Shown piece by piece: positions 1-64,000 of a stretch of 64,000 nt of DNA. The DNA comes from an uncultured Elusimicrobia bacterium (lineage in GTDB: Bacteria; Elusimicrobiota; Elusimicrobia; 2-01-FULL-59-12): positions 1,386,506-1,450,505 of the forward strand of contig OY969767.1 of assembly GCA_963702895.1 (NCBI GenBank), given 5' to 3'. The translations under genes were made by a program, and so were the position numbers. Positions within the stretch are counted from its first letter, which is position 1; every line of letters begins with the position of its first letter. The notes below the pieces were generated by a model. The model had not been told where the DNA came from. It saw only the letters and a list, made by a program, of their open reading frames with translations, and did no database searches.

Positions 1-636
1 GCGGTTTTCTCGCACGACACCTTGCGGGGTTTTAAAGGACTCCAAATGGTCCTTACCGACGTTGGTGATCAGAGCCACCTGAGGCCGGAGCAGATCGGCC
101 AGAAGATCCATATCGCCAGGCATGGAAGTTCCCAACTCCAGGAGGGCGTAACGGTGGTCCGGTTCCCACTCTGTGAGCATCAAAGGAAGACCGATATGAT
201 TGTTGAGGTTCCCGCGAGTGGAGAGCGTTTTTCCGGACCTTTGGAGGATGAGCGCCAGCATATCCTTCGTGGTGGTCTTGCCGTTGGAACCTGTGAGCCC
301 GATAAAGAGCGTGTGGTCCGCTTGGCTCCTGACCATGCGCGCCGTGTCCTGGAGGGCCTTCAGTGTATGGCCCACCTGAATCACATGGGTGGTCCGGTCC
401 ACATCAAAGTCCAAACCCGCTTCCAAGCGATCGACCACGAGCGCCTGGGCCCGCTTGCGGGAGGCCACTTTCAGAAAGCGGTGTCCATCGAACCGGGGTC
501 CGCGGAGCGCAAAGAAAATATCCCCGCTTTGAAGCGTTCGTGTGTCAATGGAGACTTTCCGGCAGGGCGTTTGGGGATAACCCAGTACGAGACGCCCGCC
601 CGTGGCCTTGACGATCTCTTGCACGCACACGTTCAC
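1..636 (-). CDS. murF: UDP-N-acetylmuramoyl-tripeptide--D-alanyl-D-alanine ligase MurF (N-terminal part; gene continues past window start)
   Basis: Reverse-strand translation gives ...NVCVQEIVKATGGRLV... and the Mur ligase P-loop LFIGLTGSNGKTTTKDM (rc of 277-309). Probable GTG start at 636-634 with GTGA overlap on the murE stop. Not in the ORF track because its stop lies outside the window. Confidence 0.8.
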   Translation of the reverse strand, partial: MNVCVQEIVKATGGRLVLGYPQTPCRKVSIDTRTLQSGDIFFALRGPRFDGHRFLKVASRKRAQALVVDRLEAGLDFDVDRTTHVIQVGHTLKALQDTARMVRSQADHTLFIGLTGSNGKTTTKDMLALILQRSGKTLSTRGNLNNHIGLPLMLTEWEPDHRYALLELGTSMPGDMDLLADLLRPQVALITNVGKDHLESFKTPQGVVRENR

Positions 637-2231
637 GCGAGGGTCTCCAGGAGTTGGCGCACCACGAGCCGATCATCGAAAGGGACCGTTCGATCCGACA
701 GAATCTGATAATTCTCGTGGCCTTTGCCGGCCACCAGCACCAGGTCCCCTTCGGTGGCAAGCGCAATGGCTTTCTGGAGGGCCTGTTCTCGGTCCAAAAT
801 GATTTCGTAGTGGTTCGACCGCACGCGGCGCACACCGACCTCCACGTCCAGAGCAATCCGACCAGGATCTTCACTGCGGGGATTGTCGGAGGTGACGATG
901 ACTTCGTCACTCATCTGGGCAGCCGCCTCGCCCATCAACGGACGTTTCGCCCGATCTCGGTCCCCCCCACAGCCAAAGACGGTGATCAAACGCCGGGGAT
1001 TGAGCTTGCGCAGGGCGGCCATCGCTTTCCGCAAGGCGTCTTCGGTATGAGCATAATCCACCACGACCGTAAATCCCCGCCGGGAGGGGATGCGCTCCAT
1101 GCGCCCTGGAACCATCGACACCGTTTCAAGCCCTTCGACAATATCGGGGACGGCAAGGCCCTGAGACAAGGCCACCCCGGCGGCGGCGAGCGCGTTCATC
1201 ACGTTATAGTCGCCCACCAGCGGCAGTCGCACAGGATGGTTGCCGCTCGGGGTGCAAAGGAGGAACCGGCTGCCCGTCGCCTCACAGACCAGGTCTTTCG
1301 TCGAGAGATCAGCGGGGCCGGTCAATCGGTAGAGAAGCTTGGGGACCCGGGCTGATCCGAACCCTTTCTGGACCCAAGGATCGTCGGCATTGAGGACCGT
1401 GCACCGCGGAAAGGCCTTGGAGGATCGAGGTCCAATCGACGTAAAGAGCTTGGACTTTGCCGCGGCATAGGCCTCCATGGTCTTGTGGAAGTCCAGATGA
1501 TCCTGGGTGAGATTGGTCAAGACCGCGACATCGAAATCGACGCCTTCCACGCGCGAGAGCTCCAATGCATGGGAGGAGACCTCCATGATACAGGCTTGGG
1601 CGCCCCGTTGGAGGATGTCGGACAAGAAACGCTGGACATCGCTCGCAAAAGGTGTGGTGTTCGGAGCCGGCATACTTTCATTTCCAAAACGGTAATTGAT
1701 GGTCCCGAGCACGCCTGTCGGCCACCCGACATGACGGAAGATGGATTCCACAAGATAGGACGTTGTCGTCTTCCCATTGGTTCCGGTAATGCCGACCAGG
1801 CGAAGCTTGGACGAGGGGTTGTCCCAGAACCGGACGGAGACGTGCGCCAGGGCCTTGAGGGCGTTGGAAACCTGGACCCGCGTGACAGAACCCGGGACCA
1901 CCTCTCCCTCCGCCAGAACAGCAGAAGCTCCCGCTTTCACCGCTCGATCGATGAAGGCCCGTCCATCCTGATGGACTCCCTGAAGGGCGACAAAGAGCGA
2001 GCCTTTCTTGATTTTCCTGGAGTCAAAAGCGATGTCCTCCACGCCAACCTGGGAGGACCCCCGCACATCACAGGGCAGGCCCTGAAGGAGAAATTCGAGG
2101 GTTTTCATCAGCGACGGCCTATGATCCGGGCGGTGGCGACGGGGGCCAGCGATTCGGAGGGGATCTTGAGGTAAGGCGCCGCATGTTTCAGGATCCGCGA
2201 AAACAGTGGCGCGGCTTCGGAGCTGCCCCAA
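633..2231 (-). CDS. murE: UDP-N-acetylmuramoyl-L-alanyl-D-glutamate--2,6-diaminopimelate ligase MurE
   Basis: 532-aa ORF with the Mur ligase motif GITGTNGKTTT and the typical MurE C-terminus TSDNPRSEDP. Position between ftsI and murF in the dcw cluster. The true start may be internal, since the ORF overlaps ftsI by 124 nt. Confidence 0.9.
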   Translation of the reverse strand: MGQLRSRATVFADPETCGALPQDPLRIAGPRRHRPDHRPSLMKTLEFLLQGLPCDVRGSSQVGVEDIAFDSRKIKKGSLFVALQGVHQDGRAFIDRAVKAGASAVLAEGEVVPGSVTRVQVSNALKALAHVSVRFWDNPSSKLRLVGITGTNGKTTTSYLVESIFRHVGWPTGVLGTINYRFGNESMPAPNTTPFASDVQRFLSDILQRGAQACIMEVSSHALELSRVEGVDFDVAVLTNLTQDHLDFHKTMEAYAAAKSKLFTSIGPRSSKAFPRCTVLNADDPWVQKGFGSARVPKLLYRLTGPADLSTKDLVCEATGSRFLLCTPSGNHPVRLPLVGDYNVMNALAAAGVALSQGLAVPDIVEGLETVSMVPGRMERIPSRRGFTVVVDYAHTEDALRKAMAALRKLNPRRLITVFGCGGDRDRAKRPLMGEAAAQMSDEVIVTSDNPRSEDPGRIALDVEVGVRRVRSNHYEIILDREQALQKAIALATEGDLVLVAGKGHENYQILSDRTVPFDDRLVVRQLLETLA

Positions 2232-3844
2232 TAGTTGACACGAGGCTCATCGAGGAAAACGCCGATCACCAGGCGCGGCCGATCGAGTGGAGCAAAACCG
2301 CAAAAGGAGGCGATATAGAGAGAGTCCGAATATTCGCGTGTGCGTGGGTCGATCTTTTGGGCCGTGCCTGTTTTTCCCGCCACGCGGAGCCCCTCGACAT
2401 GGGCGGCCTTGCCGGTACCCTCTTCGACGACCGCTCTAAGGATCGAGCGCATGATGGCGGCTGTTTGTTGGGAAACGACCCGTCGAATGGGAGGGGCGGC
2501 CGTCCATTCCTGGTACTGGCCATGTTCATCGATGACGCCCTTGTAGAGACGCGGCTCGTAGAGCAGTCCGCCATTGGCAAGGGCACTGAAGGCATTGACG
2601 ATCTGAAGAGGGGTGGCACCGACTTCTTGGCCGAAAGCGATCGTCTCAAGACTGGAGAGGTGCCACTGCTGCGTGGGCCGAAGAATGCCAGCGCCATCGC
2701 CCGGGAGACCGCATCCCGAAGGCATGCCGAAACCAAAAGCTCTTGAATAGCGATAGAGGGGGTGTTTCCCCAGCTTGCGGGCGATCTTGGCGGTACCGAT
2801 ATTGGACGAGTGGCTGATCACTTCAGAAAACGTCAACCATCCATCCTTTTCATGGTCATGAATGGTTCGTCCGGGAATATCCCATTCGCCGTTTTCGCAG
2901 AAGAAATTGTCTTTGAGCGAAGCGGCACCTTCTTCCAGGGCGGCCGCCGCGGTGACAATTTTGAAGGTGGAGCCGGGCTCAAAGACATGCTCCACCGCTG
3001 GGTTTTTCAGGTGCTCCGGACCATAATCGGAGGGCTGCAGGGGACTGCCCCAGACGTTGGGGTCAAAAGAAGGCGCCGTGGCCATCGCGAGGATTTCGCC
3101 GGTCTGCGGGTCCTGCACAATCACAGTCCCGCTTTTCGGGCGTGAGAGTTTCATTTGGTCGGCCAGTTCCTGCTCCACAATGGTTTGCAGGGTCCGGTCC
3201 AGCGTCAACACCACCGATTGGGGCGGCAGGTCCGGTTTCGTCGCCACCGGAGACTGGCGCTTCTTCGCGAAGGTCCATGACTTGAAGATCGTGGGTGTCC
3301 CTTGACGGCTGAGCCACCGCTCCGTCATGAGCTCGACACCGGAGAGCCCTTTTTGGTTGTCGCCCACAATACCCAGGACATGCGCGGCCAGCGACTCCTC
3401 GGGATAGAAACGTTTCGTGTCCGAAGCGACGCTGATGCCGGGGCGTTTGAGGGATTTTATTTTGATGGCCGTGTCCGGATCGAGTCGCCGGGCGAGCCAC
3501 ACAAAGCGCTTGCGCTGGGTGAGCTTCTGATAAAGGACCTCGAACTTCTCCTGGAGGAGCGGCGCCAAGATTTTCGCGGTCTCCAGGGGGTCCGTCACCC
3601 GGGCAGGGTCGGCATAGCAGGCCCCGCCGTGCAGGCTCATGGCCAGCGTCGCTCCGTTCCTGTCGAGGATCGCGCCTCGTGGGATGATTTCTTGCAGACG
3701 CTGGGCGCGCGTATTTTCACGATCGACGCGCTTCTGGAGCGACGCGTGGCAATAGATCTGAAGATAACCCAGGCGCAGCGCGACAAAGGCGAAGAACGCG
3801 AGGGACGCGACGCGCGTCATCCAGAGCCTGGTATTTCGGATCAT
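2108..3844 (-). CDS. ftsI: Peptidoglycan D,D-transpeptidase FtsI (class B penicillin-binding protein)
   Basis: 578-aa ORF with an N-terminal TM segment, a PBP dimerisation region and transpeptidase motifs (STFK, SSN-like SHSSN, KTGTA). Location ftsL-ftsI-murE. Confidence 0.88.
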   Translation of the reverse strand: MIRNTRLWMTRVASLAFFAFVALRLGYLQIYCHASLQKRVDRENTRAQRLQEIIPRGAILDRNGATLAMSLHGGACYADPARVTDPLETAKILAPLLQEKFEVLYQKLTQRKRFVWLARRLDPDTAIKIKSLKRPGISVASDTKRFYPEESLAAHVLGIVGDNQKGLSGVELMTERWLSRQGTPTIFKSWTFAKKRQSPVATKPDLPPQSVVLTLDRTLQTIVEQELADQMKLSRPKSGTVIVQDPQTGEILAMATAPSFDPNVWGSPLQPSDYGPEHLKNPAVEHVFEPGSTFKIVTAAAALEEGAASLKDNFFCENGEWDIPGRTIHDHEKDGWLTFSEVISHSSNIGTAKIARKLGKHPLYRYSRAFGFGMPSGCGLPGDGAGILRPTQQWHLSSLETIAFGQEVGATPLQIVNAFSALANGGLLYEPRLYKGVIDEHGQYQEWTAAPPIRRVVSQQTAAIMRSILRAVVEEGTGKAAHVEGLRVAGKTGTAQKIDPRTREYSDSLYIASFCGFAPLDRPRLVIGVFLDEPRVNYWGSSEAAPLFSRILKHAAPYLKIPSESLAPVATARIIGRR

Positions 3845-4122
3845 AGCTGTATGCCGATGCGCCGCGTCGCGGGCAAGGGGCCCATGGACCGTTCCTTCGC
3901 GACCGCGTCTAAGCGGCTGGGTGAGACGGCCTGATGGATTTGTGTTTGCCGAAGGCCGTTTTGATAAGTCAACCGGTCCACTTCAGCGCGCATGCTGGAC
4001 AGATGTCTTCCCAGACGCTGCGCCTGGACATGTTCCCACACCCTCAGCATGAGCACGGCCAGGACGAGGACGCAGAGTTGGACCCACTTCTTCATGTTCT
4101 CCCTGTCTCGCGCGTTCTTCAT
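3841..4122 (-). CDS. ftsL: Cell division protein FtsL (small bitopic membrane protein)
   Basis: 93-aa product MKNARDRENMKKWVQLCVLVLAVLMLRV... with a single TM segment. ATGA start/stop overlap with rsmH at 4119-4122. The ORF-track version (to 4266) is over-extended. Confidence 0.7.
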   Translation of the reverse strand: MKNARDRENMKKWVQLCVLVLAVLMLRVWEHVQAQRLGRHLSSMRAEVDRLTYQNGLRQTQIHQAVSPSRLDAVAKERSMGPLPATRRIGIQL

Positions 4123-5132
4123 AAGTGTTCCAACGCCCTGAGCTTCGCGCTGCGGGACCGGGGGTTCGTCTGGACCTCCGTCTCGCTGGGGCGCACGGGC
4201 TTTCTTTGCAAAAGTCTGCCCCAAGGCTTCCGGTGACACACACATTGAGGAAACCTCGGCGGGCATACACAGCCCTTGACCGCGGCTTGAAAGGCGGTCT
4301 TGACGCGACGGTCCTCCAAAGAGTGGAACGAGATCACCGCCGCTCGCCCCCCGGGAGCCAAATGCTGTTCAAGGCCGTCCAGAGCGGATTGCAGATTGGC
4401 GAGTTCGCCGTTCACCGCGATACGCAGGGCCTGGAAGCACCGGGTGGCAGGATCCATTCGTTGCAGCGGCGTTGACGTGGTCTTGCGGATGAGCTCCGCC
4501 ACCTTCCAAGCGTCATTGCTCAGCGTATGATTTCGGATCGCCTGCGTCAGCGCACGCGCGATCTTTCGCGCCTGGGGTTCTTCCCCATACTCGCGGAACA
4601 ACCGCGCGAGCTCCTCTTCGGAGGAATGCGTCAAGACTTGCCAGGCGGTCTGTGTCAAAGACTGGCTCATCCGCATGTCCAGCGGCCCCGGACGCAGGAA
4701 ACTAAAGCCCCGGTCCGAGTCCTGGAGCTGCATGGAGGAGAGCCCCAAGTCCAGAAGGATCCCGTCGGCTGTCTCACGACCCCTCTGAGACAGAACAGAC
4801 GGGAACTGGGCATAACTGGCCGCGACCCCTTCGAAGCGTTCGCCAAAACGGGCAAGACGCGTGGTGGCATGGTCCAGGGCCTCGGTGTCCCATTCAAGGC
4901 CCAAGACCTTCATACCCGGGTAGCGCTCCAAGAGCCTTTCGGAATGCCCCCCCAGACCCAACGTCCCATCGATCACCAACGCGGGACCCGGAAACGAAAA
5001 AAGCTCAACGACCTCCTCCGCCAGGACGGGGACGTGCTCGTGGACCACGCTCACAGCGCCAGTTGCGGTGCGACTTTTTCGAAACTGACTCGCGCCACTT
5101 TGCTGTAACGGCTCCAGTGTTCCCGGGACCAC
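4119..5132 (-). CDS. rsmH: 16S rRNA (cytosine1402-N4)-methyltransferase RsmH/MraW
   Basis: HEHVPVLAEEVVELF..GTLGLGGHSERLL...LLDLGLSSMQLQ motifs typical of RsmH. The true start is probably downstream of 5132, near the mraZ stop. Confidence 0.85.
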   Translation of the reverse strand: MVPGTLEPLQQSGASQFRKSRTATGAVSVVHEHVPVLAEEVVELFSFPGPALVIDGTLGLGGHSERLLERYPGMKVLGLEWDTEALDHATTRLARFGERFEGVAASYAQFPSVLSQRGRETADGILLDLGLSSMQLQDSDRGFSFLRPGPLDMRMSQSLTQTAWQVLTHSSEEELARLFREYGEEPQARKIARALTQAIRNHTLSNDAWKVAELIRKTTSTPLQRMDPATRCFQALRIAVNGELANLQSALDGLEQHLAPGGRAAVISFHSLEDRRVKTAFQAAVKGCVCPPRFPQCVCHRKPWGRLLQRKPVRPSETEVQTNPRSRSAKLRALEHL

Positions 5133-5500
5133 AATTCGACGTGTCGTAAAACCCCCAAAATGACCACCTGGCGCTTCAGGCCGGCATAGTCCTTTAAATG
5201 CTGAGGGATCAGAATCCGGCCTTGCGCATCGATCTCGGCTTCACAGGCCGCGGAAAGCAGCACCCGCTTAAACGCGCGCTCCTGCGCTTTGTCCTTCAAG
5301 GCAAGCGCGTCCAGTTTCGCGGCCAGGTGGTCCCAATATTTTATCGGAAAAAGAAACAAACACCGCTCCAGGCCCTGGGTCAGCACGTAATCGGCGCCAT
5401 GGGATTTTTCGCGGAAATGCGACGGAAGAAAAAGCCTGTTTTTGCCGTCCAGGCCGTGCTCGTACTGCCCGAGGTAACGATAGACTCTACTTTCCACCAC
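5051..5500 (-). CDS. mraZ: Transcriptional regulator MraZ
   Basis: 149-aa ORF with duplicated MraZ/SpoVT-AbrB-like halves (DGKNRLFLPSHFR ... DAQGRILIPQHLK). First gene of the dcw cluster. Confidence 0.85.
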   Translation of the reverse strand: MVESRVYRYLGQYEHGLDGKNRLFLPSHFREKSHGADYVLTQGLERCLFLFPIKYWDHLAAKLDALALKDKAQERAFKRVLLSAACEAEIDAQGRILIPQHLKDYAGLKRQVVILGVLRHVELWSREHWSRYSKVARVSFEKVAPQLAL

Positions 5501-5673
5501 TTTTCCCCACTGGGCTCTAGTATACCCCCCGAGGGAGTTTCTGTCAACGGCCCCGGCGCGTGCCAGAGGTGATCACGCGCCACACGGCAGAAAGGCCTCC
5601 CACCGTGGAGGGTGGAAGGCCTTAAGGAAAGTGAAAGCTGCATTCTATACACCGAATTCTGTACGGCAACGGC

Positions 5674-5772
5674 AAACGTCGTAAATGGTAAATGGTGAAG
5701 GAGGAATGGTGAAGAGTTCGATAGAACATAACGATTCACCATTTTCTATTTACTATTTACGCCGTCTGCCGT
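5674..5772. repeat. Palindromic AT-cored repeat, family A copy 1 (arms CGGCAAACGTCGTAAATGGTAAATGGTGAA / TTCACCATTTTCTATTTACTATTTACGCCGTCTGCCG)
   Basis: Imperfect ~100-bp hairpin seen directly in the sequence. Two further copies lie within 600 bp. Confidence 0.7.
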
Positions 5773-5845
5773 CACCGTCGAGCGCCATTCTTCTGGGCGA
5801 CGACCTCGAGTGCGGACGAGCCGGGACCAGCTCTCCTCGAACCCC

Positions 5846-5938
5846 GGGAACGGCAAACGTCGAAAATAGAAAATGGAAAATAGCACTTTCTCATCTCTCT
5901 ATTTTCGATTCTCTATTTTCGCCGTATGCCGTTCCCGG
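5846..5938. repeat. Palindromic repeat, family A copy 2
   Basis: GGGAACGGCAAACGTCGAAAATAGAAAATGG...CTATTTTCGCCGTATGCCGTTCCCGG. Same arm structure as copy 1. Confidence 0.7.
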
Positions 5939-6037
5939 CATCTTGCTCCGGATGGGGTTTGCCTTGCTCCCTTCGTTACCTCAGGGACGGTGAGCTCTTA
6001 CCTCGCCATTTCACCCTTACCCGTCACGACCAACTCA

Positions 6038-6122
6038 GGGTTCAGAGCTCAGAACTCAGAGAGGGCGATGGTTTTATAAGAATCATCCTTATCTCTGAGC
6101 TCTGAGTCCTGAATTCTGAGCT
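6038..6122. repeat. Palindrome built on a CAGAACTCAGA motif
   Basis: CAGAGCTCAGAACTCAGAGAG...CTCTGAGCTCTGAGTCCTGAATTCTGAGC inverted repeat. A related AGCTCAGAACTCAGAAGGCAGAGTTCAGAA lies at 10061-10095. Confidence 0.6.
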
Positions 6123-6164
6123 GGCCGTTCCAGGCGGTGTATTTTCTGTGGCACTTTCCGTTGA

Positions 6165-6266
6165 GAACGGCAAACGTCGTAAATAGTAAATGGTGAATCG
6201 TGAACAGTATTTGCGCATGCTCCTACTCACTATTTTCTATTTACTATTTACGCCGTCTGCCGTTCC
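6165..6266. repeat. Palindromic repeat, family A copy 3
   Basis: GAACGGCAAACGTCGTAAATAGTAAATGGTGAA...TATTTTCTATTTACTATTTACGCCGTCTGCCGTTCC. Confidence 0.7.
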
Positions 6267-6485
6267 CCCCCTGGCTTGCGCCAGGCATCCTGCCCATGGA
6301 GTTCGGACTTTCCTCCCACCTCCGCTCATTCTTGCGCTTCGCGCGGCGATGAGCTACGGTGGGCAAGCCCCCCCTATAAAAAAGGGGCCTGCCCGCCATA
6401 GCTCTGCCGCAGCGCGTTAGCGCTAAGAGCGGGCGGAGGCGGGCGGCGCTCCGAATGCAGCTTTCAAAGAGCGAACAACAAAAGC

Positions 6486-7202
6486 TTAAGCAGCCGGGAC
6501 TTCTTCGAGATAAACGATGCGCGAGCAGGACTCGCAGCTGACGATCTTATGGCCGCGGCGCAATTCAACGATCAGGTTTTGTGAGACCTTCATGTGGCAG
6601 CCGGAACATTGCCCTTTGAGAATCGGGACCACCGTGGCCCCGCGCTTGCCGTTGCGCAGCGTGGAATACTGGTGGGCCAGGGGCTTCGCGAGGGAGGCCA
6701 GCGCCTGCGCGCGCTCGGCTTGCTTGGCCGCGATGGTTTTTTCGAGCTCTTTGCCCCTGGCTTCCCATTCCAAAATCTGTTGCTGGAGCGTTGTTTCGTG
6801 ACCTTGGGAGTCCGCCTCTTTTTGCTTCCAGACTTTGGTCGCCTGGTCGATCTGCTCCATCAGCTGCAAAATTTGGTCTTCGAGCGACGATTTGACCTGC
6901 TTGGCTTTATCAATCTCGCCAAGCAAGGCTTTATAGGCTTCGTTGGTTTTGATGGCATTCAGGTCCGTCGAATGCTTACGAATGGCCGTTTCCTGGACGT
7001 CCAGGTCCAGCTCCTTCTGCTTCTTCGTGAGCTGAAACTGGTTCAGCTCTTTCTTCGCAGACTCCAGCGCCGTTTTCTCTGCCTGGATCTCCCCCTTTAA
7101 GCCGGCGACCCTGCCAGGGACTGACGCCAGTTCATTTTGAAGCCGGTCCAACTCGAGATCCCTTTCCTGTAGGGACAAGAGCAACTTGATGTCGTCTTTC
7201 AT
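6486..7202 (-). CDS. Zinc-ribbon domain protein with long coiled-coil (COG1579/DUF164 family)
   Basis: 238-aa ORF. The N-terminal ~190 aa are coiled-coil. The C-terminus carries CxxC...CxxC (CSGCHMKV...CESCSRIVY), typical of this family. Confidence 0.8.
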   Translation of the reverse strand: MKDDIKLLLSLQERDLELDRLQNELASVPGRVAGLKGEIQAEKTALESAKKELNQFQLTKKQKELDLDVQETAIRKHSTDLNAIKTNEAYKALLGEIDKAKQVKSSLEDQILQLMEQIDQATKVWKQKEADSQGHETTLQQQILEWEARGKELEKTIAAKQAERAQALASLAKPLAHQYSTLRNGKRGATVVPILKGQCSGCHMKVSQNLIVELRRGHKIVSCESCSRIVYLEEVPAA

Positions 7203-7282
7203 TGAGGGATGTCATTTTATCTTATCACCCGCGCCATCACCAGCCCCGGAAGCGGGGTGGGGAGTTGGAGACATTCCCCAAG

Positions 7283-8046
7283 TTATGCATAATTCGCCCA
7301 TGAGCATGGTCTTTCTGTTCTGGCTGAGCGCCCTTTATACCCTGGCTCTCTTTAGCGCACAGTTCGCCGAATTTCTTACCGCGGGTCGACTTCACGTTCA
7401 GCTTGCCACAGCCAATGCTCTGTATCTTGCTCTTCTATCAACCTATGTCGGAGGAAAAGAGATCAAACGCTGGACGGTCGGCTTCAAACCCAATGAACAA
7501 GGCGTGTCCACAGAGCAGGGTCAGCGTGCTCCCTTTCGGCTTAAAGGCGAATGGTTTGTGGGGCTTTGGGTTCTTTTTCTGCTCGCCGCCAATCTGGGGT
7601 CGGAGATCTGGCCCGCACGATTTGCCTACCCCAAAGGATTGACCCTCATTGCGTTTGAAGTCCTGGGGTTTTATATCGGCTCCAGCGCCTCCCGCTGGCT
7701 GAACGACCGGATCGAGGAAAGGGCGCATGTGGAGCTTGAGCAACAGCTCGAGGCCGAAAGCGGGAAGGGAAATGCGCGATCCGCATCTTCCGTATCTCCC
7801 GTCACAAGCCCACGCCTCAACCGTAAGCGTCTACGCTACGAGAAAGCGATCCTTGAAGCGGTACACCGCAAAGGAGGCCTGCGGCGCCAAGAGATCGAAG
7901 CGCTTCTTGGACTTTCGCGGGCGGCTTCCTTGCGCATTATCGGCCATCTCATGGAGAAAGGTTTGCTCAAGCGTACCGGCGAGCCGGGCGACCCCGACAC
8001 GTTGTATCAAGCTGATTCAGATCTCCATCCAGCTGCTCGTTTTTAG
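7283..8046 (+). CDS. Hypothetical membrane protein with C-terminal winged-helix/HTH domain
   Basis: Several predicted TM helices are followed by LEAVHRKGGLRRQEIEALLGLSRAASLRIIGHLMEKGLLKR (MarR/ArsR-like wHTH). The start was chosen at the internal MHNSPMSMV. The ORF-track start (7186) overlaps the divergent gene. Confidence 0.45.
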
Positions 8047-8236
8047 CCCAACCTGCTCACTTTTTCAGTTGAAGCTGCTCGTTTTGGAAGGCCAACCTGC
8101 TCACTTTTCGAGGAAGCTGCTCACTTTTTTGAGCTGAAGCTGCTCGTTTTAGAAGTCCAAGCTGCTCGTTTTTCGAGGAAGCTGCTCACTTTTTTGAGCT
8201 GAAGCTGCTCGTTTTCAGAGGGGACCTGCTCACTTC
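8030..8236. repeat. Tandem array, ~10 units of 21-23 bp (consensus GCTGCTC[GA][C]TTTT..GA[GA]GAA)
   Basis: Visible direct repeats beginning in the last codons of the 7283-8046 gene and running to 8236. Confidence 0.8.
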
Positions 8237-8389
8237 TCGCGGAGGGCGTCGTGGGGACGGCGCATCGTGGGGCGTAGAGGATTCGAGCGCCACACAACAG
8301 GCGCTCGCCCGCCGGTCCTGTGGCGGGCGAACCTCTGGCTTCCATCGTGTGAGGACGTTCGCCCTGAACGATTGAGAACCATGCCAAAG

Positions 8390-8464
8390 TGGTGGGCGCT
8401 ACAGGATTCGAACCTGTGACCCCTGTCGTGTGAGGACAGTGCTCTACCGCTGAGCTAAGCACCC
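8390..8464 (-). tRNA. tRNA-Val (anticodon CAC), CCA encoded
   Basis: The reverse complement folds as a canonical cloverleaf: acceptor GGGTGCT/AGCGCCC, D-arm GCTCAGCGGTAGAGC, anticodon stem CTGTC/GACAG with loop CTCACAC, T-arm ACAGGTTCGAATCCTGT, 3' ACCA. Confidence 0.85.
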
Positions 8465-8979
8465 AAATTGATTCTCAATCACCGTTTGATGACAATGAGC
8501 ATTCAGGGCGAACGCTCCCGCCTACGACTTGCGGGACCAACACGCTATAAGGAATTATGGAAGCACACGTCTACCGCTGTCCCGTCCAATATTTGAGACC
8601 GCCTCTGGCGGGCAGGATCGTCGGGGCAATCCCAACTCGATCGCTCGACGAGGCGATCTCAAACAATAGTAGTGTTGTTGCTTTCAACTCCAATGCTTGT
8701 GAAGGCGTATTTTACTTAATAAAGAGAAATGTAAATGGATAACGTGACCAGAGCGGCCAATGTTTCAACGAGTTGCATACGAAGGAATTATCATTTTCGT
8801 CGGGAGGAAAGACCCTCCCGGAGTATGGAAATAAGTGTATTTGATACGTGTTACAGGGAGACTTCTTCATTGAAACAAGAACGTAAATTATAGTCCCAGC
8901 CCTAACGCCGACAGACTTCTATTTTTCGTGGGTATTATGCTCAAACTAAATAGTACCGTCGAAGTCCCTTTGAGCAGGG

Positions 8980-9318
8980 CTAGTTGGGCCAGCGAATCAG
9001 CTTACCCGGTAATGGGAAGACTGGCTTTTTCGACCACGCTTCTTGGAAGGCACGGGCATAGGCTGAGCCGCGCTGCTGAGGGAGGGTGATCAGAATAACG
9101 CTGATATTCGGAAATTTCTTAAGTGCCTTCGCAGCGGATTCGCTGAAATCTTGATCTTTTGTGAGAATGCAAATAACCCCGGCAACGGCAGCCATCTTTA
9201 CCAACTCGCCGTTGCTCAATCTTTGCCAGCCACGTTCTGCGGTGGTTTCAGCAGGAATTCCTAGCGATTGAAAGATCGGCGCTAGTTGGCGAGGTAGATT
9301 GTGATCAAGCAGCCACAC
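8980..9318 (-). CDS. DUF5615 (PIN-like/Mut7-C) toxin of a DUF433-DUF5615 TA pair
   Basis: 112-aa ORF overlapping the upstream DUF433 gene by 14 nt. Lies in a low-GC islet between two tRNA genes. The same pair recurs at 30010-30606. Confidence 0.7.
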   Translation of the reverse strand: MWLLDHNLPRQLAPIFQSLGIPAETTAERGWQRLSNGELVKMAAVAGVICILTKDQDFSESAAKALKKFPNISVILITLPQQRGSAYARAFQEAWSKKPVFPLPGKLIRWPN

Positions 9319-9535
9319 GATGCATCTGCTGGGCGGCGAATTTGAGGATTTCAGGAACGGATTCTGGGGGAAATCCCGGATAATCGTCGGCGATTTCCTG
9401 TGCCAACATGCCGATAGAGAGACATTCCAAGACCTGGGCTACGGAGATACGCGTGCCTTTAATAACAGGCTTTCCTCCAAGCAGGTCCGGGTGATGGACG
9501 ATCCATTGAAACCCTTTATAGGGTCGAGTTTGCAT
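9305..9535 (-). CDS. DUF433 antitoxin-like protein
   Basis: 76-aa ORF, ...GGKPVIKGTRISVAQVLECLSIGMLAQEIADDYPGFPPESV..., typical of DUF433. Confidence 0.7.
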   Translation of the reverse strand: MQTRPYKGFQWIVHHPDLLGGKPVIKGTRISVAQVLECLSIGMLAQEIADDYPGFPPESVPEILKFAAQQMHRVAA

Positions 9536-9979
9536 AGCTATATTCTACCTTTTCAAGGAAGCACTCTAGCCAACCGCTGTTTCCGAATCTCAATTACTTA
9601 CGTCACCAAGTTGCGTCACTAGGAAAGAGACTTGGGGATACGGCAGGATACCAAGATTTCTTACTCCTCAATGATGGTCTACCTAAAGATACCTCAGAAA
9701 TAATTTAAATAAATGCCTGAGGATGGCACTCTACCGCTGTCCCGTCCCCCATACCCGCACCCCGAAGGGGAGCTGAAAGAGCCGGGACAATCCCAACTCT
9801 ATGGCTCGCGAAAGCGAGCTTCAACAGTGGATGGGATGAGTGAACGCCCCGCGCTGCGCCCAATTTCTGCTTTCTGCTCTCTGCTTTCTGCCCTGAATTT
9901 ATTGGGCCCGCCAGGACTCCCCGCCACTACGTCATGGCGGGCCCGCCAACGTCTTAGTGGCGGGGAACCTGGGAAAGAT

Positions 9980-10053
9980 TGGGCCCGGAAGGACTTGAAC
10001 CTTCAACCCTCCAGTTATGAGCCGGACGCTCTAACCGATTGAGCTACGGGCCC
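9980..10053 (-). tRNA. tRNA-Met (anticodon CAT; elongator type or tRNA-Ile2 precursor), no encoded CCA
   Basis: The rc GGGCCCGTAGCTCAATCGGTTAGAGCGTCCGGCTCATAACTGGAGGGTTGAAGGTTCAAGTCCTTCCGGGCCCA forms a cloverleaf with a 1-72 G-C pair and a CAT anticodon. Confidence 0.8.
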
Positions 10054-10134
10054 TTTACAACCAGCTCAGAACTCAGAAGGCAGAGTTCAGAAATATTCAC
10101 TGGTTGCCAAATCTGCGTCGACGCATTTTACAAA

Positions 10135-10449
10135 TTAATTAATAAACCGAAGCGTCAACGGATAGCGCACGGATTCGCCTTTGTTCGCCCGAAGGCCCGC
10201 GCGGATGACGAGCAGGATATGCCCAATCAGAACCAGCGGCAAAAGGACAAACCCGATCAGAATGTAACAAAGCAAGCCTGCCACAAGAGCATAGACCGTC
10301 ACGGAAAGATTAAAATTCACGGCCTCTTTCCCCTGCTCTTGCAGAACAGGATCGCTCTTCCTCTTGAGGAGCCAGATCAACAGAGGAACCAGGACATTCC
10401 CCAGAGGTATCCCAATGTACAGGGAAAGTCCCGCGAGGTGACAGATCAT
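10135..10449 (-). CDS. Small membrane protein (DUF4870-like), translationally coupled to luxC
   Basis: 104-aa product MICHLAGLSLYIGIPLGNVLVPLLIWLLKRK... with two TM helices. ATGA overlap with the luxC stop at 10446-10449. The ORF-track N-extension was rejected. Confidence 0.6.
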   Translation of the reverse strand: MICHLAGLSLYIGIPLGNVLVPLLIWLLKRKSDPVLQEQGKEAVNFNLSVTVYALVAGLLCYILIGFVLLPLVLIGHILLVIRAGLRANKGESVRYPLTLRFIN

Positions 10450-11459
10450 GCTCCAATTGACGGTACTTTGTGTTGGTTCTCCCATGACGTTTCTCCTTTG
10501 ACTGAGTGTAGCACATCGGCAAGATTCACCCCGCCGTTGAGCCAGTCGAGTGGCGGTCTCTGCATTTGCCCCAAAGGACATAGGCGTGAAACACCAAGCC
10601 CCTGCAGGTCTCGTTCGAGCTGTTCCTGCCGACCAGTCTCGCCCGCATAACCCACGCAAGAAAGATGCGGCGCGAGGGTTCGCATCTTGTCGAGCACATC
10701 CTGCCAGCGCTTGAACCCTTCCAGGCGTGGTGCCACCTCCAGTGCGGCCCCCAAGGCCTGCCACTGACTCGGGTCCAAATTTTCCACAAAGATCACCTGC
10801 GGTGACAAGCAGCCCTGGAGCCGAAAGGGTTCAGCATCAGCGATGATTCGGTCCATCCAGACGTTCGAGAGTTCCTTTTGGGCTTCTTCAAAGACAACCC
10901 CGACGCTCAGTTGATGACCATACCCAACAAAGCGTGTCCCAGCAGGCACAGAGGCTTGGACGAGCCGAAGGGTCTCATCGGACCCATAGGCCACCACGAC
11001 ATCAAAGTCGCACAACAACGTTTCACTCCACGCCACGATGTCGACTAATTCTGAGAGTCTTTCATCCATACGCTCAAGCGACTTCTTCCATGCCATTGGA
11101 AAGACAGGCTCCCGAAACGATGGTTTAAGGGCCACCTTCCAACCCGATAGGAGGCTTAGCACAACCCCATGGACCCAGGCGGTAAAGGCGTTCGCCGGCA
11201 AGATATGGAGGACCGTTCGTCCGACGTTCGACGTCCGACGTCCCGACATCCATTGGAGGAGTTTCTCACACGTAAGTTCTTCAAAACAACTCGCAAGCGC
11301 GCGCTCGATCGAACGGCGGCTATAGCCAGTTGAAACTTGAAGGGCCTGGATCGTTTCCGACCGGAAGGCGTCGTCCGGATTCAGCCATCGCTCCGCAACC
11401 TGACCCAAATATTCTATCCGATGGTTCATGTTCGATAGGCCTCCGCCGATAGCGAACAA
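10446..11459 (-). CDS. luxC: Acyl-CoA reductase, LuxC family
   Basis: 337-aa ORF homologous to long-chain acyl-protein/acyl-CoA reductase LuxC (ALDH-like fold). Sits directly downstream of a luxE homologue. Confidence 0.7.
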   Translation of the reverse strand: MFAIGGGLSNMNHRIEYLGQVAERWLNPDDAFRSETIQALQVSTGYSRRSIERALASCFEELTCEKLLQWMSGRRTSNVGRTVLHILPANAFTAWVHGVVLSLLSGWKVALKPSFREPVFPMAWKKSLERMDERLSELVDIVAWSETLLCDFDVVVAYGSDETLRLVQASVPAGTRFVGYGHQLSVGVVFEEAQKELSNVWMDRIIADAEPFRLQGCLSPQVIFVENLDPSQWQALGAALEVAPRLEGFKRWQDVLDKMRTLAPHLSCVGYAGETGRQEQLERDLQGLGVSRLCPLGQMQRPPLDWLNGGVNLADVLHSVKGETSWENQHKVPSIGA

Positions 11460-12481
11460 CCCCGGACCTCAGCATTCGGAGCCCGACCAAGCAGATGAAA
11501 AGCGTCGGACGTCGAACGTCGGACGGACGTTCCAAGGTCCTCCGTCTGAACAGCCATCACGGAATCCACATTGGCCAGGTCAAAATGCCGCAAAAGGCCG
11601 GTTTCGCCTTCCTTGGCGAGTCCACCCGTCACCGAATCCACAACGATGGTTCGCGTCCAAGGAGGTCCTTGGAGAGAGGAAGTCCCCCCTCGTCCATAGA
11701 ATTGAGAACTGAGCTCACACATTCCATATTCATTAATGCATGCTTCTTCTGGGATGCCCAGGGATACTGTCACTTGCTGCACAAATTCTGGCCTGGTCAC
11801 CTGGCGTTTCTCTGTTTTCATTCCCCCCGTATCCATCAACCGGCTGCCAGGAGGAAGACGAAATATCTTTCCCGTCTTGCTTAGATAATCAAAGAATTTC
11901 AGGAAGCTAATCGTTGTGCCCAAGAGAGCCACCGGCACTCCGGTACTTTCCGACTCGCAAAGTTTCCGGAAGAGTTGTGTCTCGAGGAGAACACCTCGTT
12001 CGATGAAGGTGCCGCTACCGGGTGTGCCAAATTTGCGCTTGACGACCTCCAGCATCCAACTCAAGGAAGAGTGCGGGGCCTCCGCTGGAGCCGGCGCTAA
12101 CACCAGCATGGGCAGGCGCGCCTGGTCCGGCAAGACTTGAGATGAGAAAAAGCTCTCAAGCGAGCTCTCGTAGTAGCGAAGTGTCCGAAGATAGTGTTGG
12201 CTCCGGGACGATGAGGTCGTGCCGCTCGAACGAAACACCGCCGCCGCTTGGGCCACAGGAAAGGTGGCCAGCTCAGAGGACTTAAAGGCGGACACGGGAA
12301 CCGCGGGAATTTCCTGCCAGGTCTGGATCCGCACCGGACTCAGACCCTGCGCGCGGCAAAAGGCCTGATAGGGTTTGTTGCGCGCAAACTGATAGGCAAA
12401 AAGTTCAAGGGCGACAGACTCAAAATCACCCGTGCCCGTGCGCAAGAATTGCTCGATACGCTGTCCAAGGCTTTCGGTCAT
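11426..12481 (-). CDS. luxE: Acyl-protein synthetase, LuxE family
   Basis: 351-aa ORF resembling LuxE (adenylate-forming long-chain-fatty-acid ligase). ATGA overlap with the aminotransferase stop at 12478-12481. Confidence 0.7.
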   Translation of the reverse strand: MTESLGQRIEQFLRTGTGDFESVALELFAYQFARNKPYQAFCRAQGLSPVRIQTWQEIPAVPVSAFKSSELATFPVAQAAAVFRSSGTTSSSRSQHYLRTLRYYESSLESFFSSQVLPDQARLPMLVLAPAPAEAPHSSLSWMLEVVKRKFGTPGSGTFIERGVLLETQLFRKLCESESTGVPVALLGTTISFLKFFDYLSKTGKIFRLPPGSRLMDTGGMKTEKRQVTRPEFVQQVTVSLGIPEEACINEYGMCELSSQFYGRGGTSSLQGPPWTRTIVVDSVTGGLAKEGETGLLRHFDLANVDSVMAVQTEDLGTSVRRSTSDAFHLLGRAPNAEVRGCSLSAEAYRT

Positions 12482-13953
12482 ACGGTTTTTATGCCGTCAC
12501 CCCGGCGGAAGCCGGCCCTCCACACATCCGGCGGGCCGTCCGCCCTGCCGTGTGGCGGACGGGGTCCATCATTGTCGGCAAAGAATGGATAGATCCCCCG
12601 CTTACTACCGCGGGGGATGACGGCGAACAGTACCTCACAGAGAATATGGGTTGCCAATTTTAAATCATTTCCTGAAATGGTCAGCGGCGGCGTGAGGGTG
12701 AGCACATTGCGCCGGACTCCTCCGGACAAGACGATGAGCCGCTTCTTGAGCGATTCGGTGACCACCCGCGCGGCAAGCCTGGGTGCCGGCGTGAGGGTTT
12801 TCTTGTCTTGGACCAATTCGATGCCGATCATAAGCCCCAGACCGCGCACCTCTCCCACACAGGGATGATCGGCCAAGGCGTCCTGGAGTTCCCTGAGCCA
12901 CGGTTTGCCCACACGCGAGGCCCGCTCGGCCAGCTTCTTCGCTCGAAGTTCCTTCAGCGTCGCAAGCGCCATCGCACATCCCAGGGGATGGCCCAGAAAC
13001 GTGCTCGTATGGATGGCCTCGCCATCCGACGGCGGCCACGCGTCCATCGCGGCCCGTGTGCCCAGGCAGGCCGAAAGAGGAAAACCATTCGTCAGCGCTT
13101 TACCGACGCAGACAAGGTCCGGGTCGACGCCAAAATGATCCACCGCCAAAAACCGGCCGGTCCGGCCGGTGCCAGAAAAGATCTCGTCGTCGATCAAGAG
13201 CAGCTGATAGCGCCTCGCGAGCGCTCGCAAACCCCGTAGAAACACGGGGCCGGCGACGCGCACGCCGCCCCGGCCTTGCACGGGCTCCACGATAATCGCT
13301 CCAAAGGGCCCGGCGGGATGTTTCCCTTGCTTGAGGAGGCGCTCTAAGTTCTCAAGGCACCGCTCGGCAGAGTTCCCGCGGAGCTCATCGGGGAATGGCG
13401 AAAGCGCGCACCAGGCGGGCAGTTGATCTTGGAACGGATTTCGAAAATCTTCTCGATCGCACAACCCGAGGGTCCCGTAGCTCAGCCCATGGTAGGCCCC
13501 ATCGAAAGCGATCACACCTTTCTTGCCTGTCGCCAGGCGCGCCGTTTTGAGGGCAGACTCCACCGCTTCCGCGCCGGAGCTCGAAAGGATGGCGAGCGGA
13601 AATCGTCGCGAAGTGGCCACGCTCAAGGCCTCAAGGAGCTGAACTTTGACCGCATTGGGATGCACGTCGCCCATGCCATGCCACATCTTTTGGCTTTGTT
13701 TTACGATAGCGCGCTGGACGCAAGGTGCCCCGTGACCCAACCCGGCCACACCGAAGGCGCTCGTGAGGTCGAGATACCGAGTGCCGTCCACGTCCCTCAC
13801 CCAGGAGCCTGCGGCGGACTCCCAGAACACGGGAAAGTCATCCGAGAGGTAGGTGATATTCCTGGACTCGACCCGGCGCAGCCGCCGCGCAAGCTGTCGG
13901 GATTTCGGACCCGGAAGGCGACTAGGGTGAGCGAGCGAAGTGAGTCGATTCAT
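12478..13953 (-). CDS. Class III (PLP-dependent) aminotransferase with MITE-encoded C-terminal extension
   Basis: Aminotransferase class-III motifs (…GAEAVESALKTARLATGKKGVIAFDGAYHG…, PLP-lysine region). The last ~45 codons (…PRGSKRGIYPFFADNDGPRPPHGRADGPPDVWRAGFRRGDGIKTV) are read through repeat element B1. Confidence 0.85.
   Translation of the reverse strand: MNRLTSLAHPSRLPGPKSRQLARRLRRVESRNITYLSDDFPVFWESAAGSWVRDVDGTRYLDLTSAFGVAGLGHGAPCVQRAIVKQSQKMWHGMGDVHPNAVKVQLLEALSVATSRRFPLAILSSSGAEAVESALKTARLATGKKGVIAFDGAYHGLSYGTLGLCDREDFRNPFQDQLPAWCALSPFPDELRGNSAERCLENLERLLKQGKHPAGPFGAIIVEPVQGRGGVRVAGPVFLRGLRALARRYQLLLIDDEIFSGTGRTGRFLAVDHFGVDPDLVCVGKALTNGFPLSACLGTRAAMDAWPPSDGEAIHTSTFLGHPLGCAMALATLKELRAKKLAERASRVGKPWLRELQDALADHPCVGEVRGLGLMIGIELVQDKKTLTPAPRLAARVVTESLKKRLIVLSGGVRRNVLTLTPPLTISGNDLKLATHILCEVLFAVIPRGSKRGIYPFFADNDGPRPPHGRADGPPDVWRAGFRRGDGIKTV
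12493..12623. mobile_element. MITE-like palindromic element, family B copy 1 (termini GCCGTCACCCC…GGGGATGACGG)
   Basis: ~130 bp. Near-identical to 41401-41537 (shared core GCCGGCCCTCCACACATCCGGCGGGCCGTCCGCCCTGCCGTGTGGCGGACGGGGTC). Internal hairpins. Inserted in-frame in the 3' end of the aminotransferase gene. Confidence 0.75.
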
Positions 13954-13979
13954 CGACGGTATTTTATCTTAAAAAACAT

Positions 13980-14012
13980 ACGGGGACGTTGGTAACTTAC
14001 CAACGTCCCCGT
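13980..14012. terminator. Perfect 16-bp-arm hairpin (ACGGGGACGTTGGTAA/TTACCAACGTCCCCGT) followed on the minus strand by T6
   Basis: Seen in sequence, with the A-rich run 13971-13976 on plus. Candidate minus-strand intrinsic terminator insulating the aminotransferase operon. Abuts the IS target duplication. Confidence 0.45.
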
Positions 14013-14020
14013 GTGTCCTG

Positions 14021-15405
14021 GAGTTACCATCAAAAGTGCTGGAAATAGGTTCTGAGGCAAGGAAGGATTTGCCTTAGGAATAGATAACGGCGTACCCTTT
14101 CGTTGAACCAAACAAACCTGTCCGTTCAAGCGGACAATAAACGAAAAGGAGACGCCGTTATGAAGACCATTGTAAACGTGAAAGGCTGCGAACACAAAGA
14201 GAGCATGCTGGATTATCTGGCCCGAGAGGGAGCGCGCAAAATGCTGGTGGAAGCCCTGGAGGAAGAAGTGACGATGTATCTGGAGCGGCGGCGCTATGAG
14301 CGGGCGAAGAGCCTGGAGAAAGGCTATCGCAACGGAACCCGGGAGCGGAAGGTGACAGTTTTGGGAGCAGGTTTAAAGCTCTCGGTGCCGCAAGTCGACG
14401 GGGGCGAGTTTGAGTCGAGCATCTTGCGTCCGTACCAGCGGCGAACCGAGGGTGTCGAGGAGTTATTCCGGCGGCTGTACCTGGAGGGGCTCTCGAGCCG
14501 GGACTTTGAGCCGGCGATGCGAGCACTGATCGGGGATGGAGCCACCTTATCAGCCAGCACGATCCTGCGTTTATCGGCGAAGTTTCAATCGGACCTGGCC
14601 ACCTTCAGCCGCCGGGACTTATCCGAAACGCGTTACGCCTATGTCTGGGCGGACGGCGTGTACTTGAAGGCCGGGCTGGAGAAAGAGAATACGGCGCTTT
14701 TAGTGTTGGTTGGCGTGAATGCCGATGGGAAGAAAGAGCTGATTGCTCTGATGGAAGGCTACCGGGAGAGCCGGGATTCCTGGAAGGAAATCTGGCGAGG
14801 GGTGGCGGAGCGTGGAATGCCCGCTCCGCTCTTGGTTATCGGCGATGGGATGGGTGGGCTCTGGGAGGCGGTGGCGGAGGTCTATCCGACCGCCAAAGAT
14901 CAACGGTGCTGGAAGCACAAGATGCGCAACGTCGTGGATAAAGTGCCGAAGGCCAAGCAAGAGGAGGTGCTCAACCGTCTGCGCGTAGCGTATCAGGCGG
15001 AGCGTCGAGAAGACGCGGAGAATCACCTGGCCTTGTTAGCCGAGGACCTGGAGATTCGCTACCCGAAGGCGGCGGCTTGTATCCGGAAGGACCATGACGC
15101 CTTGCTGCGCTACTTCGACTTTCCGAAGGAGCACTGGGTGCATTTAAAGACGAGCAATCCGATCGAGTCGGTCTTCGCGGGGGTCCGATTGCGAACTCGC
15201 GTTGTGCGGCGGTTTCAGAAATCTCGCACGGGAGTAGCGTTCGTCTACAAAATCATTGAACGCCTGGCGCAATTCTGGAAGCCGATTGAGAAGCCGGAAT
15301 TGGTGATGGGATTATTCGTCGAACGAGAGAAGCTGGAGGTAGCGGCCTAAGAGACTTTCGACCAAAGGGGCGCCGATCGATTTCCATCACATTTGACTAA
15401 AGCTC
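14021..15405 (+). mobile_element. IS256-family insertion sequence (1385 bp) flanked by 9-bp direct repeats TGTGTCCTG (14012-14020 and 15406-15414)
   Basis: Imperfect terminal inverted repeats GAGTTACCATCAAAAGTGCTGG (left) and rc GAGCTTTAGTCAAATGTGATGG (right), 15/22 identical. Single transposase ORF inside. Identical 9-bp flanks. Confidence 0.7.
14103..15350 (+). CDS. IS256-family (mutator-type) transposase
   Basis: 415-aa ORF (likely start MKTIVNV at 14160) with conserved IS256 transposase regions (…YLERRRYER…, DDE-containing core …VWADGVYLK…ALMEGYRES…). Confidence 0.85.
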   Translation: MNQTNLSVQADNKRKGDAVMKTIVNVKGCEHKESMLDYLAREGARKMLVEALEEEVTMYLERRRYERAKSLEKGYRNGTRERKVTVLGAGLKLSVPQVDGGEFESSILRPYQRRTEGVEELFRRLYLEGLSSRDFEPAMRALIGDGATLSASTILRLSAKFQSDLATFSRRDLSETRYAYVWADGVYLKAGLEKENTALLVLVGVNADGKKELIALMEGYRESRDSWKEIWRGVAERGMPAPLLVIGDGMGGLWEAVAEVYPTAKDQRCWKHKMRNVVDKVPKAKQEEVLNRLRVAYQAERREDAENHLALLAEDLEIRYPKAAACIRKDHDALLRYFDFPKEHWVHLKTSNPIESVFAGVRLRTRVVRRFQKSRTGVAFVYKIIERLAQFWKPIEKPELVMGLFVEREKLEVAA

Positions 15406-15522
15406 TGTGTCCTGGGCCGTCGATACCCATATTTTATGGGTCTTTTAGGCCCGTATTTTTGGCCTTCCCTACTATATATTCATTGCCGGAAACCCCCTAT
15501 TATTAAGGAGACTAGATCTTCG

Positions 15523-18500
15523 ATGATTCCCTTTATATTTCAGCGATTTGTCGCACTTCTCCTGGTCCCCTCCCTTCTCGTGGACCCGCTCACGGCGGCT
15601 GCCTTATCCAATGAAAGTCCGAGACCTGTTGACTTGGCTGCCGCACGCGGCGTCAATTTCCTCAACCAAGCCTTAATGGAGAGGCTGACAGGCGCTGAAT
15701 TCCATCCTGCCGCATCGCCAAAACATATCAGTGTCGTGAAGGATTTAATTCAAAGATTGAGGGAAGCCGCGAAAGGGAAAGTTCAGGGCGGGTCGTCAAC
15801 CGATCATCCGTCCTCTGGTAAGGTCGGCCATGGCGATACCGCAGGCTCCGTTAACGGAAATGGTATGTCGCGGCGTGATTTGCTGAAGCAATCTGCGCTG
15901 GCTTTGATGGTTCAGAACCTTCCGGCAGCGGCTCAAGCGGCTCTCGAGGCAGTCCCCATGAAGAGGCGCACGGCTTTTATCCAATTTCTCAGTGCCTTTC
16001 AACAAACACTTGAAGCCTTGCCGCGCGAGGTGAGAGACTACCATCAGGACCCCGACCTCCAGATGGGTGCCGGCAAATTCGGAGAGTTGGCAGACGCGAT
16101 CAGATCCTTGCGCGCTCAAGGAGCTTCGTCAGGGTTCAGCTCGGGCGCGTTGGGGGATTTGCAGGACATCTTTAAATTTTTGCAAGGGTCCGTTCGTCAA
16201 CAGGTGGCGTCTCCGGAGTGGCAGACCCGATTTGCTCCAGAGACGCTCAGGATGCTCCAACTCGCAGCCTCGTCACCGAATGACTTTGAGCTGGAATATC
16301 GTGTCGGCCTCTCCTGCCGCTGGCTGGAAAGCAACGGTATACAGGTAAGCCGTGAGGCAGCCCTGCAATCCGCGCGCGACGCTGTGGTGACGGGGCAAGA
16401 GCCACTTGGCGACTACCTTCAGAAGTGGCTTACGCCGCTCGTTTCAGAGCGTGTCGCGCCTACGGTCGCGCAGGAGGCGCAGCAATTGGCTCGCCTCGGC
16501 GCAAACCCAATTCAAACGGCGGATGCTTTTGCCGTGGAATTCATCCGTGAGTTCCAAAAACATCCTGGCAACGCTTTCTGGCCGAATCCGGATAAATTCC
16601 AGAAATATGTTCATGGCCAGGCGCGGCTCAAGGCGTTAGATGCGTTCCGCAGCAGCGTCAGCGAATTGGGGACGACCCTGGCGAAGGCTGGGGTCAGAAT
16701 CGACGGCGGATTTGTGTCAGCATACAGCAATGACGACTGGGGTTTTAACAAATGGATGAAGGATCCCGCTGCCTATATCCAAGAGATCCGAAGAATCACT
16801 TGGACTTCGCATGTCCGCGGAATGATGTTACAGCGGCTCGAAGAAAAACGGTCACGCTACAACCACGTCGCCTACCAGCGATTGAGAGACAGCATCTTTG
16901 ACATCCAGGACGAGGGCCTCGATCTGGACGCGGACCCCGACACGCTGTTCCACCAGCTCGAGTCCGCCATGGACGCGGAAGGAATCAACCGTCTCCCGGC
17001 AATTCCCGCGAACCGCGTGCCGCCTCCAATGTCCCAGGTTAAGGCACCCGGCGGCGTGCCCGCGGATCTGGATTCGCTCGTCAAGGACATTGCCGAGAGA
17101 GCGACAGCGACGGATGTCGAGGTCCGGGTCTTTATGGATGCGAAGGGGGCCGTCCGGTTTTTCGACATCCGCCCCTTGGATCCAAACGTGAGAGGCTTGC
17201 TGAGGACCCTGAGAGGCGCAGACCTCCCGTTCCTGAAGAAGAGGAACGGCCGCCCAGGGTGGCGTTACGGAATGCGCATCTCAAAGGGGACGCCTGCCTC
17301 AAAGATCAAATCGCGTCTCTTGTCGGGACTCGATTCTGGCCTCTGGCTGGACTTTTACACGGCGCCGCAGCATGACGGATCCCGCCTCCTCCCAGCTCAA
17401 GAGCCGCAAGCGAGCGAACCACTTTTAGCGCCCCGGATGAGCATTTTCAGCGGCCCCGAGTGGTTTGAACGGTGGGGCGCCCCCCTGGAAAGCGTGATGG
17501 TGGGCGCTCTGGCCAGCGGGATCCCGGCGCTTCTGCTTCTCCTTGTGGGCGTGGACTCAAGTGCTCCGACTGTCCTAAACGAGGCCGTCTTGTTGCCCGC
17601 GATGGCTTTGCTGATCTTGACCTTGGGCCAATGGTTGGCCGTTGACCTGTATAGCGGGCGGCATCCTTTGGATCGAAGGGAAGCATGGGACCGGTTGATC
17701 CGAAATGGCACATGGCTTCGGACTCCGCCGCAGAAGGTGCACGGTTGGGCCACGCGCATTGCCCTGGGCGCTGGCGCCGCGGCGCTGCTCCTGCAGGCCA
17801 CGCCGGTACTACCCCTCAGCCTGGCGTCCTACCTCGCCGTCGTCGCAGGGACCTACACGCTGACCCATCTGGCCGTTCATTTCCACCACAATCTCACCCA
17901 CGACAGCGACTTGCGCATGAGCCTTCGTCCGGCCGTACGACCTCCGCTCAATATCCCGATCATGGAATCCCTAAGAGAGCGATGGAAATCGATTTTGATC
18001 GCCGCGCTGTCTCCTCTTCCGTTTTATCTCATCCCCAGAATTATACAGAGACTCATGAAATGGCCGTTTCCTTCGGATCTGGAATTTATGATCACACTTC
18101 TGTTCGGTTTTGCGATCGGCATGGCGGGCATGATCATCTATGAAACAGCCGCGCATACGCTGAAATCTCAACGTGGGGCGGGGACCGAACCTTCGGGACC
18201 CTTGGTGACCCAGGGCTTATATCAATGGGTCCGACACCCTATTTACATGGGTTATTTCCTTGCCTACGGCGGAATCCTGTCGATGTTCAGCTCTCTGATT
18301 ACCACCGTGCCCTTATTTGTCGTTCTCCCTTCGGTGGTCTACTACTGTGTCGACAAAGCGGGCGCGGAAGAGACCCACTTGCATGCTCGGTTCGGCGATT
18401 TATATCGTGATTACGCGCGCCGCACCCCTTCCTTTTTCCCCTTCCGGCTGCCACGGCTCCGTCTGATGTCGGCAACGGCTCCCGCGGTCGACGGCCAACA

Positions 18501-21500
18501 CGAAACTCAAGACCCGGATTCCGAAATCGCCGTTGAGGAGAAGCCTCTCGTCATCATGGCCGAAGATGACCGCCTGCGCCGGCCGCGTATCTTTGACGAG
18601 ATCACAAAATTCCTTGGTGATGCCTATGCTTATCGCGTCTGCAACGATGGGCTTGAAGCGTGGAAAGTCATTGAGGACGCTATAGCATCCGGCCGCCCCA
18701 TTGCCCTTCTCGTCACCGACATCTCCATGCCCGGAATTTCGGGATCGGAATTGACGGCACGTCTGCTCGCGTTGCACCCATATGTCCCCATCATCATTCA
18801 TACCACCGAAGCTATGGACGACCTCAGACAAGCGTTCATGGACCCCCGCGTTCGAATCGTTGCCAAAGAAAATTACGCTGGCCTTCGAAGCGATATTGCG
18901 GAACTTCTGAAGTTGCCCCCCAACGCCGCGGTCGGTAGCGCGGATTCAGCTCCGATGCCGCAGGATGACCCATCACCCGCCAAAAAGACAACTGAACCGG
19001 CCGCGGGGACTCCTGCAACTCCTGAGCCATCGTCCACAGAACCACAAGCATGGTTGTCGTCGTTCCACGACCAAACCGAAGTCTGGGTGTTCTTCTTGAT
19101 CGGCGCCTCCCTGCTCGCGGCCCAAGGTCACATCTTCCCGGTGACCGCGGACTCCGAGACGATGCCTGTGGGTCTTCCCGTGTTTCTTGGATTGGGGCCC
19201 CCTTACAATTTCATTGTCGGTGCTTTTGATCGGGCCCTCCGCCGGATTTTTCCACCTCTGTTTTCGGGACCGGCTGAAGCGTTCACAAATCTGACGCCGG
19301 AATGGTTTCGAGCGTCCTACAGCGCTTGGCTGCAAACTAAGCGAGGCCGTGCGCTCACGACGGAGGAAGAAACTGAAATTGATCGGTTTGCGCGACTCTT
19401 GGCTCCCCCGCTGAATCCCATACGCGCAGAAAAACCGACCTGGAAGGACGAATGGAACTCTGCGTACCGGTACATTTTTTTAGGGCAACCTTTGGACCTC
19501 AAGTCAAAGCGCGCACCAGCGGAAAACGCGACCTCCCTTGGTGAATTGAACGACGCGCTGAAGATTATCGACGGCTACCCCCGCCTATGTTTAACGGCTG
19601 CCCCCTTGGCGTTTAAGATCCTTCAGGCGCGGGGCTTTTCCGTTCGAAGGGTGAGACGGACGAGATTCGAGGGGATCGTTGAACACGAGTATGTCGAAGT
19701 CGAAGTGGCGGGGCAGTGGCTCATTGTTGATTTGGTGGCGAGCCAATTCGGCATCTTGCAAACCTGGGGTGTTGTCGCGATCCCGAAAGAAATCGCGACA
19801 TCCGAGCCTGCCGTGCAGATCTACACGTACGGGGAAGCGGTCGTAAAGGAACAGGCCTTGCTGCCATCCAACCCTGAGACCCCAGGTGTTAGCGATAGCC
19901 GCGATCTCATCGGACTTGACGCGGTACGGTTTGTTCTATCGAATCAGATGGGACGGAGACTCCCCGAGACCACCATTCAAGAATTGACCAGCTACATCGA
20001 AGACTTCTTAAGGGCGCATCAGCTGGAATGGTTGCTGGACCGTGCCAGCATCACGGAGACACGACAGGGGGTGCGGGACAGCACCTCGGAGCTCCATGCA
20101 GGGCACCAAAACCAAAACAGCCTCGACTGGGTCGAACCCGCGCTGGCTGCGCGCGGCGCCTCCAGGGACACGATCTACCAGCTCAGGTACACTCTGCCTG
20201 GACGATCTCCTCGTAACACTCACGCCGTTTATGAAGCGGTGTCTGCTCTCCTGTTGACGCTCGTGCCGGATGACGTGCCAGTCTATCGCTGGATCGAGCC
20301 CGCCCATGCTGGCCTCCCGGGCGGCGACAGCATGCGAAGCTATTGGGCCGTTGCAACGGCCCAAAACAACAAAGACTTTGCCCATTCAGGCCGTATCCTT
20401 CTTAAAAGCTATTTTGGACGCCTCAGGCAGACAGGCGTCTTGGTTGACGATACGGGCGTTGACTTCCCAGCCATCTCTCTGATCCATGATCGAAGAAACG
20501 GCCTTGTTTCGCATGAGGTTGTAACTCCTCAACTCGTGCAACCTGGTCCCACCGCATCCACGCTTTCCTCTGCTTTCTCAATACTGGCGGTCTGGTTGCC
20601 CATCCTGATCGGCGCCTCCCTGCTCGCGGTCCAGATGGCATCCGGCCAGTTCTTCCCGGGAGCCGCACAACCAGAAGCCCTGCAGGCGGGCGGCGCGGCC
20701 ATGGGGCTGGGCTGGCTCTTCTTGCGTTTGATGGATCTGGTCTCTGCGCCTGAAGGACGCCACGTGGATCCAAGCCCGTCCAGGACGGCGAAAACCCAGG
20801 CGGCCGATCTGGGAATAGTCTTCAAGCCCCATCTGCTTGAACAATTGCGATATGCGCTCCAAGGCCCCCGTATCGAAGTTTTGAAACGGTTGTTGGAGTG
20901 GGCGGAAGGGTCCGAACTGCGAGGATTGTATCTTCGCACTACCCTGATGCAGCTTGTCGAGGACAATCCCTCATTCGGGGATCGCTTTCATCAAAAAACG
21001 CTTGCCTTGTTCCGGGAGCTGCGCTCGACACCGACACGTTCGACGGTGCAGTACCTGGCATCCCTATTCACGAAAGACAGTACCGCAGGGGTATGGCTAA
21101 AAAACAACCGGATATTCTTGTGGGACGCCACTCACACCTTCGAAGGTCGAATCAATGTGCGGTATTCCCTAAGCTCCGGCCAACGTCAAGCCTTGGTCGG
21201 CGATCTTCTTGTCCCGGAGTCCGGCTCCACCTTCCTGCTGGAATCGGTCCGGGAGGTCTTGAACGACAACCGTATTGGCGATGACGATTTGAACTATCCG
21301 CTGCAGGTAACAATGATTCAGGAAGGGCTTCGTCAAAAGGTTTACGCCGTGTTCGTCGAATTGAAGGACGGCCGAATGGCGCCGTTTGTCATATCGGTGC
21401 CCCAGAGCGTGAAGCAGAACAACATGGTCAGGAAGGAATTCGAATACTTGCGCCTCCACATAGGTGATCCGCATGCTTTGAGCGTCCTTCGATTAGGGTC

Positions 21501-22467
21501 TGTCAAGCTGGGCGGCACTAAATTCTATGTTTACAGCAGTCTTTTTCTTGACCGATATTCCGAAGTGGTCTACCACCACCGGAGGGCTGGTCTCTTTCAA
21601 AGTAGCCCGGGAGCGTTTCTAGCAACATCCTCGCAGCCACCCCAAACGGTGAGGCTGACCCCCTACGACGCAGCGCGAGTTCTTTCCAAAATTGTCGCCG
21701 TCCTGGTTCATTTTTATGATCCGGAAAAACGCACCATGCTGGGCGGAGTTGATGTGCCTGCCGGAGATTTCAACTTCCCGGATTCCGCGTTCCTGGATTT
21801 CGAGCCGCGAACAGCCACCGTCATTGACACAGACCAACCGGTGAAACTGATCGCCTGGCGGTCCATCGCCCATGGGGTCGACCCAGCAGCATTTATTGAT
21901 TACGTCCTGAGCCTGCGCTATTTGAATTCCAATCCCAGGCTCATTGATTTTGACAGCAACCTCAAAATCGGTGTCCTTGCAGGATTGCGAAGCGGGCTGA
22001 TTGCGCGGTACGGATACGAGGAAGGCCAGCGAATACTAACACGCTGGTTCCAGGCGTATGCTGATGCCGTTGATCAGGACCGGTTTATAGAAAATGGATT
22101 TTTCCAACTTGATGCGCTGCACGGATTCCTGGAGCAGCTCACGGCTCCCAACTCCGGGAAAGCCGGCCCTCGACCCGAGCCGGCGGTTCGCTCTTCCCGC
22201 GCCGGCAAGCTTATCGGCATCCTCTTGATCGCTGGTGCCGCGGCTGCCGCACGTCACGCTGTCCCGGGAATCATCGACATCGGCGCGGGTTCCGATTTGA
22301 TCGGCCGGATTGCCGGGACAGACCTGTTCGCTGGCTCGGCAGTTACTCAGGCCGGCGGCTTGGGCGTGGCGTTGGGCTTGCTCATGGCTTATGGCCTGGG
22401 CGCGCTGAGCCGCCGCTTGGCAAAGAACCATCCCGCTCGTCAACGGGCCTTGGGGCGGGCGGCATGA
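15523..22467 (+). CDS. Giant mosaic protein 1 (~2314 aa): signal-like leader, ICMT-like methyltransferase, CheY-like receiver, transglutaminase-like domain, four hydrophobic-hairpin modules
   Basis: Uninterrupted ORF. Start taken at MIPFIFQRFVALLLVPSLLVDPLTAAA, with GGAG 9 nt upstream. ICMT/PEMT motif …YQWVRHPIYMGYF…EE..L…FGDLYRDY (≈18196-18440). Receiver D…TDISMPGISG…K (≈18541-18915). C/H/D transglutaminase-like core (≈19571-19760). C-terminus …TQAGGLGVALGLLMAYGLGALSRRLAKNHPARQRALGRAA. Confidence 0.8.
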   Translation: MIPFIFQRFVALLLVPSLLVDPLTAAALSNESPRPVDLAAARGVNFLNQALMERLTGAEFHPAASPKHISVVKDLIQRLREAAKGKVQGGSSTDHPSSGKVGHGDTAGSVNGNGMSRRDLLKQSALALMVQNLPAAAQAALEAVPMKRRTAFIQFLSAFQQTLEALPREVRDYHQDPDLQMGAGKFGELADAIRSLRAQGASSGFSSGALGDLQDIFKFLQGSVRQQVASPEWQTRFAPETLRMLQLAASSPNDFELEYRVGLSCRWLESNGIQVSREAALQSARDAVVTGQEPLGDYLQKWLTPLVSERVAPTVAQEAQQLARLGANPIQTADAFAVEFIREFQKHPGNAFWPNPDKFQKYVHGQARLKALDAFRSSVSELGTTLAKAGVRIDGGFVSAYSNDDWGFNKWMKDPAAYIQEIRRITWTSHVRGMMLQRLEEKRSRYNHVAYQRLRDSIFDIQDEGLDLDADPDTLFHQLESAMDAEGINRLPAIPANRVPPPMSQVKAPGGVPADLDSLVKDIAERATATDVEVRVFMDAKGAVRFFDIRPLDPNVRGLLRTLRGADLPFLKKRNGRPGWRYGMRISKGTPASKIKSRLLSGLDSGLWLDFYTAPQHDGSRLLPAQEPQASEPLLAPRMSIFSGPEWFERWGAPLESVMVGALASGIPALLLLLVGVDSSAPTVLNEAVLLPAMALLILTLGQWLAVDLYSGRHPLDRREAWDRLIRNGTWLRTPPQKVHGWATRIALGAGAAALLLQATPVLPLSLASYLAVVAGTYTLTHLAVHFHHNLTHDSDLRMSLRPAVRPPLNIPIMESLRERWKSILIAALSPLPFYLIPRIIQRLMKWPFPSDLEFMITLLFGFAIGMAGMIIYETAAHTLKSQRGAGTEPSGPLVTQGLYQWVRHPIYMGYFLAYGGILSMFSSLITTVPLFVVLPSVVYYCVDKAGAEETHLHARFGDLYRDYARRTPSFFPFRLPRLRLMSATAPAVDGQHETQDPDSEIAVEEKPLVIMAEDDRLRRPRIFDEITKFLGDAYAYRVCNDGLEAWKVIEDAIASGRPIALLVTDISMPGISGSELTARLLALHPYVPIIIHTTEAMDDLRQAFMDPRVRIVAKENYAGLRSDIAELLKLPPNAAVGSADSAPMPQDDPSPAKKTTEPAAGTPATPEPSSTEPQAWLSSFHDQTEVWVFFLIGASLLAAQGHIFPVTADSETMPVGLPVFLGLGPPYNFIVGAFDRALRRIFPPLFSGPAEAFTNLTPEWFRASYSAWLQTKRGRALTTEEETEIDRFARLLAPPLNPIRAEKPTWKDEWNSAYRYIFLGQPLDLKSKRAPAENATSLGELNDALKIIDGYPRLCLTAAPLAFKILQARGFSVRRVRRTRFEGIVEHEYVEVEVAGQWLIVDLVASQFGILQTWGVVAIPKEIATSEPAVQIYTYGEAVVKEQALLPSNPETPGVSDSRDLIGLDAVRFVLSNQMGRRLPETTIQELTSYIEDFLRAHQLEWLLDRASITETRQGVRDSTSELHAGHQNQNSLDWVEPALAARGASRDTIYQLRYTLPGRSPRNTHAVYEAVSALLLTLVPDDVPVYRWIEPAHAGLPGGDSMRSYWAVATAQNNKDFAHSGRILLKSYFGRLRQTGVLVDDTGVDFPAISLIHDRRNGLVSHEVVTPQLVQPGPTASTLSSAFSILAVWLPILIGASLLAVQMASGQFFPGAAQPEALQAGGAAMGLGWLFLRLMDLVSAPEGRHVDPSPSRTAKTQAADLGIVFKPHLLEQLRYALQGPRIEVLKRLLEWAEGSELRGLYLRTTLMQLVEDNPSFGDRFHQKTLALFRELRSTPTRSTVQYLASLFTKDSTAGVWLKNNRIFLWDATHTFEGRINVRYSLSSGQRQALVGDLLVPESGSTFLLESVREVLNDNRIGDDDLNYPLQVTMIQEGLRQKVYAVFVELKDGRMAPFVISVPQSVKQNNMVRKEFEYLRLHIGDPHALSVLRLGSVKLGGTKFYVYSSLFLDRYSEVVYHHRRAGLFQSSPGAFLATSSQPPQTVRLTPYDAARVLSKIVAVLVHFYDPEKRTMLGGVDVPAGDFNFPDSAFLDFEPRTATVIDTDQPVKLIAWRSIAHGVDPAAFIDYVLSLRYLNSNPRLIDFDSNLKIGVLAGLRSGLIARYGYEEGQRILTRWFQAYADAVDQDRFIENGFFQLDALHGFLEQLTAPNSGKAGPRPEPAVRSSRAGKLIGILLIAGAAAAARHAVPGIIDIGAGSDLIGRIAGTDLFAGSAVTQAGGLGVALGLLMAYGLGALSRRLAKNHPARQRALGRAA

Positions 22468-22518
22468 TCCAACTCCTTGCCCGGACCCTTCGCAGAGATG
22501 CAGAAAATCCAGGTTTTT

Positions 22519-25500
22519 ATGCATAGGACCATCCGAAGATCCGCTGCCGTCCTTTTGATTGTCTGCTTGGTGGTCGATCCGGCAACGGCGGCCGCTTTTT
22601 CGAGCAGCCCCCCCCTCTTGCCGCGGCCGTTGGCCAAAAGGTGCCCTCCCATTCCGCGTTTGAAACCCAAGCCCTGACTTTGGTCCTGGCGGCCAGCATC
22701 TTCTTCGGCGCGGCGCTCCATTCTCCCGGGCATCCGCCGGTGGCCAAGACCGTCGCGATGCTTCCGGCGGAAGATCGGACCCGCTCCCTGGGCGCCAGGC
22801 GAAAACGCAGGCCCCGGGGTCCGCGTTCTGCGGACGATGTTGCGAGGGCTCGTCCCCAACGGGTCAGATCAACAGCGGCAGATTTTGTGAGGCAACAAGC
22901 CGCTGCCGGTCGCCTCGCCGAACTCCCCTATCGTCACAAGCTGATACTGACGGAACGATTCATCAAAGGGACATCTACGAAGAGGTTTGCTGTTCTTCAT
23001 GACATGACAGTAACGGCGGTCATAAGCGCAACCAGAACAGCCTTATTGGAATTGCGTCGATTGGTCAAGCCCGCCGCAGTTGAGCCCGCAGGATCTGGAG
23101 ATAACGGTCGCGCCGCACCCGCGCCTTCGGTCACGCACGCAGCAGACGCTGGAAACGCTGCCGGAACATCTCTTCCGGCAATTTCTCAGGATCAGCAATC
23201 CATCCTCGTCATATACCCTAACCTGAAACTCCTCCGCATCATGCATCCACCTGTCAAATCTGCATTGGATGATAACGGGCAGGACAGCCTGAGCCAGTTG
23301 ACCGTACCTCAAGACCCTGAGCTTTTGGACAAATTGGGCATCGATCCTACAGAGCTTCACATCGTCATTGCCGGATCAACAGTGGATGTGCTGAAGATCC
23401 CCTCCAGCGATTGGTGGGTTTCTCACGACCCTCAAGTAGAGCAAGTCAAATTTCTTTGGATTCTGGTGCGCTCCTTGACCAACGAAAAGGGTTTGGTCGT
23501 GATCTCCCCGTGGAGTGATATCACCGATGCTCGCACGCAACTTCAAGCACTGAAAAAGGCTTATTCCTTGACGGGGCGAATAGAACGCTCCCCGCAAAAT
23601 GACTATCCGACGCGCGACAAAGACGTCATCGTACGGCGGCGGGTGCGAGTCCTGGCCGTTGGGCCTGACTCGGACGCACCGTCGGAAACCGCGTTTCAAC
23701 TCTTGAGAGTCAACACGAATCCAAAGTTGAAAGAAAAGGCAGATTTGGACTGGAAAGTCATCCAAACCCTCCAGACCTTCCAGGGAGACAGGCTCTCAGA
23801 GTTATGGGATGTGCTGAAGGCTCAAAAGATCCAATGCGATCTGGACAGCTTAAGGGCCAGCTTAAAGCGTATCACGACTCTCACAAATGCTGCACCTAAT
23901 GAGATTCAAAGGAGCAGGGAGTTTGATCGGGGCCCAAAGAGGCAGAGGACCCGCTTGCCCGCACAGAAACCGCTGATCTTTAAATCGGACTTGTCGGAAG
24001 AAGCCCTTGCTGCCTACACCGAAAAGGTTCCGGTTTTCGAGCGTCAGATTACGTACCAAGAGTTTGTGACACAGAACTATGACCCCGATCGCCGCTTGGA
24101 GGAGATTACACGTCAACTTCCTGGGTGGAACTCCCCTGATCGTGTTTCCATCCCGATACTTGTTAACCATCTTCTGAAGAATGCATTTTTCCCGTTTCCG
24201 GACCGGTCCAATGACCGGCAAGCTCACGTGTCCATGGAAATCAGCATGCTTGAGCCGTCGGATCCAGAAGAGCCCAGGGTCGTGAATATCCGCATCCGTC
24301 AACCTTCGAGCACGCAGGCGGATTGGAATCGGTTGGAAGTCAATCATCGTGGATGGGTGAATCATGATCTCTTTTATTTCGCTCGCCCCGAATTGCGCGG
24401 CGACGAAGGCGCTCTGAGACCCGCTGGTCCTTCAAATCCAGCCGGAACAGGTCATGGGCTTTTGTTAGTCGCCCGGGTCTTGGCTGAGACACCTGCCTTA
24501 TTGAAATTCACGCGCAGTTCCGATCCTCCATACTCCTTACAAACCGATCTGTACATCGCGTTAAGGGACCGCGGGACGCCCCGCCCGAACGTCTCGGCCG
24601 GCAGACTGGCGATCTGGCTCCCCTTCCTGCTTGTCGCGGCCGCCGCAGCACAGATCGTGCTAGGCCACTTCTTGCCGGAAGCCGGTCAGCCGGCCTTGCC
24701 TGTCCTGCAGGCCGGCTTCTCGAGCATTCTCGGGCTGGGAGCATTGCTGACAGCGGCCTTTCAGCCGCGATACGCCCCGGAAGGCGGCGGGTCAGGCTCC
24801 GGAGATAGCGCACCGGCCAGCGGTGTTGCCGCAACGGACGTCGTGAGCAAGCTGCAAATATATGGCGTCCCGGTTGAAACGGATTCGCGCGGTACTTACG
24901 TGTCCCCGTCGCAAATGCCCCAGGCACCCTGGGTGATGGACCGCATGCGGGATCCGGAACAAGGAGCCCTCTATCCCATCCATGATATCCCCTCCCTGAC
25001 GCTGAGTTTTCCACTGCATGAGCTCCCGGCACTTTCCAGGGACAGCCTTTCGATAAACTCAAGCGGTGTGTTCCTCGGCTTCGTAAATGAACTGGATCAT
25101 CCTGTGGCCATTAAAGTTTTGAACCGAGATCAGGGAGATACGGAACTCATGAACGCTCAAATCCTTGGCCGGATTGGGGGCAACCCCGCTTTCTACGGCG
25201 TGATTCGCCTCTCCGACGGAGGGCTGGCCTATGCCATGCAGGCGGTTCGCTGCCTCCCCCTGGCCGAAAGCCTCGATTCGCAAGACAAGCAGTACTTGGC
25301 TGAACGTGAGCTCCTGAAAAAACGCGCGATGACCCTGGCCGGCATATCGCTGATCGCATTTCGCAGAACACCGGAAGGCCACGCCATCGGCATCGACGCG
25401 GGGGATGCCGGCGTCGTCGATGCAATAACCTACGGCCGTTACATCGCTGAACGGACCGCGGCCGCCCCCAAACGGAACGTCTGGATGCCGATCCTGATCG

Positions 25501-28500
25501 CCGTGAGCGCGGCCGCGCACATGGCGCTGGAGCACCTTCAATCTTCGATTCTTGGGTTTGGTCTGCTCAACGGACCGATCGACATGGCCGGGTTAGATTG
25601 GTTCGCCGAAGCGATGGTCTCTCAGGCGGGCGGGCCGGCGATCGCGCTGGGCTTTCTCGCTTGTGCTTTGTTTCAGAGGCTATGGGCGCCGGCTGATCGC
25701 GGGTACGGCTCGGGCGACACCAGCCCTACCACTACACCAGCCGAGAATGCCACTTCGCCTGCCCCGACCTTCCGGTCGGCCGGGGAATTGTTCGGAAGCA
25801 CTGTTCTCGACAGGCACCCGGGTGCCGCGTTGGGTGATCCGGCGCCGGAAGCAACCCCCTCGCCAGGATACACCCGGCCTTTGGACCAAGCCACGTTGGA
25901 TCGGGTGGCCGCTCTTTTGGAACGCCGGGGACTTGGTTTTCTGCGACGCGTTGTGGGCATCACCAGGGTCCAAGTGACGGAAAAGCACGCTGCTCTTTAT
26001 CTGATTAGGTCCACCATCCAACACCTTCTATTCACGAAGTCGATTTTCCAGGAAATTATCGTTCCGGATTTCGAGACCAACAAGATGCTCACGAGGATCC
26101 TCGCCCGCCTCCATGAACTGTTCGACCCTGTGACTCTGCTCAACAGCTTGTCGCAAACGGATGTCTATCAGGACTTGCCCGAACCGATCCGCCAGCGCTT
26201 GGCGGAGGCGCGCAAGCAGTTACCGCCTTCAAGAACGATGTCGGAGTCGAATCAAGACACGCTCCGGCTCATCGTCACAATCGGACTCTTGCACGAGCTC
26301 GGCAGGGTCATCTGGGATTGGATGCGACAGCTGGGGGATGATCCGCCAGGCATTGACGAGGAGGAACTGGCTGCCGACAAGCTGAACGAGTGGAGACGAC
26401 TGGCAGACGCGGCGGACCCGGACCTCTTGTGGGTCCGCGCCGCACTCAACGCGTACGGGCCGGGCCGACGCGAAGATGGCAGCAACACTTTTCCCGCCCA
26501 GCTCTTTGCCGAAAAGTTCGCCGTGTGGGCGTATCCGCCATTGTCCCGTTACTTTGGCGTGAAGCTTTCCGAAAAAGAGACCCAATTCTTTGACGAGCTT
26601 GCCATTTTCCTTCAAGCCACGACGGCGCAGCCCGGCCCCATTGTGCCGGCCGGCGTGTCAGACTTCTCGGTTGACATATTCATCGCCGGCGTGGTGCTGG
26701 ATTCCCCCGAGGGGGAGAAGGTCGCAGCGGCGAGCAAGGCGTATCATGCGGCCAAGGAGGTCGTGACGCGATTACAGAATCAACACCGTTCCAAAGGTCA
26801 CTCACCTATTCACGGGGACAGAGACCTCGAGGAAAGGACTCTTGTCGCCCGTACCCGGGACATGCAAACACGAGAGCGTGAACTGCGCGAGGCTTTGGCC
26901 GCTGCCGCCCATTCGGAGCAACCGCATTACTTCAATGGCGTGCTGAACGCGCTGGTGAGGTTGTTTGTCGCCGGCCAATTGCCCGCGGACGACCACACGT
27001 TCGAAGACTTTCTGCGGCAGAACCGGGAGGTCAAAGAGAGCCAGGATGCGTGGATCCAGGATCACCGGGACAGCGAAGAGGGCGTCTTCAGCCTTAAGAC
27101 ATTACGGTTCGTTGCGTGGAAAGCCGTTCATGCAGCTCTATTGACGAAACTGCATCGGGATAATGGAGAGGCCATGTGGCACGCCCTGCAAAGAGTCGAG
27201 CAAAGGCTTAAGGCGTTACCGAAAAAGGAACGAAGCGAGCTCATCAAAGACAAAGCATTCATTGAAGGTGTGAAGAGCTATGCCCGCAAGGCTGGCGCCG
27301 ATGTGCACGCAGAGTGGAACAGTACCTCTCAGGAAGGCATCGCCGGCGTGGTCATAGGACCCTCCCAGACCAACCGATCAGCTGTCGCGAGGAGCGACGC
27401 GGCCCCCGCCGCTGGCGATACGGCAGGCGATGAGAAGGTCAGCATCTCTCTGGATGGGGCCGCCACCCTAAGGACCCGCTCTAGCGCGCTCGCCATTCAA
27501 GATCTGTTGCACCCTGCCATTCCCATCCGTGTGATGAACGACGAAGCGGGACGGCTGGTCTCCGGTCGAACACAACTCTGGACGGTCTGGGACACTCCAT
27601 TGGATAAGTTTGAGACCGATCTCGACTTTCATATTTTGACGTATCTCAAGACTCTTTTGGAACGTTATCCGGGCCGCCGGATCACGGTCGTGGATTGGGG
27701 GTGCGGATCGGGGAAGGCGATCAGCGAACTTGCCCGCCTAGCCAAAGAGTTGAGCCCCAACCTCCGACTCATCGGTTATTCGGACCAGATTTACCGTGAT
27801 TGGAATGAGGCTCCGGAGAATGTCACTTTCATTCTGGACACAGCAGACCAGCTGCCTGGTTATTTCAATGATGGAGACATTGACCTCGTCGTCAGTCATC
27901 ACGGATTCTCCAAGCTCGGGGCGGACTATATTGGGCACCTGCGCCAGATGCACGGCCGAATGGCACCCCATGGAATCATTCGCCATCACAATGCGGGCTG
28001 GAGCATCAGAATCCATCAGGCACTTCCCGAGTACAGCATCCGATACTTTCCCTCGAAATGGCGGCGTCATGTGATTGAATTTGCCCCACTCCTGGTTCAT
28101 TTAGACCCCGCACTCGCGTTGGACCAAGAGGCCCGGAGAGGAGAAAAGCACGCTTCTCCTACCCCAAAGGCAAATGAGACTCAGACTCAGCCCGCGCCCT
28201 TTCTTCTGCAGGCGATTGAACACCATCAGCCAGACGACACGTTTCCCCTTATCCATCTTCGCTCCAGCAAGACGAAGGAACCTTTCCAAATACGACTTCG
28301 GCAATGGAATCCTTTGGATTTTAGTATTGAAGCTTCGGGCCGCCCCATCGGGGAGCTCAGGCTGAAACGGCTGTCCAATGCATTGGAGCTCAGCAGGATT
28401 CAACTGTATGAAAGATATGAACGCCGCGGTATTTCGGACGCCGTCATCCAGTGGCTTTCCGGTCAATTGGATGAGCGGCACCCCGCGCTCGAGCTCTCCA

Positions 28501-29921
28501 CCCGCAAAGCGAATGTGCGGTCCAGTCTCGTGCGCCATTTCAGCGACGTGCAAATACGAACCCACGCGGGATACGTGCCCTTATCAGATCTTACAGGCCG
28601 GCTCCAGTTCGGCTTCAAGCGCCTTCGACGCTTCCGCGCCATGCAGCCAAAACAGCCAATTGACGAACCATCGGTTGCCACGCCGACATCCGACATCAGC
28701 CTCAAGACCACCAGCATTTTTGTCGCAGGGATCCTGCAGGCCCCCCTGTGGGGGTATGGTCTGAGCCATATTCTTAGCGGGACTCCGGGTCTTTCCATGG
28801 GACACCTGCTCATTGGCGCAGGGTGGTCTTCGCTTCCCATCGCGACAGCTCTTTTTCTGACTGGCGGCTTTCTGGCGGCCGTGATTCCACTATCCCCTCC
28901 GAATCCTGCGGACAAGGTCCGCCTGTTGGGCTCTCAAGGGAAATGGCCGGGGGATGCGCTCCTTGAGGAGCTGGTCCGACTCGTGCAAAAAAAGCCGTCT
29001 ATGAAGCAGCAAGATATTCAGTGGAGGGGTTACCGGATCACCGAGATCCTTTGGCAAATTCTCGATCAGCACCTGGGTTTTGACGGCCACACCATTATCT
29101 ACCCGGCCGGCGGGGCTGATGGATTGCCATCACGCTTTGCGGACACGATTGTGCTCAATCGCGACAGACTGGAGAATCAAGCACGCGAGACTTTCAGTCT
29201 GCCCAAGCCTGGGACACACCGTCTCACCTATCTCACGCTGGACGCGGCCAGTCCTGCCAATTACAACCAAGTCCGCTCCGACATCAAAACCCCGCAAACA
29301 ACGTTACTGCTCAAGGGTCTCGAATGGATGCTCCCAACATCGAAGTTCTTTGTTCGGCGTTTGCGCGCGATTTGTAATGTCTTGCAACCGAATCGGGTGA
29401 TCATCCTGCGCCGTGAGGATGCCGCTGCCGTGGTGCCTGTTCTTGCCGGCCTGGGCTATCGAGAGCGGACGGATTGGATTGATCGGACGCGCAAGAGAGT
29501 TCTTGAAGCGATCTTTAACTATATGTCCATATCGGTGCTGGATGAGGTTCAAACGCCATCCGGCCCCACGTTCATGATCCCCAATACAATCAGACTGTTT
29601 GAAAGGAATAAGGGTCAACAGACCATGGCCGATCGAACGCCGCGGCATCGGGCCAATCGAAAGACAATCGCGCTTTTGGCCGCGGCGACACTCGACGGCG
29701 GGCTCTTGGCCTGGGGCTGGGGCCACGTTCTTGACGGAGCGCAAATGCCGCTCGTCACCCAGGCCGCGTTCCTGGCGATGCCTACGTTCTCGTTGAGCAC
29801 CGCCGCAGCGCTCTTCCTGGCCGGCGGCGCGCTTGTGTCGATCATAACGAAACAGACTCGTATATCGAGAGAATTTAACCGCCCATCTCGCACACCCAGC
29901 CCGTTTCGCCAAGCCGCTTAA
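22519..29921 (+). CDS. Giant mosaic protein 2 (~2465 aa if the frameshift is corrected): leader + class-I SAM methyltransferase + hairpin modules; +1 frameshift at poly-C 22608-22615
   Basis: The leader MHRTIRRSAAVLLIVCLVVDPATAAAFS is in frame 1 (ORF 22477-22677). The body is in frame 0 (22641-29921). Inserting one C in the C8 run restores a continuous ORF (…AAAFSSSPPPLAAAVGQKVPSHSAFETQ…). MTase motif ITVVDWGCGSGKAI (≈27680-28000). Confidence 0.7.
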
Positions 29922-30009
29922 ATCACCCCCATCTTCGACTTCTCCGTAGCCGCACAGCCCGCACGAAACGCTTCAACAGGAAAAGATATAATCTTACTGA
30001 TGCGACTTT

Positions 30010-30237
30010 TTGGAGGTGTCTATGTTTGATCGAATCACGTTTGACGCAAACATTATGGGCGGACGAGCCTGCATTCGCGGAATGCGGATTCCTGTTTCGG
30101 TGATCGTCGGGCAGGTGGCGCATGGAGCGACAGCCCGAGAAATCCTGAAAGGCTATCCTGACCTCAAAGAAGAAGACATCAAGCAGGCCATGGAATATGC
30201 CGCCTGGCTGACTCAGGAAGAAGTGCACACGGCCTGA
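30010..30237 (+). CDS. DUF433 antitoxin-like protein (second copy)
   Basis: 75-aa ORF, …GGRACIRGMRIPVSVIVGQVAHGATAREILKGYPDLKEEDIKQAMEYAAW…. Paralogous to 9305-9535. Confidence 0.7.
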   Translation: MEVSMFDRITFDANIMGGRACIRGMRIPVSVIVGQVAHGATAREILKGYPDLKEEDIKQAMEYAAWLTQEEVHTA

Positions 30238-30246
30238 GGACGAACC

Positions 30247-30606
30247 ATGCGGTTTCTGGCTGATATGTGCGTCTCCCTGGAAGTCGTCGAGTGGCTCCGA
30301 CAGCAACAGCATGACACCAAGCATCTCCGAGAGGAAAACCTTCACAGGCTGCCGAATGGAGACATCTTCAAGAAGGCGGCCGCAGAAAATAGGATCCTCC
30401 TCACCTTTGATTTGGACTTCGGAGAAATCGTAGCGCTGGCGAAAGGAAACCAAACGGGCGTTATTTTGTTCAGGCTCTACGACACGCGGCCCGTGCATGT
30501 GATCGAACGCCTAAAGGTCCTCCTAGCTGATGCTCCTCCCGCCCTCAACAACAGCATCATTACTGTTGAAGAAACCCGCTACCGAATCCGCCATTTCCCC
30601 ACTTGA
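30247..30606 (+). CDS. DUF5615 (PIN-like) toxin (second copy)
   Basis: 119-aa ORF starting 10 nt after the DUF433 gene. Paralogous to 8980-9318. Confidence 0.7.
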   Translation: MRFLADMCVSLEVVEWLRQQQHDTKHLREENLHRLPNGDIFKKAAAENRILLTFDLDFGEIVALAKGNQTGVILFRLYDTRPVHVIERLKVLLADAPPALNNSIITVEETRYRIRHFPT

Positions 30607-30676
30607 CATCGCACCCCATAGCCCAAGCCAGTCGCATCGCCTGAACAGCGCTATTCCAGACTATTCCGCAGTCTAT

Positions 30677-30702
30677 TGAAGAATAGTCATGACTATTCTT
30701 CA
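30677..30702. promoter_or_regulatory. Operator-like perfect palindrome TGAAGAATAGTCA|TGACTATTCTTCA with additional ACTATTC half-sites upstream (30651-30676)
   Basis: Seen in sequence ~150 bp upstream of the giant gene 3 start, in a locally low-GC stretch. Confidence 0.4.
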
Positions 30703-30850
30703 GTGTTCCTCGCGGTCAATAAACGGCCCAACCAAAACCATGGGCCCTTTGGCCCGAAATTAATGGCCGTTCGCACCATTTATCCCCTTCTCAAAACGCT
30801 TTAGAATCAAGTGATGGCTCGAACGCGCGCCCGCGCGGGTTCGAGCGCCT

Positions 30851-33800
30851 ATGCCCAAATCGCTGATCCGCATCGTCGCGCTGATACTCGTCCCGTGCAT
30901 GCTCCTGGATCCGAGCTCCGCGTTCGCGGAGCTCGCCCGCCCCGCTGCGTGGCGGGCGCCATTCCCTGCAGGCGTTTCCCTTGCATCCCCACAGGCGACT
31001 CATGCCGCATTACGACTGGACTCTTTTCCGTTCGGTATCCAAGCCCTGGTTCCACCCAGCTGGCTGAGCCGTCCGATATCCTGGATCCAAAGAGCGAGTG
31101 AGCTGGCCCGCCAAGCAAGCAGGAATCGGTTCCAGGTGCGATGGACGTCTCTAGCAGGATCTCCATTCAGTTTCCCTGTTCTGGGTACGGACGAGCGACC
31201 CATTCGCCCGGTTCAATTCAGCGTATCCCAGAATGAGATCGGCGGCGGGCAGGACGGTACGGGCCAGATCGTAACGACACCAAGCGGCTCTCGCTTCCAG
31301 GTGTTCGACACCCCGCAAACCATGGCCGCCGCCCAGGCCGGTGAAATCGCGGAAATCATCCATGCCAATGATGCCGCCGGCCGGATCACCATCCTGATCC
31401 TGCCAACGGGCTCGACGCCAATCCCTGTCTACCACGAACTGGTCCGCCTGTACCAGGCGCGGCAGCTTTCCTTCCGAAACGTTCATACGTTTAACATGGA
31501 TGAATACTACCCCGGACCGCAGGCTCCCTGCGCTTGGGCTCAGCACCCACAAAGCTACCGCCGATTTATGGATGAGCTCTTATTCTCAAAAGTGGACATC
31601 CCTCGGGCAAATATTCATTTTCTTAACGGCCAGGCCGCCGACCCGGCAGCAGAGGCCGCTCGCTATGAACAGGAGTTTCGGGATCTCGCTCCAAACGGCG
31701 CCGACCTGGAGTTGGGTGGTGTGGGAAGCCGGGGGCATGTGGCCTTCAACGAAGCGGTGGTTCACCTAACGGATGACTTTCTCCAGCGCCTCACGAGCAA
31801 GAATCGGGAAGCGCTAGGTCTGTCCAATGATTTCGCCTTAGAAGTAACGGCCGGCCACGAACTTGCTGCTTTGGCGATGATTCTACAAGGTCACTGGAAT
31901 TTCCGGGAAGGCGAGACTTTCGTCCGCTGGCTTCGAGCAAGGATCAAGACGACGGGTCGCATCACGGAGGAAAGCCTCCAGAAATTGGCGGAAAGGCTTC
32001 GCCGCCAGCGCGTCACCATTGGCTGGAATCCCGATTCCCCTGATGCCAAGGACATCCAGGATTTCGTCAATCAAGCCAGTGCAAGATTCGGCTTTCCGAT
32101 TGAACTGGCCGACCTCAGAAAACTTGATGATTCCCAGACACACCTACGGGAACTGGCTTTATCCACCGTGGTCGACAATTCCGTTCACTTCGCTGAGCCC
32201 GCCGACATTCCCACCCAGGCTCTCACGATGGGCCTGGGAACGCTGAGGCATTCGCAGCGGACCCGCATTCTCGCTTCGACACCCAACAAAATCCCGCCGC
32301 TGGAACAGGTTGCCGCCGGCCCTGTGTCTGAGCAAGTCCCTGTCACCGATGTCCTGCGCCATCCCGACACCCGGTTCCTGGTGACCCAGGCGGCCATCCC
32401 GCCCACGGTGCGCACTGCCCTTGCAAGAACATCGGGTTTGGTATTGAACTCCCAACCCGAAACTCGAAACCCGAAAGCCGAATCCGGGACCCCTGCAGCG
32501 CGCGACACCAAGCTTTACACTCATCCCATCGCTGTTATGGCTCTCGCCTGGATGGCAAGTTCCCACTTTTATAGCTGGGACCCGGCCGGGACAGGCCTCC
32601 TTCTACTTCTGACAATCGCACCTTTAATGGCTTGGCAAGGAAGGATCTTCCGCGGCAAATCCGGCATGAATACGTTCCGGAGACTCGATGCATTGCTGAG
32701 GCATTTGAGGGGTCTTAGTTATGCTCGCTGTCGTGAACTCTTAGCAACCGGTCTCGACCGGTTCGTGCCGCCGCGCCGGAAACATAGACAGCGGGAGTTC
32801 CCGGCAATCGCCCTCCCCGCCGCCGCGCCAGGAAATCCGTTCCAATTGCGCCCCCCCACCGCCGTAGAGCTGGCGTTCCCCAGTCGGTATGAGAGCGCCG
32901 TTCACGCTAAGTTTGTGGGGAACGACCCCTACGATGATCGAACCAGAGCCATAGTCCAGGCCCACGCCACCGCGGCGTATGTGGACTTGATGAGAGAAAT
33001 TTTCAAACGGACAGGCGGGACCTTGCGCGGAGTTTCGTTTCTTGAACTGGGCGCCGGGCTCGGTGCCATAGTGGACGTTCTGCGAACAAGAGCGGGTGTC
33101 GATGCTCAAGGCATCGAGGTCCGCCGGGAGTTTGTTCAATTCGCTAGGGATCATGGGGTGCCGCTTATTCAAGGGACACTGCTGGAAGTGCCCCTTGAAC
33201 TGGCGGGAAAAACGTTCCAGATCACCTTTTCCAGGCAACTGCTGGATGCTATAGAGACGACTGATCGGGCCACCGAGGGCCCCATGCCCTCCCAAGTGAC
33301 CCATGAAGAAGAACTCCGCGTCTTGGCCACGATCGCGGCGCTGACCGCCCCCGGAGGATGGAGCATCCATCAAACATATAGCTCCAACCCTATTCCCTTT
33401 ACTGATGAAGAACTGACGCAGGCCGGGTTTCAGATTGTGTCGATGAACCCAAGGCGAACGATGATGGTGCTTCGCCGGTTGTCCGATCCGCCGCCTTCGA
33501 GCCCGGTACGGAGGCCTGAGGCCGCAGAAGAAACAATTAAACCTGAAGGAAAGAAGGGCCCCAGCCTTTACACTCATCCCATCGCTCTTATGGCTCTCGC
33601 CTGGATGGCAAGTTCCCACTTTTATGGCTGGGACCCGGCCGGGATTTTGCCGCTGCTCCTCTTGCTTGTGCCGCTGATGGCCTGGGGTCCGGGTCGTTAT
33701 CGGCAATGGATGACCTCCCTTTCCGGGAGAGGGCCAAGATACAAGGCGAAGCAATGGGAACGGAAATTGGATGAAGATCTGAGGCGCCTGAGAGGAAAGG

Positions 33801-36800
33801 GAAGTAAAGCCGGAACCTTGCCATTTGAACTTTATCCCGGTGCCGATGCAGGGGCTCGGAAGCCTGCATCCCCTCGCCCGGCCCGGCCGGCCACCCAGCT
33901 GCCCGAAGCGGTCCCGGTCTCTGACCCCTCGGTGTCGCTCGACCTCGCCCCGGCTGCCGCGGTTTCCCTGGCACCGGCTGCCGCGACCGCCGTCTCGCCG
34001 CCTAGCCCTATCGCCGATTCGCCGCCTCCATCCACCGATGGCTCGCCGACCCGCCGGCCCGCCGACCCGCCGACTCGCCGCGTCGCCGCATTGGACGTCG
34101 ACCCCGCCGCGCCGGCGACAAGCCCGTTCCGGCCGTGGCGGTGGATCGCCGCCGGCATCGCAGTCGCCGCGGTCGTTGCCGCCCTGCATTTCGGCCCGAC
34201 AACGTTCAGACAATTCCGGGACGGGTCTTCAACGCCGCGCCCGTCGTCGTCCGCGAGTCAGGACTACGTCTATGAGCCCGGGCCGGCGTCCGAAACCACA
34301 CACGACCGCGTCCGTACCATGATGGGACCGTACTACGGCATGGATCTTCAGGGACATCGGGCGGAATCCGGAGAACCCCGGGCCGATGCGGGAGCTCCCT
34401 CGCAGCCCCCCGCGCTGAACCCATTGGAGAACATTGCAGACATACAGCTGAGCGGTCATGCCGCGAATGAAATGCTGATGATGGCATTCGCGAACACGAT
34501 GGAAGACGGCGGCGTTTTATCCCACGCGGGACGAATTGACTTCGTGCCCTCGGATAAACTCACGAAAGAACGCACCAAAGTCACGCTGATTTTGCCCGCA
34601 TTGCGCCAGGGCCAGGCGATGCGCATGCCCATTCCCCTCAACCGCCGGGTCGATCCCCTGAGCATCTCGGACCCACGCCTCTGGGTTGACGCCCAGGGCT
34701 GGCTCACGGCCCGGGAGGATACCCCCCCGCTCACCGTGACCTTTGATTGGATCACGACCTTGGAAAACGGCTCCTTCCGGGCGAACTTCCCCGTGACACC
34801 CTGGATGGAGCGGGAATTCCAAGATATTCCGCCGGAGGTTCGAAGGGACCTTGACCGCGCTCTAGGGCTCGATGAACATGGACGCGCGAGCGTCCTGGCC
34901 GGCGTGGTTGAGAAATACCTCGGCTACAACCAGCAACAGAGAGTTCAACTTCGTCGGGGGACGTGGAATCGTTTCATTGGAGAAGTTCTTGAGACGGAAG
35001 GGCGGTTTAAGGGCGATTGCGACGTCTTGGCCACCGTCGGTTGGATCTGGGCCAGGTATCTTGGACTTGATGCTGTCATGGCAGCCGGCCGGAACAACAG
35101 GGGCGGGGGCTCACGGTCCGGAACGAACATGTCCCACGCCGTCATGGTCATCCGGATCGGCGGCAAGTGGCTCGAATTCGACCCTTCCAAATGGGCGCCG
35201 CCCGTCGCCAGTGAAAGTCTTGCGCCTGACCAGCCCTCCGCCGACGGGAAACGGCTGGATGCCGGTCCCATGCCGACACCGCTCAAGCCCTCACCCCAGT
35301 TTGTCGCTACCTTTATCCCGAACCCCGAGCTTTTCCCGCCACCTCGAACGGGACCACCCGCCAGTGCAAAGCCTACCGCGGAGCGACCCGTTCCGCCCGG
35401 CGTGGGTCAGGAATCACCGAAGACCGAACCCGGCGCCAAAGTGGGGCCTGCCGAGAAGCCCGCGAGCGCCAAGAAACCCGCGAGCACCGAAACCCCCGCC
35501 AAGCGGCCCAGCACCTACCGCGTTCAGCCCGGCCAGAGTTTCAACGATATCGCGCGCTTGATATTCACGGATGAGAAATATCCCTACCCGGCGGCCTTGG
35601 ATCTGATCGTGGACAACATCAACCACACGATCGGCGGCGACCCCGACCGCCTGATGGCAGGAGTCGACCTCATCGTACGGCCTACGAGCGCGTATTCTAG
35701 TCCTGTAGCAGGGATGGATTGGGAATGGGGCCTCCATCGAAAATATGGACGGGCCTGGTATGAGCGGCGCCATGCCTTGCTGCAGCAGGCGCTGACCCGG
35801 GAAAGTCAACGCCCGTCACCCTATACTTCGGAATACCAATCGGAACTGCGGGCGCGCGCGGGCGCCCGGTGGCGCTCGATCGAATTCGACATCCTTGCCA
35901 TCAACGACATCCTGAATTGGATCGAACAACGCTTCGGGGTCAGATTCCAACGAGTTGACCTTATGCAGGCGATGGCTCAAACCATGGAGCGCAGTCAAAT
36001 CATCTTGAAGCTGACGTCAACCGGCCGTTCAAAATCCGGAACGACCGCCGCCCCGAAGCAGACGGCCGACGGGGAATCGGCGAAACGGAGAAGCGGTGAA
36101 CCGGCGGACTTGCCTCTGGGCCATTCCACGAAAACAAGTCCGGACGACCGACTCATCGCTCCGAAGAGCATCACTCCCCTCATGGCAGGCCTGCTCCAGG
36201 CTCCGCTGTGGTGGTGGGGGCTGAGCCACCTGCTGGGCGGGCCGCAGACACCGCTCCTGACCCAGGCCGCCTTCCTGGCCCTTCCGGCCATCCCGCTCGG
36301 CGCCGCCCTGGCCCTGTTCGCGGCGGGGGTCGTGGTGGCGGGGATGGCGGTTTTGGGGAGAAAGGTTCTGAAGCAAACCAGACCCGAGCGCATTGAAATA
36401 CAACTGACCCCAATGGACAGACCCTATCAATTGGATCTCGTCAAGTCAGGTGGCAGCCATTCCCGGGGAGATTTGATTCGTCTCGATTTGGAGGAAATGC
36501 GGCTCGAAGCGCACAAGACCGGCGTACCCGGCCGTATGGCTGTTCGTCGAGTCTACCTCGAAGAGCTTGGACACGCTGTTGACGCGCGCCGCTTCGTCAG
36601 AGAAGGGCGGCCTCTTAGCGGCTTTGTAAGACCCAACTCACCTTTACAGACGTATTGGGACCACCACAATCCCAAAGACCCTGAGCATGACATGAAGGAG
36701 CTAGTGGCGGGTCTCAGGCACATCCTGTTTGCGCAAACCCCCTTTGAGGCGGAAAGAGCCCTCATAAAATTATCGCAGGTAGCCAATGATCCGACCGACA

Positions 36801-39800
36801 GCCACTATTGGGGCGGACGCTTCGCCCTTGAGAGGATTCTCCAACGCATCGACGCAGGGCGAGGCGAGAGGGTGGATGATCTGACAAACTATTTGCCACG
36901 CCTCATCTATGGGTCAGGGGCGTTCCCGGACCTGCCTACGCTGCGTTTACTGGCGAAAGAATTATGTATCGAAAACCTGCGGGACTATCCGCCTGACGGA
37001 GACGGTCTCCCTGCGCTGAGCGCGGATGGGTCCCGGATCGACGTTCCGGATGAGACCCAACAAGCTTTGGCAACGGTGTGGCGCGCATTCGAGACTTACA
37101 CGGGAAAATCATTGGCCGATGACGCGGTCCCCACGCCGGAACATGTCCGACATTCACAAGCGGCGAGGAGCGGGCTGCCTGGGTTTGACCGAACGGGCCA
37201 TTCTATTCATGACCCTGGTCTTGCGCAAGGGAGAAAGATGGTTGGTATGGTCATCGCCGGCCTGCTCCAGGCTCCGCTGTGGTGGTGGGGGCTGAGCCAC
37301 CTGCTGGGCGGGCCGCAGACACCGCTCCTGACCCAGGCCGCGTTCCTGACGATGCCGGCCATCCCGCTCGGCGACGCCCTGATCAGCTTCGCCGTGGGCG
37401 CGGCGTGGATCGTGGTGGCGGGGATGGCGGTTTTCGGGTCAGGGGCGCCCGCTCCGGGGCAGGAAGGGGTTTCCGGTCCTGTCTCGCCGGGACCGTCTTC
37501 CAATACCGCGGCCGCCGTCCGGAGGTCCTTCGAAGCGCAGGCTCGAGTACTGGCCGGTATCCCCACCGTGACCGAATTTGAAGCTAATTTCCCAGGCACG
37601 ATACGTCGCGTCGATCTTGGACCAGGCTATTCGAATTCGTTACGAGCCGGAGAAGTTCCTAAGATCGATTTCACGCGTCGAATACAGGGAAGAGTCTACC
37701 AGCCACCACCGGCGTCGGAAAACGATTGGCCGAAATGGCTGGACCTGTACGTCGAAAAAGACGCCCAGGCGCTTGTCGTGAGGCTGATGAGAGCGGGCTT
37801 TCGCCCCGATTATTCCAACGCTTACGGAGATGGCCTGAAAGGAGTGTGGTGGACCCGAACCAGCCACCATACTGACACCGTCGGTTCCAACGCAACAAAT
37901 ACGTTCTTTACTCCATTGACAGAGGAGGATTATCTCGCGCCGGACCAAGGCGAACATCCGGGCGAGACTCCTAACGACCCAGGAGCGCCTGTTACACCAA
38001 CAGAACCTCCCTTGAATTGGATCGAAAAGAATGACGCAGCCCTCGAGCAACTGAGTCCCATCGACCGTCAGCTTGTCGATGCCATTCTCCAAGGCGCCTT
38101 ACACGGCGATGCTGAACTGCTTGCCCAGTACCCAGAAAAAGTTTATATCGATCCTATTGAAGTTGGACGCTCGGATGAAGGCCGAACAATCTTTCTCAAG
38201 CTTGAAACGAGCATCCTAGTAGAAGGCCGCTACCTCACACACCTGCGATTCAAAGGCGCTCGCCCCCATAAAGGGCGCTACGGGCAGGGGAACCAAGTCG
38301 CCTATCTCGGACGTCGGGGCCATGTCGAGCGGCCTGTAACGGTCGATCAGGAAGGGCGATTGACGGTTTTTGCCGGTCAACTTGACCCCATGGGAGGTAT
38401 GCGCCGTATCGGGGCTGCCAACGAATACGCTTTGATGCAAAGCGAAAACAGCCAAGGCGCCTATCGCACGGACGTGCCGATCGGCTGGGGCATCTTCCCT
38501 GGATTTGCATTTGAAAACGAACCTCTGGGCTGGGCGATCGCAGGGATGGAAGGGCCCGACGTTCGAATAAACGGGCGTCGTCAGAATCAGCTGATCCTCC
38601 GGTCGCGCACGAACGACCCTTATGGGATGATTGAACTGTCTCAGGAACAGTCGCAACACCTCGCCAGGCTCATCGGTGAGAGCATCTGCGCTTATCATCA
38701 AAAAGGCCGTTATCACCGCTACCCCCATTTTGGAAATATCGGCGTGGCCTACGATACTGTCACCCGTTCCATCCGTTCTGTTGTTCTGCGGGATTTGGAG
38801 ACCTCCGTCCGGAAAGACAGCCTGAGCGGATCTCCGAAAGAAATTGAGAACCAAATCATTGCTTGGCGTTTCCGGGATGTGATTCGGTTGATCTATCAGT
38901 TCTCCTTCAGACCACGGCCCAATGACCCGCTCATCGGCGCCCTCTTGCGCGGATACTTCCCGGAAGGGACTCTAAGAAATGATGATCTTCAGGCCCTGCT
39001 TGTGACCATTTGCCGTCCCAACTTTCTCGATGATTACGCATCCTTATTCTACGACGATGAGACGCAAGATCTCTCGAATTTGATCGACACTCTCGACATC
39101 CAATCTCATCCTAATTATCAGCATCTTTGGAACGCGATCAGACAATCCATGGCGAGCCAGCCCGCCACTCCTGAAGGGAATGACGGTTCGGCGACTCAAG
39201 AACATCCGGGTCGCATTGATCCGACGGGCTTGCGCCGCGTGCTCCCGGCAATCGCCCTCCTGGCCGCTCTTCCCTGGACCTACGGCTTCACTTCGATCAG
39301 CGGCTCTCCCGGATCCGGCGCCGCGATCCCGCTCGGCGCCGCCCTGGCCCTGTTCGCGGCGGGGATCGCGGTCCTGATCTCAGGGAATTCCCCTCGAAAA
39401 CGCAAAATACTAACTAAGGCGGCGAGCCATAAGGCAGGAAGGCAAAAGCCGGTGAGTGGCGATGCACCGGGTCCTTCGCGTCACGTTTACCCTGACCCCG
39501 TCGTCATGGAGAAAAGTCGTTACGATCTTCCAAAGAGTTTGAAGTCCTGGTCTTGGCTCGCTCGCAACAAGGACCAACGTCAATGGCTGCGGGACGTATT
39601 CCTGCCGAGACTCTTGGCGACTCAAAACCTCCGCGCTCCAGGACAAATCAAGGTCGTAGACCTTGGCGTAAGCACCGGAGAAGTCCTCGCCCGAACTTAC
39701 TATGAGATTTTCCAGCATCTCATAGAAAACACCTTGAAGGGAACATGGAAGGCCAGGATGGTAGGTGTTGATAGGGATGCGACCGTGCTGGCGGAAGCCC

Positions 39801-41371
39801 GTCTTCGGATAAGCGGCAAGCACCCTTTCAATGATATCTCGATCTCTGGCCCTACCATTGAAAAACCAACCCCCTACTCGGCGGCCGTGGTGGATTTCTT
39901 AAACAGCGACCCGGCGGCCTTTCAATCCAGCGTGCAGCTGGAGCAGCTCGACATCACCGACCATGATTCGCTGGACCCCGTTTTAGACGGTGTCGACCTG
40001 ATCATGGTCAACCACGTCATGGAATATTTGCACCCGGCGGACGTAAAGCCCTTCTTGCAACACCTGTACCAGAAGGCCCCGCAAGCCTGGTTGGCCATGG
40101 AAAATGAATACAGTACTCCCGCCGAAGCTCACCACCGCCAATGGATACCTTATCAGCCGACGCATTTGCCGGGCTTTCGCCCAACGGATTCAGGAAGCAG
40201 CTCACTTCCCGGCGAGAACACACCCCGGTCAGCGGCTGTGGTCGGCATCTTCGCCAGCTGGCTCGCGCTCAGTCAGGCCGCATCCTCCGCTCACCTCCCC
40301 AGTAGGTTGGAATCCCTGCTTTCATTCTTCTATTCGATATCGCCGCTCTTTCCCTGGCTCATGCTCGCCGCGACAGCGGTCTGGCTGGCGGGCACCTTTG
40401 TCGCGCTGAGAACTCTTTGGAGGCACCCCTCTCGGGTGCCGAGCATAAGACAGGGCGGTACGGCTTCGCCCAGCCCGGCCAGAGCGCTCACTTTTCGGTA
40501 CTATTCCGAACTGACCCCCGGACAAAAAGCTGATGTAACGCTAGCTTCATTAATCAGAAGGTTAGGAGCAAGACGTGAGGTGCACGTCTACGATACGAAA
40601 CCATTGGGCAGCCGGTGGGGCCAATTGCCGATCCTCACCCGGTGGAGCCTGCGCCGTTTCACGCGTAACCTGACCCCTGATCCGACAACACTCAGACTCG
40701 ATGCTCTCGTCGCCTATCGTGGAGACATTCCCATGGGTGTTTACGCGTTCATCGATCTCGGTCCAGATCGTCAAATTGTTATGGACAACGGCATCTACAT
40801 GGACGCCGACCAGAGGCAGAACGGATACGGTGGAAAACTCACGAAGGAACTCCTCAGCAGGCTGGCAGAGCGCGGGTACAGAATGTTCGTTTTGGGACCG
40901 CCTTTGGGAACGGCTGAAGCGGAGGGGCTCCGTCGGTGGCTGAGCGCTGCCCCAGGCGTTGAAACGCGGGGCAGAACAACCATCGTCCATCTCGCTAACT
41001 ACCGAACAAACACCGCCAATTCCCAAGCCGCCGGCAAACCCAAAGGCAAAACAAACGATTCCGCCCCGGAAGCGGAGCCCGCTGACGCGCCGCGCGGCAT
41101 AAAGCTTCGCAGTTCCGCGCTGGCCGGCGCTCTCGCCAGCGCGATCGCGCTCAGCCAGGCGCCGTTTGCCCCCCAACTGCCGGATTGGCTTTCTCCCCTC
41201 TTCAGCACGGCGAGTTCGCTGGCGCCGCTCGTTCCCTGGGTGGGGATGGCCGCCGTGATCGGTTGGCTTTTACGGCCAGCTCTGACTCGCATGCTGTTGA
41301 AGGCCCTTCCCCGCCTGCGCGGCAGTCGTTCATCCCGAGCCATCCATCATCACCTTCGAGCCGCGGCCTGA
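30851..41371 (+). CDS. Giant mosaic protein 3 (3506 aa): leader, NagB/6-phosphogluconolactonase-like domain, 2x SAM-MTase, transglutaminase-like, LysM-like, GNAT-like, many hairpin modules
   Basis: Uninterrupted ORF. Leader MPKSLIRIVALILVPCMLLDPSSAFA. NagB-like PTGSTP…NMDEYY…GHVAFNE (≈31384-31760). MTase LELGAGLGAI (≈33038-33400). TGase-like GDCDVL…SHAVMVI…EFDPS (≈35012-35190). LysM-like YRVQPGQSFNDIARLIF (≈35516-35570). MTase VVDLGVSTGE (≈39640-40090). GNAT-like …QRQNGYGGKLTKELL… (≈40690-40900). Confidence 0.8.
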   Translation: MPKSLIRIVALILVPCMLLDPSSAFAELARPAAWRAPFPAGVSLASPQATHAALRLDSFPFGIQALVPPSWLSRPISWIQRASELARQASRNRFQVRWTSLAGSPFSFPVLGTDERPIRPVQFSVSQNEIGGGQDGTGQIVTTPSGSRFQVFDTPQTMAAAQAGEIAEIIHANDAAGRITILILPTGSTPIPVYHELVRLYQARQLSFRNVHTFNMDEYYPGPQAPCAWAQHPQSYRRFMDELLFSKVDIPRANIHFLNGQAADPAAEAARYEQEFRDLAPNGADLELGGVGSRGHVAFNEAVVHLTDDFLQRLTSKNREALGLSNDFALEVTAGHELAALAMILQGHWNFREGETFVRWLRARIKTTGRITEESLQKLAERLRRQRVTIGWNPDSPDAKDIQDFVNQASARFGFPIELADLRKLDDSQTHLRELALSTVVDNSVHFAEPADIPTQALTMGLGTLRHSQRTRILASTPNKIPPLEQVAAGPVSEQVPVTDVLRHPDTRFLVTQAAIPPTVRTALARTSGLVLNSQPETRNPKAESGTPAARDTKLYTHPIAVMALAWMASSHFYSWDPAGTGLLLLLTIAPLMAWQGRIFRGKSGMNTFRRLDALLRHLRGLSYARCRELLATGLDRFVPPRRKHRQREFPAIALPAAAPGNPFQLRPPTAVELAFPSRYESAVHAKFVGNDPYDDRTRAIVQAHATAAYVDLMREIFKRTGGTLRGVSFLELGAGLGAIVDVLRTRAGVDAQGIEVRREFVQFARDHGVPLIQGTLLEVPLELAGKTFQITFSRQLLDAIETTDRATEGPMPSQVTHEEELRVLATIAALTAPGGWSIHQTYSSNPIPFTDEELTQAGFQIVSMNPRRTMMVLRRLSDPPPSSPVRRPEAAEETIKPEGKKGPSLYTHPIALMALAWMASSHFYGWDPAGILPLLLLLVPLMAWGPGRYRQWMTSLSGRGPRYKAKQWERKLDEDLRRLRGKGSKAGTLPFELYPGADAGARKPASPRPARPATQLPEAVPVSDPSVSLDLAPAAAVSLAPAAATAVSPPSPIADSPPPSTDGSPTRRPADPPTRRVAALDVDPAAPATSPFRPWRWIAAGIAVAAVVAALHFGPTTFRQFRDGSSTPRPSSSASQDYVYEPGPASETTHDRVRTMMGPYYGMDLQGHRAESGEPRADAGAPSQPPALNPLENIADIQLSGHAANEMLMMAFANTMEDGGVLSHAGRIDFVPSDKLTKERTKVTLILPALRQGQAMRMPIPLNRRVDPLSISDPRLWVDAQGWLTAREDTPPLTVTFDWITTLENGSFRANFPVTPWMEREFQDIPPEVRRDLDRALGLDEHGRASVLAGVVEKYLGYNQQQRVQLRRGTWNRFIGEVLETEGRFKGDCDVLATVGWIWARYLGLDAVMAAGRNNRGGGSRSGTNMSHAVMVIRIGGKWLEFDPSKWAPPVASESLAPDQPSADGKRLDAGPMPTPLKPSPQFVATFIPNPELFPPPRTGPPASAKPTAERPVPPGVGQESPKTEPGAKVGPAEKPASAKKPASTETPAKRPSTYRVQPGQSFNDIARLIFTDEKYPYPAALDLIVDNINHTIGGDPDRLMAGVDLIVRPTSAYSSPVAGMDWEWGLHRKYGRAWYERRHALLQQALTRESQRPSPYTSEYQSELRARAGARWRSIEFDILAINDILNWIEQRFGVRFQRVDLMQAMAQTMERSQIILKLTSTGRSKSGTTAAPKQTADGESAKRRSGEPADLPLGHSTKTSPDDRLIAPKSITPLMAGLLQAPLWWWGLSHLLGGPQTPLLTQAAFLALPAIPLGAALALFAAGVVVAGMAVLGRKVLKQTRPERIEIQLTPMDRPYQLDLVKSGGSHSRGDLIRLDLEEMRLEAHKTGVPGRMAVRRVYLEELGHAVDARRFVREGRPLSGFVRPNSPLQTYWDHHNPKDPEHDMKELVAGLRHILFAQTPFEAERALIKLSQVANDPTDSHYWGGRFALERILQRIDAGRGERVDDLTNYLPRLIYGSGAFPDLPTLRLLAKELCIENLRDYPPDGDGLPALSADGSRIDVPDETQQALATVWRAFETYTGKSLADDAVPTPEHVRHSQAARSGLPGFDRTGHSIHDPGLAQGRKMVGMVIAGLLQAPLWWWGLSHLLGGPQTPLLTQAAFLTMPAIPLGDALISFAVGAAWIVVAGMAVFGSGAPAPGQEGVSGPVSPGPSSNTAAAVRRSFEAQARVLAGIPTVTEFEANFPGTIRRVDLGPGYSNSLRAGEVPKIDFTRRIQGRVYQPPPASENDWPKWLDLYVEKDAQALVVRLMRAGFRPDYSNAYGDGLKGVWWTRTSHHTDTVGSNATNTFFTPLTEEDYLAPDQGEHPGETPNDPGAPVTPTEPPLNWIEKNDAALEQLSPIDRQLVDAILQGALHGDAELLAQYPEKVYIDPIEVGRSDEGRTIFLKLETSILVEGRYLTHLRFKGARPHKGRYGQGNQVAYLGRRGHVERPVTVDQEGRLTVFAGQLDPMGGMRRIGAANEYALMQSENSQGAYRTDVPIGWGIFPGFAFENEPLGWAIAGMEGPDVRINGRRQNQLILRSRTNDPYGMIELSQEQSQHLARLIGESICAYHQKGRYHRYPHFGNIGVAYDTVTRSIRSVVLRDLETSVRKDSLSGSPKEIENQIIAWRFRDVIRLIYQFSFRPRPNDPLIGALLRGYFPEGTLRNDDLQALLVTICRPNFLDDYASLFYDDETQDLSNLIDTLDIQSHPNYQHLWNAIRQSMASQPATPEGNDGSATQEHPGRIDPTGLRRVLPAIALLAALPWTYGFTSISGSPGSGAAIPLGAALALFAAGIAVLISGNSPRKRKILTKAASHKAGRQKPVSGDAPGPSRHVYPDPVVMEKSRYDLPKSLKSWSWLARNKDQRQWLRDVFLPRLLATQNLRAPGQIKVVDLGVSTGEVLARTYYEIFQHLIENTLKGTWKARMVGVDRDATVLAEARLRISGKHPFNDISISGPTIEKPTPYSAAVVDFLNSDPAAFQSSVQLEQLDITDHDSLDPVLDGVDLIMVNHVMEYLHPADVKPFLQHLYQKAPQAWLAMENEYSTPAEAHHRQWIPYQPTHLPGFRPTDSGSSSLPGENTPRSAAVVGIFASWLALSQAASSAHLPSRLESLLSFFYSISPLFPWLMLAATAVWLAGTFVALRTLWRHPSRVPSIRQGGTASPSPARALTFRYYSELTPGQKADVTLASLIRRLGARREVHVYDTKPLGSRWGQLPILTRWSLRRFTRNLTPDPTTLRLDALVAYRGDIPMGVYAFIDLGPDRQIVMDNGIYMDADQRQNGYGGKLTKELLSRLAERGYRMFVLGPPLGTAEAEGLRRWLSAAPGVETRGRTTIVHLANYRTNTANSQAAGKPKGKTNDSAPEAEPADAPRGIKLRSSALAGALASAIALSQAPFAPQLPDWLSPLFSTASSLAPLVPWVGMAAVIGWLLRPALTRMLLKALPRLRGSRSSRAIHHHLRAAA

Positions 41372-41400
41372 CCCGAGAGATTAGCCGGGAAACTGCAGTT

Positions 41401-41537
41401 GCCGTCACCCCGGCGGATTGTTAGCCGGCCCTCCACACATCCGGCGGGCCGTCCGCCCTGCCGTGTGGCGGACGGGGTCTATCACCGTCGTAAACGGAAT
41501 GATGGATCCCCCCCTTACGACCGGGGGGGATGACGGT
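41401..41537. mobile_element. MITE-like element family B copy 2 (intergenic)
   Basis: GCCGTCACCCCGGCGG…GCCGGCCCTCCACACATCCGGCGGGCCGTCCGCCCTGCCGTGTGGCGGACGGGGTCTATCACC…GGGGGGGATGACGG. >90% identical to copy 1 over the core. Confidence 0.75.
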
Positions 41538-41606
41538 ACAAAAAAGTCCCGACGTCTCAGTCAATAAAGAACGTTCAACAGAACTTTTCCGGTTAGGTAA
41601 GCTCCT

Positions 41607-41775
41607 CGAAGATTAGGCAGGCCCCCCCCAGAAAGATTAGGTAGGTTGTCCGAAAGATTAAGCAGGATGACGGAAAGAATGATACGGCTCCTCGAAGAAT
41701 GAGACGCTTGCTCCGGAAAGAATGAGACGGTTGGCAGAAAGAATGAGACGGTTCCTGGGAAAAGACGAACCGGGA
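41607..41775. repeat. Tandem array of ~8 units with 21-22 bp period (GAAAGA[AT]T[AG]AG[AG]CGG…)
   Basis: Direct repeats GAAAGATTAGGCAGG… / GAAAGATTAGGTAGG… / GAAAGATTAAGCAGG… / GAAAGAATGATACGG… / GAAGAATGAGACGC… / GAAAGAATGAGACGGTTGG… / GAAAGAATGAGACGGTTCC…. Lies between convergent genes. Confidence 0.75.
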
Positions 41776-41869
41776 AAAGTTCTATTGAGCTTGTTGTATC
41801 GGCTCCGGGGTCTGAAACAAAGTTCTAAAAAGTGTTCCGCTGGGCCTGGCCCCAAGTTCAGACTTAGCG

Positions 41870-42334
41870 CTATGACGCGTCCGGGGTGATACCTTTGACG
41901 ATGTCGCGGACTTCAGTCTTTCGGCGCTCCATTTCATCACCAAGCTTGTTGAGTCCCTCTGAATCCAGGACCCGCTCCGAAAGCGGGAATAGCCCCTCTT
42001 CTTCCTTCGAAAAATGCGTCTCAAGAAGCACTCTCACCTGGAGGGCATAAGACCGCCATTCCTTGCTTTTGGCCGCATGCCCCAAGCGGAGCTGGGTCAG
42101 GAGCTCGTTGATATCTTTGTGTTCCTGAGCGATTTCGTCGGAGAGACGCCGCAAGGACGACTCCTTCTGCAGCGCCGGCAGGAAAATAGCGTCTTCAAAC
42201 CAGGCATGGCCGACTACGGTGCGGTGCAGCGTGCTGGCGATCTCCCCAAATCGCGGGTTTTCGGGATGAAAAGCTTCCATCACCTTGCGAATGAGCCGGT
42301 GGTCGGTGAGGAGTTTGTCGGTTGCTTTGGTCAT
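41870..42334 (-). CDS. Hemerythrin-like (HHE cation-binding) domain protein
   Basis: 154-aa ORF with spaced H/E ligand motifs (LLTDHRLI…HAWFEDAIFLP…EHKDI…HFSKEEEGLFP). Confidence 0.7.
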   Translation of the reverse strand: MTKATDKLLTDHRLIRKVMEAFHPENPRFGEIASTLHRTVVGHAWFEDAIFLPALQKESSLRRLSDEIAQEHKDINELLTQLRLGHAAKSKEWRSYALQVRVLLETHFSKEEEGLFPLSERVLDSEGLNKLGDEMERRKTEVRDIVKGITPDAS

Positions 42335-42687
42335 GACTTGGCAGGCGGCTCCCCCGGTTTCACCATGACGAGAAGCATTTTGAATCGTTTGACCGCCTTC
42401 AGGGCATGCGGGTGGTTGGCCGGCATCATGAAGATTTCCCCCTTACGCACCCGTACGGGCTTTCCGGAGATGGAGATCTCGGCCTCGCCGTCAAGAAGAT
42501 ACACCAGCGCGTCATAGGGCGCCGTATGCTCGCTTAACTCCTGAGCTTCGTCAAAGGCGAAGAACGTGACGCTGCCGGTCGGCTTCTGGATGAGTTTGCG
42601 GCTGACGATGCTTTCGGTTTGGTAGTCCGACCAATCGACGAGGGGCGCGGGCTGCGTACAAAGATCTTCGATGCGCTTGTTATCCAT
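42331..42687 (-). CDS. Cupin-domain protein
   Basis: Cupin_2 β-barrel motifs (…VTFFAFDEAQELSEHTAPYDALVYLLDGEAEISISGKPVRVRKGEIFMMPANHPHALKAV…). Start set at internal MDNKRIEDL. The longer ORF-track N-terminus runs into element B3. Confidence 0.65.
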   Translation of the reverse strand: MDNKRIEDLCTQPAPLVDWSDYQTESIVSRKLIQKPTGSVTFFAFDEAQELSEHTAPYDALVYLLDGEAEISISGKPVRVRKGEIFMMPANHPHALKAVKRFKMLLVMVKPGEPPAKS

Positions 42688-42758
42688 AGGATATGCCTTG
42701 AATAATGAAGATTCCTTTCGTTCCTGATTGATGCAATTGATGACTGCGGTGTTTAGTG

Positions 42759-42835
42759 CCGTCACCCCGGCGAACGCCGGGGTCTATCGAATATCGAAGG
42801 AAAATAATGGATCCCGGCTTTCGCCGGGATGACGT
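42759..42835. mobile_element. MITE-like element family B copy 3 (short form lacking central hairpin)
   Basis: GCCGTCACCCCGGCGAACGCCGGGGTCTATCGAA…AATGGATCCCGGCTTTCGCCGGGATGACG. Same termini as copies 1, 2 and 4. Intergenic between the cupin gene and rpoD. Confidence 0.65.
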
Positions 42836-42856
42836 CAGCTGCAGTGCTCCGGCTGA

Positions 42857-44599
<1,743 letters not shown>

Positions 44600-44607
<8 letters not shown>

Positions 44608-46405
44608 GTAAGGAAGCCTCCCTCGAAATGTTCAAATCCGGTTTGGAACCTTTGAGTCGACGTGAGAGGCTGTTGTAGTGCTGTATCTTTTGGGCATCTT
44701 GCGGCAGGCGCCCCTCAATCATCGCATCAATGTCCTGCTTTAAATCTTGCCATTCCTGATGCTCCTGGCTCTTGCGCCAGCTTTCCATCAGCTCCTGCAT
44801 CAGCGCCGCGGGCTTTGTGTACTGGCGGTCCTGCATGAGCCTGGCTGAGAGCCAATCGCGCGTATTCTCAGGAAGCGCGCCGAGGAGATCCGCGAGAGGG
44901 AACGTCCCCTCCGCCGCTTGGGTCCGTGCCATCTTCCAGACTTCCGCGCACGGGGGAGTCCGCCAAGCTAAGGAGTCCAGCATCGTTCTCCCCTCGTCGG
45001 AGGGATGTCGCAGGAATAAAACGAGGAGCTCCTCCTCGAGGGGAACGATCCCGGGCAGCGCCTCCGAGGGAGCGCTCGCCGTCGTCGGTGTTGGGGGACG
45101 ACGATCTGTTTCGAGCCGCATGCGCTTCATTTGCTGGCCAAGGACCGACTTTTCGACCCTCAAGACGTTGGCCAAGCGGCCCAGATATTCATCCTGCAGC
45201 AGGGGGTCCTTGATCTTATGGATGACCGGCAGGACGTCCTGCGCGATCGCGAGCTTGGTTTCCGGAGCGTAACCGGGATGCCGCTTTTGTGCGGCCGCGA
45301 TAAAATAGTCCATAAACGGCATCGCCTTCTCGAGATACTGCATCAGAGACGCGTGTCCCTCCTTCACGAGAATCTCATCCGGGTCGAGCCCGCCGGGAAG
45401 CGTGACCGTATCGACGGTGAAGCCGTCTGCGACCAACAGCTCGCCGCCGCGAAGCGTCGCCTGGGCCCCCGCCGCATCGGGATCAAAGAGGAGGGTCACG
45501 CGGTCCGCATAGCGGCGCAATATTCTCACATGATCTTCGGTCAAGGCTGTTCCCAAGGTGGCCATGGTCTGGAGCAAGCCATATTGATGGCAGGTCACCA
45601 CATCCATGTAGCCTTCCAGGATCACCGCATGGCGCTCCTTGCGCAAAGTCGCCAGGCCCTGAAAAAGACCGTACAAATGCCTGCTCTTCGAGTAGACCGG
45701 CGTTTCCGAAGAGTTGATGTATTTGGGCATGGCGTCCCCCATGGCCCGGCCTCCAAAGGCCACGGTGCGTCCCTGGACATCGGTAATGGGAAAGATGATG
45801 CGGTTCCAGAAAGCGTCGTAGATGCGGTCGCCGCCTTCTTTTCTTCGCACCAGGCCCGCCTTCTCGAGGCGATCGATGGGCCAGCCCTTGCGGGAAGCCG
45901 CGTCACGCAGCGCGCAGCCCGAAGCCGGCGCGAAGCCGATCAGAAAAGAACGAAGCGTCTCGGGGGTCAGGCCGCGCTTGGCCAAGTAGAGGCGCGCGGC
46001 CTCCGCCTCTTGAGACTCCATCAGGTGGCGATGGTAAAACGTGGCGGCGTCTTCGAGCAGCCCGTAGAGGTCCTGTTTTTGGCGGGCATCGGCGGAGAGG
46101 TCTTCGCGATGGTCGGTTTCAATCGTCACCCCCACGCGCGCCGCGAGTTTTCGGATGGCCTCCGGGTACGACAGGCCTTCGGTCAGCATCAGAAATTTGA
46201 AAGCGTCGCCGCCCACGCCGCAGCCAAAGCATTTGAAGACGCCCATCTCGGGATTGACGTTGAACGAAGGCGTCCGCTCTTCATGAAAGGGGCAGCGGGC
46301 CATAAAATTACGGCCTCGCTTCTTGAGCGTGGGCACGTGCTCGCGCACAAGTTCAGCCAGATTCAAGCTCTCCCGGATCCGGGCGATGGTTTCTTCTGGA
46401 ATCAT
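44600..46405 (-). CDS. dnaG: DNA primase DnaG
   Basis: 601-aa ORF with an N-terminal zinc ribbon CPFHEERTPSFNVNPEMGVFKCFGCGVGGD and a TOPRIM core. Part of the rpsU-dnaG-rpoD arrangement. Confidence 0.9.
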
Positions 46406-46478
46406 TTTTATAGAGGGGAGAAGGGGGAAGGGCGATGAGAGACGGGTCTCCTCTCACCCCTCGCCTCTCACTCCTCGG

Positions 46479-46925
46479 TCAGCCTTTTAGTAATTGTTGA
46501 ACGAACTGCTGGGCCAGTTTTCCATCGGCCCGCCCCTTGATTTGGGGCATGAGGGCCGACATCACTTTGCCCATGTCCTGCGGACCTTTGGCGCCCGCAG
46601 AAGCGATCGCCGCCTGCACCAGGCTCTTGAGCTCGTTTTCGCTCAGCGGCTCGGGAAGATAAGCTTTCAAGACGTGAAGCTCCGCCTCTTCCTTGGACAC
46701 AAGGTCCTGGCGCCCTGCCTTTTCATACTCCGCCATGGACTCTTTGCGGCGCTTGGCTTCGGCCTGGACGACCTCGAGGATTTCCCCTTCCGGAAGGGTC
46801 TTCTTTTTTTCCACTTCCTTGTACCGGATCGCCGAGACGAGCATCCGCAAGGTGGACATGCGGACGCTGTCCTTTTTCTTCATGGCTTCGAGAAGTTCTT
46901 TGGAAATCTGATCCAAGCTCAGCAC
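46479..46925 (-). CDS. yqeY: GatB/YqeY domain protein
   Basis: 148-aa ORF matching YqeY family throughout (…RMLVSAIRYKEVEKKK…MAEYEKAGRQDLVSKEEAEL…). Confidence 0.75.
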   Translation of the reverse strand: MLSLDQISKELLEAMKKKDSVRMSTLRMLVSAIRYKEVEKKKTLPEGEILEVVQAEAKRRKESMAEYEKAGRQDLVSKEEAELHVLKAYLPEPLSENELKSLVQAAIASAGAKGPQDMGKVMSALMPQIKGRADGKLAQQFVQQLLKG

Positions 46926-46934
46926 GCGGGCACC

Positions 46935-47126
46935 CTATCCCTTCATCATGCGGCGCCGCATCTTGCGACGCGCCTCAAGCGCCTTTTTCTTACGCCGGAC
47001 GCTCGGCGGTTCGTAATATTCCCGCCGTTTGATTTCCTGCATGATCCCGTTGCGCTCGCATTCCTTTTTGAAACGACGAAGCGCTTCCTCAATCGATTCA
47101 TTCTCTCTTACTTTAATGACGACCAA
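46935..47126 (-). CDS. rpsU: 30S ribosomal protein S21
   Basis: 63-aa basic protein [48 protein letters not shown]… Classic location upstream of dnaG. Confidence 0.9.
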
Positions 47127-47226
47127 AGTCCCACCATCCTTTCATCACACCGATGACAGATAAAATCCCTGGGGCGAAAAGGAGGACGCCTTTGTTTCCC
47201 CTCGTCCCTACTGACGGATCCCGTAC

Positions 47227-47583
47227 TCAGCCCGGAGGCCAGCGGAGTGGACGACCCGCTAAAACGTGATAATGGAGATGTCCGACGGCTTGTCCGGAAT
47301 CCTTCCCATGATTGACGACGGTCCGAAAACCTTTTTCTGCAATATTCTCTTGCCTGGCGACCCTTTGAATCGTGCGATGCAGGTCGAGCAAGCCGTCTTT
47401 GTGCGACGGCTCTAAAGCCATCAAATTATCGATATGCGCTTTCGGTATAACCAGAATGTGGACAGGCGCTCCGGGGTGGATATCGCGAAATGCCAGTGAC
47501 TGATCGGTTTCCGCAACGATGGTGGCCGGAATTTTTCTAGCCACAATGCCACAAAACAAACACGCTTCTCCAGCTCCCGCCAT
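47227..47583 (-). CDS. HIT-family (histidine triad) hydrolase
   Basis: 118-aa ORF with a zinc-binding CxxC and the HxHxHVL triad (GHLHYHVLAG). Confidence 0.8.
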   Translation of the reverse strand: MAGAGEACLFCGIVARKIPATIVAETDQSLAFRDIHPGAPVHILVIPKAHIDNLMALEPSHKDGLLDLHRTIQRVARQENIAEKGFRTVVNHGKDSGQAVGHLHYHVLAGRPLRWPPG

Positions 47584-47600
47584 TGGAAGCCGGTATTATA

Positions 47601-47879
47601 TCAGGATTTCGTTGAAAAGATGCGCTGAAGCAGACGTTCTGCGAAGGGCATATGGCGCCGCAAAAGGAAGGGCGCCGCAAGCGGTATTCCGACTTCGAGA
47701 AACCTTCCCAGGATGCCGCCCCGAGTGACAAAACTGAGCGCCAGGCGCGCCCAGGCCGGCATCTTCATCCCGTACTCATCGAGCATCCGGAAGGGGTAGG
47801 AGGAAAGCCTCGTGGCCCTTCGGCCCCGAAGCCGGTCCAGGAGCGCCGAGCGGCTTAGGATAAAATTTTCTGAATCCAA
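47601..47879 (-). CDS. Hypothetical protein downstream of holin-like gene
   Basis: 92-aa ORF overlapping the stop of 47855-48232 by 25 nt. No recognisable motif. Confidence 0.3.
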   Translation of the reverse strand: MDSENFILSRSALLDRLRGRRATRLSSYPFRMLDEYGMKMPAWARLALSFVTRGGILGRFLEVGIPLAAPFLLRRHMPFAERLLQRIFSTKS

Positions 47880-48232
47880 TGGATGGTCTCCTGGAGTTCA
47901 CGTTGGGTCGAAGCAAAGGGAGGCCCCACACGCTTATCGCGCCGTGCCAAGCGATAAATCACGAAGGCGATCACAAAATAGAGGGCCCCAAAGATCAGCG
48001 CCGAAAGACTTAAAGGCAGGCCAAGCTTCATCAGACCGCCAATGAGCGCGACCTGCAGCACGATAAAGCCGGTCAGCACAAGGACCAAGATACAGGCGGC
48101 GCAAACGAGGCGCTTCGTGACCCGCTCCGTTTCGTAACGCAATTCGAGCGATGCCAGTTCCACATGATCGGAAAGCTGTCCCGCGACCTCTTTCCAGATG
48201 GTCTGGCGCTCGGGTGGACCGTTCTCAGTCAT
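47855..48232 (-). CDS. Phage-holin-family-3/DUF1469-like small membrane protein
   Basis: 125 aa: an amphipathic N-terminus, then two TM helices (…LVCAACILVLVLTGFIVLQVALIGG…LSALIFGALYFVIAFVIY…) and a charged tail. This architecture is typical of the family. Confidence 0.5.
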   Translation of the reverse strand: MTENGPPERQTIWKEVAGQLSDHVELASLELRYETERVTKRLVCAACILVLVLTGFIVLQVALIGGLMKLGLPLSLSALIFGALYFVIAFVIYRLARRDKRVGPPFASTQRELQETIHWIQKILS

Positions 48233-49598
48233 AGATCAAATCTATCCCTTCAGGAGGGTAAATGCAATCGATAAATTCGCCTTCGCGCGCGCCCTCGGGC
48301 GCGCGGGCCCGGACATAGCGCTCCGTATAGCCCGTCCCATCGGATTCTACAAGAAGCCGAACGCTTCGACCCACAAACATCTCGGCATAGCGGCGACGCA
48401 GCGTTCGGTCCAAGGCCACCATCGTCCGCGTTCTCTGCGCTTTGACTCGCGGATCCACATGACCCGACAGACGCTGGGCGGGCGTCCCGGGCCTCACCGA
48501 ATAGCGGAACGCATGGATGCGGCTCAACCCCTCTTCCTCGAGGAGCTGCAGGGTGCGCTGAAATTCTGTTTCCCCCTCCCCCGCAAAACCGACGATGATG
48601 TCCGCTGAGAGCGCCACCTCCGGTATGCGGGACTTGATCCAGCGCACCCGGTCCCGGTAATCCTGAGAACTGTACCAACGTCCCATGCGCTTGAGCACGG
48701 CATCATCGCCGGATTGAAGCGGGATATGAAAGAAGGGGCAAAGTTTGGGGTGCCGCGCCGCGAGCATCACGAGCTCGTCCGGAATCTCGGTGACCTCAAG
48801 GGAGGACAGACGTATCCTGAAATCTCCAGGCAACTCAAGCAAAGCTTTAAGAAGTCTCTCAAATGTCCATTGTTGTTGGAGAAATTTTACGTCATTCCGG
48901 CGAAAGCCGGAATCCATCATGATGGACCCCGGGTCTCCACAAGTCCGGCGACCCGGCCCGCCGGGTGTTTGGAGGGCCGGCGTCCGCCGGGGTGACGAGA
49001 TGGAATCATCAGTTCCACCATATTGATAGCGACCCAATCGAACTCCTGTCAGGACAATCTCACGAAAGCCTTTGTCAATCAAATTGCTGGCCTCTGCGCG
49101 GATTCGCTCTGGCGATCGACAAATGAGATTCGGCCTCACGGAGGGGATGATGCAGTACGTACACTTCGCATCACAACCGTCCTGGATCTTGATATAGGCG
49201 CGCGTTCGATCAGCAAGGGCCGTCACGCCGCTCCTGGCGGCCTCCTGGACACAGGCCGTGGGCACGCCCAGGGCTATGGCGATCATGGGCTTCTCATGGT
49301 TCCCATAGACTTCCACCCGGGGGGAGATCTGGCGCAGCTCTTCTGCCGCGCGCTCCGCGTAGCATCCGGTCACCACCACACGAGAGCCCTTTAGTTCACG
49401 CAAGAGTTTGCGGATGAGCTGCCGGCAGGAGCGATCGGCGCCCGAGGTGACGGTGCAGGAGTTCACGATCGCAATGTCGGCGGGCTGGCTCCCGGGGACG
49501 ACACGGTATCCACCCAGGCGAAACTGCTCCCGGAGTTCTTCGGTTTCATACTGGTTGACCTTACACCCGAAGGTATGAAAAGCGATGGAGGGTGTCAT
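48225..49598 (-). CDS. Radical-SAM methylthiotransferase (MiaB/MtaB/RimO family) carrying an in-frame MITE insertion
   Basis: MTTase N-domain (FGCKVNQYETE), radical-SAM CxxxCxxC (DGCDAKCTYCIIP), C-terminal TRAM-like region. ~40 inserted residues (…GGTDDSISSPRRTPALQTPGGPGRRTCGDPGSIMMDSGFRRNDVKF…) coincide with element B4. Confidence 0.85.
   Translation of the reverse strand: MTPSIAFHTFGCKVNQYETEELREQFRLGGYRVVPGSQPADIAIVNSCTVTSGADRSCRQLIRKLLRELKGSRVVVTGCYAERAAEELRQISPRVEVYGNHEKPMIAIALGVPTACVQEAARSGVTALADRTRAYIKIQDGCDAKCTYCIIPSVRPNLICRSPERIRAEASNLIDKGFREIVLTGVRLGRYQYGGTDDSISSPRRTPALQTPGGPGRRTCGDPGSIMMDSGFRRNDVKFLQQQWTFERLLKALLELPGDFRIRLSSLEVTEIPDELVMLAARHPKLCPFFHIPLQSGDDAVLKRMGRWYSSQDYRDRVRWIKSRIPEVALSADIIVGFAGEGETEFQRTLQLLEEEGLSRIHAFRYSVRPGTPAQRLSGHVDPRVKAQRTRTMVALDRTLRRRYAEMFVGRSVRLLVESDGTGYTERYVRARAPEGAREGEFIDCIYPPEGIDLIYD
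48889..48997. mobile_element. MITE-like element family B copy 4 (reverse orientation), in-frame inside the methylthiotransferase gene
   Basis: Its rc reads CGTCACCCCGGCGGACGCCGGCCCTCCAAACACCCGGCGGGCC…GGGGTCCATCATGATGGATTCCGGCTTTCGCCGGAATGACG. Same termini and core as copies 1 and 2. Length is compatible with an in-frame insertion. Confidence 0.7.
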
Positions 49599-50533
49599 TC
49601 GCTTTCGTGATGGCTGGCTTGGTCTTTGATGGCAAGAGAAAACAAAATCGATATGGCCAAGACCAGTCCGACCACCCCCAACGATACACCAATCGGGATC
49701 TTATAGAGGTCTGCCAGAAGCATTTTGACGCCGATGAAGACGAGCACAATGGCGAGGCCAAAGCGCAGGAAACGAAAATAGCCGATGAGACCATGGATCA
49801 AGAAGTAGAGGGCGCGCAGACCCAGGATCGCCAGAATATTGGAGGAGAAGATGATAAAGGGGTCATTCGAAATCGCCAGGACTGCCGGTATGGAATCAAT
49901 CGCAAAAATCAGATCGGAAACTTCGACCACCACCAGCGCAGCGAACAAGGGCGTGGCATGCCACTTGCCTTCGAGCCGGGTGAGGAAGTGGTGCTCATCC
50001 AGTTGGGTCGTGACCGGCATGAAACGCCGCAAGAGCTTCAGGACCCCGTTGTGCTCCGGGTGGATGGCATCCGGGTTGTCCCGGAACATCTTGAGCGCCG
50101 TGATGATGAGCAGGCCGCCGAAGACATAGAGCATCCAGTGGAAGTAGTGCAAGAGGGTCACGCCCGCAAAGATGATCACGAAGCGCATCCCGATGGCTCC
50201 CAAGACGCCCCATTTGAGCACGCGGTGCTGGTAGCAGTCGGGGACGGAGAAGAATTTAAAGATCATCACGAAGACGAACATGTTGTCGACGCTGAGCGAC
50301 TTCTCAATGAGGTAGGCGGCAAGAAACTCAAGAGCGCGCTCGTGCCCCATGGCCGCATCAATGATGCCGGCAAAAGACAGAGACAGGACAAGCCAGAGGA
50401 GACTCCACAAGGCCGCTTCTTTGAAGGAAACCACATGGGCGCCCCGGTGACTCTTGAGACCCATATCGACGATCAACGCCACGATGACCACCACCACGAA
50501 GAGCGCCCAGAGCCAAACATGGACATCCATCAA
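49595..50533 (-). CDS. terC: TerC-family integral membrane protein
   Basis: 312-aa polytopic membrane protein with TerC-family conserved segments (…EKSLSVDNMFVF…, …EVSDLIFAIDSIPAV…). Confidence 0.85.
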   Translation of the reverse strand: MMDVHVWLWALFVVVVIVALIVDMGLKSHRGAHVVSFKEAALWSLLWLVLSLSFAGIIDAAMGHERALEFLAAYLIEKSLSVDNMFVFVMIFKFFSVPDCYQHRVLKWGVLGAIGMRFVIIFAGVTLLHYFHWMLYVFGGLLIITALKMFRDNPDAIHPEHNGVLKLLRRFMPVTTQLDEHHFLTRLEGKWHATPLFAALVVVEVSDLIFAIDSIPAVLAISNDPFIIFSSNILAILGLRALYFLIHGLIGYFRFLRFGLAIVLVFIGVKMLLADLYKIPIGVSLGVVGLVLAISILFSLAIKDQASHHESE

Positions 50534-50534
50534 A

Positions 50535-51278
50535 TTATTCCCCTCTTTCGGCCAAGAGTTGTGCCAGTGCGACGAGCCCGGCGGTTTCGGAACGGAGCAA
50601 GAGAGGCCCCAGGGTCACAGGCCGTACGCCATGGCGCTGGGCCAGCTCAACTTCAGCGGCCTCCCAGCCCCCTTCGGGCCCAATGAAGAGCGAAATCCGA
50701 TCACAAGGACGGTAGGCTTGACGAAGCGTCACGGTCGTTTCTTTTTCCCAGGGGATGAACGAGAGGCCCTCACGAGGCACCGTTTGAAGCGCCTCCTGCA
50801 AGGAAACAGGACGTCCAATCTCCATCACACTCGAACGTCCGCATTGCTTCGCCGCGGAAAGGGCAATGCGCTTCCAGCGCTCAAGTGCGCCTGCTCTTCC
50901 CGGTTTGATGAGGGTCCGCGCGGTGAGAAGCGGGACCAGTCGCGACGCTCCTACTTCACAGGATTTCTCGACCAGCCAGTCCCACCGGGGACCCTTCACC
51001 AACGCCTGATAAAGGACACAGGACGTCTTCGGAAGCGCGGCCGCGCGGCTTTCGGACAGAATCGCGCCTTCGATACGATCGGCGCTGATACTCTCAATGC
51101 GTCCGCGGTAGGAAAGATCTGCCCCGTCGAAGAAATCGATCACGTCCCCCACCTTGTGTCGAAGAACCTGTGCCGCGTGCCGGGCTTCCGAACCCAGCAT
51201 CACAAAGCGTCGGTTTTTGATTTGTTCCGGCGGGACAAAAAAGCGAGAGCTCATAGGCGCGGGTTTCCCGCCCCCCAC
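50535..51278 (-). CDS. rsmE: 16S rRNA (uracil1498-N3)-methyltransferase RsmE
   Basis: 247-aa ORF with a PUA-like N-terminus (RFFV…) and a SPOUT C-terminus (…LFIGPEGGW…E…GV.PV.LGP.ILR.ETA). Confidence 0.85.
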   Translation of the reverse strand: MGGGKPAPMSSRFFVPPEQIKNRRFVMLGSEARHAAQVLRHKVGDVIDFFDGADLSYRGRIESISADRIEGAILSESRAAALPKTSCVLYQALVKGPRWDWLVEKSCEVGASRLVPLLTARTLIKPGRAGALERWKRIALSAAKQCGRSSVMEIGRPVSLQEALQTVPREGLSFIPWEKETTVTLRQAYRPCDRISLFIGPEGGWEAAEVELAQRHGVRPVTLGPLLLRSETAGLVALAQLLAERGE

Positions 51279-51339
51279 ATTTCTGGCAGACCGTCCCTTC
51301 CGATCATAAATACGGTAGGGGACGCTAACCCGAAATCTT

Positions 51340-51510
51340 CAGCATAGGGGTTCCGTCCGTCTGATCCAGTTGCACTTATTAATCCCCTCTCCCGCCGCCA
51401 GGTGGGAGAGGGTGAAGGGTGAGGGCACAGCCTCATCTTCCGACGCAGACCTGCCCTCACCCCCGCCCTCTCCCGCGTTCCGCGGGCGAGGGGGTTACAT
51501 AGAACCGAAG
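51340..51510. terminator. Cluster of three GC-rich hairpins downstream of dnaJ
   Basis: CTCTCCCGCCGCCAGGTGGGAGAG; GGGTGAGGGCA…TGCCCTCACCC; CCCTCTCCCGCGTTCCGCGGGCGAGGGGG. All seen in sequence. Confidence 0.4.
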
Positions 51511-51547
51511 ATTTCCGGCTAACGGCCGCGGTGAATGACAATATGTA

Positions 51548-52684
51548 TTAGCCTCTTCCAAATATTTTGCGGAGGACACTTTCGTCGTACTGCTCCGGTT
51601 TTTCGCCGAGCGTCTTGGCGAACTCCCGCAAGAGTTCTCGCTGCTTGGAGCTTAGATCTTTCGGTACATCGACGATCACCTTGACGTATTGATCTCCCTG
51701 GCCTCGCCCTTCAAGACGCGGCATCCCGCGGTCCCGTAGTCGAAAAAGGGCGCCGTTCTGTGTCGCAGGCGGGATCTTCATCGTCACAGGCTCGTCCATG
51801 GTTTCCACATGGATCTCACAGCCCATCGCCGCTTGCGGGAAAGAGAGACGCTCTTCAACGTAGAGATCATCTCCATTGCGGACATAGCGCTTGTCGGTCG
51901 TCAGATGGATCACGACATAGAGGTCGCCGGAAGAACCGCCGCGAAAACCGGCATGGCCAGCCCCGGAAATACGAAGGGACGTCCCTTCCCTGACGCCCTG
52001 GGGAATTCTGACCGTCAGGGTCGCGTCCTTCTGCGCAGCGCCCATGCCGCGACAACTTGGGCAGGGAGAGGGATTCACCATCCCCTCACCGCGGCAGGTG
52101 GGACAGCTCTGCTGCATCATGAAAAAGCCGCGTTGGCTCCGGACCTGCCCTGTTCCATGACAAGACTTGCAGGTGACGGCCGAGGTGCCGGGTTTGGCGC
52201 CGCTGCCGCCGCAGTGCTCGCACTTTTCAAGGCGGGATAAACGGACAGGTTTCTTGGCGCCTTCGTAAGCCTCGCGAAGGGTGATATCGACTTCAAGCGC
52301 GACGTCCTCGCCGCGCGAGGTGCGGGAGCTTCGGCGTGAGCGGCCGCCAAAGGCATCGGCACCGCCGAAGATATTGCCGAGAATATCGCCCAGGTCGACG
52401 TCGCCGAAATCCGTGGAGAAGCCGCCAAAACCTCCGGGACCTCCCGCGCCGGCACCCGAGACGCCGGCGTGACCAAAGCGGTCATAGGCCGCCCGTTTAT
52501 TCGCGTCCGAGAGGGCCTCGTAGGCCTCATTGATGGACTTGAACTGGGCTTCGGCGGTCTTATCCCCCGGGTTTTTGTCCGGGTGATATTTAATCGCCTG
52601 ACGCCGATAGGCAGCCTTGATCTCGTCCTGGGAGGCGGATTTCGTGACGCCTAAGAGATCGTAATAGTCTCTTTTTTCCGCCAA
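51548..52684 (-). CDS. dnaJ: Chaperone DnaJ
   Basis: J-domain with HPD, G/F-rich region, four CxxCxGxG zinc-finger repeats, C-terminal domain. Confidence 0.95.
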   Translation of the reverse strand: MAEKRDYYDLLGVTKSASQDEIKAAYRRQAIKYHPDKNPGDKTAEAQFKSINEAYEALSDANKRAAYDRFGHAGVSGAGAGGPGGFGGFSTDFGDVDLGDILGNIFGGADAFGGRSRRSSRTSRGEDVALEVDITLREAYEGAKKPVRLSRLEKCEHCGGSGAKPGTSAVTCKSCHGTGQVRSQRGFFMMQQSCPTCRGEGMVNPSPCPSCRGMGAAQKDATLTVRIPQGVREGTSLRISGAGHAGFRGGSSGDLYVVIHLTTDKRYVRNGDDLYVEERLSFPQAAMGCEIHVETMDEPVTMKIPPATQNGALFRLRDRGMPRLEGRGQGDQYVKVIVDVPKDLSSKQRELLREFAKTLGEKPEQYDESVLRKIFGRG

Positions 52685-54577
52685 TTACTTCTTCCCTTCA
52701 TCGACGACTTCTGCGTCCACCGCCTCGGGGCCGCCATTGGTCGGGCCCTGGGTGGCGCCACCGGAGGGAGCTTCCTGGCCGGCCTTGGCTTTGGCGGCCG
52801 CTTCCTTATAAACGACTTCGGCCAGCTTGTGAGACGCCTTCATGAGTGTCTCTTTGGCCTTCTTCAAGCTCTCCACGTTGCCGCTTTTGAGGGCCTCTTT
52901 GGCTTCCGACAAGGCCCTGTCGAGTTCCAGGCGCTCGTCCCCTGAGACTTTGTCGCCATGGTCTTTGACGGATTTTTCTGTGGCATAGACCAGACCATCC
53001 AGCTCGTTCTTGGCCTCGATCTGATCACGGGTCTTTTTATCTTCCTCCGCGAACTGCTCCGCCTGCTTGACAAACTTATCCACCTCGTCCTTGGAAAGCT
53101 TGCTGGGGGAGGAGATGCGGATGGACTGCTCCTTGTTGGTGCCAAGGTCTTTGGCGGTGACGTGGAGGATGCCGTTGGCGTCGAGGTCAAAGGAAACCTC
53201 AATCTGCGGCATGCCGCGGGGCGCGGGCGGAATCCCGTCCAGGATGAACTTGCCCAGAGAGACATTGTCTTTGGCCATCTGGCGCTCCCCCTGGAGCACG
53301 TGGATCTCCACAGACGACTGATTGTCCGCCGCCGTCGAGAAGACCTGAGATTTCTTGACGGGGATGGTCGTATTCCGATCGATGAGCGGCGTGCGCACGC
53401 TGCCCAGGGTCTCAATGCCCAGGGTGAGCGGTGTCACATCCAGGAGCAGCACGTCCTTCACTTCACCCGTTAAGACCGCCGCCTGGACCGCCGCGCCTAA
53501 CGCGACGCACTCCATCGGGTCAATACCGTGTTCGACCTTACGGCCAACGTGCTCTTCGACAAACTTTTGAACGATCGGCATGCGTGTCGGACCGCCCACC
53601 AGAATGATCTTCGTGATTTCCTGAATCGATCCCCAGGAGTGCTTGGGGTTCTTGCGCGCGTCATCCAAGGCCCGCTCGACGGGACCGATGCATCGGTCAA
53701 TGATCGGCTTCACGATGCCCTCGAGCTTGGCCCGCGTGAGTTTCTGCGTGAGATGCTTCGGTCCCGAAGCGTCAGCCGTAATGAACGGCAGGTTGATTTC
53801 GGTTTCCAGCACCGTGGACAGCTCGATTTTGGCTTTTTCCACAGCTTCCTTGAGGCGGGTCATCGCGAGCCTGTCCTTGAGCAGGTCGATCCCGGTTTCC
53901 TTACGAAACTCACCGGCGACCGCCTCAATGAGGGCATTATCCATGTCGGTCCCGCCGAGCTGCGTGTCGCCGGAGGTGGCGACGACTTCAAAGGTGGCAT
54001 CCGAGCCTGAGCTCGACATGTCCATGAGCGTGACGTCCAGCGTCCCGCCCCCCAGGTCAAAGACCATGATTTTTTGGCTCTGGCCGGACTTATCCAAACC
54101 GTAGGCGAGGCAGGCCGCTGTAGGCTCATTCACGAGTCGGACCACCTCAAGCCCTGCGATCGCACCCGCATCTTTGGTGGCCTGGCGTTGGTTGTCGTCG
54201 AAATAAGCCGGTACGGTGATGACGGCCTTTTCGATCTTTTCACCGAGGTAGGCCTCGGCATCTTTCTTGATCTTCTGGAGAATAAAGGCTGAGAGCTGCT
54301 GTGGGGTATATTCCTTGCCCCCCGCCTGATACTTGTGCGGCTGACCCATCTTCCGCTTGAAGGCATACATGGTGGATTCGGGGTTCGAGACCGCTTGCCG
54401 GCGCGCGGGCTCTCCTACGAGGAGCTGCCCGTCCTTCGTGATGGCGACATACGAGGGAAAAGCCTTGCCGCCGAGCGTCGTGCCCTCCGCGGAGGGAATG
54501 ATGACAGGCTTGCCCGCCTCCATCACGGCCGCCGCTGAATTGGATGTTCCTAAGTCAATGCCAATGATTTTTGCCAT
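52685..54577 (-). CDS. dnaK: Chaperone DnaK (Hsp70)
   Basis: 630-aa ORF with [18 protein letters not shown] and EEVD-less C-terminus. Highly conserved. Confidence 0.97.
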
Positions 54578-54594
54578 GATACAACCTCCTTAAA

Positions 54595-55107
54595 TTATGG
54601 TGTGGGGCTTTTCGCGACCCCAACTCTGACACGCGCGGGCCGGATGATCCGGCCTTGAAAACTGTAGGCCTTCTGCAGCTCCTCCACCACCTGGCCCACT
54701 TTCGATTCCTCGACTTCCGTTTGTTCCACCGCCTCCGCCGTATGGGGATCGAAAGGCTTGCCCATGAGCTCGACGACGGAAAGTCCCTCGGACTTTAAAA
54801 AGTTGGAAAAGCTCTTATGCAAGTAACCGAGGCCTTCCGTGACCTGCTTCATGTCCTTGGCATGCTCCGCTTGGCTGAGCGCCTGCTCAAAGACATCGAC
54901 GAGCGACAAGAGCGGCATGAGGACTTCTTGCTTGCCCCAGGCCCGAAGGTCCTGCTTTTCTTTTTCGACACGTTTCCGGTAATTCTCAAACTCGGCCTTG
55001 AGCCTCAAAAGCTGGTCGTAATAATCATCGGCTTTGGCCTTTTGCTCTTCCACGGACTGCTGCAGGATGGCCAGCTCCGAAAGTTTTTCCTCGAGTTCGT
55101 CACTCAT
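54595..55107 (-). CDS. grpE: Nucleotide exchange factor GrpE
   Basis: 170-aa ORF with a coiled-coil N-terminus and the GrpE C-terminal β-domain (…YLRLKAEFENYRKR…). Confidence 0.9.
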   Translation of the reverse strand: MSDELEEKLSELAILQQSVEEQKAKADDYYDQLLRLKAEFENYRKRVEKEKQDLRAWGKQEVLMPLLSLVDVFEQALSQAEHAKDMKQVTEGLGYLHKSFSNFLKSEGLSVVELMGKPFDPHTAEAVEQTEVEESKVGQVVEELQKAYSFQGRIIRPARVRVGVAKSPTP

Positions 55108-56161
55108 TCGGCACCATACGTTCCAGCATCTGGTTCACGATCTTCGCGACCCCTTCGACGAGCGCAATCATCCTGCCATACTCCATGCGCCGAGGACCCA
55201 TGATGCCCAGCACGCCTACCGTCTGGTCGTTCAGTTTGTACGTATTGGAAACAAGGGACACGTGGCGAAGTTCCGGACGCACGTTTTCTGCGCCGATATT
55301 GACCAAAAGCCCCCCCTTCTTCATCGTCTTCTCGAGGACCGAAGAGAGAAGGTTCTTGTGTTCCATCACTCTCAAGATCCCGGAGATCTCATCGAAATCG
55401 CCCATGTCTGGAAAGGAGAAGATATTCTCCCTCCCTTCGACATAAAGATCCCCCTCGACGGCATTCAGGTCAAAGGCTTCTCGGGCCAGGTCACGGGCGA
55501 GCAAAAACGCATCGGACTGTTCCTGTTGAAGCGCCTCAATATGATGAAGGATCTGCGTCCTCGCTTCCGAAAGTGGCAGTCCGGCCAGGCGTTCATTAAG
55601 CATGTCGCTGATGATGGACAGTCTCTGGGAGCTCATCGGGCTCTTCAAGTTCAGCACCTTATGGCGGATGAACCCTGACTGGGAAAGAATCACGACCAAA
55701 ATCTGACTTGGCGAAATCGAGATGAGCTGAAGGCGCCGAAGCAGGGACTTGTCCAGCCTCGGCGAAAGCACCATCCCGGTATAGCTCGAAAGCGAAGAGA
55801 GCATGCGCGAGGTCGAGATCAGCACGTCCTGGAGCTCTTTGGCGCGAGCGGCATACTCCCGGCGTATGCGTTCCTCTTCGGCGACCGCCAGCGACTGCAC
55901 CTCGAGAAGCGAATCCACATAGAGACGGTATCCTTTGTCGGAAGGGACGCGCCCGGCGCTCGTGTGGGGCTGGATGAGAAAACCCTCCTTTTCGAGATCG
56001 AGCAGCATATTTCGGACCGTCGCCGAAGACATCCCAAAGTTGTACTTGTCCACGATCACGTGCGACCCCACGGGCTTGCCCGTTTTCATGAAATGGTAAA
56101 TGACCGCCTGCAGGAGGCGTCGCTTACGATCTTGTGACGTCTTGGGATCGAGGACTCTCAT
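55100..56161 (-). CDS. hrcA: Heat-inducible transcription repressor HrcA
   Basis: 353-aa ORF with an N-terminal wHTH (ERKRRLLQAVIYHFMKTGKPVGSHVI…) and the HrcA C-domain. First gene of hrcA-grpE-dnaK-dnaJ. Confidence 0.9.
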   Translation of the reverse strand: MRVLDPKTSQDRKRRLLQAVIYHFMKTGKPVGSHVIVDKYNFGMSSATVRNMLLDLEKEGFLIQPHTSAGRVPSDKGYRLYVDSLLEVQSLAVAEEERIRREYAARAKELQDVLISTSRMLSSLSSYTGMVLSPRLDKSLLRRLQLISISPSQILVVILSQSGFIRHKVLNLKSPMSSQRLSIISDMLNERLAGLPLSEARTQILHHIEALQQEQSDAFLLARDLAREAFDLNAVEGDLYVEGRENIFSFPDMGDFDEISGILRVMEHKNLLSSVLEKTMKKGGLLVNIGAENVRPELRHVSLVSNTYKLNDQTVGVLGIMGPRRMEYGRMIALVEGVAKIVNQMLERMVPNE

Positions 56162-56182
56162 AAGTTCTGTCTTGTCTGTAAA

Positions 56183-56209
56183 GTAGCAGTCTGGAGAACT
56201 GAGTGCTAA
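56183..56209. promoter_or_regulatory. CIRCE-like operator (GTAGCAGTC-N9-GAGTGCTAA) upstream of hrcA
   Basis: The right half is a perfect CIRCE half-site. The left half matches 6/9 of TTAGCACTC. 25-50 nt upstream of the hrcA start. Confidence 0.6.
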
Positions 56210-56314
56210 GACTATATCAGCTTTGAAATTATAATGTCAATAGATTGTGGATTAATATCTAGATATAGATATGTTTTGAAGTGCCAATTTTCATCCGCGC
56301 AGCACGTCGAATCC

Positions 56315-57124
56315 TCATCCGACCGTTTCCGCACTATAGCGTGCAATCAGCCCCAAACGCGTCGCTTCCTTATAGATAGAGACAAAGGCCCTGTAGGAAA
56401 CCCCGAGTAGAAGAGCGGCCAAAGCTGCACCGATCAGGAGTGATCCGGTTGAGAAAGAGCCTGTGAGCGAGATTTGGCGGAGATTCTCGAAGACGTAGGA
56501 GGGAGGCAGGCAGGCCCCGACATGCTGCATCCAGCGAGGGAGAATGGAGAGCGGGTAGAAGACGCCCACAAAAGGTGAGAGGAGCGCCGGGATGGGCCAG
56601 ATGAACCATTCCGCGGCTGGACCCCAACGTAAGACCATGCCGCAAGACAAAATTCCAAGAGAAATCGCGAAAACGAATAAGATCAACAGAAAGGGCAAGA
56701 CCATCGAGCCGTAAATCGCCATCGTCATACCAAAAACCAGGGACGCCACCAGCCACATCACCAAGAGTCCCACAAGACTCGTCAGGACACTGCACAAGAT
56801 AAGCCCCAAGAGGTATTCGCCAACCGTGATGGGGGAAGCAAAGACATTCAGAAAATTGCGGGACCAAACGTCTTCAAAGAACGTCATGGTCACCCCCTGC
56901 ATCACGCGTATAAAGAAGTCCCAAAGCAGCACGGCCCCCAGCAACACCATGATCTTGTCTTGTCCTTGGACCATCATGCTTTGAAGATAACGTGTGAGAA
57001 ATCCCCAAAGCACCATATCGATGGCCACCCAGATAAAGAGCGGCAAGACCCTGGAAAAACTCCCACGCATCAAATAGAGGTACCTCAGCGCGATGGCATA
57101 GACCCGATGGAGAGACCGTGTCAT
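56315..57124 (-). CDS. ABC-2 type transporter permease
   Basis: 269-aa protein with six TM helices and ABC-2 family conservation. Adjacent to the ATPase gene. Confidence 0.8.
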   Translation of the reverse strand: MTRSLHRVYAIALRYLYLMRGSFSRVLPLFIWVAIDMVLWGFLTRYLQSMMVQGQDKIMVLLGAVLLWDFFIRVMQGVTMTFFEDVWSRNFLNVFASPITVGEYLLGLILCSVLTSLVGLLVMWLVASLVFGMTMAIYGSMVLPFLLILFVFAISLGILSCGMVLRWGPAAEWFIWPIPALLSPFVGVFYPLSILPRWMQHVGACLPPSYVFENLRQISLTGSFSTGSLLIGAALAALLLGVSYRAFVSIYKEATRLGLIARYSAETVG

Positions 57125-57868
57125 CTAGTCCATCTCCTGGGCGAGAGGCTCACGCGCTAAATGGATAAAGAGCTCCTCGAGATTCGCCCTGCCATGCTCT
57201 CGGGGCAGCCGTTTCGGATCGCCTTCAAGGAGGATTTTGCCATGGGATAAGAAAATGACGCGATCACAAACCGTTTCCACCTCGCGCATATTATGGGAGG
57301 TCCAAAGCACGCCGCACCGGCCTTCTTTGACCACCTCCAGGATCAGATCACGCGTCTGCCGGGCCGCCGACGGGTCAAGAGAAGCGGTCGGCTCGTCCAG
57401 CAAGAGGAGCTCGGGTTGGTTCAGCATGGCCTTGGCGAGGCTCACGCGCGTTTGTTCGCCGGAGGAGAGCAGGCCGCACTTCGTTTTCCGGAATTGTCCC
57501 AGCTGGAAGCGTTGCAGCATCCCGGGAAGGAGGTCCGAGAGATTCTGCACACCATAGAGCAACCCAAAGATCTTGAGATTTTCTTCGACGGTCAAGTTGC
57601 CTGGCAGAGGCGCGTAGACCGCGGCGAAATTGACGTCGCCCAGCGCCGCGCGGTCTTGCGTCGTAATCCGACGACCCTTGATCCAAATCTCCCCGCCGGA
57701 GGGTTCCAGCACGCCCAAGACCATACTGATCAAGGTCGTTTTCCCCGCCCCGTTGGGTCCGAGAAGCCCGACAATTTCGCCTGTCTTGACCGTGAAACTG
57801 ATCTCTTGGACCGCGTTGAAATTCCCGTAAGTCTTATGAACATGCTGAACGTCTAATACGGTTTTCAT
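57125..57868 (-). CDS. ABC transporter ATP-binding protein
   Basis: Walker A GPNGAGKTT, ABC signature LSSGEQ, Walker B LLLLDEPT. Start chosen at MKTVLDVQHV. Confidence 0.85.
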   Translation of the reverse strand: MKTVLDVQHVHKTYGNFNAVQEISFTVKTGEIVGLLGPNGAGKTTLISMVLGVLEPSGGEIWIKGRRITTQDRAALGDVNFAAVYAPLPGNLTVEENLKIFGLLYGVQNLSDLLPGMLQRFQLGQFRKTKCGLLSSGEQTRVSLAKAMLNQPELLLLDEPTASLDPSAARQTRDLILEVVKEGRCGVLWTSHNMREVETVCDRVIFLSHGKILLEGDPKRLPREHGRANLEELFIHLAREPLAQEMD

Positions 57869-57881
57869 CGAAGGTGTCCGG

Positions 57882-58994
57882 TCAGCTTGCGAAAGGGAGG
57901 AGCGCCTGATTGGTGAGCAGCACCGACTCATCCGGGACCCGCCAGCGGCCTTCCGGAGTCACTTCCAGCAAGCGCCGCTCCGCGAGGCGACGGCGTTTGC
58001 CTTGCCAATCGGGATCGGGTTCTTCCCATTCCAGCCCCTCGCGAAGTCTCAAGCCCAGCATCAGACGCTCAAAACGCCGCGTCTCTTCGCTCAAGAATTC
58101 TCTCGATGCCTGTGGAAGCTTCCCCCTCGCCAGATCATGTCCATAATCGTCAAGAGTTTTATGATTTTCCCACCGGACGCCTCCGACGCATCCCACGGCA
58201 CCGACGCCGGCACCGATGTAATCCTTTTGCCGCCAGTAGATGAGGTTATGCTCACATTCCTTCGAGGGAAGGGCGAAATTCGAGATTTCGTAATGGCCAT
58301 AGCCTCTCTGCTTCAGATAAGCACGGGCCCAGTCGTACATGTCGGTCTGGCGATCTTCGTCGGTCCGGACGCCGCTGTCTCGAAAGGGAGTGTGCTCCTC
58401 CACCTTCAAAGCATAGAGGGAAAGGTGATCAGGATAGTAGGTGGTCGTCTTCTCCAGCGTGTCCTGCCAATCTTGGAGGGACTGGCTGGGAAGACCATAG
58501 AGGAGGTCCACATTCAGATTACGGAAACCCGCTTCTCGAGAAGACCGAAAAGCATTCTCGAAGTCTTGCGCCGTATGCAGCCGATCTGCCATTTTCAGCA
58601 GTCGGTCATCGTAGCTCTGCAGGCCGAGGCTCAAGCGATTGACCCCCGCGCCGAACCAACCCGCTGCCTTATCGCCTGTCACGCTCTCGGGGTTGGCTTC
58701 CATCGTAATTTCGGCATTGGGATTTAAGGCAAAGGCCTTCCGGACCGTGCCCAGGATTTGGCCAACATGGTGCGGCCCCAAGAGCGAGGGCGTCCCACCG
58801 CCCAAGAACACCGTTGAAAGAAACGACGGGCGAGGCAGGGCAGACGCGTGAAGTTCAATCTCCTGGCAGAGATCCCGTACGTAGGCATCGATTCGGTCTT
58901 CGATACCGGCGAACGTGACGAAATCGCAGTACCCGCACCGGGCACGGCAAAACGGGATATGGAGATAGAGGCCCTTAGGACTTCTTTCCGTCAT
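57882..58994 (-). CDS. hemW: Radical-SAM heme chaperone HemW (HemN-like, oxygen-independent coproporphyrinogen oxidase family)
   Basis: GLYLHIPFCRARCGYCDF radical-SAM motif plus the HemN C-terminal domain. Start set at MTERSPKG. Confidence 0.8.
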   Translation of the reverse strand: MTERSPKGLYLHIPFCRARCGYCDFVTFAGIEDRIDAYVRDLCQEIELHASALPRPSFLSTVFLGGGTPSLLGPHHVGQILGTVRKAFALNPNAEITMEANPESVTGDKAAGWFGAGVNRLSLGLQSYDDRLLKMADRLHTAQDFENAFRSSREAGFRNLNVDLLYGLPSQSLQDWQDTLEKTTTYYPDHLSLYALKVEEHTPFRDSGVRTDEDRQTDMYDWARAYLKQRGYGHYEISNFALPSKECEHNLIYWRQKDYIGAGVGAVGCVGGVRWENHKTLDDYGHDLARGKLPQASREFLSEETRRFERLMLGLRLREGLEWEEPDPDWQGKRRRLAERRLLEVTPEGRWRVPDESVLLTNQALLPFAS

Positions 58995-59901
58995 TCTTGG
59001 AGTCTTTGAGGAGCTCAACCGCTCCTGCGACAGCTCCCGCAAGACCCGCTGTCTCCAGCGGTATAAGAATCTTGGTCGCGGGGCCTTCCGACATCTTCTC
59101 CAGGGTCTCCAGATACTTGATCGCGATCAAGTCTTTCGTCGGGTTGCCCGTGTGGATCGCTTGATAAACAACTTCAGTCTCATATTTCTGAGCGTCGGCC
59201 ACGCGCTTGATCGCTTCAGCTTGACCTTCCGCTTTCAAGATCGCCGACTGCTTCTGGCCGGTGGCTTCGAGCACCACGGCTTCCTTCACCCCTTCGGCTT
59301 TCAAAATCGCGGACTGCTTCAGTCCTTCCGCTTCCAGGATCGCCGCGCGCTTTTCACGCTCGGCTTTCATTTGCTTGGACATCGACATCGTGATGTCCTG
59401 GGGCGGTTCGATCTTTTGGATTTCAACGCGTACGACTTTGACGCCCCACCGGTCGGTCGCTTCATCGAGCACCTGACGAAGCTGGCTGTTGATACGCTCG
59501 CGGCTCGTGAGGGTTTGATCCAATTCCATTTCGCCCACAATGTTTCGAAGGTTCGTTTGGGCCAGTTTGATCGCGGCCAGGGCGAAATTGGCGACGTTGT
59601 AGACCACTTTAACAGGATCGGTGACTTGAAAGTAGATCACGGCATCAACCGTCACCGAAGCGTTGTCTTTGGTGATCACTTCCTGCGGAGGCACGTCCAT
59701 CACCTGCTCGCGCATATCCACCATGCGAATGGATTGCATGGGCGGGAATAAAAGGACCAACCCGGGACTGCAGGTTTTGCTGTATTGCCCGAACGTTTCC
59801 ACGAGTCCTTTTTCGAATTGACGCACGATACGGAGCGCTCGCGATGCATAGATGACGGCCGCAACCGCTAATAAACCTGCAAAACTAAACGGAAAGTTCA
59901 T
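58975..59901 (-). CDS. SPFH/band-7 (stomatin-like) membrane protein
   Basis: An N-terminal TM segment, then the SPFH domain and an Ala/Glu-rich coiled-coil (…AEGLKQSAILKAEGVKEAVVLEATGQKQSAILKAEG…). Confidence 0.85.
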   Translation of the reverse strand: MNFPFSFAGLLAVAAVIYASRALRIVRQFEKGLVETFGQYSKTCSPGLVLLFPPMQSIRMVDMREQVMDVPPQEVITKDNASVTVDAVIYFQVTDPVKVVYNVANFALAAIKLAQTNLRNIVGEMELDQTLTSRERINSQLRQVLDEATDRWGVKVVRVEIQKIEPPQDITMSMSKQMKAEREKRAAILEAEGLKQSAILKAEGVKEAVVLEATGQKQSAILKAEGQAEAIKRVADAQKYETEVVYQAIHTGNPTKDLIAIKYLETLEKMSEGPATKILIPLETAGLAGAVAGAVELLKDSKNDGKKS

Positions 59902-60329
59902 GATAGCCTCCTGACCACCAGTGATGTTCCTTCGACTTTTTCAACCAGGACCCAACTCTCTTTTTCGAGGCGATCCCCATACGTCACAGCCCGCCACTCC
60001 TCGCCTCCCGCTTTGACCCTGCCTGCCTGCCGGGGGTCCACCGCCTCCAGGACGAGCACCTTCTGACCGAGGAGCGAGTCGACGTTCGACGCATGAGGCT
60101 TGGGCGTAAACAAAAACTTGGCGAGGGGGATGAGTAGCGGTGTCAGTGCCACCGTGACGACGGCAAAGACCACCCACGGAAGCCACGCGACGTTCGGCAC
60201 AGAGAGCGCCGCGATCGAGCCCCCGAGCGCACCGATCGCCATACATACGAAGAAGAAATGGGTCGGCGGCGGCAGAATCTCGAGGATAATAAAGACAACG
60301 CTTGCCATGAGCCAATGCTGATAATGCAT
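59898..60329 (-). CDS. NfeD-family membrane protein (partner of SPFH protein)
   Basis: 143-aa ORF with two or three TM helices and a C-terminal OB-fold-like β domain. ATGA-type overlap with the SPFH gene. Confidence 0.75.
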   Translation of the reverse strand: MHYQHWLMASVVFIILEILPPPTHFFFVCMAIGALGGSIAALSVPNVAWLPWVVFAVVTVALTPLLIPLAKFLFTPKPHASNVDSLLGQKVLVLEAVDPRQAGRVKAGGEEWRAVTYGDRLEKESWVLVEKVEGTSLVVRRLS

Positions 60330-60348
60330 AGTGCCTCCTCTGTCCCCT

Positions 60349-61308
60349 TTATCGTATCACCTTGATACGCCTGAGCGGCCAATAGACAACCCAGGCTCTG
60401 CCTTTGAGCAATCGCTCCGGAAGCGGCCCCCAGAAACGACCGTCAAACGATCCATCGCGATTATCCCCCATGACAAAATAGTGGCCCGCAGGAACCTGGA
60501 TCGGTCCAAAGTTGTCCCCGATCTGGGGACGCATCAGGGTGGCAAACCCGCCGCTTTCCCAGAGCCGCTGGTATTGCTCGGCGCCCAGGCGAAGTTTGGC
60601 GGCAGGGTAGGTCGAAAGGTCCTTGTAAACGGGAAAAGGGTTCGTGTCGAGCACGCCGTTGACATAAAGGCGTTTATTCTTGATCTCGATCGTATCGCCA
60701 GGAAGCCCGACGGCGCGCTTAATGAAATCTTTTCGAACACGCCGCTCCTTTTCTCGAGCCGAGACCATGGCGCTCAGAGGAGCCTCGAAGACAATCACGT
60801 CGCCATGCCGAATAGGACGGATTCTCAGAATTCGTTTCTCGGTGAACGGGATGCGAATGCCGTAAATAAATTTGTTGACGAATAGATGGTCGCCTTCCAG
60901 AAGCGTGTTTTGCATGGACCCTGAAGGGATTTTAAACGCCTGGAGGATGGCGTACATAATGACCGAGGCCAGCAGGATCGCGGAAAACGATGTTTCGATC
61001 CATTCCAGGTCTGAAGTGAGCAGTCGGGTGCCGTTGCCCGATTTCGACCTGCCCCAGAGCGCCTGGGTGATTCCCCACACCAGCCCCACCCCCGCGCCCA
61101 GGAGCGGCCACTCGGGCGAGGGCCCCTGGAGATCCGTCGAAGCGCTATAAACAAAACCGATGAGGGCGCCCACCGACACCGTAAAGAGCAGATGAAGCAG
61201 CGTGATCAGCGCTTGGTTTTGAATCCATCGCTCGCGCTGGAAGATCTTACGCAGCACCACACCGTATGCGCCAAGGCCGCAGCCAATCCAAAAAAGTGTG
61301 CTTTCCAA
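60349..61308 (-). CDS. lepB: Signal peptidase I
   Basis: S26 family boxes (…SGSMQNTLLEGDHLFVNK…, GDNRDGSFDGRFWG). Confidence 0.9.
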   Translation of the reverse strand: MESTLFWIGCGLGAYGVVLRKIFQRERWIQNQALITLLHLLFTVSVGALIGFVYSASTDLQGPSPEWPLLGAGVGLVWGITQALWGRSKSGNGTRLLTSDLEWIETSFSAILLASVIMYAILQAFKIPSGSMQNTLLEGDHLFVNKFIYGIRIPFTEKRILRIRPIRHGDVIVFEAPLSAMVSAREKERRVRKDFIKRAVGLPGDTIEIKNKRLYVNGVLDTNPFPVYKDLSTYPAAKLRLGAEQYQRLWESGGFATLMRPQIGDNFGPIQVPAGHYFVMGDNRDGSFDGRFWGPLPERLLKGRAWVVYWPLRRIKVIR

Positions 61309-61317
61309 ATCTGTCTC

Positions 61318-63105
61318 CTAGGAACGCTTGAGAATCGCCATAAAGGCTTCTTGAGGAATTTCAACAGCCCCAAACTGCTTCATCTTCTTCTTGCCTTCCT
61401 TCTGCTTCTCCAGGAGTTTTCGCTTGCGCGTAATGTCACCGCCATAACATTTGGCCAGCACATCTTTGCGCATCGCAGGGATCGTTTCCCGCGCAACAAT
61501 CCGGCTTCCTATTTTCGCCTGGAGCGGTATTTCAAACATCTGGCGGGGAATGAGTTCCTTCAGTGATTCTACCAAGGTGCGGCCCTGCGCGTATGCTTTT
61601 TCCGTATGGACAATAAAGGAAAAAGCGTCGACCACCTCCGCGTTGACCAGAATCTCCATCTTCACCAGGTCCGCGGCCGAGTATCCCGCATGGTCATAAT
61701 CGAAGGAGGCATACCCCTTGGAGAGGGATTTCAGCTCGTTGTAGAAATCGCTGACGATCTCGGCGAGCGGCAAATCGTAATGCAGCGCCACGCGGGTCGC
61801 GGAAAGGTACTTCATGTCATGGAAGATGCCGCGGCGGTCCTGACAGAGCTGCATGATCGCCCCGACATAGTCGACCGGCACAAGAATGGTCGCCGTCACA
61901 AAAGGCTCCAGGATTTCCTTGACCACGCCGGGCTCGGGAAATTTCGCCGGGTTATCGACTTCGATCTTCTCGCCCTGCTGGGTCACGACCTCGTATTCCA
62001 CGTTGGGCGCCGTCGCAATGAGAGGAATTTCGAACTCCCTTTCAATACGTGTTTTCACAATATCCAAATGCAAGAGCCCCAGAAATCCGGCGCGGAAACC
62101 AAAACCTAAAGCGGTCGACGTCTCCGGGATAAAGGAAAAAGCGGAGTCTGTCAGGTGCAGCTTTTCCAGGGCCTTTTTCAAATTGTCGTAATCGCTTGGA
62201 TTGACCGGATAAATGCCAGCGAAAACAAAGGGCTTGAGCTCTTTATAGCCAGGGTGGGGCTGAGACGTCGGGCGGTCGACGGCGGTGAGGGTATCGCCCA
62301 TTCGCACATCCTGCAATTCCTTCAGCCCGAGGATCATGTAGCCGACTTCGCCTGCCTGCAGGCGATCGGCCTTGATGTATTTCAGTTGGAGCGTGCCAAT
62401 CTCTTCGGCCAGGACCTCGCGTCCGGTCTGCATCATTTGAAGCTTCATCCCCGTACACACTTCCCCTTCGAGGATCCTCACGTAGACCACCACCCCCCGA
62501 AAGGTGTCAAAGACAGAGTCAAACACAAGCGCCTTAAAGGGGGCCTGTGTGTCGGTGGCGGGGGCCGGGATATCGTGAACGATGGTCGAGAGGATATCGT
62601 CGATTCCTTGGCCGACTTTCGCGCTGGCCAGCACAGGCTTTCGCGTGATGCCCAGAACCTCGCGAATCTGGTGCTGACAATTCTCCGGATCGGCCGCAGG
62701 GAGGTCGATCTTGTTGATGACGGGAATGATTTCGAGCCCCGCGTCTTTGGCGAGCGTCGCATTGGCCAAGGTCTGGGCTTCGACGCCTTGCGTCGCGTCG
62801 ACCAGGAGGAGCGCCCCCTCGCAAGCCGCTAGCGCCCGCGACACTTCATAGGTAAAGTCCACGTGCCCCGGGGTATCGATGAGGTTTAAGACATAGCGTC
62901 TCGAAGAACCTGGCGGGGTGTACGACATCCGGATCGCCTTCGCCTTAATCGTAATGCCGCGTTCACGCTCGAGCTCCATGCCGTCCATGATTTGCTCACG
63001 CATTTCCCGCTTCGGGATGGTGCCGGTGGTCTCGAGCAGGCGGTCGGCAAGCGTCGATTTGCCATGATCAATATGCGCGATAATGCAGAAGTTACGAATA
63101 TCCAT
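61318..63105 (-). CDS. lepA: Elongation factor 4 (LepA)
   Basis: 595-aa ORF with GTPase motifs ([21 protein letters not shown]) and the LepA C-terminal domain. Confidence 0.95.
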
Positions 63106-63113
63106 GAGGTGGC

Positions 63114-64000
63114 TTATGAAATTCTGGAAAAGACGTTGGGGTCGCCTGGATCGGCGCCCTTCGAGAAGATACGTTCGACGAGTTTATTCGCTTCCTCTTG
63201 CGACATTTCTCGGATCAAACGCTTGATTCGCGGCACCGCGGCCGCTGGGACGGAGAACTCATCCAGGCCCATACCCAGGAGGATGCGCGTAAACGAGGGA
63301 TTCCCGGCCATTTCTCCGCACATGCCCACCCACTTGCCGGCGGCGTGGCCCGCCTCGATCACCATGCGGATGAGCCGCAAGACGCCCATATGCAGAGGGT
63401 TGTAGAGGTGCGCCACGTTTTCGTTCACACGATCAACAGCAAGCGTATATTGGATGAGATCGTTCGTGCCGATGGACAGGAAGTCGGCTTCTCGGGCCAG
63501 CCAGTCGGCGATCACGGCGGCTGAAGGCGTTTCCACCATGATGCCAACCTCCATCTTCGGATCGAAGGGGACACGCTTGGTCCGGAGCTCCTCCCGGACT
63601 TCTTGAAGCAGCTTGTTCGCCTCTCGTAATTCCTCAAGGCTTGTGATCATGGGATACATGACTTTGAGTTTGCCGCTGTCGGAAGCGCGCAGGATGGCTC
63701 GGAGCTGCGTCTTGAAGATATCGGTAAATTTCAAACAAAGACGGATGCCCCTAAGACCCAAAAACGGGTTTTGCTCTTCCTTGAATCCCATGACACCCAG
63801 GGACGTAAGCTTATCGCCGCCGATGTCCATCGTGCGGATAATCACACTGTACGGGAGCATCTGCCGGGCGACCGATGAATAGGCCTTGAATTGCTCCTCC
63901 TCGGTGGGAAGCTCTTTTCGGTTGAGGAAGAGAAATTCCGTCCTGTACAGACCGATTCCTTCAGCGCCATGGGCCAAAGACGTCTTGATCTCATCGGGAG
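63114..64000 (-). CDS. ptsI: Phosphoenolpyruvate-protein phosphotransferase (PTS enzyme I) or related PEP-utilising enzyme, C-terminal part (gene continues past window end)
   Basis: PEP-utilisers C-terminal TIM-barrel motifs (…[11 protein letters not shown]…, …MVETPSAA…, [14 protein letters not shown]). The region is open to the window edge on the minus strand. Confidence 0.75.

Follow-up and report, generated by a model that had tools for sequence, protein, structure and literature searches.

Three giant mosaic proteins whose domains are joined by hydrophobic hairpins are encoded in a strain-specific insertion of an uncultured Elusimicrobia bacterium

The window analysed is a stretch of 64,000 nucleotides from an uncultured Elusimicrobia bacterium (GCA_963702895.1, OY969767.1:1386506-1450505); positions are counted from its first letter. 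It contains an insertion between an aminotransferase gene and rpoD, composed as follows.

13954-42856, no strand: accessory insertion of ~28.9 kb with the aminotransferase gene on one side and rpoD on the other, delimited by synteny with L003-L005
14021-15406, +: IS256-family insertion sequence (transposase ORF 14103-15350; Pfam Transposase_mut, E 8.6e-73)
15523-22467, +: G1, 2314 aa; in order, a leader, an orphan domain, a multi-pass domain of ICMT-like type, a receiver and three hairpin-separated segments
22519-29921, +: G2, 2467 aa with the C8 run at 22608-22615 read as C9
30010-30237 and 30247-30606, +: DUF433 and DUF5615 gene pair (Pfam, E 9e-24 and 1.5e-22)
30851-41371, +: G3, 3506 aa
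41870-42334 and 42331-42765, -: hemerythrin and cupin genes (Pfam), the right-hand cargo of the insertion

In L003, L004 and L005, the three closest MAGs with sequence at this locus, the aminotransferase, luxE and luxC genes lie 0-10 nt after rpoD. The first-pass annotation had called the locus accessory, and this is borne out by the 28.9 kb present here between genes that are adjacent in these relatives; the insertion carrying the trio is strain-specific. No tblastn match to the island genes was obtained in 80 Elusimicrobiota rpoD loci, and the hemerythrin and cupin genes are absent from the syntenic loci of relatives. The sequence shows imperfect inverted repeats at the ends of the IS256 element, which encodes a Transposase_mut DDE transposase, and the predicted fresh target-site duplication was found as a direct repeat of 10 bp, TGTGTCCTGG, to either side of the element (14011-14020 and 15408-15417); a duplication of ~8-9 bp is used in recognizing this family. 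The tRNA genes (at 8390 and 9980) and the low-GC stretch (8-10 kb) that had been counted as island context lie outside the insertion, beyond genes that are syntenic in relatives. The island is flanked by dcw genes, RNase P RNA, tRNAs, luxCE, rpoD, dnaG, TerC, dnaKJ, an ABC transporter and lepA. No type II/IV secretion, pilus, injection or PilZ genes were found in the 64-kb window, no envelope-biosynthesis genes flank the island and no immunity-like small genes adjoin the giants, save the generic DUF433/DUF5615 pair.

From its first start codon (15436) the G1 ORF encodes 2343 aa; the Met that opens the leader (15523) is the start given in public records and yields 2314 aa. G2 follows after 51 nt. 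As assembled, its long ORF spans 22641-29921 (2426 aa), with one homopolymer frameshift near the start. Only the DUF433 and DUF5615 genes lie between G2 and G3; we take this pair to be a putative toxin-antitoxin module, as comparative-genomic predictions would have it. Codon periodicity (GC1>GC2<GC3) is present in each 900-nt window of all three ORFs. L002, an independent Logan short-read assembly, agrees with the window over G1 and as far as about codon 650 of G2 (0 mismatches and one 1-nt indel over 9092 nt); the C run at the start of G2 is C9 in L002 and C8 in the window, whose assembly contains homopolymer indel errors (rpoD and the G2 start are frameshifted). The ORF map and the periodicity, with L002 for G1 and the G2 start, confirm three giant same-strand ORFs with only the putative TA pair intervening, and G1, G2 and G3 are genuine ORFs. 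Assembly chimerism, named at the outset as a possible refutation, is countered for G1 and the G2 start by their recurrence in L002; G3 is covered by the window assembly only.

An N-terminal module of ~70 aa is common to G1, G2 and G3. It opens with a leader, delimited by motif search and alignment.

15523-15606, +: N-terminal leader of G1, MIPFIFQRFVALLLVPSLLVDPLTAAAL

The common leader claimed earlier is visible in G1 and G3 as assembled, and in G2 only after frameshift correction to the C9 reading found in L002. It consists of one to three basic residues, a hydrophobic core of 11-13 residues, the motif DP-x-T-A-A-A and small residues at -3/-1, and its A-x-A-like site is conserved in eight family members; in these respects it looks like a cleavable Sec signal peptide. 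Downstream of its leader, G2 has another clear hydrophobic helix and then an Arg-rich cluster, so that its N-terminus forms a hairpin. The shared hydrophobic-helix and basic-tail ending was likewise seen in all three proteins, as a hydrophobic hairpin, a basic tail and a terminal RAA (G1), QAA (G2) or AAA (G3). Ala-Ala or Ser-Ala is also the C-terminal pair in about one-third of the proteins that a search with a G3 segment brought up.

Hydropathy analysis gave the leader plus 7-16 helices per protein. Fourteen helix-loop-helix hydrophobic modules (hairpins) and one single TM helix were located.

19075-19221, +: G1 hairpin 1 (44 nt of DNA 86% identical to part of G1 hairpin 2)
20569-20739, +: G1 hairpin 2 (40% identical to G2 hairpin 1)
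22207-22464, +: G1 C-terminal hairpin, basic tail, ...GRAA-COOH
24603-24761, +: G2 hairpin 1
25482-25676, +: G2 hairpin 2
28716-28889, +: G2 hairpin 3, type A (LQAPLW..GLSH)
29670-29918, +: G2 hairpin 4 at the C-terminus, type A, with basic tail and ...FRQAA-COOH (45% identity with G3 hairpin 3; DNA repeat family D2)
32525-32641, +: G3 hairpin 1, type B (YTHPIA.MALAWMASSHFY; 84-nt DNA repeat, 95% identical to G3 hairpin 2)
33575-33685, +: G3 hairpin 2, type B
34145-34201, +: single TM helix predicted in G3, after a low-complexity stretch rich in Pro
36176-36364, +: G3 hairpin 3, type A (171-nt DNA repeat, 85% identical to G3 hairpin 4)
37241-37435, +: G3 hairpin 4, type A
39242-39382, +: G3 hairpin 5, second helix type A (shares a 50-nt repeat with G3 hairpin 3 at 94% identity)
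40226-40411, +: G3 hairpin 6, type C
41114-41368, +: G3 hairpin 7 at the C-terminus, type C, with basic tail and ...HLRAAA-COOH

The modules do stand between domains, as proposed, and they sort into at least four sequence types rather than one. In all-against-all BLAST the three proteins match each other in the hairpins only (the leader was recognized by eye); the soluble segments are mutually unrelated, so that G1-G3 are not the whole-protein paralogues they had been taken for. Each giant is a chain of unrelated globular domains joined by helix-loop-helix hydrophobic modules, and no tandem protein repeats were found in any of them. Several hairpin helices have just 14-16 residues and are too short to form a canonical TM span. 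Lys and Arg account for 2 of the 191 loop residues of the 14 hairpins (0.010 per residue) and for 75 of the 420 residues in the 15-residue flanks (0.15 before the hairpin, 0.20 after), against 0.10-0.12 protein-wide; this is the positive-inside pattern for loops out and flanks in. 'KQTR' occurs after G3 hairpin 3 and at the G2 terminus. Behind the internal hairpins of G1-G3, no [AS]A or RSELR-like motif is conserved.

The enzyme-like and conserved domains between the hairpins are listed below.

17491-18435, +: multi-pass membrane region of G1, its methyltransferase core being ICMT/PEMT-like (Pfam ICMT, PF04140, 27.6 bits, cut-off 24)
18553-18843, +: G1 response-regulator receiver (Pfam Response_reg, PF00072, 32.6 bits, cut-off 30.2; PDB receiver matches)
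27681-27983, +: G2 class I SAM-methyltransferase (Pfam Methyltransf_11, 25.1 bits, cut-off 21.2)
31292-32389, +: G3 NagB-like domain (glucosamine-6-phosphate deaminase fold), split by an insertion of ~120 aa (PDB 7lqn, E 4e-33)
32993-33388, +: G3 SAM-methyltransferase 1, at or below threshold (MetW 21.2 bits, cut-off 21; Methyltransf_23/25 below cut-off)
34961-35185, +: G3 transglutaminase-like (Cys-His-Asp) core (Pfam Transglut_core, PF01841, 22.6 bits, E 1.3e-4, cut-off 23)
36371-37225, +: G3 domain 'S5', a conserved family with the motif LEELGHAxD (homologues P0010, P0012, P0016, P0084, P0107 and P0075)
38012-39187, +: G3 protein-kinase-like domain (WaaP/Bud32/RIO-like fold; ~100 homologues)
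39563-40153, +: G3 SAM-methyltransferase 2, below threshold (CheR/Methyltransf_12-like)
40703-40891, +: G3 GNAT-like segment, below threshold (Acetyltransf_1 18.8 bits, cut-off 20.7)

The ICMT-like region of G1 (aa 686-964) is of the ICMT/PEMT type, with six or seven hydrophobic helices and PDB matches to 5v7p (E 7e-5) and 4a2n; the NCBIfam models for isoprenylcysteine methyltransferase and LmtA both scored under their cut-offs. It precedes a CheY-like receiver in which the equivalents of CheY D12/D13, D57, T87 and K109 are kept (EDD, LLVTDISMPG, IIIHTT and IVAKE). PHROGs gave matches solely to function-unassigned families, over these two regions. The NagB-like domain of G3 matches TIGR00502 at E 5e-46, yet its 157 bits fall short of the equivalog cut-off (236.9); it retains FNMDEY and GH..FNE, and the insertion of ~120 aa comes behind the FNE motif. 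We take the NagB catalytic set to be Asp72, Asp141, His143 and Glu148 (E. coli numbering), of which Asp72, His143 and Glu148 have equivalents here and Asp141 is replaced by Arg. The domain is a member of the fold and superfamily but probably no orthologous NagB.

The kinase-like domain of G3, an addition to the domain list of the first-pass annotation, matched no Pfam family. Its AlphaFold model (pLDDT 87.6, pTM 0.89) was matched by Foldseek to WaaP (6dfl, E 2e-6), then Bud32, PRPK and Rio2, with probability 1.0. K89, E146 and D269 are invariant in the family and H237, N250 and D297 are kept in at least 90%; His-Arg-Tyr stands in place of the usual kinase His-Arg-Asp. The model has the bilobal fold, and the β3 Lys, αC Glu, catalytic-loop Asn and metal-binding Asp by which kinases are recognized are present, placing the domain in the protein-kinase-like superfamily, WaaP/Bud32/RIO branch, with a predicted activity. 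For S5 (AlphaFold pLDDT 78) the best PDB Foldseek hit had E 0.3, so that no known fold was matched.

The ICMT-like, receiver and NagB-like assignments made beforehand thus hold on Pfam, PDB and NCBIfam matches. Of three SAM-methyltransferases, the G2 copy lies above its cut-off and the two G3 copies at or below theirs. Of two transglutaminase-like domains one is a candidate, in G3, just under its cut-off and with a visible triad (GDCDV...SHAVMV...EFDPS); the G1 copy gave no match, even with a 111-aa tile at E<=10. GNAT is reduced to the weak G3 segment, with none detected in G2, short tiles at E<=10 included. The LysM domain was not confirmed: PF01476 gave no match on G3 aa 1118-1770 (E<=1) or with a 76-aa tile (E<=10). 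SecA_DEAD and Peptidase_C39/S8 were not found in G1-G3 by Pfam (E<=0.01 for whole proteins, E<=1 for tiles), nor did Pfam detect glycosyltransferase or hydrolase domains in them. As anticipated, the proteins do not resemble RHS, RTX/MARTX, NRPS/PKS or adhesin-repeat families; neither these nor toxin or anti-phage defence families were matched by Pfam, NCBIfam or PADLOC. Pfam leaves more than 80% of residues unmatched, beyond the 60% estimated earlier, and the activity catalogue of G1-G3 is incomplete because most residues are orphan.

Over aa 2388-2779, G3 is homologous (E 3.8e-34) to P0008, a protein of 2985 aa from Candidatus Omnitrophica (MBF0384853.1), in this one domain only, and the kinase-like domain also matches more than 30 other mosaic proteins of 2-6.6 kaa. 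Among the larger relatives with this domain, many combine a canonical signal peptide with few TM segments or none, and look secreted. In related giants a short separator, RSELR, occurs 6-8 times, and the C-terminus reads R-S-A or R-A-A. Stand-alone proteins made of cargo, hairpin, basic tail and an [AS]A end also occur: P0013 (1071 aa), P0107 (552 aa) and P0051 (781 aa).

Long 'multi-enzyme' proteins with a signal peptide, TM helices and tiled methyltransferase, GNAT, receiver, kinase and sugar-enzyme domains are described for Omnitrophota in two reports (West-Roberts et al., 2023, bioRxiv 10.1101/2023.11.21.568195; Nielsen & Lui, 2026, bioRxiv 10.64898/2026.06.07.730766). The latter makes very long 'multi-enzyme' signal-peptide and TM proteins its class 1, and the former describes Archaeovorin-type giants with SecA_DEAD and/or Peptidase_C39/S8; both use an operational threshold of >=10,000 aa, and lengths in this class reach 147 kaa. 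Giant genes are also frequent in Elusimicrobia (PMC12057145). [quoted passage not shown] The tiling of G1-G3 is of this multi-enzyme kind (ICMT, Response_reg, Methyltransf_11/23/25/12, Glucosamine_iso, Transglut_core, Acetyltransf_1 and the kinase-like fold). At 2314, 2467 and 3506 aa, however, G1-G3 fall below the 10-kaa threshold, they come from Elusimicrobiota, a neighbouring phylum, and, unlike the Omnitrophota giants, they lack SecA_DEAD, C39, S8, glycosyltransferase and hydrolase domains and flanking type II secretion, pilus or PilZ genes. Features of their own are the three tandem genes in a defined insertion and TM elements that recur as hairpin cassettes, recognizably identical at the level of DNA; the common N-terminal module and the [AS]A C-terminus find no mention in the sections consulted of the two reports. 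The individual domains belong to or fold like NagB, ICMT/LmtA, WaaP/Bud32/RIO, class I SAM-methyltransferases and CheY receivers, but whereas those are single-domain families, the copies here are embedded in giant chains. G1-G3 belong, as a short Elusimicrobiota variant, with the long multi-enzyme signal-peptide and TM proteins of Omnitrophota. The near-total novelty first claimed for them cannot be kept, since the recipe is already described there and the kinase-like domain of G3 is homologous. They do not fall into a described family with known function, because the Omnitrophota class is described without a settled one.

We consider it plausible, if somewhat short of probable, that G1-G3 are inner-membrane-resident 'beads-on-a-string' multi-enzyme proteins, joined by hairpins and modifying the envelope, as a short variant of the Omnitrophota class. 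The hairpins would dip into or across the cytoplasmic membrane from inside, with the loop outward and the basic flanks inward, and most catalytic domains would therefore be exposed to the cytoplasm, with access to SAM, ATP, acetyl-CoA, sugar phosphates and a partner histidine kinase. The loops around the first two helix pairs of the G1 multi-pass region have the same charge pattern, as read from the sequence, which puts the end of the first soluble domain inside; G3 aa 1118-1770, with the transglutaminase-like core, may face the periplasm. A receiver with all phospho-acceptor residues after an ICMT-like domain whose active site uses cytosolic SAM speaks for the membrane reading. The repertoire resembles envelope or amino-sugar modification (lipid or protein carboxyl or phosphate methylation, WaaP-like phosphorylation, GlcN-6-P chemistry), and the likeliest task would be the variable modification of envelope precursors at the membrane; against such a role, the family resemblances are weak and the island lacks flanking envelope-biosynthesis genes. 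The building unit may be 'cargo domain + hairpin + basic tail + [Ala/Ser]-Ala-COOH', the giants looking like serial fusions of such units, and the hairpin-coding DNA repeats (85-95% identical, 84-171 nt, with unrelated neighbours) may be the joints at which cassettes recombine and are exchanged.

The Sec-like leader speaks against residence in the inner membrane: if it exports, the NagB and methyltransferase domains of G3 and the first domain of G1 come to lie outside the membrane, which either contradicts the hairpin charge pattern or makes the hairpins surface anchors. The short helices, which could traverse SecYEG, and the secreted appearance of many larger kinase-domain relatives point the same way. 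A true Sec leader would then export the chain and the hairpins would anchor enzymes on the outer face or insert into a prey, host or competitor membrane, so that cytoplasm-type enzymes (kinase, methyltransferases, GNAT, NagB) would meet their cofactors in the target cell, much as in MARTX-type multi-effector toxins or Inc-like hairpin effectors. The Omnitrophota literature favours this reading for signal-peptide and TM giants, and an accessory, unique and fast-diversifying locus agrees with it. We nevertheless regard it as unlikely, though a serious contender: all 14 hairpins show a positive-inside pattern, which argues for the opposite, an intact receiver and an ICMT-like integral membrane enzyme fit only the membrane and cytoplasm of the producer, and the toxin, RHS, RTX and self-cleaving protease domains, secretion, pilus or injection genes and immunity-like genes (beyond the generic pair) sought here were not detected. 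G1-G3 are like MARTX and polymorphic toxins in being large, in that system secreted, precursors with unrelated effector domains, cassette-like mosaic evolution and accessory loci; unlike them they have no RTX/RHS repeats, CPD or release domain, dedicated secretion or immunity genes or toxin families, and their hairpin charges point to the producer's own membrane. In chlamydial Inc proteins (bilobed hydrophobic domain), reticulon/caveolin-type hairpins and tail-anchored proteins a hydrophobic anchor holds a soluble domain at one membrane face. By analogy, two short hydrophobic helices with a short loop and a C-terminal hairpin with a basic tail could act alike in G1-G3, but G3 repeats the hairpin up to seven times between different enzymes and the type III secretion context of Inc proteins is lacking; we know of no sequence similarity to any of these families.

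After a single round of translation, each giant could be cleaved close to its hairpins to release tail-anchored enzymes (cargo, hairpin and basic tail), a stoichiometric and variable set. The stand-alone unit proteins, the likeness of basic tails after internal hairpins to true C-termini ('KQTR'), the RSELR-separated relatives and a possible protease role of the transglutaminase-like (papain-fold) domains are consistent with such cleavage, and processing has already been proposed for Omnitrophota giants. On this reading, which fits either topology, the [Ala/Ser]-Ala ending would be a signature left by one processing or quality-control machinery. We judge cleavage decidedly improbable, as no conserved motif follows the internal hairpins, no recognized autoprocessing protease (C39, S8, CPD) was detected and anchoring with gene conversion accounts equally well for hairpin conservation. 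Very little credence is due to the view that repeated hairpin DNA produced assembly chimeras, or that these are decaying mobile-element passengers with no cellular role. The homopolymer errors, the internal repeats of 84-171 nt in G3, the adjoining IS256 element and a GC3 of 0.64-0.65, below the 0.67-0.76 of flanking housekeeping genes, might suggest it; yet indel errors break ORFs and do not create them, frames of 7-10.5 kb stay open with periodicity throughout, catalytic and phospho-acceptor residues are kept, conserved homologues of the domains exist elsewhere and the short-read assembly repeats its part of the locus, namely G1 and the G2 start and not G3.

G1-G3 may be one instance of a wider rule, which we put forward as speculative and unlikely to hold: the mosaic giants of Elusimicrobiota and Omnitrophota would form a dedicated sorting and processing system with a conserved N-terminal module (leader ... 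F-x-x-Q-A-L), an obligatory [Ala/Ser]-Ala-COOH and short, reiterated separator cassettes that act as recombination joints and as cleavage or anchoring signals. The separators would be helical hairpins in G1-G3 and RSELR, D-x-A-[IM]-L or APRPAA in others. If this is true, G1-G3 show the building rule of the class at a tractable size, and a single gene would give rise to a programmable set of membrane-tethered enzymes.

Three giant open reading frames (ORFs), G1, G2 and G3, were located by an ORF scan between the class III aminotransferase gene and rpoD. The features of the region are as follows.

15436–22467, + strand, G1 ORF
22641–29921, + strand, G2 ORF as assembled
30851–41371, + strand, G3 ORF
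14103–15350, IS256-family transposase; the element is flanked by two copies of the direct repeat TGTGTCCTGG
Island contents: IS256-family element, G1, G2, DUF433/DUF5615 pair, G3, hemerythrin and cupin genes
Chromosomal flanks: murE, ftsI, rsmH (mraW); RNase P RNA, tRNA-Val, tRNA-Met; luxC/luxE/aminotransferase cluster
Chromosomal flanks, continued: rpoD, dnaG; TerC, rsmE, dnaJ/dnaK, hrcA, ABC transporter, lepA

The start of G1 is most likely to be the Met codon at 15523, because the conserved leader (the start of the shared N-terminal module) begins there, an AAGGAG box lies upstream and the publicly recorded 2314-aa protein has the same start. The coding pattern GC1 > GC2 < GC3 was maintained in each 900 nt window of G1, G2 and G3. 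An independent Logan short-read contig was aligned with the window over 9092 nt, with no mismatches and one 1 nt indel; the C run at 22608–22615 contains eight Cs in the window and nine in this contig. The eight-C run costs G2 its first 41 codons, including the shared leader, whereas with nine Cs the gene starts at 22519, opens with MHRTIRRSAAVLLIVCLVVDPATAAAF and encodes 2467 aa. Either a sequencing error or phase variation of the tract may explain the difference. The essential rpoD gene (42857–44607, − strand) is frameshifted into two ORFs at a G/C run (43469–43474); the best matches of the repaired RpoD (583 aa) were found in related Elusimicrobiota metagenome-assembled genomes (MAGs), e.g. 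RIFCSPLOWO2_01_FULL_59_12, with 81–90% identity. The split gene therefore points to residual homopolymer indel errors of a long-read assembly in the window. As such errors break ORFs and do not create them, open frames of 7–10.5 kb are good evidence of real genes, and the three giant ORFs of the first-pass annotation were upheld by their length, by codon periodicity throughout and, for G1 and the start of G2, by the short-read agreement over 9092 nt. G3 is recorded only from the window's own 2,724,539 bp contig.

The TGA stop codon of G1 and the corrected G2 start share a frame, with one stop and 17 sense codons between them (22465–22521). This is probably chance; a fusion by stop-codon read-through was rejected, as one in three gene pairs would share a frame by chance and no other evidence favoured it. 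Promoter and terminator scans gave no signal beyond chance level.

Among MAGs with sequence on this side, the three closest have the aminotransferase, luxE and luxC genes 0–10 nt after rpoD, and in one of them (L004) CT398-like, rsmH (mraW), ftsI and murE genes were found further along. In the window, 28.9 kb (13954–42856) separate the aminotransferase gene from rpoD, and no island gene was found in 80 Elusimicrobiota rpoD loci. The locus is thus accessory, mosaic and largely unannotated, as had been proposed. Of the context cited for the island, the IS256 element with its direct repeat was confirmed, while the tRNA genes and the low-GC stretch lie 4–6 kb outside it. The island has a flank-like G+C content and a GC3 slightly below that of the flanks; no att-like repeats were detected at its borders using a 12-mer seed.

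Three further features of the region were recorded. The luxC (acyl-CoA reductase), luxE (acyl-protein synthetase) and class III aminotransferase cluster (10446–13953) adjoins rpoD in the three MAGs, a conserved and unusual neighbourhood for a housekeeping sigma factor. A bacterial class A RNase P RNA (5742–6383, − strand) matched a 367-position model over 642 nt (123 bits) and must therefore hold unusually large insertions. A 21 nt unit (GAAAGAATGAGACGGTTGCCC-like) is repeated in tandem about six times, in degenerate form, at 41631–41753, in the intergenic stretch where the 3′ ends of G3 and the hemerythrin gene converge.

The three proteins had been called paralogous. In an all-against-all BLAST comparison of the proteins and 18 inter-hairpin segments, significant similarity was confined to the hydrophobic modules, so that G1–G3 are not paralogues in the usual sense: the signals and joints are common to them, but the cargo segments are unrelated. 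The shared N-terminal module (about 70 aa) consists of 1–3 basic residues, an 11–13-residue hydrophobic core (ALILVP[CS]LL) and the motif D-P-x-T-A-A-A, followed 20–45 residues later by F-x-x-Q-A-L. A lipoprotein signal in the leader was rejected as its Cys is not invariant, and a Tat signal as the twin arginine is not consistent. Across G1–G3, 14 helix-loop-helix modules (hairpins) of at least four sequence types and one single helix were counted. Some copies resemble each other closely as DNA: pairs within G3 have an identity of 85% over 171 nt, 95% over 84 nt and 94% over 50 nt, a pair within G1 has 86% over 44 nt, and copies in G2 and G3 have about 70%. Such similar hairpin DNA amid unrelated neighbours indicates that the joints were recently duplicated or gene-converted. 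All three proteins end in a hairpin, a basic tail and Ala-Ala (GRAA, RQAA and RAAA).

A 1060-aa protein with the same N-terminal module (MSKTFIRVVALILVPCLGADPLTASG...YADQAL) is encoded in Elusimicrobia bacterium RIFCSPLOWO2_01_FULL_59_12 (locus L005, 16815–19997), adjoining luxC in a region syntenic to the left flank of the window. The remainder of this protein is unrelated to G1–G3 and does not end in Ala-Ala or Ser-Ala ([AS]A).

The ICMT-like domain and receiver of G1, the class I methyltransferase of G2 and the NagB-like domain of G3 scored at or above curated cut-offs, and these entries of the first-pass domain list stand; no LysM domain, no transglutaminase-like domain in G1 and no GNAT or kinase domain in G2 was detected, and the LysM and G1 transglutaminase-like entries were dropped. 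The G1 receiver retains the acidic pair, phospho-acceptor Asp, Thr and Lys. The NagB-like domain (31292–32389) matched PDB entry 7lqn with an E value of 4e-33; its score falls short of the NCBIfam equivalog cut-off. About 120 aa are inserted directly after the GH..FNE active-site motif, and the position of Asp141 in E. coli NagB is taken by Arg. A metagenome locus (L084) aligned in one piece with query residues 127–515 (29% identity) and possibly has the insertion too. Two methyltransferases, a transglutaminase-like core (22.6 bits against a threshold of 23) and a GNAT-like segment scored below threshold in G3 and are plausible as genuine domains. More than 80% of the G1–G3 residues belong to no family, in agreement with the claim of mostly unrecognised sequence; the label 'orphan' for G1, G2 and most of G3 refers to Pfam, NCBIfam and PDB sequence searches.

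A protein-kinase-like domain absent from the first-pass list was found at G3 aa 2388–2779, where no Pfam family applies. Its AlphaFold model, calculated with 38 sequences (pLDDT 87.6, pTM 0.89), gave WaaP, Bud32/PRPK and Rio2 as the best PDB matches, and the Lys, Glu and Asp residues are invariant. No further copies were detected in G1 or G2 using the family HMM (--max). Residues 1841–2125 of G3 (S5) belong to a small, conserved family marked by the motif LEELGHAxD, and their fair model (pLDDT 78) matched no PDB structure.

G3 aa 1771–2845 (1075 aa) was the only query taken through an exhaustive HMMER search, which yielded 107 matches among 1.84 billion representatives. The kinase-like domain occurs in stand-alone proteins of about 350–450 aa and in more than 30 mosaics of 2–6.6 kaa, one of which (P0008, MBF0384853.1) is from Candidatus Omnitrophica. 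The [AS]A end was present in 32 of 105 retrieved proteins, compared with 1.25% expected from composition (binomial p of about 4e-35, which is not a clean probability as the sequences are related), and was commoner in proteins of at least 1000 aa (18/37) than in shorter ones (14/68). Only two of about 30 other window proteins end in Ala-Ala, and a proteome-wide habit was rejected on this count; a DNA-level cause was rejected as neither the stop codons nor the codons before them are the same. The ending is therefore a protein-level feature. Four retrieved proteins (P0013, P0016, P0027 and P0084) also carry the N-terminal module. In three smaller ones (P0013, P0107 and P0051) cargo is followed by a C-terminal hairpin, a basic tail and [AS]A, and this layout, on sequence grounds, is one 'unit' of what G1–G3 reiterate. 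The separator RSELR occurs 6–8 times in each of P0009, P0014, P0043 and P0053, which end in R-S-A or R-A-A, and AARLA occurs seven times in P0032; other reiterated motifs were noted by eye in P0005, P0008 and P0004. Neither RSELR-type separators nor internal [AS]A sites were found in G1–G3, the separators of which are the hairpins.

No relative of G1 was found in contigs of 185,579 species representatives, and G3 matched only ordinary NagB genes in metagenome contigs, with no close relative. Homologue searches with G1 aa 1–686, G1 aa 1263–2343 and an N-terminal-module profile returned nothing useful; the G1 queries also failed to recover their own parent protein (P0001, a cluster representative in the searched collection), so negatives from these searches are weak.

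Lys and Arg together account for two of 191 loop residues across the 14 hairpins and for 75 of 420 residues in the 15-residue flanks, the protein-wide frequency being 0.10–0.12 per residue. Positively charged residues flanking membrane helices favour the cytoplasmic side (the positive-inside rule), and loops almost free of Lys and Arg between basic flanks thus suggest that the loops lie outside and the flanks and soluble domains in the cytoplasm. [quoted passage not shown] The same charge pattern in the first two helix pairs of the G1 multi-pass region, and a second strong helix with an Arg cluster after the G2 leader, point the same way; a cytoplasmic location would also suit the intact receiver and the domains that depend on SAM, ATP and acetyl-CoA. 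Such tethered enzyme arrays are the best explanation of G1–G3, tentatively rated at not quite an even chance.

The main rival, that G1–G3 are exported surface or effector proteins, draws on a leader that by sequence looks in every respect like a cleavable Sec signal peptide, on several helices too short to span a bilayer and on many secreted-looking relatives; weighed against these, the hairpin charge pattern points to soluble domains in the cytoplasm, and export is considered rather unlikely. Processing into tail-anchored units, which would be compatible with either location, is ranked third, as improbable. For the tethered enzymes, the kinds of domain present (ICMT/LmtA-like, WaaP-like, NagB-like, methyltransferases and GNAT) suggest that they may modify envelope precursors; no neighbouring gene backs this role.

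The architecture had been thought to lack precedent, which does not hold. In two preprints, Omnitrophota proteins of at least 10 kaa are described with signal peptides, TM helices at constant density and many different enzyme domains, among which PF08241 methyltransferases, GNAT domains and receivers are expressly named (West-Roberts et al., bioRxiv 10.1101/2023.11.21.568195; Nielsen & Lui, bioRxiv 10.64898/2026.06.07.730766). Both preprints weigh, without deciding between them, roles as effectors outside the cell, as secreted enzymes, as cytoplasmic enzymes anchored in the inner membrane and as mobile passenger genes (bioRxiv 10.1101/2023.11.21.568195; 10.64898/2026.06.07.730766). Elusimicrobia, too, commonly carry giant genes (PMC12057145). 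G1–G3 are built to the same recipe and have one homologous domain in common with such proteins, but are shorter, come from another phylum, lack SecA_DEAD/C39 domains and have no neighbouring secretion or pilus genes. The best description of them is thus a short, tandem version of an already described, uncharacterised kind of protein. They fall outside the RHS, RTX/MARTX, NRPS/PKS and adhesin families, as had been stated, and outside the defence-system families; a phage or defence-system origin was rejected.

The size of the Omnitrophota-type giants, 10–147 kaa, makes experiments on their export, cleavage and role almost impossible. At 2.3–3.5 kaa, with the same recipe, clearly delimited units and a defined insertion site, G1–G3 offer a tractable entry, their size permitting cloning, topology mapping and proteome searches. 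They provide three testable candidate signals, the N-terminal module, the reiterated hairpin or separator and [AS]A-COOH, which appear to be previously undescribed as far as the accessible text of the sources extends. If upheld on whole genomes, the frequency of [AS]A ends (about one third of the proteins retrieved with the G3 segment) and the giant-specific separators would offer the first clues to the assembly and sorting of these proteins. If the soluble domains do lie at the cytoplasmic face, these proteins would be membrane-organized enzyme arrays and not surface weapons, and the whole class would be reinterpreted.

Follow-up and report, generated by a model that had tools for sequence, protein, structure and literature searches.

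A conserved Sec-like leader at the starts of three neighbouring giant genes in an Elusimicrobia genome

Results

Three giant genes and their domains

The window analysed here, the whole 64-kb stretch of DNA, carries a cluster of three giant genes on its forward strand. Giant gene 1 (15523..22467, + strand; 2314 aa) encodes an N-module (aa 28-652), an ICMT-like polytopic block (aa 653-975) and a receiver domain (aa 1011-1107), followed by type-A hydrophobic hairpins at aa 1178-1258, 1681-1764 and 2238-2312 (+ strand). Its start is preceded by AAGGAG 12 nt upstream of 15523, and an alternative upstream ATG at 15436 is covered by a terminator-like hairpin. An IS256-family transposase lies directly upstream of the gene. 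Giant gene 2 (22519..29921, + strand) encodes 2467 aa once a C run near its start is read as nine residues long, and contains a SAM-methyltransferase at about aa 1725-1821, type-A hairpins at 24585-24842 and 25452-25754 and type-B hairpins at 28692-28916 and 29649-29891 (all + strand). Giant gene 3 (30851..41371, + strand; 3506 aa) has no in-frame start codon upstream of 30851. Its NagB-like domain (aa 148-513; 31292-32389; PDB E=8e-30, TIGR00502 5e-46) retains the FNMDEY and GH.AFNE motifs, and its SAM-methyltransferase-like domain (aa 715-846), with the SAM motif ELGAGLG intact, is flanked by two near-identical hydrophobic elements (aa 555-597, 32513-32641; aa 915-949, 33593-33697). A lone TM (aa 1099-1117; 34145-34201) and three type-B hairpins (36152-36385, 37223-37465 and 39233-39427) complete the features of this gene, all on the + strand.

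A regular expression and an HMM built from the three sequences were run over all six frames of the window and returned exactly three copies of a leader of about 27 residues (27 in giant 1, 26 in giants 2 and 3). They begin at 15523, 22519 and 30851, each at the gene start of a giant, which confirms the original prediction that three neighbouring giants carry the peptide. HMM scores were 52, 61 and 55 bits for giants 1, 2 and 3; the runner-up in the six-frame search of the window scored 6 bits, and in unrelated bacterial DNA (310 kb) no profile score exceeds 17 bits. A degenerate codon pattern for the leader matched three times in the window, with none expected from shuffles.

Anatomy of the leader

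The leader of giant 1 (aa 1-27; 15523..15603, + strand) reads MIPFIFQR / FVALLLVPSLLV / DPLTAAA and that of giant 3 (aa 1-26; 30851..30928, + strand) MPKSLIR / IVALILVPCMLL / DPSSAFA; in both cases the public gene call has the same start. The leader of giant 2 (aa 1-26; 22519..22596, + strand) reads MHRTIRRS / AAVLLIVCLVV / DPATAAA, and the gene call in a Logan contig uses the same ATG. The n-regions carry charges at R8 (giant 1), R3, R6 and R7 (giant 2) and K3 and R7 (giant 3). The h-regions, given by the middle segments above, comprise 11-12 very hydrophobic residues, and the c-region is in every case seven residues long and follows the pattern D-P-x-[ST]-A-x-A. By rule-based inspection, position -6 is Pro and positions -3 and -1 are Ala in all three leaders, and +1 is never Pro. 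Signal peptidase I is thus predicted to cut after residue 26 or 27: between AAA and L in giant 1 (after A27), AAA and F in giant 2, and AFA and E in giant 3. The resemblance to a Sec signal peptide that had been noted at first thus extends, at the level of sequence, to every feature of the Sec/signal peptidase I class in all three leaders (N-terminal position, charged n-region, an h-region within 7-15 residues, c-region), and cleavage by ordinary LepB at A-x-A is plausible. Two details of the original prediction need amending. D-P does follow two aliphatic residues in each leader, but the Leu of the supposedly invariant LxDP is replaced in giant 2 (V-V-D-P), and the Pro claimed for every hydrophobic core is missing from the core of giant 2.

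The h-region appears to lack the length that a stable membrane anchor would need. The best 19-residue windows of the leaders score +3 to +5 on an insertion free-energy scale, whereas the strong TMs inside the proteins score about -1 to +1.5.

Other classes of N-terminal signal were considered and rejected. The lipobox [LVI][ASTVI][GAS]C does not fit: giant 1 has Ser at the aligned position, and in giants 2 (L-I-V-C) and 3 (L-V-P-C) the -1 residue is disallowed and the hydrophobic core continues past the Cys. A Tat signal was dismissed, with RR present in giant 2 only (QR in giant 1, IR in giant 3) and no Tat match in an hmmscan of the three N-termini (NCBIfam E<=10, Pfam E<=1). The same scan gave no relevant match to YSIRK, ESPR or KxYKxGKxW leaders, whose motifs are also absent by eye, and none of the three shows the type IV prepilin pattern, in which a short basic leader closes with G and [FM]-x-x-x-E comes next.

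Conservation of the leader peptide

Positional similarity between the leaders is high (z=8.1), and none of 20,000 shuffles within the n-, h- and c-regions reached the observed score, a comparison made with three examples from a single genome. This bears out the claim that the leader is conserved beyond generic signal peptides, in that the conservation is position-specific. The codons vary synonymously between copies (GCA/GCC/GCG, CTG/TTG/CTC, GAC/GAT). Because the DNA differs at most synonymous positions, selection appears to act on the peptide; the scrambled synonymous sites also indicate that the copies are old, with R, A, L, D-P and A-x-A still invariant.

A second motif, F-x-x-Q-A-L, occurs once per giant, 20-35 aa downstream of the leader in all three. 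A motif scan places it as F-L-N-Q-A-L at aa 46-51 of giant 1 (15658..15675, + strand) and as F-G-I-Q-A-L at aa 61-66 of giant 3 (31031..31048, + strand). In giant 2, F-E-T-Q-A-L (22659..22676, + strand) is read in the frame of the giant ORF, after the frameshift described below, which confirms that leader and giant belong together. Beyond the leader, similarity is weak between giants 1 and 2 (z=3) and, F-x-x-Q-A-L apart, absent between giants 1 and 3 and giants 2 and 3. Every giant also shows a basic stretch, at about aa 70-110. Giant 2 contains a second hydrophobic segment close behind the leader, ALTLVLAASIFFGAAL (aa ~52-70; 22671..22727, + strand), which resembles a stop-transfer TM and is followed by the very basic stretch RRKRRPRGPR; judged by sequence, leader and segment can form an N-terminal hairpin. 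The corresponding regions of giants 1 and 3 (FLNQALMERLTGAEF and FGIQALVPPSWLSRP) are non-hydrophobic, and no window within them passes any TM threshold.

A homopolymer break in giant gene 2

In the window, the leader of giant 2 (frame of 22519) and the giant ORF (22641-29921) lie in different frames, and the leader frame reaches a stop after 52 codons. The shift is caused by a C8 homopolymer (22608..22615, + strand), which has nine C residues in Logan contig L083, an independent assembly from the same organism that is otherwise 100% identical over 9690 bp. With one extra C, leader and giant join in a single stop-free reading frame of 2467 aa, and in L083 the gene is intact and called from the leader ATG. 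The claim that each leader heads a giant ORF accordingly stands for giants 1 and 3, and for giant 2 in L083 but not in the window. As a slipped-strand switch, the comparison of two assemblies would give C8 (off) in the window and C9 (on) in L083. However, rpoD in the window is broken by a 1-nt homopolymer change of the same kind, in a run of G, and lepB shows another 1-nt homopolymer difference, so the C8 run is probably an assembly or sequencing error, a simpler reading than phase variation. The probable homopolymer indel errors in the assembly, which break both giant gene 2 and rpoD, will mislead gene callers.

Relatedness and topology of the giants

Pairwise BLASTP between the giants found the leader and short hydrophobic linker elements only, with no long collinear similarity. 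The original prediction had weighed recent gene duplication, recognisable by high identity continuing past the leader, as an explanation for the similarity; no such continuation was seen. Apart from the leader the giants have next to no relationship, which speaks against recent duplication as its origin. They are mosaics of short shared elements, with type A present in giants 1 and 2 and type B in giants 2 and 3, and the leader is the only sequence feature that ties all three together. The N-terminal unit is unlike the internal hairpins of types A and B (hhalign probability <1%). No similarity between giants extends into the 5' UTRs; a promoter or 5' UTR element common to giants 1 and 3 was suggested by MAFFT but was unsupported by blastn-short and was discarded.

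The giants are polytopic, and their internal hydrophobic elements are flanked on both sides by Arg/Lys. Topology assigned by hand (Kyte-Doolittle and the insertion free-energy scale) gave conflicting parities for giants 1 and 3 and is not relied on. For the ICMT block of giant 1, whose alignment had only two matches at 24% coverage, the positive-inside rule applied by hand favours eight TMs. The N-module (aa 28-652) would then stay cytoplasmic, in conflict with its translocation by the leader. An AF2 model of the N-module made without an alignment had a pLDDT of 47.8, too low for use. The original prediction found it surprising that a signal peptide should precede normally cytoplasmic domains. 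This is explained in part: the polytopic build of giant 1 puts both its receiver domain and its ICMT active site behind membrane segments. It is not explained in giant 3, where the NagB-like and SAM-methyltransferase-like domains come after the leader and before any strong membrane segment; export would put both enzyme domains where cofactor and substrate are absent, which argues against it.

Other carriers and candidate machinery

Motif searches of the window, JGI metagenome contigs and viral contigs found no further carrier of the leader. Two JGI metagenome loci matched the codon pattern, both times in one and the same internal TM helix, which belongs to a GGDEF protein; they were set aside as chance, and viral contigs gave no match to the pattern. 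A word-indexed search of 5.8 billion clusters with the leader alignment yielded eight word-sharing candidates, none of which scored. This is a weak negative; the search missed giants 1 and 3 though both are in the database, possibly through the HMMER bias filter. Giant 1 at full length returned itself alone from 5.8e9 protein clusters, as did its aa 1-655 in an exhaustive HMMER search of 1.84e9 representatives, and a scan of GTDB genomes for it gave no match. A GTDB scan with LepA reached at most 61% identity among the matches listed, which were spread across phyla and gave no placement of the organism. Exact look-up of giant 2 in three forms found none in the protein collection. PADLOC returned no match.

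The sole candidate processing enzyme in the window is lepB (Peptidase_S26, signal peptidase I; 60349..61308, - strand), which adjoins lepA. The dedicated sorting system that had been suggested is not indicated by this ordinary signal peptidase, and a check of the 64-kb window for co-occurring peptidase or secretion genes dedicated to the leader found this general lepB only.

Discussion

Judged from its sequence, the leader is a lineage-restricted variant of a Sec-type signal that matches no known leader family, and most likely it docks the giants at the membrane. With modest confidence we favour the reading that it is a family-specific Sec-type N-terminal signal, which would provide SRP/Sec targeting and act as the insertion start for these polytopic proteins, a tandem trio for which no relatives were detected. 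The leader core would be bound by SRP (or SecA) once about 30-60 residues have been made, and the ribosome would be brought to SecYEG/YidC, where the leader would insert with its N-terminus cytoplasmic. The remainder of the 2300-3500-residue giants, with many more hydrophobic elements, would then be synthesised at the membrane instead of in the cytosol. The leader would thus start the insertion of a polytopic protein, not export the whole of it; in giant 2 the TM at aa 52-70 and the strongly basic stretch behind it may return the chain to the cytoplasm at once. Conservation of the leader would then reflect purifying selection on targeting and insertion, and possibly on a partner that recognises F-x-x-Q-A-L too.

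Several of the same observations could instead be read as an uncleaved leader that opens an N-terminal membrane hairpin or anchor as its first limb, with the segment around F-x-x-Q-A-L bringing the chain back and the enzyme modules remaining cytoplasmic, without export or cleavage. This reading is rather unlikely. Giant 2 has the second hydrophobic segment and the RRKRRPRGPR stretch that such a hairpin calls for, the basic stretches at about aa 70-110 are as expected on the cytoplasmic side in all three giants, and the internal hydrophobic elements are likewise bracketed by Arg/Lys. The enzyme domains in the N-module of giant 3 and the eight-TM model of giant 1 also suit an anchor. However, the return segment is non-hydrophobic in giants 1 and 3, leaving a partner TM in giant 2 only, and the leader core of 11-12 residues is shorter than the ~18 needed to span the membrane and closes with D-P, as cleaved signals typically do and anchors do not. 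The hhalign comparison separates the N-terminal unit from the internal hairpin families, and the lone TM of giant 3 (aa 1099-1117) would pair in parity with a leader that crosses the membrane.

A more specialised role, which we consider improbable, is that leader and F-x-x-Q-A-L are read together by lineage-specific machinery (an accessory Sec system, a special peptidase or an assembly factor) that delivers or assembles the giants at a particular site, in the manner of the YSIRK or KxYKxGKxW leaders of Gram-positive bacteria. The leader is far more conserved than the mature parts, Asp-Pro is invariant at -7/-6, the predicted cleavage site is followed by another conserved motif and the three genes are clustered, all of which would suit a sorting tag. 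Against it, the 64-kb window contains no candidate machinery, just lepB in its usual lepA-lepB context, and the data searched contain no additional leader carriers. We give similarly little credence to a joint reading in which leader and F-x-x-Q-A-L would be the address tag of a new class of orphan giants, whose unrelated modules (ICMT and receiver, NagB-like and SAM methyltransferase) would be lined up along the membrane by conserved hairpins; lineage-specific machinery would read the tag and direct or assemble the giants at one site, and the C8/C9 tract right behind the leader would switch expression of giant 2. Still less probable is that the leader is a relic of common ancestry or of 5'-module shuffling kept by generic signal-peptide constraint: the giants are indeed mosaics that combine short elements differently (type A in giants 1 and 2, type B in giants 2 and 3) and an IS256-family transposase adjoins giant gene 1, but generic constraint preserves composition rather than the position-specific residues that put the score above all within-region shuffles, the invariant residues have outlasted the scrambling of synonymous sites in old copies, and the 5' UTRs share no similarity.

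Signal peptides normally drift faster than their passenger proteins. That this leader has stayed constant while the thousands of residues behind it have lost recognisable similarity marks a constraint worth explaining. If it is an efficient SRP/Sec start signal, as in the targeting reading that we favour, it illustrates how a cell may keep giant polytopic proteins from the cytosol; were it a dedicated tag, it would mark a sorting route not described before, in a deep bacterial lineage that has been poorly sampled.

Chlamydial Inc proteins have bilobed hydrophobic hairpins, and hairpin-anchored membrane proteins are also known. The giants differ from them in lacking sequence similarity, in the recurrence of their elements many times per polypeptide and in a leader that is not detectably related; they resemble them in having repeated hydrophobic helix pairs with a short loop and basic flanks, which tether large soluble modules. 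Mycoplasma Vlp/Vsp lipoproteins and Neisseria opa/pilC, with their leader-region repeats, are paralogous surface families in which a conserved leader precedes a variable body. The giants likewise have a conserved leader on divergent bodies, clustered genes and, in giant 2, a homopolymer just behind the leader whose length differs between two assemblies. In contrast to those families, they are not lipoproteins and their bodies are not repeat-driven, and the homopolymer variation also breaks the essential rpoD and is probably a sequencing error.

In YSIRK-G/S (PF04650), ESPR (PF13018) and KxYKxGKxW (TIGR03715) leaders, a signature overlies a Sec signal and is tied to a secretion site or route. 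The giants share with them a recognisable signature over a Sec signal that is common to a set of very large proteins. Whereas those signatures sit in the n-region, that of the giants lies in the h- and c-regions, gives no match to their HMMs, comes from one genome and has no associated pathway known. The ordinary Sec/signal peptidase I signal peptide is matched in the location of the leader at the extreme N-terminus, its basic n-region, its h-region of 11-12 residues and the residues Pro -6 and Ala -3/-1. The leader departs from it in being position-specifically conserved on otherwise unrelated proteins, in its invariant Asp-Pro at -7/-6, in the F-x-x-Q-A-L that follows downstream and, in giant 3, in preceding cytoplasmic-type enzyme domains.

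Conservation of the leader in three giant genes

The leader is an N-terminal segment of about 27 residues, divisible into n, h and c regions, that is common to the three tandem giant genes g1, g2 and g3. Translation at window positions 15523, 22519 and 30851 recovered all three of the peptides quoted in the original prediction. When all six-frame segments of the window were searched with a regular expression and a three-sequence profile HMM, exactly these three sites were returned, at 50–61 bits compared with 6 bits for the next best match, with no internal copies within the giants. Unrelated bacterial loci totalling 310 kb gave a profile score of at most 17 bits, and a degenerate codon pattern built from the three leaders gave 3 matches in the window against 0 expected. 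The proposed residue-level alignment is also borne out: the aligned leaders have a sum-of-pairs score of 149 with 34 identical pairs, above all 20,000 shuffles that kept the composition of each of the three regions (n, h and c) separately (z = 8.1). Similarity thus lies in the individual positions, beyond the general likeness of one hydrophobic stretch to another.

This conservation goes beyond recent duplication, the explanation named as refuting in the original prediction. In pairwise BLASTP the giants aligned only around the leader and in short hydrophobic elements, with no long collinear similarity among g1, g2 and g3, and their 5′ UTRs show no significant similarity. The leader DNA differs at most synonymous positions (Ala GCA/GCC/GCG, Leu CTG/TTG/CTC, Asp GAC/GAT). 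Synonymous divergence combined with unrelated bodies and 5′ UTRs indicates that the leader copies are old and that selection has preserved the peptide. By alignment, similarity behind the leader is weak for g1–g2 (z = 3) and absent for g1–g3 and g2–g3. A second shared motif, F-x-x-Q-A-L, occurs exactly once per giant (aa 46, 48 and 61), with a joint shuffle probability of ~7e-9 for what is a motif picked post hoc.

Gene starts and the reading frame of g2

The leader had been placed at the head of each giant ORF. This is so for g1 (15523–22467, forward strand, 2314 aa) and g3 (30851–41371, forward strand, 3506 aa), both of which have it at the start codon; in the window, the leader of g2 and its giant ORF are in different frames. 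The g1 and g3 products are present in a public protein collection with identical starts, each as a singleton at 90% identity and both from one 2,724,539-bp contig. An AAGGAG sequence lies 12 nt upstream of the g1 start, the sole alternative in-frame ATG (15436) falling within a terminator-like hairpin (15435–15455) that follows an upstream transposase gene. For g3, there is no in-frame start codon upstream of 30851, and no obvious Shine-Dalgarno sequence.

The g2 leader frame, from the ATG at 22519, ends at a stop after 52 codons, and the giant ORF (22641–29921) occupies a different frame. Between them is a run of eight C (22608–22615), and the addition of one C yields a 2467-aa protein without a stop. 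A Logan contig from an independent assembly (L083; run ERR11561443, 9690 bp), which covers g1 and extends 849 codons into g2, is identical to window 15376–25064 except that it has nine C, and its g2 gene call begins at the leader ATG. The F-x-x-Q-A-L motif of g2 is read in the giant's frame, providing independent support for the join. Two further genes carry comparable differences. The rpoD gene (minus strand) is split at 43459–43480 into ORFs 43459–44607 and 42857–43336 because a G6 run is 1 nt short (reading ...LIQEGG / ...); in an essential gene, such a break points to an assembly with indel errors at homopolymers. In lepB, AAAA at 60749 is AAA in a second Logan contig (L002), the sole difference in 9666 bp, which alters the called length from 319 aa in the window to 257 aa plus a 30-aa fragment. 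Assembly error is the simplest reading of all three 1-nt differences, and true phase variation of the g2 C run is less likely. Shortly after the g3 stop codon, C7, G7 and C8 runs also cluster in a stretch of 120 nt (41508–41629).

Genomic surroundings

An IS256/Mutator-family transposase gene (14103–15350; Pfam E = 9e-73) immediately precedes g1. The 930 nt that separate g2 from g3 contain a putative 191-aa ORF without a Pfam match (29923–30498, minus strand), a perfect 26-bp palindrome, TGAAGAATAGTCATGACTATTCTTCA (30677–30702), and a GC-rich 30-nt hairpin (30817–30846) ending 4 nt ahead of the g3 start codon; the palindrome and hairpin suggest operator-like and translation-control-like elements. 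The remainder of the window contains ordinary chromosomal genes, including a dcw-cluster penicillin-binding protein (transpeptidase), RNase P RNA, luxC-luxE-aminotransferase, rpoD, dnaG, dnaK-grpE-hrcA and lepA-lepB. The match to bacterial class A RNase P RNA (5742–6383, minus strand) spans 642 nt against a 367-position model, indicating one or more large insertions. The consecutive luxC-like acyl-CoA reductase, luxE-like acyl-protein synthetase and class III aminotransferase genes (10446–13953, minus strand) have no connection with the leader and resemble a pathway of the fatty aldehyde/amine type. Among the matches listed, no GTDB representative is more than 61% identical to LepA, and LepA and DnaK each form a singleton at 90% identity, which together indicate a deep, thinly sampled lineage.

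Architecture of the giant proteins

All three giants consist of soluble modules divided by conserved hydrophobic elements. In g1, an ICMT/PEMT/LmtA-like membrane methyltransferase block (about aa 653–975) is followed by a receiver domain (aa 1011–1107), and g2 contains a SAM methyltransferase. The g3 protein has a NagB-like domain at aa 148–513 (31292–32389; PDB 7lqn, E = 8e-30; TIGR00502, 5e-46) with a ~120-aa insertion, and a methyltransferase-like domain with an intact ELGAGLG motif (aa 715–846). The NagB-like domain retains LPTGSTP, FNMDEY and GH.AFNE and reads GSRGH where E. coli NagB has GNDGH, an Asp to Arg change at what is presumably Asp141 of NagB. No g1 homologue was found among 5.8 billion clusters in a word-indexed search, nor any for its first 655 residues among 1.84 billion representatives in an exhaustive HMMER search.

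Besides the leader, the hydrophobic elements are the sole parts conserved between giants, in differing combinations. Five type A hairpins are found in g1 and g2 (19054–19296, 20563–20814, 22234–22458, 24585–24842 and 25452–25754), five type B hairpins in g2 and g3 (28692–28916, 29649–29891, 36152–36385, 37223–37465 and 39233–39427), and a near-identical type C pair in g3 only (aa 555–597 and 915–949; 32513–32641 and 33593–33697). Every giant finishes with a hydrophobic hairpin and basic tail (22234–22464, 29649–29918 and about 41110–41368), ending ...GRAA, ...RQAA and ...LRAAA; an AA ending is found in only 2 of the 26 other window proteins.

Leader anatomy and membrane topology

A basic n-region, hydrophobic core, Ala at -3 and -1 and no Pro at +1 are classical traits of signal peptidase I substrates. 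The leaders read MIPFIFQR, FVALLLVPSLLV and DPLTAAA (+1 L) in g1, MHRTIRRS, AAVLLIVCLVV and DPATAAA (+1 F) in g2, and MPKSLIR, IVALILVPCMLL and DPSSAFA (+1 E) in g3, for the n, h and c regions respectively. All three have positive charge ahead of a core of 11–12 residues, Pro at -6, Ala at -3 and -1, and a +1 residue other than Pro. On these sequence features the predicted resemblance to a Sec signal peptide holds; two details do not, as the supposedly invariant LxDP is V-V-D-P in g2, and the g2 core lacks the Pro attributed to every core. Measured on an insertion free-energy scale, the best 19-residue window in every leader scores +3 to +5, compared with about -1 to +1.5 for the strongest internal TM segments. 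The core, closed by Asp-Pro, thus appears too short for a stable membrane anchor.

We consider the leader most likely to be a targeting or insertion-start signal for polytopic giants, given its features, its placement at gene starts and the fact that the proteins are polytopic. The very hydrophobic core would leave the ribosome first, be bound by SRP or SecA and insert N-in, the orientation that the positive-inside rule predicts when the n-region is basic and an acidic D stands behind the core. Synthesis of the thousands of residues still to come, among them many hydrophobic elements, would then proceed at the membrane. The g2 leader is followed by a second hydrophobic segment (aa 52–70, ALTLVLAASIFFGAAL) and then by RRKRRPRGPR, an arrangement that would bring the chain straight back to the cytoplasm; for g2 the leader clearly cannot signify secretion of the entire protein. 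The A-x-A site might plausibly be cleaved by the general signal peptidase I, LepB (60349–61308, minus strand).

This model only partly settles the original puzzle of cytoplasmic domains behind an export-type leader. The g1 receiver and ICMT active site lie behind membrane segments, but the clash in g3 remains. Topology was worked by hand from Kyte-Doolittle hydropathy, the insertion free-energy scale and flanking charges. The best positive-inside solution for the g1 ICMT block has eight TMs, which would leave the N-module (aa 28–652) cytoplasmic, in conflict with a translocating leader; a seven-TM reading lifts the conflict but leaves one Arg-rich loop outside. AF2 modelling of this N-module from its sequence alone gave an unusable model (pLDDT 47.8). 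In g3, a lone TM (aa 1099–1117) could be the parity partner of a membrane-crossing leader, which would make the NagB-like and SAM-methyltransferase-like domains periplasmic, in a compartment where neither GlcN6P nor SAM is expected. Alternatively, the N-terminal unit could be a hairpin in all three giants, but this needs a return segment, and none is visible in g1 and g3; the unit also has no profile similarity to the internal hairpins.

The leader in relation to known signals

The original observation is confirmed, and its interpretation is partly supported, as regards the Sec-type features and the strength of the conservation. For a dedicated sorting signal, nothing beyond the conservation itself was found in support: inspection and profile HMMs revealed no Tat, lipobox, YSIRK, ESPR, KxYKxGKxW or prepilin signature in the three leaders, and the suggested co-occurring special peptidase or secretion gene is absent from the 64-kb window. 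Nor were other carriers found in the window, in viral contigs or in JGI metagenome contigs. Two JGI pattern matches fell in an internal helix of a GGDEF protein and were rejected as chance matches. Searching a protein database with the leader alignment gave no further carrier, in an insensitive search that missed g1 and g3 themselves. What makes the leader interesting is mostly two things, the orphan giant proteins that it labels and the clash, in g3, of an export-type leader with the cytoplasm-type enzyme domains that follow it directly.

In its way of working the leader is closest to a Sec/SPase-I signal peptide, and we rate it as a probable lineage-restricted variant of that type. YSIRK, ESPR and KxYKxGKxW are family-specific leader sub-classes; the leader belongs to none of them but is alike in its mode of conservation. 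In this it also resembles the leaders of paralogous surface-protein families, which are kept while the body diverges.

Follow-up and report, generated by a model that had tools for sequence, protein, structure and literature searches.

Receivers with enzymatic outputs, such as those of CheB, PleD and RpfG, are a long-known class. CheY-like receivers, together with GGDEF and HATPase_c domains, have also been reported in giant multi-transmembrane proteins of Omnitrophota (West-Roberts et al. 2023, bioRxiv 10.1101/2023.11.21.568195). According to the sections of that preprint available to us, these 'Archaeovorin-type' giants have numerous transmembrane segments between divergent enzyme domains (methyltransferases, peptidases), carry signalling domains (CheY-like receiver, GGDEF, HATPase_c) inside, and consist for the most part of segments that lack sequence-level annotation and need structure prediction. 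Giant 1, encoded by one of three giant genes (Giant 1, 2 and 3; 2.3–3.5 thousand aa) found in tandem in the 64-kb window, that is, the whole stretch of DNA analysed here, is like them in these three respects.

As far as the same sections go, the differences concern size, host and domain content. The Archaeovorin-type giants have >10–85 thousand aa, so that those of the window are ~tenfold shorter, and their host is Omnitrophota, whereas that of Giant 1 is an uncultivated member of the Elusimicrobiota, with a DnaK 85–86% identical to those of Elusimicrobia MAGs. An ICMT-family domain is not among the domains named in those sections, and the SecA_DEAD domain, described there in divergent form, was not detected by Pfam in the giants of the window. 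Giant 1 is a lineage-specific variant of the giant membrane-punctuated multi-enzyme protein known from Omnitrophota, with a putative regulatory role for its receiver in cis. Its mix of methyltransferase, receiver and a poorly supported protease-like module is uncommon, not unprecedented; the first-pass annotation had called a phospho-receiver within such a giant unusual, and the combination is less so than was stated, given the long-known enzymatic-output receivers and the receivers described in giants in the available part of the preprint.

The gene and its modules

The modules of Giant 1 are listed in Table 1, with all residue numbers counted from ORF position 15436. The probable true start is M30 (nt 15523), which is preceded by an AAGGAG site and gives a protein of 2314 aa; P0001, the public gene call, is of this length and identical to Giant 1 from M30. 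An IS256-family transposase (14103–15350) lies directly upstream.

Table 1. Features of the Giant 1 open reading frame, with positions in the window
Feature	Residues	Position (nt)	Strand	Basis or remark
Giant 1 ORF		15436..22467	+	2343 codons, open throughout
N-terminal signal-/anchor-like hydrophobic segment (MIPFIFQRFVALLLVPSLLVDPLTAAA)		15523..15606	+	hydropathy
Polytopic membrane block 5' of the methyltransferase core	687–857	17494..18006	+	~4–5 hydrophobic helices
Integral-membrane SAM-dependent methyltransferase, ICMT/PEMT/DUF1295 superfamily	858–1002	18007..18441	+	Pfam, NCBIfam, PDB
CheY-type receiver	1036–1160	18541..18915	+	Pfam, PDB matches
Transmembrane hairpin 1 (VWVFFLIGASLLAAQGHIFP...)	1213–1263	19072..19224	+	hydropathy and flanking charges
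Orphan module: helical subdomain, then predicted papain/transglutaminase-like alpha/beta core	1264–1480	19225..19875	+	
Predicted alpha/beta core of the orphan module		19570..19785	+	candidate triad C1385, H1417, D1432
'Domain 2', uncharacterised	1517–1709	19984..20562	+	recurs in other very large proteins
Transmembrane hairpin 2	1714–1769	20575..20742	+	hydropathy, motif common to the giants
C-terminal soluble region, without detectable family	~485 aa	20743..22200	+	
Transmembrane hairpin 3, then basic tail ending -GRAA	2259–2324	22210..22407	+	

The methyltransferase domain

Judged from its sequence, the ICMT-like membrane domain proposed by the first-pass annotation is confirmed as an ICMT-family membrane methyltransferase core. 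ICMT (PF04140) scores 32.2 bits on the subsequence and 27.6 on the whole protein against a Pfam curated cut-off of 24, and the subsequence also exceeds the cut-offs for PEMT (27.7 bits; cut-off 25) and DUF1295 (27.1; 20.4). The NCBIfam model isopcys_mtase aligns over positions 45–188 of 190, with the lipid A methyltransferase LmtA and MddA as further matching relatives, and solved structures are recovered from the PDB (Tribolium ICMT 5v7p, E = 3.4e-6; Methanosarcina 4a2n, E = 1e-3; also 5vg9). The domain carries the motifs YQWVRHPIYMGYF and EETHLHARFGDLYRDY, and its RHPxYxG and EE..L..FG..Y..Y SAM-binding motifs are intact and align with 5v7p; roles for the conserved His and Glu of these motifs in the family have been described (PMC11069360).

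Giant 1 is thus like the ICMT family (PF04140; 4a2n, 5v7p, RhlM) in its Pfam score, its SAM motifs and the presence of hydrophobic helices where expected. It is unlike the family in that the domain is not free-standing, being embedded in a protein of 2,300 residues (the family network of the RhlM study used length cut-offs of 150–330 aa; PMC11069360), and in being directly followed by a receiver. The score against the NCBIfam equivalog for protein-S-isoprenylcysteine O-methyltransferase (NF040696) is 36.9 bits, far below the cut-off of 160, so the domain is placed as a member of the superfamily only, with no assignable substrate. Bacterial ICMT-family enzymes use amphiphilic carboxylates, as RhlM does with rhamnolipid (PMC11069360). 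By extension, the substrate in Giant 1 may be an amphiphilic carboxylate or lipid of the cytoplasmic leaflet, and not necessarily a prenylated protein. The membrane block on the N-terminal side of the core is without family match; Kyte-Doolittle peaks in this part of the protein fall at residues 687–705, 718–736, 785–803 and 852–870.

The receiver domain

The CheY-type receiver is likewise confirmed at the level of profile and residue comparison. Response_reg (PF00072) scores 38.7 bits on the subsequence and 32.6 on the whole protein (Pfam cut-off 30.2), and 14 receivers were matched in the PDB, the best being 8pdc and RcsC. D1044/D1045, the phospho-acceptor D1095, T1124 and K1144 are all present in the pocket, the DD pair and D1095 by alignment with PDB receivers and T1124 and K1144 as placed from sequence motifs, and the domain looks competent for phosphorylation. 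This bears out the receiver assignment of the first-pass annotation, including the phospho-acceptor Asp that it had singled out. Its spacings hold as well, with 34 codons between the ICMT domain and the receiver and about 219 between the receiver and the C/H/D motif discussed below, as does its remark on a missing output HTH: profile searches detected no DNA-binding output domain in Giant 1.

The suggestion that the receiver might be exported is not supported. The receiver comes after that end of the ICMT domain, the C-terminal one, which binds SAM. In published structures of ICMT enzymes the SAM site and the C-terminus face the cytoplasm, and the receiver is therefore probably cytoplasmic. 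Low-complexity linkers of ~34 and 52 residues lie on either side of it; they are flexible and give no structural hint as to which module of Giant 1 is controlled.

Giant 1 shares with CheB, PleD/WspR and RpfG a receiver with a complete pocket, fused to enzymes and without a DNA-binding domain. It differs from them in that the receiver is internal, membrane-tethered and joined by long flexible linkers, and in that no cognate kinase is encoded nearby. No HisKA, HATPase_c or Hpt domain was found among the ORFs of the 64-kb window, and two-component control of Giant 1 is for this reason something that we infer.

The orphan module

The first-pass annotation had placed a transglutaminase-like cysteine protease core with a C/H/D motif downstream of the receiver. 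The motif strings exist (RLC1385LTAA, EH1417EYVEV and LIVD1432L) and the predicted structure fits them, while Pfam and PDB sequence searches lend no support and the triad is not conserved; the start should read 19570, as the 19571 given is out of frame by one base. Transglut_core (PF01841) gave no Pfam match at E ≤ 10 for residues 1263–1714 or 1333–1465, the single sequence had no match in the PDB, and a five-sequence profile had no transglutaminase-like match there. Taken alone, a C...H...D pattern carries no significance.

Structure prediction suggests a probable papain/transglutaminase-like fold for the module. In the AlphaFold2 model (mean pLDDT 75, pTM 0.75), C1385 lies at the start of a helix and H1417 at that of a strand, with D1432 close to where the following strand ends; both strands have pLDDT 78–96. 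The first 35 Foldseek matches come nearly all from the papain/transglutaminase superfamily, including PMT C3, 3isr, vasohibins, transglutaminase 4xz7, NAT, SseI and TglA, with CPR-C4 at ranks 43–44; the best E-value is 2.6e-3 and TM-scores are ≤ 0.29. Furthermore, hhalign pairs the module, triad residue for triad residue, with a near-threshold Transglut_core region of Giant 3 (E = 0.0054).

Only four homologues were found in 1.84 billion cluster representatives (about 15 billion proteins). Across the five aligned sequences the Cys is kept in four, the His in two (shifted in one more) and the Asp in four, the fifth having Glu. Three of the four homologues lack the triad or have it shifted: Cys is lost in P0008 and His in P0003 and P0008, while His is shifted in P0004; P0002, the closest relative, has Glu for Asp. 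Giant 1 itself has the canonical H-x-[YW]-V-E-V context, for which P0002 has H-L-Y-T-E-V, with Thr for Val. Invariant columns fall mostly in the N-terminal helical subdomain.

The module therefore resembles the transglutaminase/papain-like superfamily (PF01841; PMT C3, vasohibin, NAT, SseI) in the predicted placement of Cys at a helix N-terminus followed by His and Asp on successive strands, and in the source of its top Foldseek matches. It departs from that superfamily in the missing sequence-profile match, in a triad that varies within its small family, and in an extra conserved N-terminal helical subdomain preceded by a transmembrane hairpin. It is possible, though we would not bet on it, that the three residues are a chance motif and that the module is a non-catalytic binding or scaffold domain, for which the negative profile searches, the poorly kept triad, the position of the invariant columns and the weak Foldseek statistics all speak. 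Against this stand the single superfamily behind nearly all of the leading Foldseek matches, the modelled placement of the three residues on helix and strands, their pairing with the Giant 3 region and the canonical context of the His. A 'transglutaminase-like cysteine protease core' is not established by a model and Foldseek matches of this quality, with a triad so variable among the homologues. The transglutaminase-like superfamily also includes deamidases, acetyltransferases and transglutaminases, so that 'protease' would not be implied even by the probable fold.

A proposed working of Giant 1

We consider it somewhat better than an even chance that Giant 1 is a lineage-specific protein in which several distinct modules are tethered at the inner membrane and a phospho-controlled receiver modulates a neighbouring module. 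The sequence can reasonably be read as placing an enzymatic or membrane module under phosphorylation control, because an ICMT-family methyltransferase and a competent-looking receiver share one polypeptide without a DNA-binding output. In this scheme the receiver would lie in the cytoplasm, with the downstream modules on the same face provided that every hairpin crosses the membrane twice, and D1095 would receive its phosphate from a histidine kinase, or from a phosphorelay, with genes elsewhere. Since the receiver sits between flexible linkers, it would most likely work by phosphorylation-dependent dimerisation or docking and not through a rigid helix. The neighbouring methyltransferase would be the first candidate for control; just 34 residues separate its C-terminal SAM-binding helix from the receiver. 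The third module, from an orphan family, would have a papain/transglutaminase-like fold, with a candidate Cys-His-Asp triad kept in Giant 1. Points against the scheme are that no kinase or Hpt domain was found in the window, that the architecture had no orthologue among the proteins and contigs searched, and that the linkers point to no particular module.

Alternatively, the receiver may leave the enzymes of Giant 1 unregulated and serve, tethered as it is, as an intermediate of a phosphorelay; it may also be a sink for phosphate, help in localisation or, as a pseudo-receiver, only make protein-protein contacts. The long low-complexity linkers on both sides, best matches among hybrid-kinase and phosphorelay receivers (8pdc, RcsC, P0019) and the lack of an evident partner domain are in keeping with such a role, which we nevertheless think rather unlikely. 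A pseudo-receiver is disfavoured because all residues of phosphoryl chemistry are intact, and in response-regulator architectures covalent fusion to enzymes usually signals control in cis, as in the phospho-controlled scheme preferred here.

Membrane hairpins, remaining regions and gene integrity

Hydrophobic hairpin motifs separate the later modules of Giant 1. Their short loops are acidic and their C-terminal flanks basic; the second helix of each is weakly hydrophobic (1.3), and the topology is that given by simple hydropathy. By BLASTP, the motif of hairpin 1 recurs in hairpin 2 and in Giant 2, and hairpin 1 is kept as one unit with the orphan module in P0003, a stand-alone protein of 309 aa. 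That each module has its own hairpin anchor, and that one stands alone elsewhere, would suit a membrane polyprotein in which the papain-like module cuts near hairpin-flanking linkers to free membrane-anchored enzymes; the available sections of the preprint propose that embedded peptidases cleave the Omnitrophota giants (bioRxiv 10.1101/2023.11.21.568195). Giant 1 shows no sign of cleavage sites, however, the catalytic status of the orphan module is doubtful and the idea is pure inference, which makes it improbable. Its extension to Giant 1 and both neighbours as phospho-regulated membrane polyproteins, with the receiver gating a papain-like module that cuts at those linkers, is more speculative still and would be a surprise; if true, gated cleavage would set free, on the cytoplasmic side of the membrane, enzymes that each have an anchor of their own, among them the ICMT-like methyltransferase and an ADP-ribosyltransferase-like domain.

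That the 7-kb ORF is an artefact of assembly or fusion, or that it is a gene in decay beside an IS element and makes no functional protein, is very hard to credit: the architecture is a singleton, with no orthologue among the proteins and contigs searched, and the IS256-family transposase lies immediately 5', but the 2343 codons are uninterrupted despite stop triplets at 0.0255 per position, the coding pattern (GC1 > GC2 < GC3 in every 600-nt window, as in dnaK and lepA) is kept along the whole ORF, two domains have key catalytic motifs intact, and the identical protein is present in a 2.72-Mb NCBI contig and in a separate Logan assembly.

For the C-terminal soluble region, Pfam at E ≤ 10 returned only noise and phmmer against the PDB nothing meaningful. 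Domain 2 carries the motifs PDxVPxYR, AGLPG, SxWGVG, STxGELR and NAxxLxH, and was modelled by AlphaFold2 with pLDDT 83; several ADP-ribosyltransferase-fold entries are among its top Foldseek matches, of which the best (E = 0.12) is not significant. At the other end of the protein, the N-terminus of Giant 1 resembles that of Giant 3 (BLASTP, 13/26 identities, E = 0.031).

Methyltransferase and receiver domains of Giant 1

Our searches bear out two of the domains that the first-pass annotation had read in Giant 1, an ICMT-like membrane domain (aa 858–1002, counted from ORF position 15436; Pfam, NCBIfam and PDB matches) and a CheY-type receiver (aa 1036–1160; Pfam and PDB matches). The first of these subsequences scores above the curated Pfam cut-offs for ICMT, PEMT and DUF1295, and its RHPxYxG and EE..L..FG..Y..Y motifs align with the ICMT structures 5v7p (E = 3.4e-6) and 4a2n (E = 1e-3). 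The NCBIfam isoprenylcysteine methyltransferase model aligns to Giant 1 over positions 45–188 of 190 and scores 36.9 bits (equivalog cut-off 160); LmtA and MddA are the next NCBIfam matches. The domain truly belongs to the integral-membrane SAM methyltransferase superfamily but is not assignable as an orthologue of the prenyl-protein enzyme. RhlM, which methylates a rhamnolipid carboxylate, is the sole characterised bacterial ICMT-family member, and the bacterial roles of the family are almost unexplored (PMC11069360).

The receiver scores 38.7 bits with Pfam Response_reg (cut-off 30.2) and matches 14 PDB receivers, with which its acidic pair and phospho-acceptor Asp align; the top matches are hybrid-kinase receivers (8pdc, RcsC). 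Its key residues are intact, namely the phospho-acceptor D1095 together with D1044/D1045, T1124 and K1144. The spacings that had been proposed, ∼30 codons from methyltransferase to receiver and ∼220 codons from receiver to a candidate C/H/D triad, are also correct.

Receivers that have an enzyme as their output form a classical group. Both domains are present in Giant 1 with their key residues intact; the mechanism, target and phosphodonor of the receiver that follow are inferred. Low-complexity linkers of ∼34 and ∼52 residues flank it, and it would probably act through phosphorylation-dependent dimerisation or docking rather than by rigid coupling through a helix. Among candidate targets the methyltransferase lies nearest, its C-terminal cofactor-binding helix being 34 residues upstream; if the receiver controls it, Giant 1 would be a two-component-regulated ICMT-family member. 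Domain searches found no kinase or Hpt domain in the 64-kb window, so the phosphodonor would have to be encoded elsewhere.

A segment of the neighbouring Giant 2 (aa ∼505–625, window 24153–24515) was considered as a GHKL ATPase and phosphodonor and dropped, Pfam being blank for it at E ≤ 10. Its BLASTP comparison with the HATPase_c region of database protein P0008 is not significant (E = 0.96). By eye, LLKNAFF resembles the N-box and GTGHGLLLVARVL the G2-box of GHKL ATPases.

The orphan module and domain 2

The transglutaminase-like cysteine protease core that had also been proposed stands in part. The strings containing C1385, H1417 and D1432 exist within the orphan module (aa 1264–1480), but the start given for the core, 19571, is out of frame by one base; the fold is weakly supported by AlphaFold2 and Foldseek but not by Pfam or PDB sequence searches, and the label 'protease' has no basis. 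Pfam returned nothing for the module even at E ≤ 10, as did a PDB phmmer search with its single sequence, and a PDB hmmsearch with the family profile gave no transglutaminase-like match, the sole low-E match, to the helical part of the module, being a designed repeat protein.

Searched exhaustively by HMMER with Giant 1 aa 1263–1714, 1.84 billion cluster representatives yielded only four relatives of the module (P0002, P0003, P0004 and P0008), whose identity to Giant 1 is 33–39% over the trimmed alignment. In this very small set (n = 5) the Cys is present in four sequences, the His in two with a one-position shift in a third, and the Asp in four with Glu in the fifth; invariant columns lie mostly in the N-terminal helical subdomain. 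The AlphaFold2 model built from the five-sequence alignment (mean pLDDT 75, pTM 0.75) places the Cys where a helix begins and the His and Asp on the two strands that follow, in blocks of pLDDT 78–96. Foldseek against the PDB gave no match to this model at E ≤ 0.001. The first 35 matches belong nearly all to the papain/transglutaminase-like superfamily; the best is Pasteurella toxin C3 (E = 2.6e-3, probability 0.91), others are a Cytophaga putative cysteine protease, vasohibins, transglutaminase, arylamine N-acetyltransferase, SseI and TglA, and CPR-C4 occupies ranks 43–44. Aligned by hhalign with a Transglut_core-like region of Giant 3, for which a PDB sequence search was also blank, the module gives E = 0.0054 with all three triad residues in register. 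We read the orphan module as having, with moderate probability, a papain/transglutaminase-like fold; its catalytic competence is uncertain. A copy of the module in Giant 2 was rejected (hhalign E = 0.5, not significant).

Domain 2 of Giant 1 (aa 1517–1709, window 19984–20562; motifs PDxVPxYR, AGLPG, SxWGVG, STxGELR and NAxxLxH) occurs again in other proteins, among them several very large ones (1,200–3,000 aa; carriers P0005, P0007, P0009, P0010, P0013 and P0016). Its AlphaFold2 model is confident (pLDDT 83), and Foldseek found no significant match to it (best E = 0.12); ADP-ribosyltransferase-fold entries recur among the top matches (Vis toxin, an ART-ARH toxin, Tpt1, iota-like toxins). Giant 1 holds two uncharacterised domain families, a hairpin-anchored module of predicted transglutaminase-like fold and a domain common to many giant proteins.

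The Arg, Ser-Thr and Glu motifs of domain 2 fall in R-S-E order. Besides its Transglut_core-like region, Giant 3 has a domain resembling NagB/6-phosphogluconolactonase, several matches to class I methyltransferases and a weak one to GNAT; Giant 2 has a class I methyltransferase.

Membrane hairpins and topology

Hydropathy shows an N-terminal signal- or anchor-like segment in Giant 1, followed by ∼630 unmatched residues and a polytopic block ending in the methyltransferase core, with three pairs of hydrophobic segments at aa 1216–1263, 1714–1769 and 2262–2324. The N-terminal 630 aa and C-terminal 485 aa are without a match in Pfam or the PDB. The first helix of the pairs carries a W-L-P-I-L-I-G-A-S-L-L-A motif that is repeated in Giants 1 and 2. 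The hairpin loops of Giant 1 are short and acidic and a basic flank follows the second helix, which fits hairpins whose two ends lie on one face of the membrane. In ICMT structures the SAM site and C-terminus lie on the cytoplasmic face; the receiver is therefore expected to be cytoplasmic and so, we infer, are the later modules. Hairpin and orphan module together form a free-standing 309-aa protein (P0003) and are fused to HATPase_c in P0008; Giant 1 therefore resembles a chain of modules, each with its own anchor.

Two kinds of conserved transmembrane-hairpin motif stand between the soluble modules in Giants 1, 2 and 3 (types A and B in the table). Within Giant 1, MSRRDLLKQSALALMVQNLPAAAQA (aa 144–172, window 15865–15951) resembles a canonical twin-arginine (Tat) signal peptide; its place is ∼115 residues into the protein, past the N-terminal signal-like segment, and only a weak GGAA precedes its ATG.

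Features of the window (nucleotide positions unless marked aa)
Feature	Position	Strand	Details
Class A RNase P RNA	5742–6383	-	642 nt against a 367-position Rfam model; 123 bits
Lower-GC stretch (0.515)	8390–10053	-	between tRNA-Val and tRNA-Met
Overlapping small ORFs	8980–9318, 9305–9535		within lower-GC stretch
IS256/Mutator-family transposase	14103–15350	+	Pfam Transposase_mut, 245.8 bits; directly 5' of three-giant block
Giant 1 ORF	15436–22467	+	2343 codons
Giant 2	22641–29921		2426 aa; tandem with Giant 1
Giant 3	30851–41371		3506 aa; tandem with Giants 1 and 2
Giant 3 Transglut_core-like region	34976–35185 (aa 1376–1445)		22.3 bits against a cut-off of 23; clear C...H...D
Type A hairpin			WLPILIGASLLA..Q...G.FFP; Giants 1 and 2, C-terminus of P0002
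Type B hairpin			LLQAPLWWWGLSHLLGGPQTPLLTQAAFL..P..PLG; Giants 2 and 3
Hairpins, Giant 1	19072–19224, 20575–20742		
Hairpins, Giant 2	aa ∼656–706, ∼947–1010		
Hairpins, Giant 3	aa ∼1790–1835, ∼2140–2195, ∼2800–2845		

Gene and chromosomal setting

Stop triplets occur in the window at 0.0255 per position, and a chance ORF as long as Giant 1 is therefore far from expectation; all its 600-nt windows have GC1 > GC2 < GC3, the same pattern as dnaK and lepA. The true start is likely to be M30 (nt 15523), since AAGGAG precedes it and the public gene call, P0001, is as long as this start predicts (2314 aa). The giants are flanked by ordinary bacterial chromosome, with murE, ftsI and rsmH on the 5' side and rpoD, dnaG, dnaJ, dnaK, hrcA, lepB and lepA on the 3' side. 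The DnaK encoded here is 85–86% identical to that of two Elusimicrobia MAGs and ∼70% to that of other Elusimicrobiota, which places the host among the uncultivated Elusimicrobiota.

On L001, a Logan contig carrying Giant 1, the following gene is called at L001 7144, 52 nt past the Giant 1 stop (window 22519). This start and the first one listed for Giant 2, 22641, are in different frames, which suggests that the assemblies differ in start site or by a single base. A terminal -AA is shared by all three giants (GRAA, 22453–22467; RQAA, 29907–29921; RAAA, 41357–41371) and by the orphan-module homologue P0002 (HAA). The same ending occurs in 2 of 22 other window genes, so it may be a genome-wide tendency and not specific to the giants.

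Relatives and comparison with known giants

Neither full-length Giant 1 nor its ICMT–receiver segment, searched against 5.8 billion proteins, turned up anything beyond Giant 1 and one unrelated receiver. With alignment A2 as the profile, P0004 alone was recovered; the method is word-indexed and evidently lossy, so that absence from it is weak evidence. Scanning GTDB genomes with the profile of the orphan module brought up no relatives, and a JGI metagenome scan with the ICMT–receiver segment gave one unrelated ICMT fragment only. The exact architecture is a singleton across all collections searched, two of the searches being lossy. Nothing relevant on ICMT–receiver fusions came up in a literature search, and the genomic contexts of P0003 and P0008 are uninformative housekeeping neighbourhoods. 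A role in anti-phage defence was rejected, PADLOC giving no match for any of the three giants.

An account of Omnitrophota describes giants whose divergent enzyme domains are set apart by numerous membrane-spanning segments, and notes CheY-like receivers, GGDEF and HATPase_c within giant proteins (bioRxiv 10.1101/2023.11.21.568195). Giant 1 has the same design but is a tenth of the size, shows no SecA_DEAD hallmark and belongs to a different phylum. The locus widens the reach of the 'membrane-punctuated multi-enzyme giant' design from Omnitrophota to Elusimicrobiota, at an experimentally tractable size.

Other features of the window

The length of the RNase P RNA relative to its Rfam model implies ∼270 nt of insertions. 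By eye, the two overlapping small ORFs resemble a DUF433-type antitoxin with its partner toxin.

Follow-up and report, generated by a model that had tools for sequence, protein, structure and literature searches.

Probable patch-wise gene conversion between membrane-hairpin linkers in the giant modular genes of an Elusimicrobia bacterium

Membrane proteins that unite many enzymes in one very long chain have only recently been discovered in uncultivated bacteria, and how they are built, processed and evolve is poorly understood. Long multi-enzyme, membrane-anchored proteins have been described in the Omnitrophota (West-Roberts et al. 2023, bioRxiv 10.1101/2023.11.21.568195; 2026 bioRxiv 10.64898/2026.06.07.730766). 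One of these giants has approximately one transmembrane (TM) helix per 370 residues, the TM content is about 2% of residues throughout, and protein repeats outlast nucleotide similarity that has dissolved (10.1101/2023.11.21.568195; 10.64898/2026.06.07.730766). The catalogue of these proteins starts at ≥10,000 aa (10.64898/2026.06.07.730766). Neither of the two papers (10.1101/2023.11.21.568195; 10.64898/2026.06.07.730766) mentions gene conversion, hairpins or recombination.

The stretch of DNA analysed here (64,000 nt, called the window) carries three giant genes next to one another, G1, G2 and G3. The encoded proteins resemble those of the Omnitrophota in that many unrelated enzyme and regulatory Pfam domains (methyltransferase, GNAT, receiver, sugar-metabolism) share one polypeptide and that TM helices are interspersed over the full length, seen here as hydropathy peaks every ~250–650 residues. 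They differ in size, as the giants here (2343, 2426 and 3506 aa) fall under the 10-kaa catalogue, and in that the TM spacer repeats here, as families of two-helix hairpins, and not the catalytic domains. The modules recognised by Pfam across G1–G3 are NagB-like, three to four SAM methyltransferases, transglutaminase-like, GNAT, receiver and ICMT, plus unknowns. G3 has Glucosamine_iso at aa 154–298 and Methyltransf_23/25 at aa 715–846, with weak matches to Transglut_core, Methyltransf_12/CheR and GNAT; G2 has Methyltransf_11 at aa 1684–1780. The sequence of G3 is identical to protein-library entry P0001. An N-terminal signal-peptide-like segment is present in G1 and G3.

Near-identical domains that evolve in concert by gene conversion are found in modular polyketide synthases, for example the mycolactone PKS. 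The locus is like them in that paralogous segments of a very long modular gene or cluster share short stretches of near-identical DNA with older divergence elsewhere, and in that in-frame repeats permit the loss or gain of modules. The homogenised units of the PKS are catalytic domains of one pathway, whereas those of this locus are hydrophobic, non-catalytic linkers that separate modules unrelated to one another. Flaviviridae-type polyproteins contain internal transmembrane hairpins and signal sequences. Here the likeness is a functional analogy only, namely that soluble units alternate with paired membrane-spanning helices; the present genes lie on a bacterial chromosome.

Table 1. Giant genes and predicted hydrophobic hairpins of the locus (positions in the window unless given as aa).
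Feature	Position	Strand	Description
G1 giant gene	15436-22467	+	ORF, 2343 aa; multi-pass ICMT-like membrane domain and receiver domain
G1 hairpin h2	19078-19221	+	D-type; tract 19081-19124 matches h3
G1 hairpin h3	20581-20733	+	D-type; tract 20590-20633 matches h2
G1 hairpin h4	22210-22401	+	D-type
G2 giant gene	22641-29921	+	ORF, 2426 aa from first GTG; database version begins at aa 201
G2 hairpin h1	24609-24758	+	D-type
G2 hairpin h2	25479-25676	+	D-type
G2 hairpin h3	28713-28901	+	B-type
G2 hairpin h4	29667-29858	+	B-family; 29713-29782 has 78-80% DNA identity to G3 B1 and B2
G3 giant gene	30851-41371	+	ORF, 3506 aa; soluble modules and hairpins A1, A2, B1, B2, B3, C1, C2
G3 hairpin A1	32513-32641	+	aa 555-597; tract 32513-32591; helix 2 matches A2 only as protein
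G3 hairpin A2	33566-33700	+	aa 906-950; tract 33566-33644
G3 lone TM segment	aa 1094-1119		Hydropathy
G3 hairpin B1	36173-36373	+	aa 1775-1841; B2/B3 mosaic
G3 hairpin B2	37238-37456	+	aa 2130-2202; tract 37251-37438 matches B1
G3 hairpin B3	39239-39394	+	aa 2797-2848; tract 39323-39372 matches B1
G3 hairpin C1	40229-40420	+	aa 3127-3190; C2 paralog without conversion tract
G3 hairpin C2	41114-41287	+	aa 3422-3479; final element before C-terminus

An initial annotation of this DNA had listed three pairs of near-identical repeats in G3. All three were recovered by self-blastn of positions 15001–42000, which sets G3 against itself and against G1 and G2, and by a scan for exact matches over all 64 kb. 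The exact direct repeats within G3 measure 83, 39, 38 and 25 nt; by chance, the longest exact direct repeat is 15–19 nt (20 first-order Markov simulations of 64 kb). The repeats are real and far above chance. The tract shared by A1 and A2 is 79 nt long with 77/79 positions identical (97.5%, E 2e-32) and includes an exact 38-mer (32535–32572 = 33588–33625). The ends first given for this pair, 32640 and 33690, lie too far downstream; beyond 32591/33644 the similarity is at the protein level only, and the DNA is dissimilar. In B1, positions 36180–36358 align with the B2 tract over 188 nt at 87.8% identity (E 6.5e-64), with a 9-nt indel between the copies. This alignment contains an exact 83-mer (36188–36270 = 37259–37341), which is the sequence quoted in the initial annotation, and a further exact 25-mer (36330–36354 = 37410–37434). 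The third pair, 36287–36336 in B1 and the B3 tract, is identical at 47/50 positions (94%) and includes an exact 39-mer (36290–36328 = 39326–39364); the second-copy positions first given for it are a few nucleotides off. The offsets between copies (1053, 1071 and 3036 nt) are each a multiple of 3. No long-period tandem array was found in G3 by TRF.

Weaker pairs that are absent from the initial annotation were also found. The h4 segment at the C-terminus of G2 matches 37288–37356 (80% over 70 nt) and 36217–36279 (78% over 64 nt) in G3, and an exact 18-mer is common to h4 and B2 (29757–29774 = 37331–37348). The h2 and h3 tracts of G1 are 86% identical over 44 nt and share an exact 24-mer (19097–19120 = 20606–20629).

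All repeats map to hydropathy peaks with a helix–loop–helix layout. Using hydropathy and no dedicated TM predictor, we identified 14 predicted two-helix hydrophobic hairpins at the spacing given above in G1–G3. They form four sequence families, A–D, some of which are common to more than one giant gene. Tile-wise phmmer within and between G1–G3 showed that the repeated part consists of the hairpin, approximately 45–70 residues, plus at most 75 flanking residues. The modules between hairpins, 250–650 residues each, had no mutual similarity in the same comparison, and their Pfam content differs. The modules that follow A1 and A2, and those that follow B1, B2 and B3, showed no similarity by phmmer tiles and blastp. 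The repeats had been described as module duplications arising by recent intragenic duplication, a description that is not supported, since only the hairpin linkers and their short flanks repeat.

The density of Lys and Arg is 0.167 ahead of helix 1, 0.018 in the loops and 0.205 past helix 2. Under the positive-inside rule of von Heijne, each spacer would cross the membrane twice, with K/R-rich flanks and a loop almost without K/R. Because the flanks are Lys/Arg-rich and the loop is nearly Lys/Arg-free, we infer that every soluble module faces the cytoplasm and is anchored to the membrane at each of its ends. This topology is based on hydropathy, the positive-inside rule and an AF2 model of B1 of low confidence (pLDDT 66), which has helices at residues 2–26, 28–37 and 43–70, that is, two long helices around one short one. 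The signal-peptide-like N-termini of G1 and G3 would speak against this and place the modules in the periplasm instead. A histidine directly follows helix 1 in 11 of the 14 hairpins and is mostly preceded by a small-x-small triplet. This triplet resembles the −3/−1 site of signal peptidase; in one hairpin the +1 residue is a proline, which would prevent cleavage by signal peptidase I.

For each hairpin pair, codons encoding the same amino acid were scored as identical or different inside and outside the tract (Fisher), and the longest identical run was evaluated by permutation. For A1–A2, 20/20 such codons are identical inside the tract and 8/41 outside (p = 5e-10). The corresponding counts are 42/46 and 8/16 for B1–B2 (p = 1e-3) and 14/15 and 3/12 for B1–B3 (p = 7e-4). 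The longest identical runs of these pairs (38, 83 and 42 nt, respectively) all have permutation p ≤ 5e-5. The h2–h3 tract of G1 gave p = 0.003 (Fisher) and p = 1e-4 (identical-run permutation), and the comparison of G2 h4 with the B hairpins of G3 gave p = 0.002 (permutation). In other hairpin pairs, 36–50% of same-amino-acid codons are identical. The pair C1–C2 served as an internal control; no identical run in it exceeds 10 nt (p = 0.13), and it has no tract. In the codon-level alignment, the tract edges are sharp, and helix 2 of family A is conserved as protein through different codons. B1 is a mosaic that is B2-like at 36188–36270, B3-like at 36290–36328 and B2-like again at 36330–36354, and at least two events are therefore required.

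Synonymous identity inside the tracts, diverged codons outside them and the B1 mosaic are, taken together, the mark of recent gene conversion over short patches. The initial annotation had named gene conversion as an alternative, and this part of it is well supported by the sharp tract edges, the diverged synonymous sites around the tracts and the mosaic. Judged by sequence, the copies in the four hairpin families are paralogs of ancient origin. The repeats are probably the coding sequences of these paralogous two-helix hydrophobic hairpins (predicted TM), converted recently in patches, where conversion is read from the pattern of identity. In at least four pairs, an exact stretch of 24–83 nt would recently have been overwritten by a paralog through non-reciprocal homologous recombination, and one of these stretches extends to a mosaic of ~180 nt. 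The two copies of a pair lie 1–3 kb apart in the same gene. With respect to GC-biased conversion, the B and C hairpins have a high GC3 (0.76–0.85) and the A tract does not.

Recent copying of a hairpin-coding cassette and its insertion at new inter-module sites, at a target without a prior paralog, would produce the sharp 5′ tract edges and the unrelated modules between copies. However, protein homology with randomised codons runs past the tracts, in family A over helix 2 and ~75 residues downstream and in B1/B2 over ~50 residues upstream, and older paralogs were therefore already present. Such insertion would also require two partners for the B1 mosaic, and the copies have neither terminal inverted repeats nor target duplications in common; we regard it as unlikely. 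A MITE-like in-frame mobile element was rejected, as the tract ends have no common inverted repeat. Strong purifying selection on the peptide together with codon bias, without any exchange of sequence, would be in line with the high GC3 of the B and C hairpins and with hairpins being conserved motifs. Yet outside the tracts the same amino acids are encoded by only 15–50% identical codons, C1–C2 has a similar composition and no tract, and the two differences in the A tract (2/79) are both non-synonymous, with none synonymous. Selection of this kind is a very improbable cause of the tracts.

It is just as improbable that the identity is an artefact of assembly or polishing, in which the reads of one copy corrected another or repeats were mis-joined. 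The sequence does come from the assembly of an uncultivated organism, and a frameshift at a G homopolymer, probably a consensus error, interrupts rpoD in the window; per-base quality is therefore imperfect. However, the source contig of 2,724,539 bp implies reads or scaffolding far exceeding repeats of ≤190 nt, each copy is uniquely flanked and preserves an open reading frame of 10.5 kb, and the copies still differ, by 2/79 in family A and by mosaic patches and the 9-nt indel in family B. Collapse during assembly, raised as a risk for G3, thus looks unlikely. G3 had no exact match on record in assemblies; Logan run ERR11561443 contains the DnaK of this organism. The explanation to which we give the least credence is that the tracts are functional elements at the nucleotide level (structured RNA, or a regulatory or recoding signal) under selection. 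In 15000–42000 all Rfam families stay below their gathering scores, the folding energies of the tracts are no better than those of shuffles (z −0.99 to +1.35), and the tract boundaries vary between pairs. ORFs in antisense or in other frames match no Pfam family, and a reading of the tracts as antisense genes was rejected on the same ground.

A profile HMM search of 1.84 billion representative proteins found no relatives of the B hairpin except G3 and G2 themselves; P0002 and P0004 were discarded as unrelated tandem-repeat proteins in which many weak matches are summed. Metagenome scans with the hairpin alignment and with G3 aa 1120–3506 gave no match. Homologue searches with G3 aa 300–600, 1768–2206 and 1842–2130 were also empty, but they missed G3 itself, which the collection contains, and are uninformative. 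A genome scan matched mostly ordinary NagB/Pgl genes, with one useful match, which is the only distant multi-module relative found for the giants (29–33% identity). This is a giant ORF of 5636 aa in an Omnitrophota MAG (JBDRCT010000021.1, locus L001), with homologous NagB-like (29% over 427 aa), methyltransferase (33%) and receiver modules. Its module boundaries are at places comparable, relative to the domains, to those of the giants here. In contrast, these boundaries bear a five-residue R-S-E-[VMAIT]-R motif and no hydrophobic hairpins, the module order is unlike that of the giants here, and internal DNA repeats are absent. The motif brackets every recognisable domain, and one copy is immediately upstream of a canonical Tat signal (SSRRYFLGL...VLAQS). 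No short recurrent peptide delimiter of the RSExR type was found in G1–G3.

A bolder and rather doubtful reading is that the giant ORFs are bacterial polyproteins, in which the repeated hairpins serve as uniform signals for membrane insertion and processing. Helix 1 would then be an internal signal-anchor that ends in small-x-small-His on the outer face. Cleavage at this motif, conserved in 11/14 hairpins and in all four families, would free individually anchored enzymes, and gene conversion would keep the hairpin signals uniform. In the distant Omnitrophota relative, R-S-E-x-R would be a delimiter of another kind, on the cytoplasmic side. If true, the polyprotein reading would supply the cleavage points that are called missing in the giant-gene literature.

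The locus is a tidy, not an extraordinary, case of gene-converted hairpin spacers. Its repeated families are membrane spacers, not enzymes, and because the spacers appear to be still exchanging sequence, they would behave as a common, selectable 'connector'. The hairpins and the R-S-E-x-R motif of the Omnitrophota relative point to defined module boundaries, which are candidate processing sites. The repeats are too short to threaten long-read assembly; in short-read data, they could leave such genes fragmented or chimeric. As judged from the sequence, the in-frame repeats are a plausible substrate for module deletion or expansion. Because they are in frame, exact deletion of a module of 351, 357 or 1012 codons is possible, and conversion leaves perfect in-frame repeats through which whole modules could be deleted or duplicated exactly. 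Such repeats would offer giant genes a concrete route to the gain and loss of whole modules.

The genes G1, G2 and G3 are three consecutive giant open reading frames on the plus strand. Self-blastn of 15001-42000, a repeat search and an exact-match scan over the whole window recovered all three pairs of near-identical DNA stretches reported in G3 by the initial annotation. The first pair is real, but its reported range was too long; in a codon-level alignment, the DNA identity ends at 32591/33644. Within the B1-B2 pair lies an exact 83-mer (36188-36270 = 37259-37341), which is the sequence quoted in that annotation. In first-order Markov simulations of the window, the longest exact repeats were merely 15-19 nt. 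Self-blastn also showed weaker DNA similarity between the G2 C-terminus and G3 (29713-29782 vs 37288-37356, 80%), and two G1 sites are similar in DNA (19081-19124 vs 20590-20633, 86%).

Location of the giant genes, their repeats and hairpins, the L001 giants and the rpoD parts
Feature	Location	Strand	Length or identity
G1	15436-22467	+	2343 aa
G2	22641-29921	+	2426 aa
G3	30851-41371	+	3506 aa
G3 repeat pair A1-A2	32513-32591 vs 33566-33644		77/79 identical
G3 repeat pair B1-B2	36180-36358 vs 37251-37438		87.8% over 188 nt
G3 repeat pair B1-B3	36287-36336 vs 39323-39372		47/50 identical, exact 39-mer inside
Family A hairpins	G3 aa 555-597, 906-950
Family B hairpins	G3 aa 1775-1841, 2130-2202, 2797-2848; G2 aa 2025-2087, 2343-2406
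Family C hairpins	G3 aa 3127-3190, 3422-3479
Family D hairpins	three in G1, two in G2
L001 giants	JBDRCT010000021.1, 114-4493 and 4820-21730
rpoD regions 1-2	43459-44607	-
rpoD regions 3-4	42857-43336	-

A Kyte-Doolittle scan placed each repeat on two hydrophobic segments with a short loop between them. There are 14 of these predicted hairpins over G1-G3, in four sequence families (A-D). Using tile-wise phmmer, we found that self and cross similarity among the giants is restricted to the hairpins, reaching at most approximately 50-75 residues into their flanks; the 250-650-residue stretches separating them share no relationship. Each inter-hairpin stretch has a different Pfam domain or none. 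The modules comprise a NagB/6-phosphogluconolactonase-like domain, several SAM methyltransferases, a receiver domain, an ICMT-like membrane domain, and weak transglutaminase-like and GNAT matches. Since the intervening stretches are unrelated and differ in Pfam content, the repeats are not the module duplications proposed initially but spacers separating modules.

Codon-level alignment of family A showed two differences in the 26 codons of helix 1 and the loop, both non-synonymous. In helix 2, the protein is homologous (LLLLLTIAPLMAW vs LPLLLLLVPLMAW), yet the codons are different throughout. We compared codons of identical residues only, with Met and Trp left out, inside and outside each tract, that is, each short stretch of near-identical DNA. 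For A1-A2, 20/20 codons are identical inside and 8/41 outside (Fisher p 5e-10); the corresponding values are 42/46 and 8/16 for B1-B2 (p 1e-3), 14/15 and 3/12 for B1-B3 (p 7e-4), and 8/9 and 4/17 for h2-h3, two family D hairpins of G1 (p 3e-3). Identical runs of 38, 83 and 42 nt were matched in 0/20,000 permutations of the mismatch positions, and the 24-nt run in ≤1/20,000. By the same permutation test, the equally paralogous control pair C1-C2 is free of tracts, its longest run being 10 nt (p = 0.13). Other hairpin pairs have 36-50% codon identity at conserved residues. B1 is a mosaic, matching B2 at 36188-36270, B3 at 36290-36328 and B2 again at 36330-36354, thus requiring at least two exchange events. 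Short-patch gene conversion classically leaves mosaic, short and sharply bounded identity over old paralogs. The gene conversion proposed initially is well supported by such tracts and by the codon test, and short-patch conversion between old hairpin paralogs is the best explanation and a probable one. The hairpin paralogs are old, and the short patches would have been overlaid later.

The ALTERNATIVES tested were a newly inserted hairpin cassette, a selected RNA or DNA element, peptide conservation with codon bias, and an assembly artefact. Such a cassette as the source of the repeats is contradicted by diverged homology that runs on past the tract ends, and no terminal inverted repeats are common to the copies. 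That the tracts are kept by selection as an RNA or DNA element is unsupported; there are zero Rfam matches in 15000-42000, tract folding energies are not better than those of shuffles, and Pfam matches none of the overlapping ORFs on the antisense strand or in alternative frames. A conserved peptide combined with codon bias, as the source of the tract identity, does not withstand the inside/outside comparison of codons.

The risk of misassembly, also raised initially, is rated low, and the tract identity is unlikely to be an artefact: G3 and G2 sit on one contig of 2,724,539 bp, the repeats are at most 190 nt long with unique flanks, the frames are open over 7-10.5 kb, and differences remain between the copies. 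Against this, the rpoD of the window is broken by a frameshift, hence the consensus does contain errors. This gene (42857-44607, -) is split into two ORFs within a G run (CAGGAGGGGGGCTC, around 43450), for which an error in the homopolymer consensus is the probable cause; this gives a hint on the sequencing technology and per-base quality.

The window is ordinary bacterial chromosome (PBP2-like, dnaG, rpoD, mtaB, dnaK, hrcA, lepA). A direct repeat of approximately 150 nt (12492-12640 and 41400-41555; exact 57-mer and 18-mer, two internal palindromes) encloses an approximately 29-kb block of aminotransferase, IS256 transposase, G1, G2 and G3. Its right copy begins 29 nt past the G3 stop. The repeat may represent a REP-like element or mark the boundary of an island. 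The IS256-family transposase gene (14103-15350, +) lies directly upstream of G1, with a gap of 86 nt. The 930-nt G2-G3 gap contains a DUF433/DUF5615 gene pair (30010-30606, +), which we take to be a putative toxin-antitoxin module. A perfect 26-nt palindrome (30677-30702) precedes the G3 start by 149 nt. Left of the giants, genes for a LuxC-like acyl-CoA reductase, a LuxE-like acyl-protein synthetase and a class-III aminotransferase stand in a row (10446-13953, -). A degenerate tandem array (8031-8243; periods 22, 44 and 65 nt) adjoins tRNA-Val (8390-8464), and exact repeats of 19-32 nt are dispersed (5668-5772/6166-6263) in a lower-GC part of the window (0.515-0.558). At 0.64-0.65, the GC3 of the giants (15436-41371) is below the 0.70-0.76 of dnaK, lepA, dnaG and the PBP gene; hairpins of types B and C reach 0.76-0.85 vs 0.57-0.70 in neighbouring modules. 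These differences could come from a weaker codon bias, from modules of foreign origin or from GC-biased conversion.

The AlphaFold2 model of B1, obtained from five B copies, has long helices (2-26 and 43-70) flanking a short helix, at low confidence (pLDDT 66). The Lys+Arg density falls from 0.167 in the 15 residues ahead of helix 1 to 0.018 in the loops, and is 0.205 beyond helix 2. Under the established positive-inside rule, hairpins with this pattern are predicted to be N-in/C-in, which would put every soluble module on the cytoplasmic face. Such a placement fits the SAM-dependent, receiver and sugar-phosphate chemistry of the modules. The N-terminal signal-peptide-like segment of G1 and G3 would argue against it. 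These leaders are alike in G1 (15520-15612, aa 29-59) and G3 (30851-30937, aa 1-29; FVALLLVPSLLVDPLTAAA vs IVALILVPCMLLDPSSAFA). The true start of G1 may be the internal Met at the leader; the ORF runs 28 codons further upstream.

An exhaustive search of 1.84 billion representative proteins with a B-hairpin profile matched only G3 and G2 themselves, each a singleton cluster at 90% identity, and metagenome scans found no relatives. A genome scan gave one informative locus, L001, on a Candidatus Omnitrophota MAG. Its 5636-aa ORF carries NagB-like, methyltransferase and receiver modules that are 29-33% identical to their counterparts in G3 and G1. Hairpins are absent from L001, whose hydrophobic segments are N-terminal and one internal only, and internal DNA repeats were not found in it. 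The motif R-S-E-[VMAIT]-R delimits its modules, with 20 occurrences in two adjacent giants (22 with two near-variants; chance expectation well under one), and closely flanks every recognisable domain (PGI, NagB-like, methyltransferase, receiver). The motif is encoded by varying codons, which puts the constraint on the peptide; it is a candidate for a module delimiter or a cleavage site. The G3-L001 alignments begin and stop beside these motifs, at places where G3 carries hairpins; this supports reading the G3 hairpins as putative inter-module connectors. The L001 giants end in ...ASA and ...KAA. Small-residue endings are common to G1-G3, all of which end soon after a terminal hairpin and basic tail (...RAA, ...QAA, ...AAA; 22453-22467, 29907-29921, 41357-41371).

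A histidine directly follows helix 1 in 11 of the 14 hairpins, in all four families, mostly after a small-x-small triplet (ASS, GLS, GWG, SSA, AQG, VLG or AAA before H). Such an arrangement would be in keeping with a signal-peptidase-type -3/-1 site on the outer face. G1 has an internal Tat-like signal (15862-15951, aa 143-172; MSRRDLLK...AAAQA at aa 143-170; M-SRRDLLKQSALALMVQNLPAAAQA), and so does the L001 giant ORF (aa ~1090-1120; SSRRYFLGLCLKSFAFASVAGLPSVVLAQS), directly after RSEMR/RSEAR. Such signals deep in giant ORFs suggest fused precursor genes or polyprotein processing. Processing of the giants as polyproteins would be compatible with the His sites and Tat-like signals, and we consider it improbable.

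The long proteins of Omnitrophota combine many unrelated enzyme and regulatory domains with interspersed TM helices; cleavage of their products was left open and the cleavage points are unknown (10.1101/2023.11.21.568195; 10.64898/2026.06.07.730766). According to the 2026 preprint, tandem repeats at the nucleotide level are mostly dissolved in such proteins; gene conversion, recombination and hairpins are not mentioned in it (10.64898/2026.06.07.730766). Compared with these proteins, the G1-G3 locus is a variant of the same kind, smaller and orphan, and the TM spacer is its repeated, still-exchanging unit. In alternating soluble units with TM hairpins, the giants resemble viral polyproteins by analogy only. 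Repeated domains of modular polyketide synthases undergo concerted evolution, which the process at G1-G3 resembles.

The two copies of every repeat pair share one reading frame, with offsets of 1053, 1071 and 3036 nt (351, 357 and 1012 codons). Recombination over the perfect repeats of 38-83 nt is therefore predicted, rather than observed, to delete or duplicate exact whole modules with one hairpin left intact.
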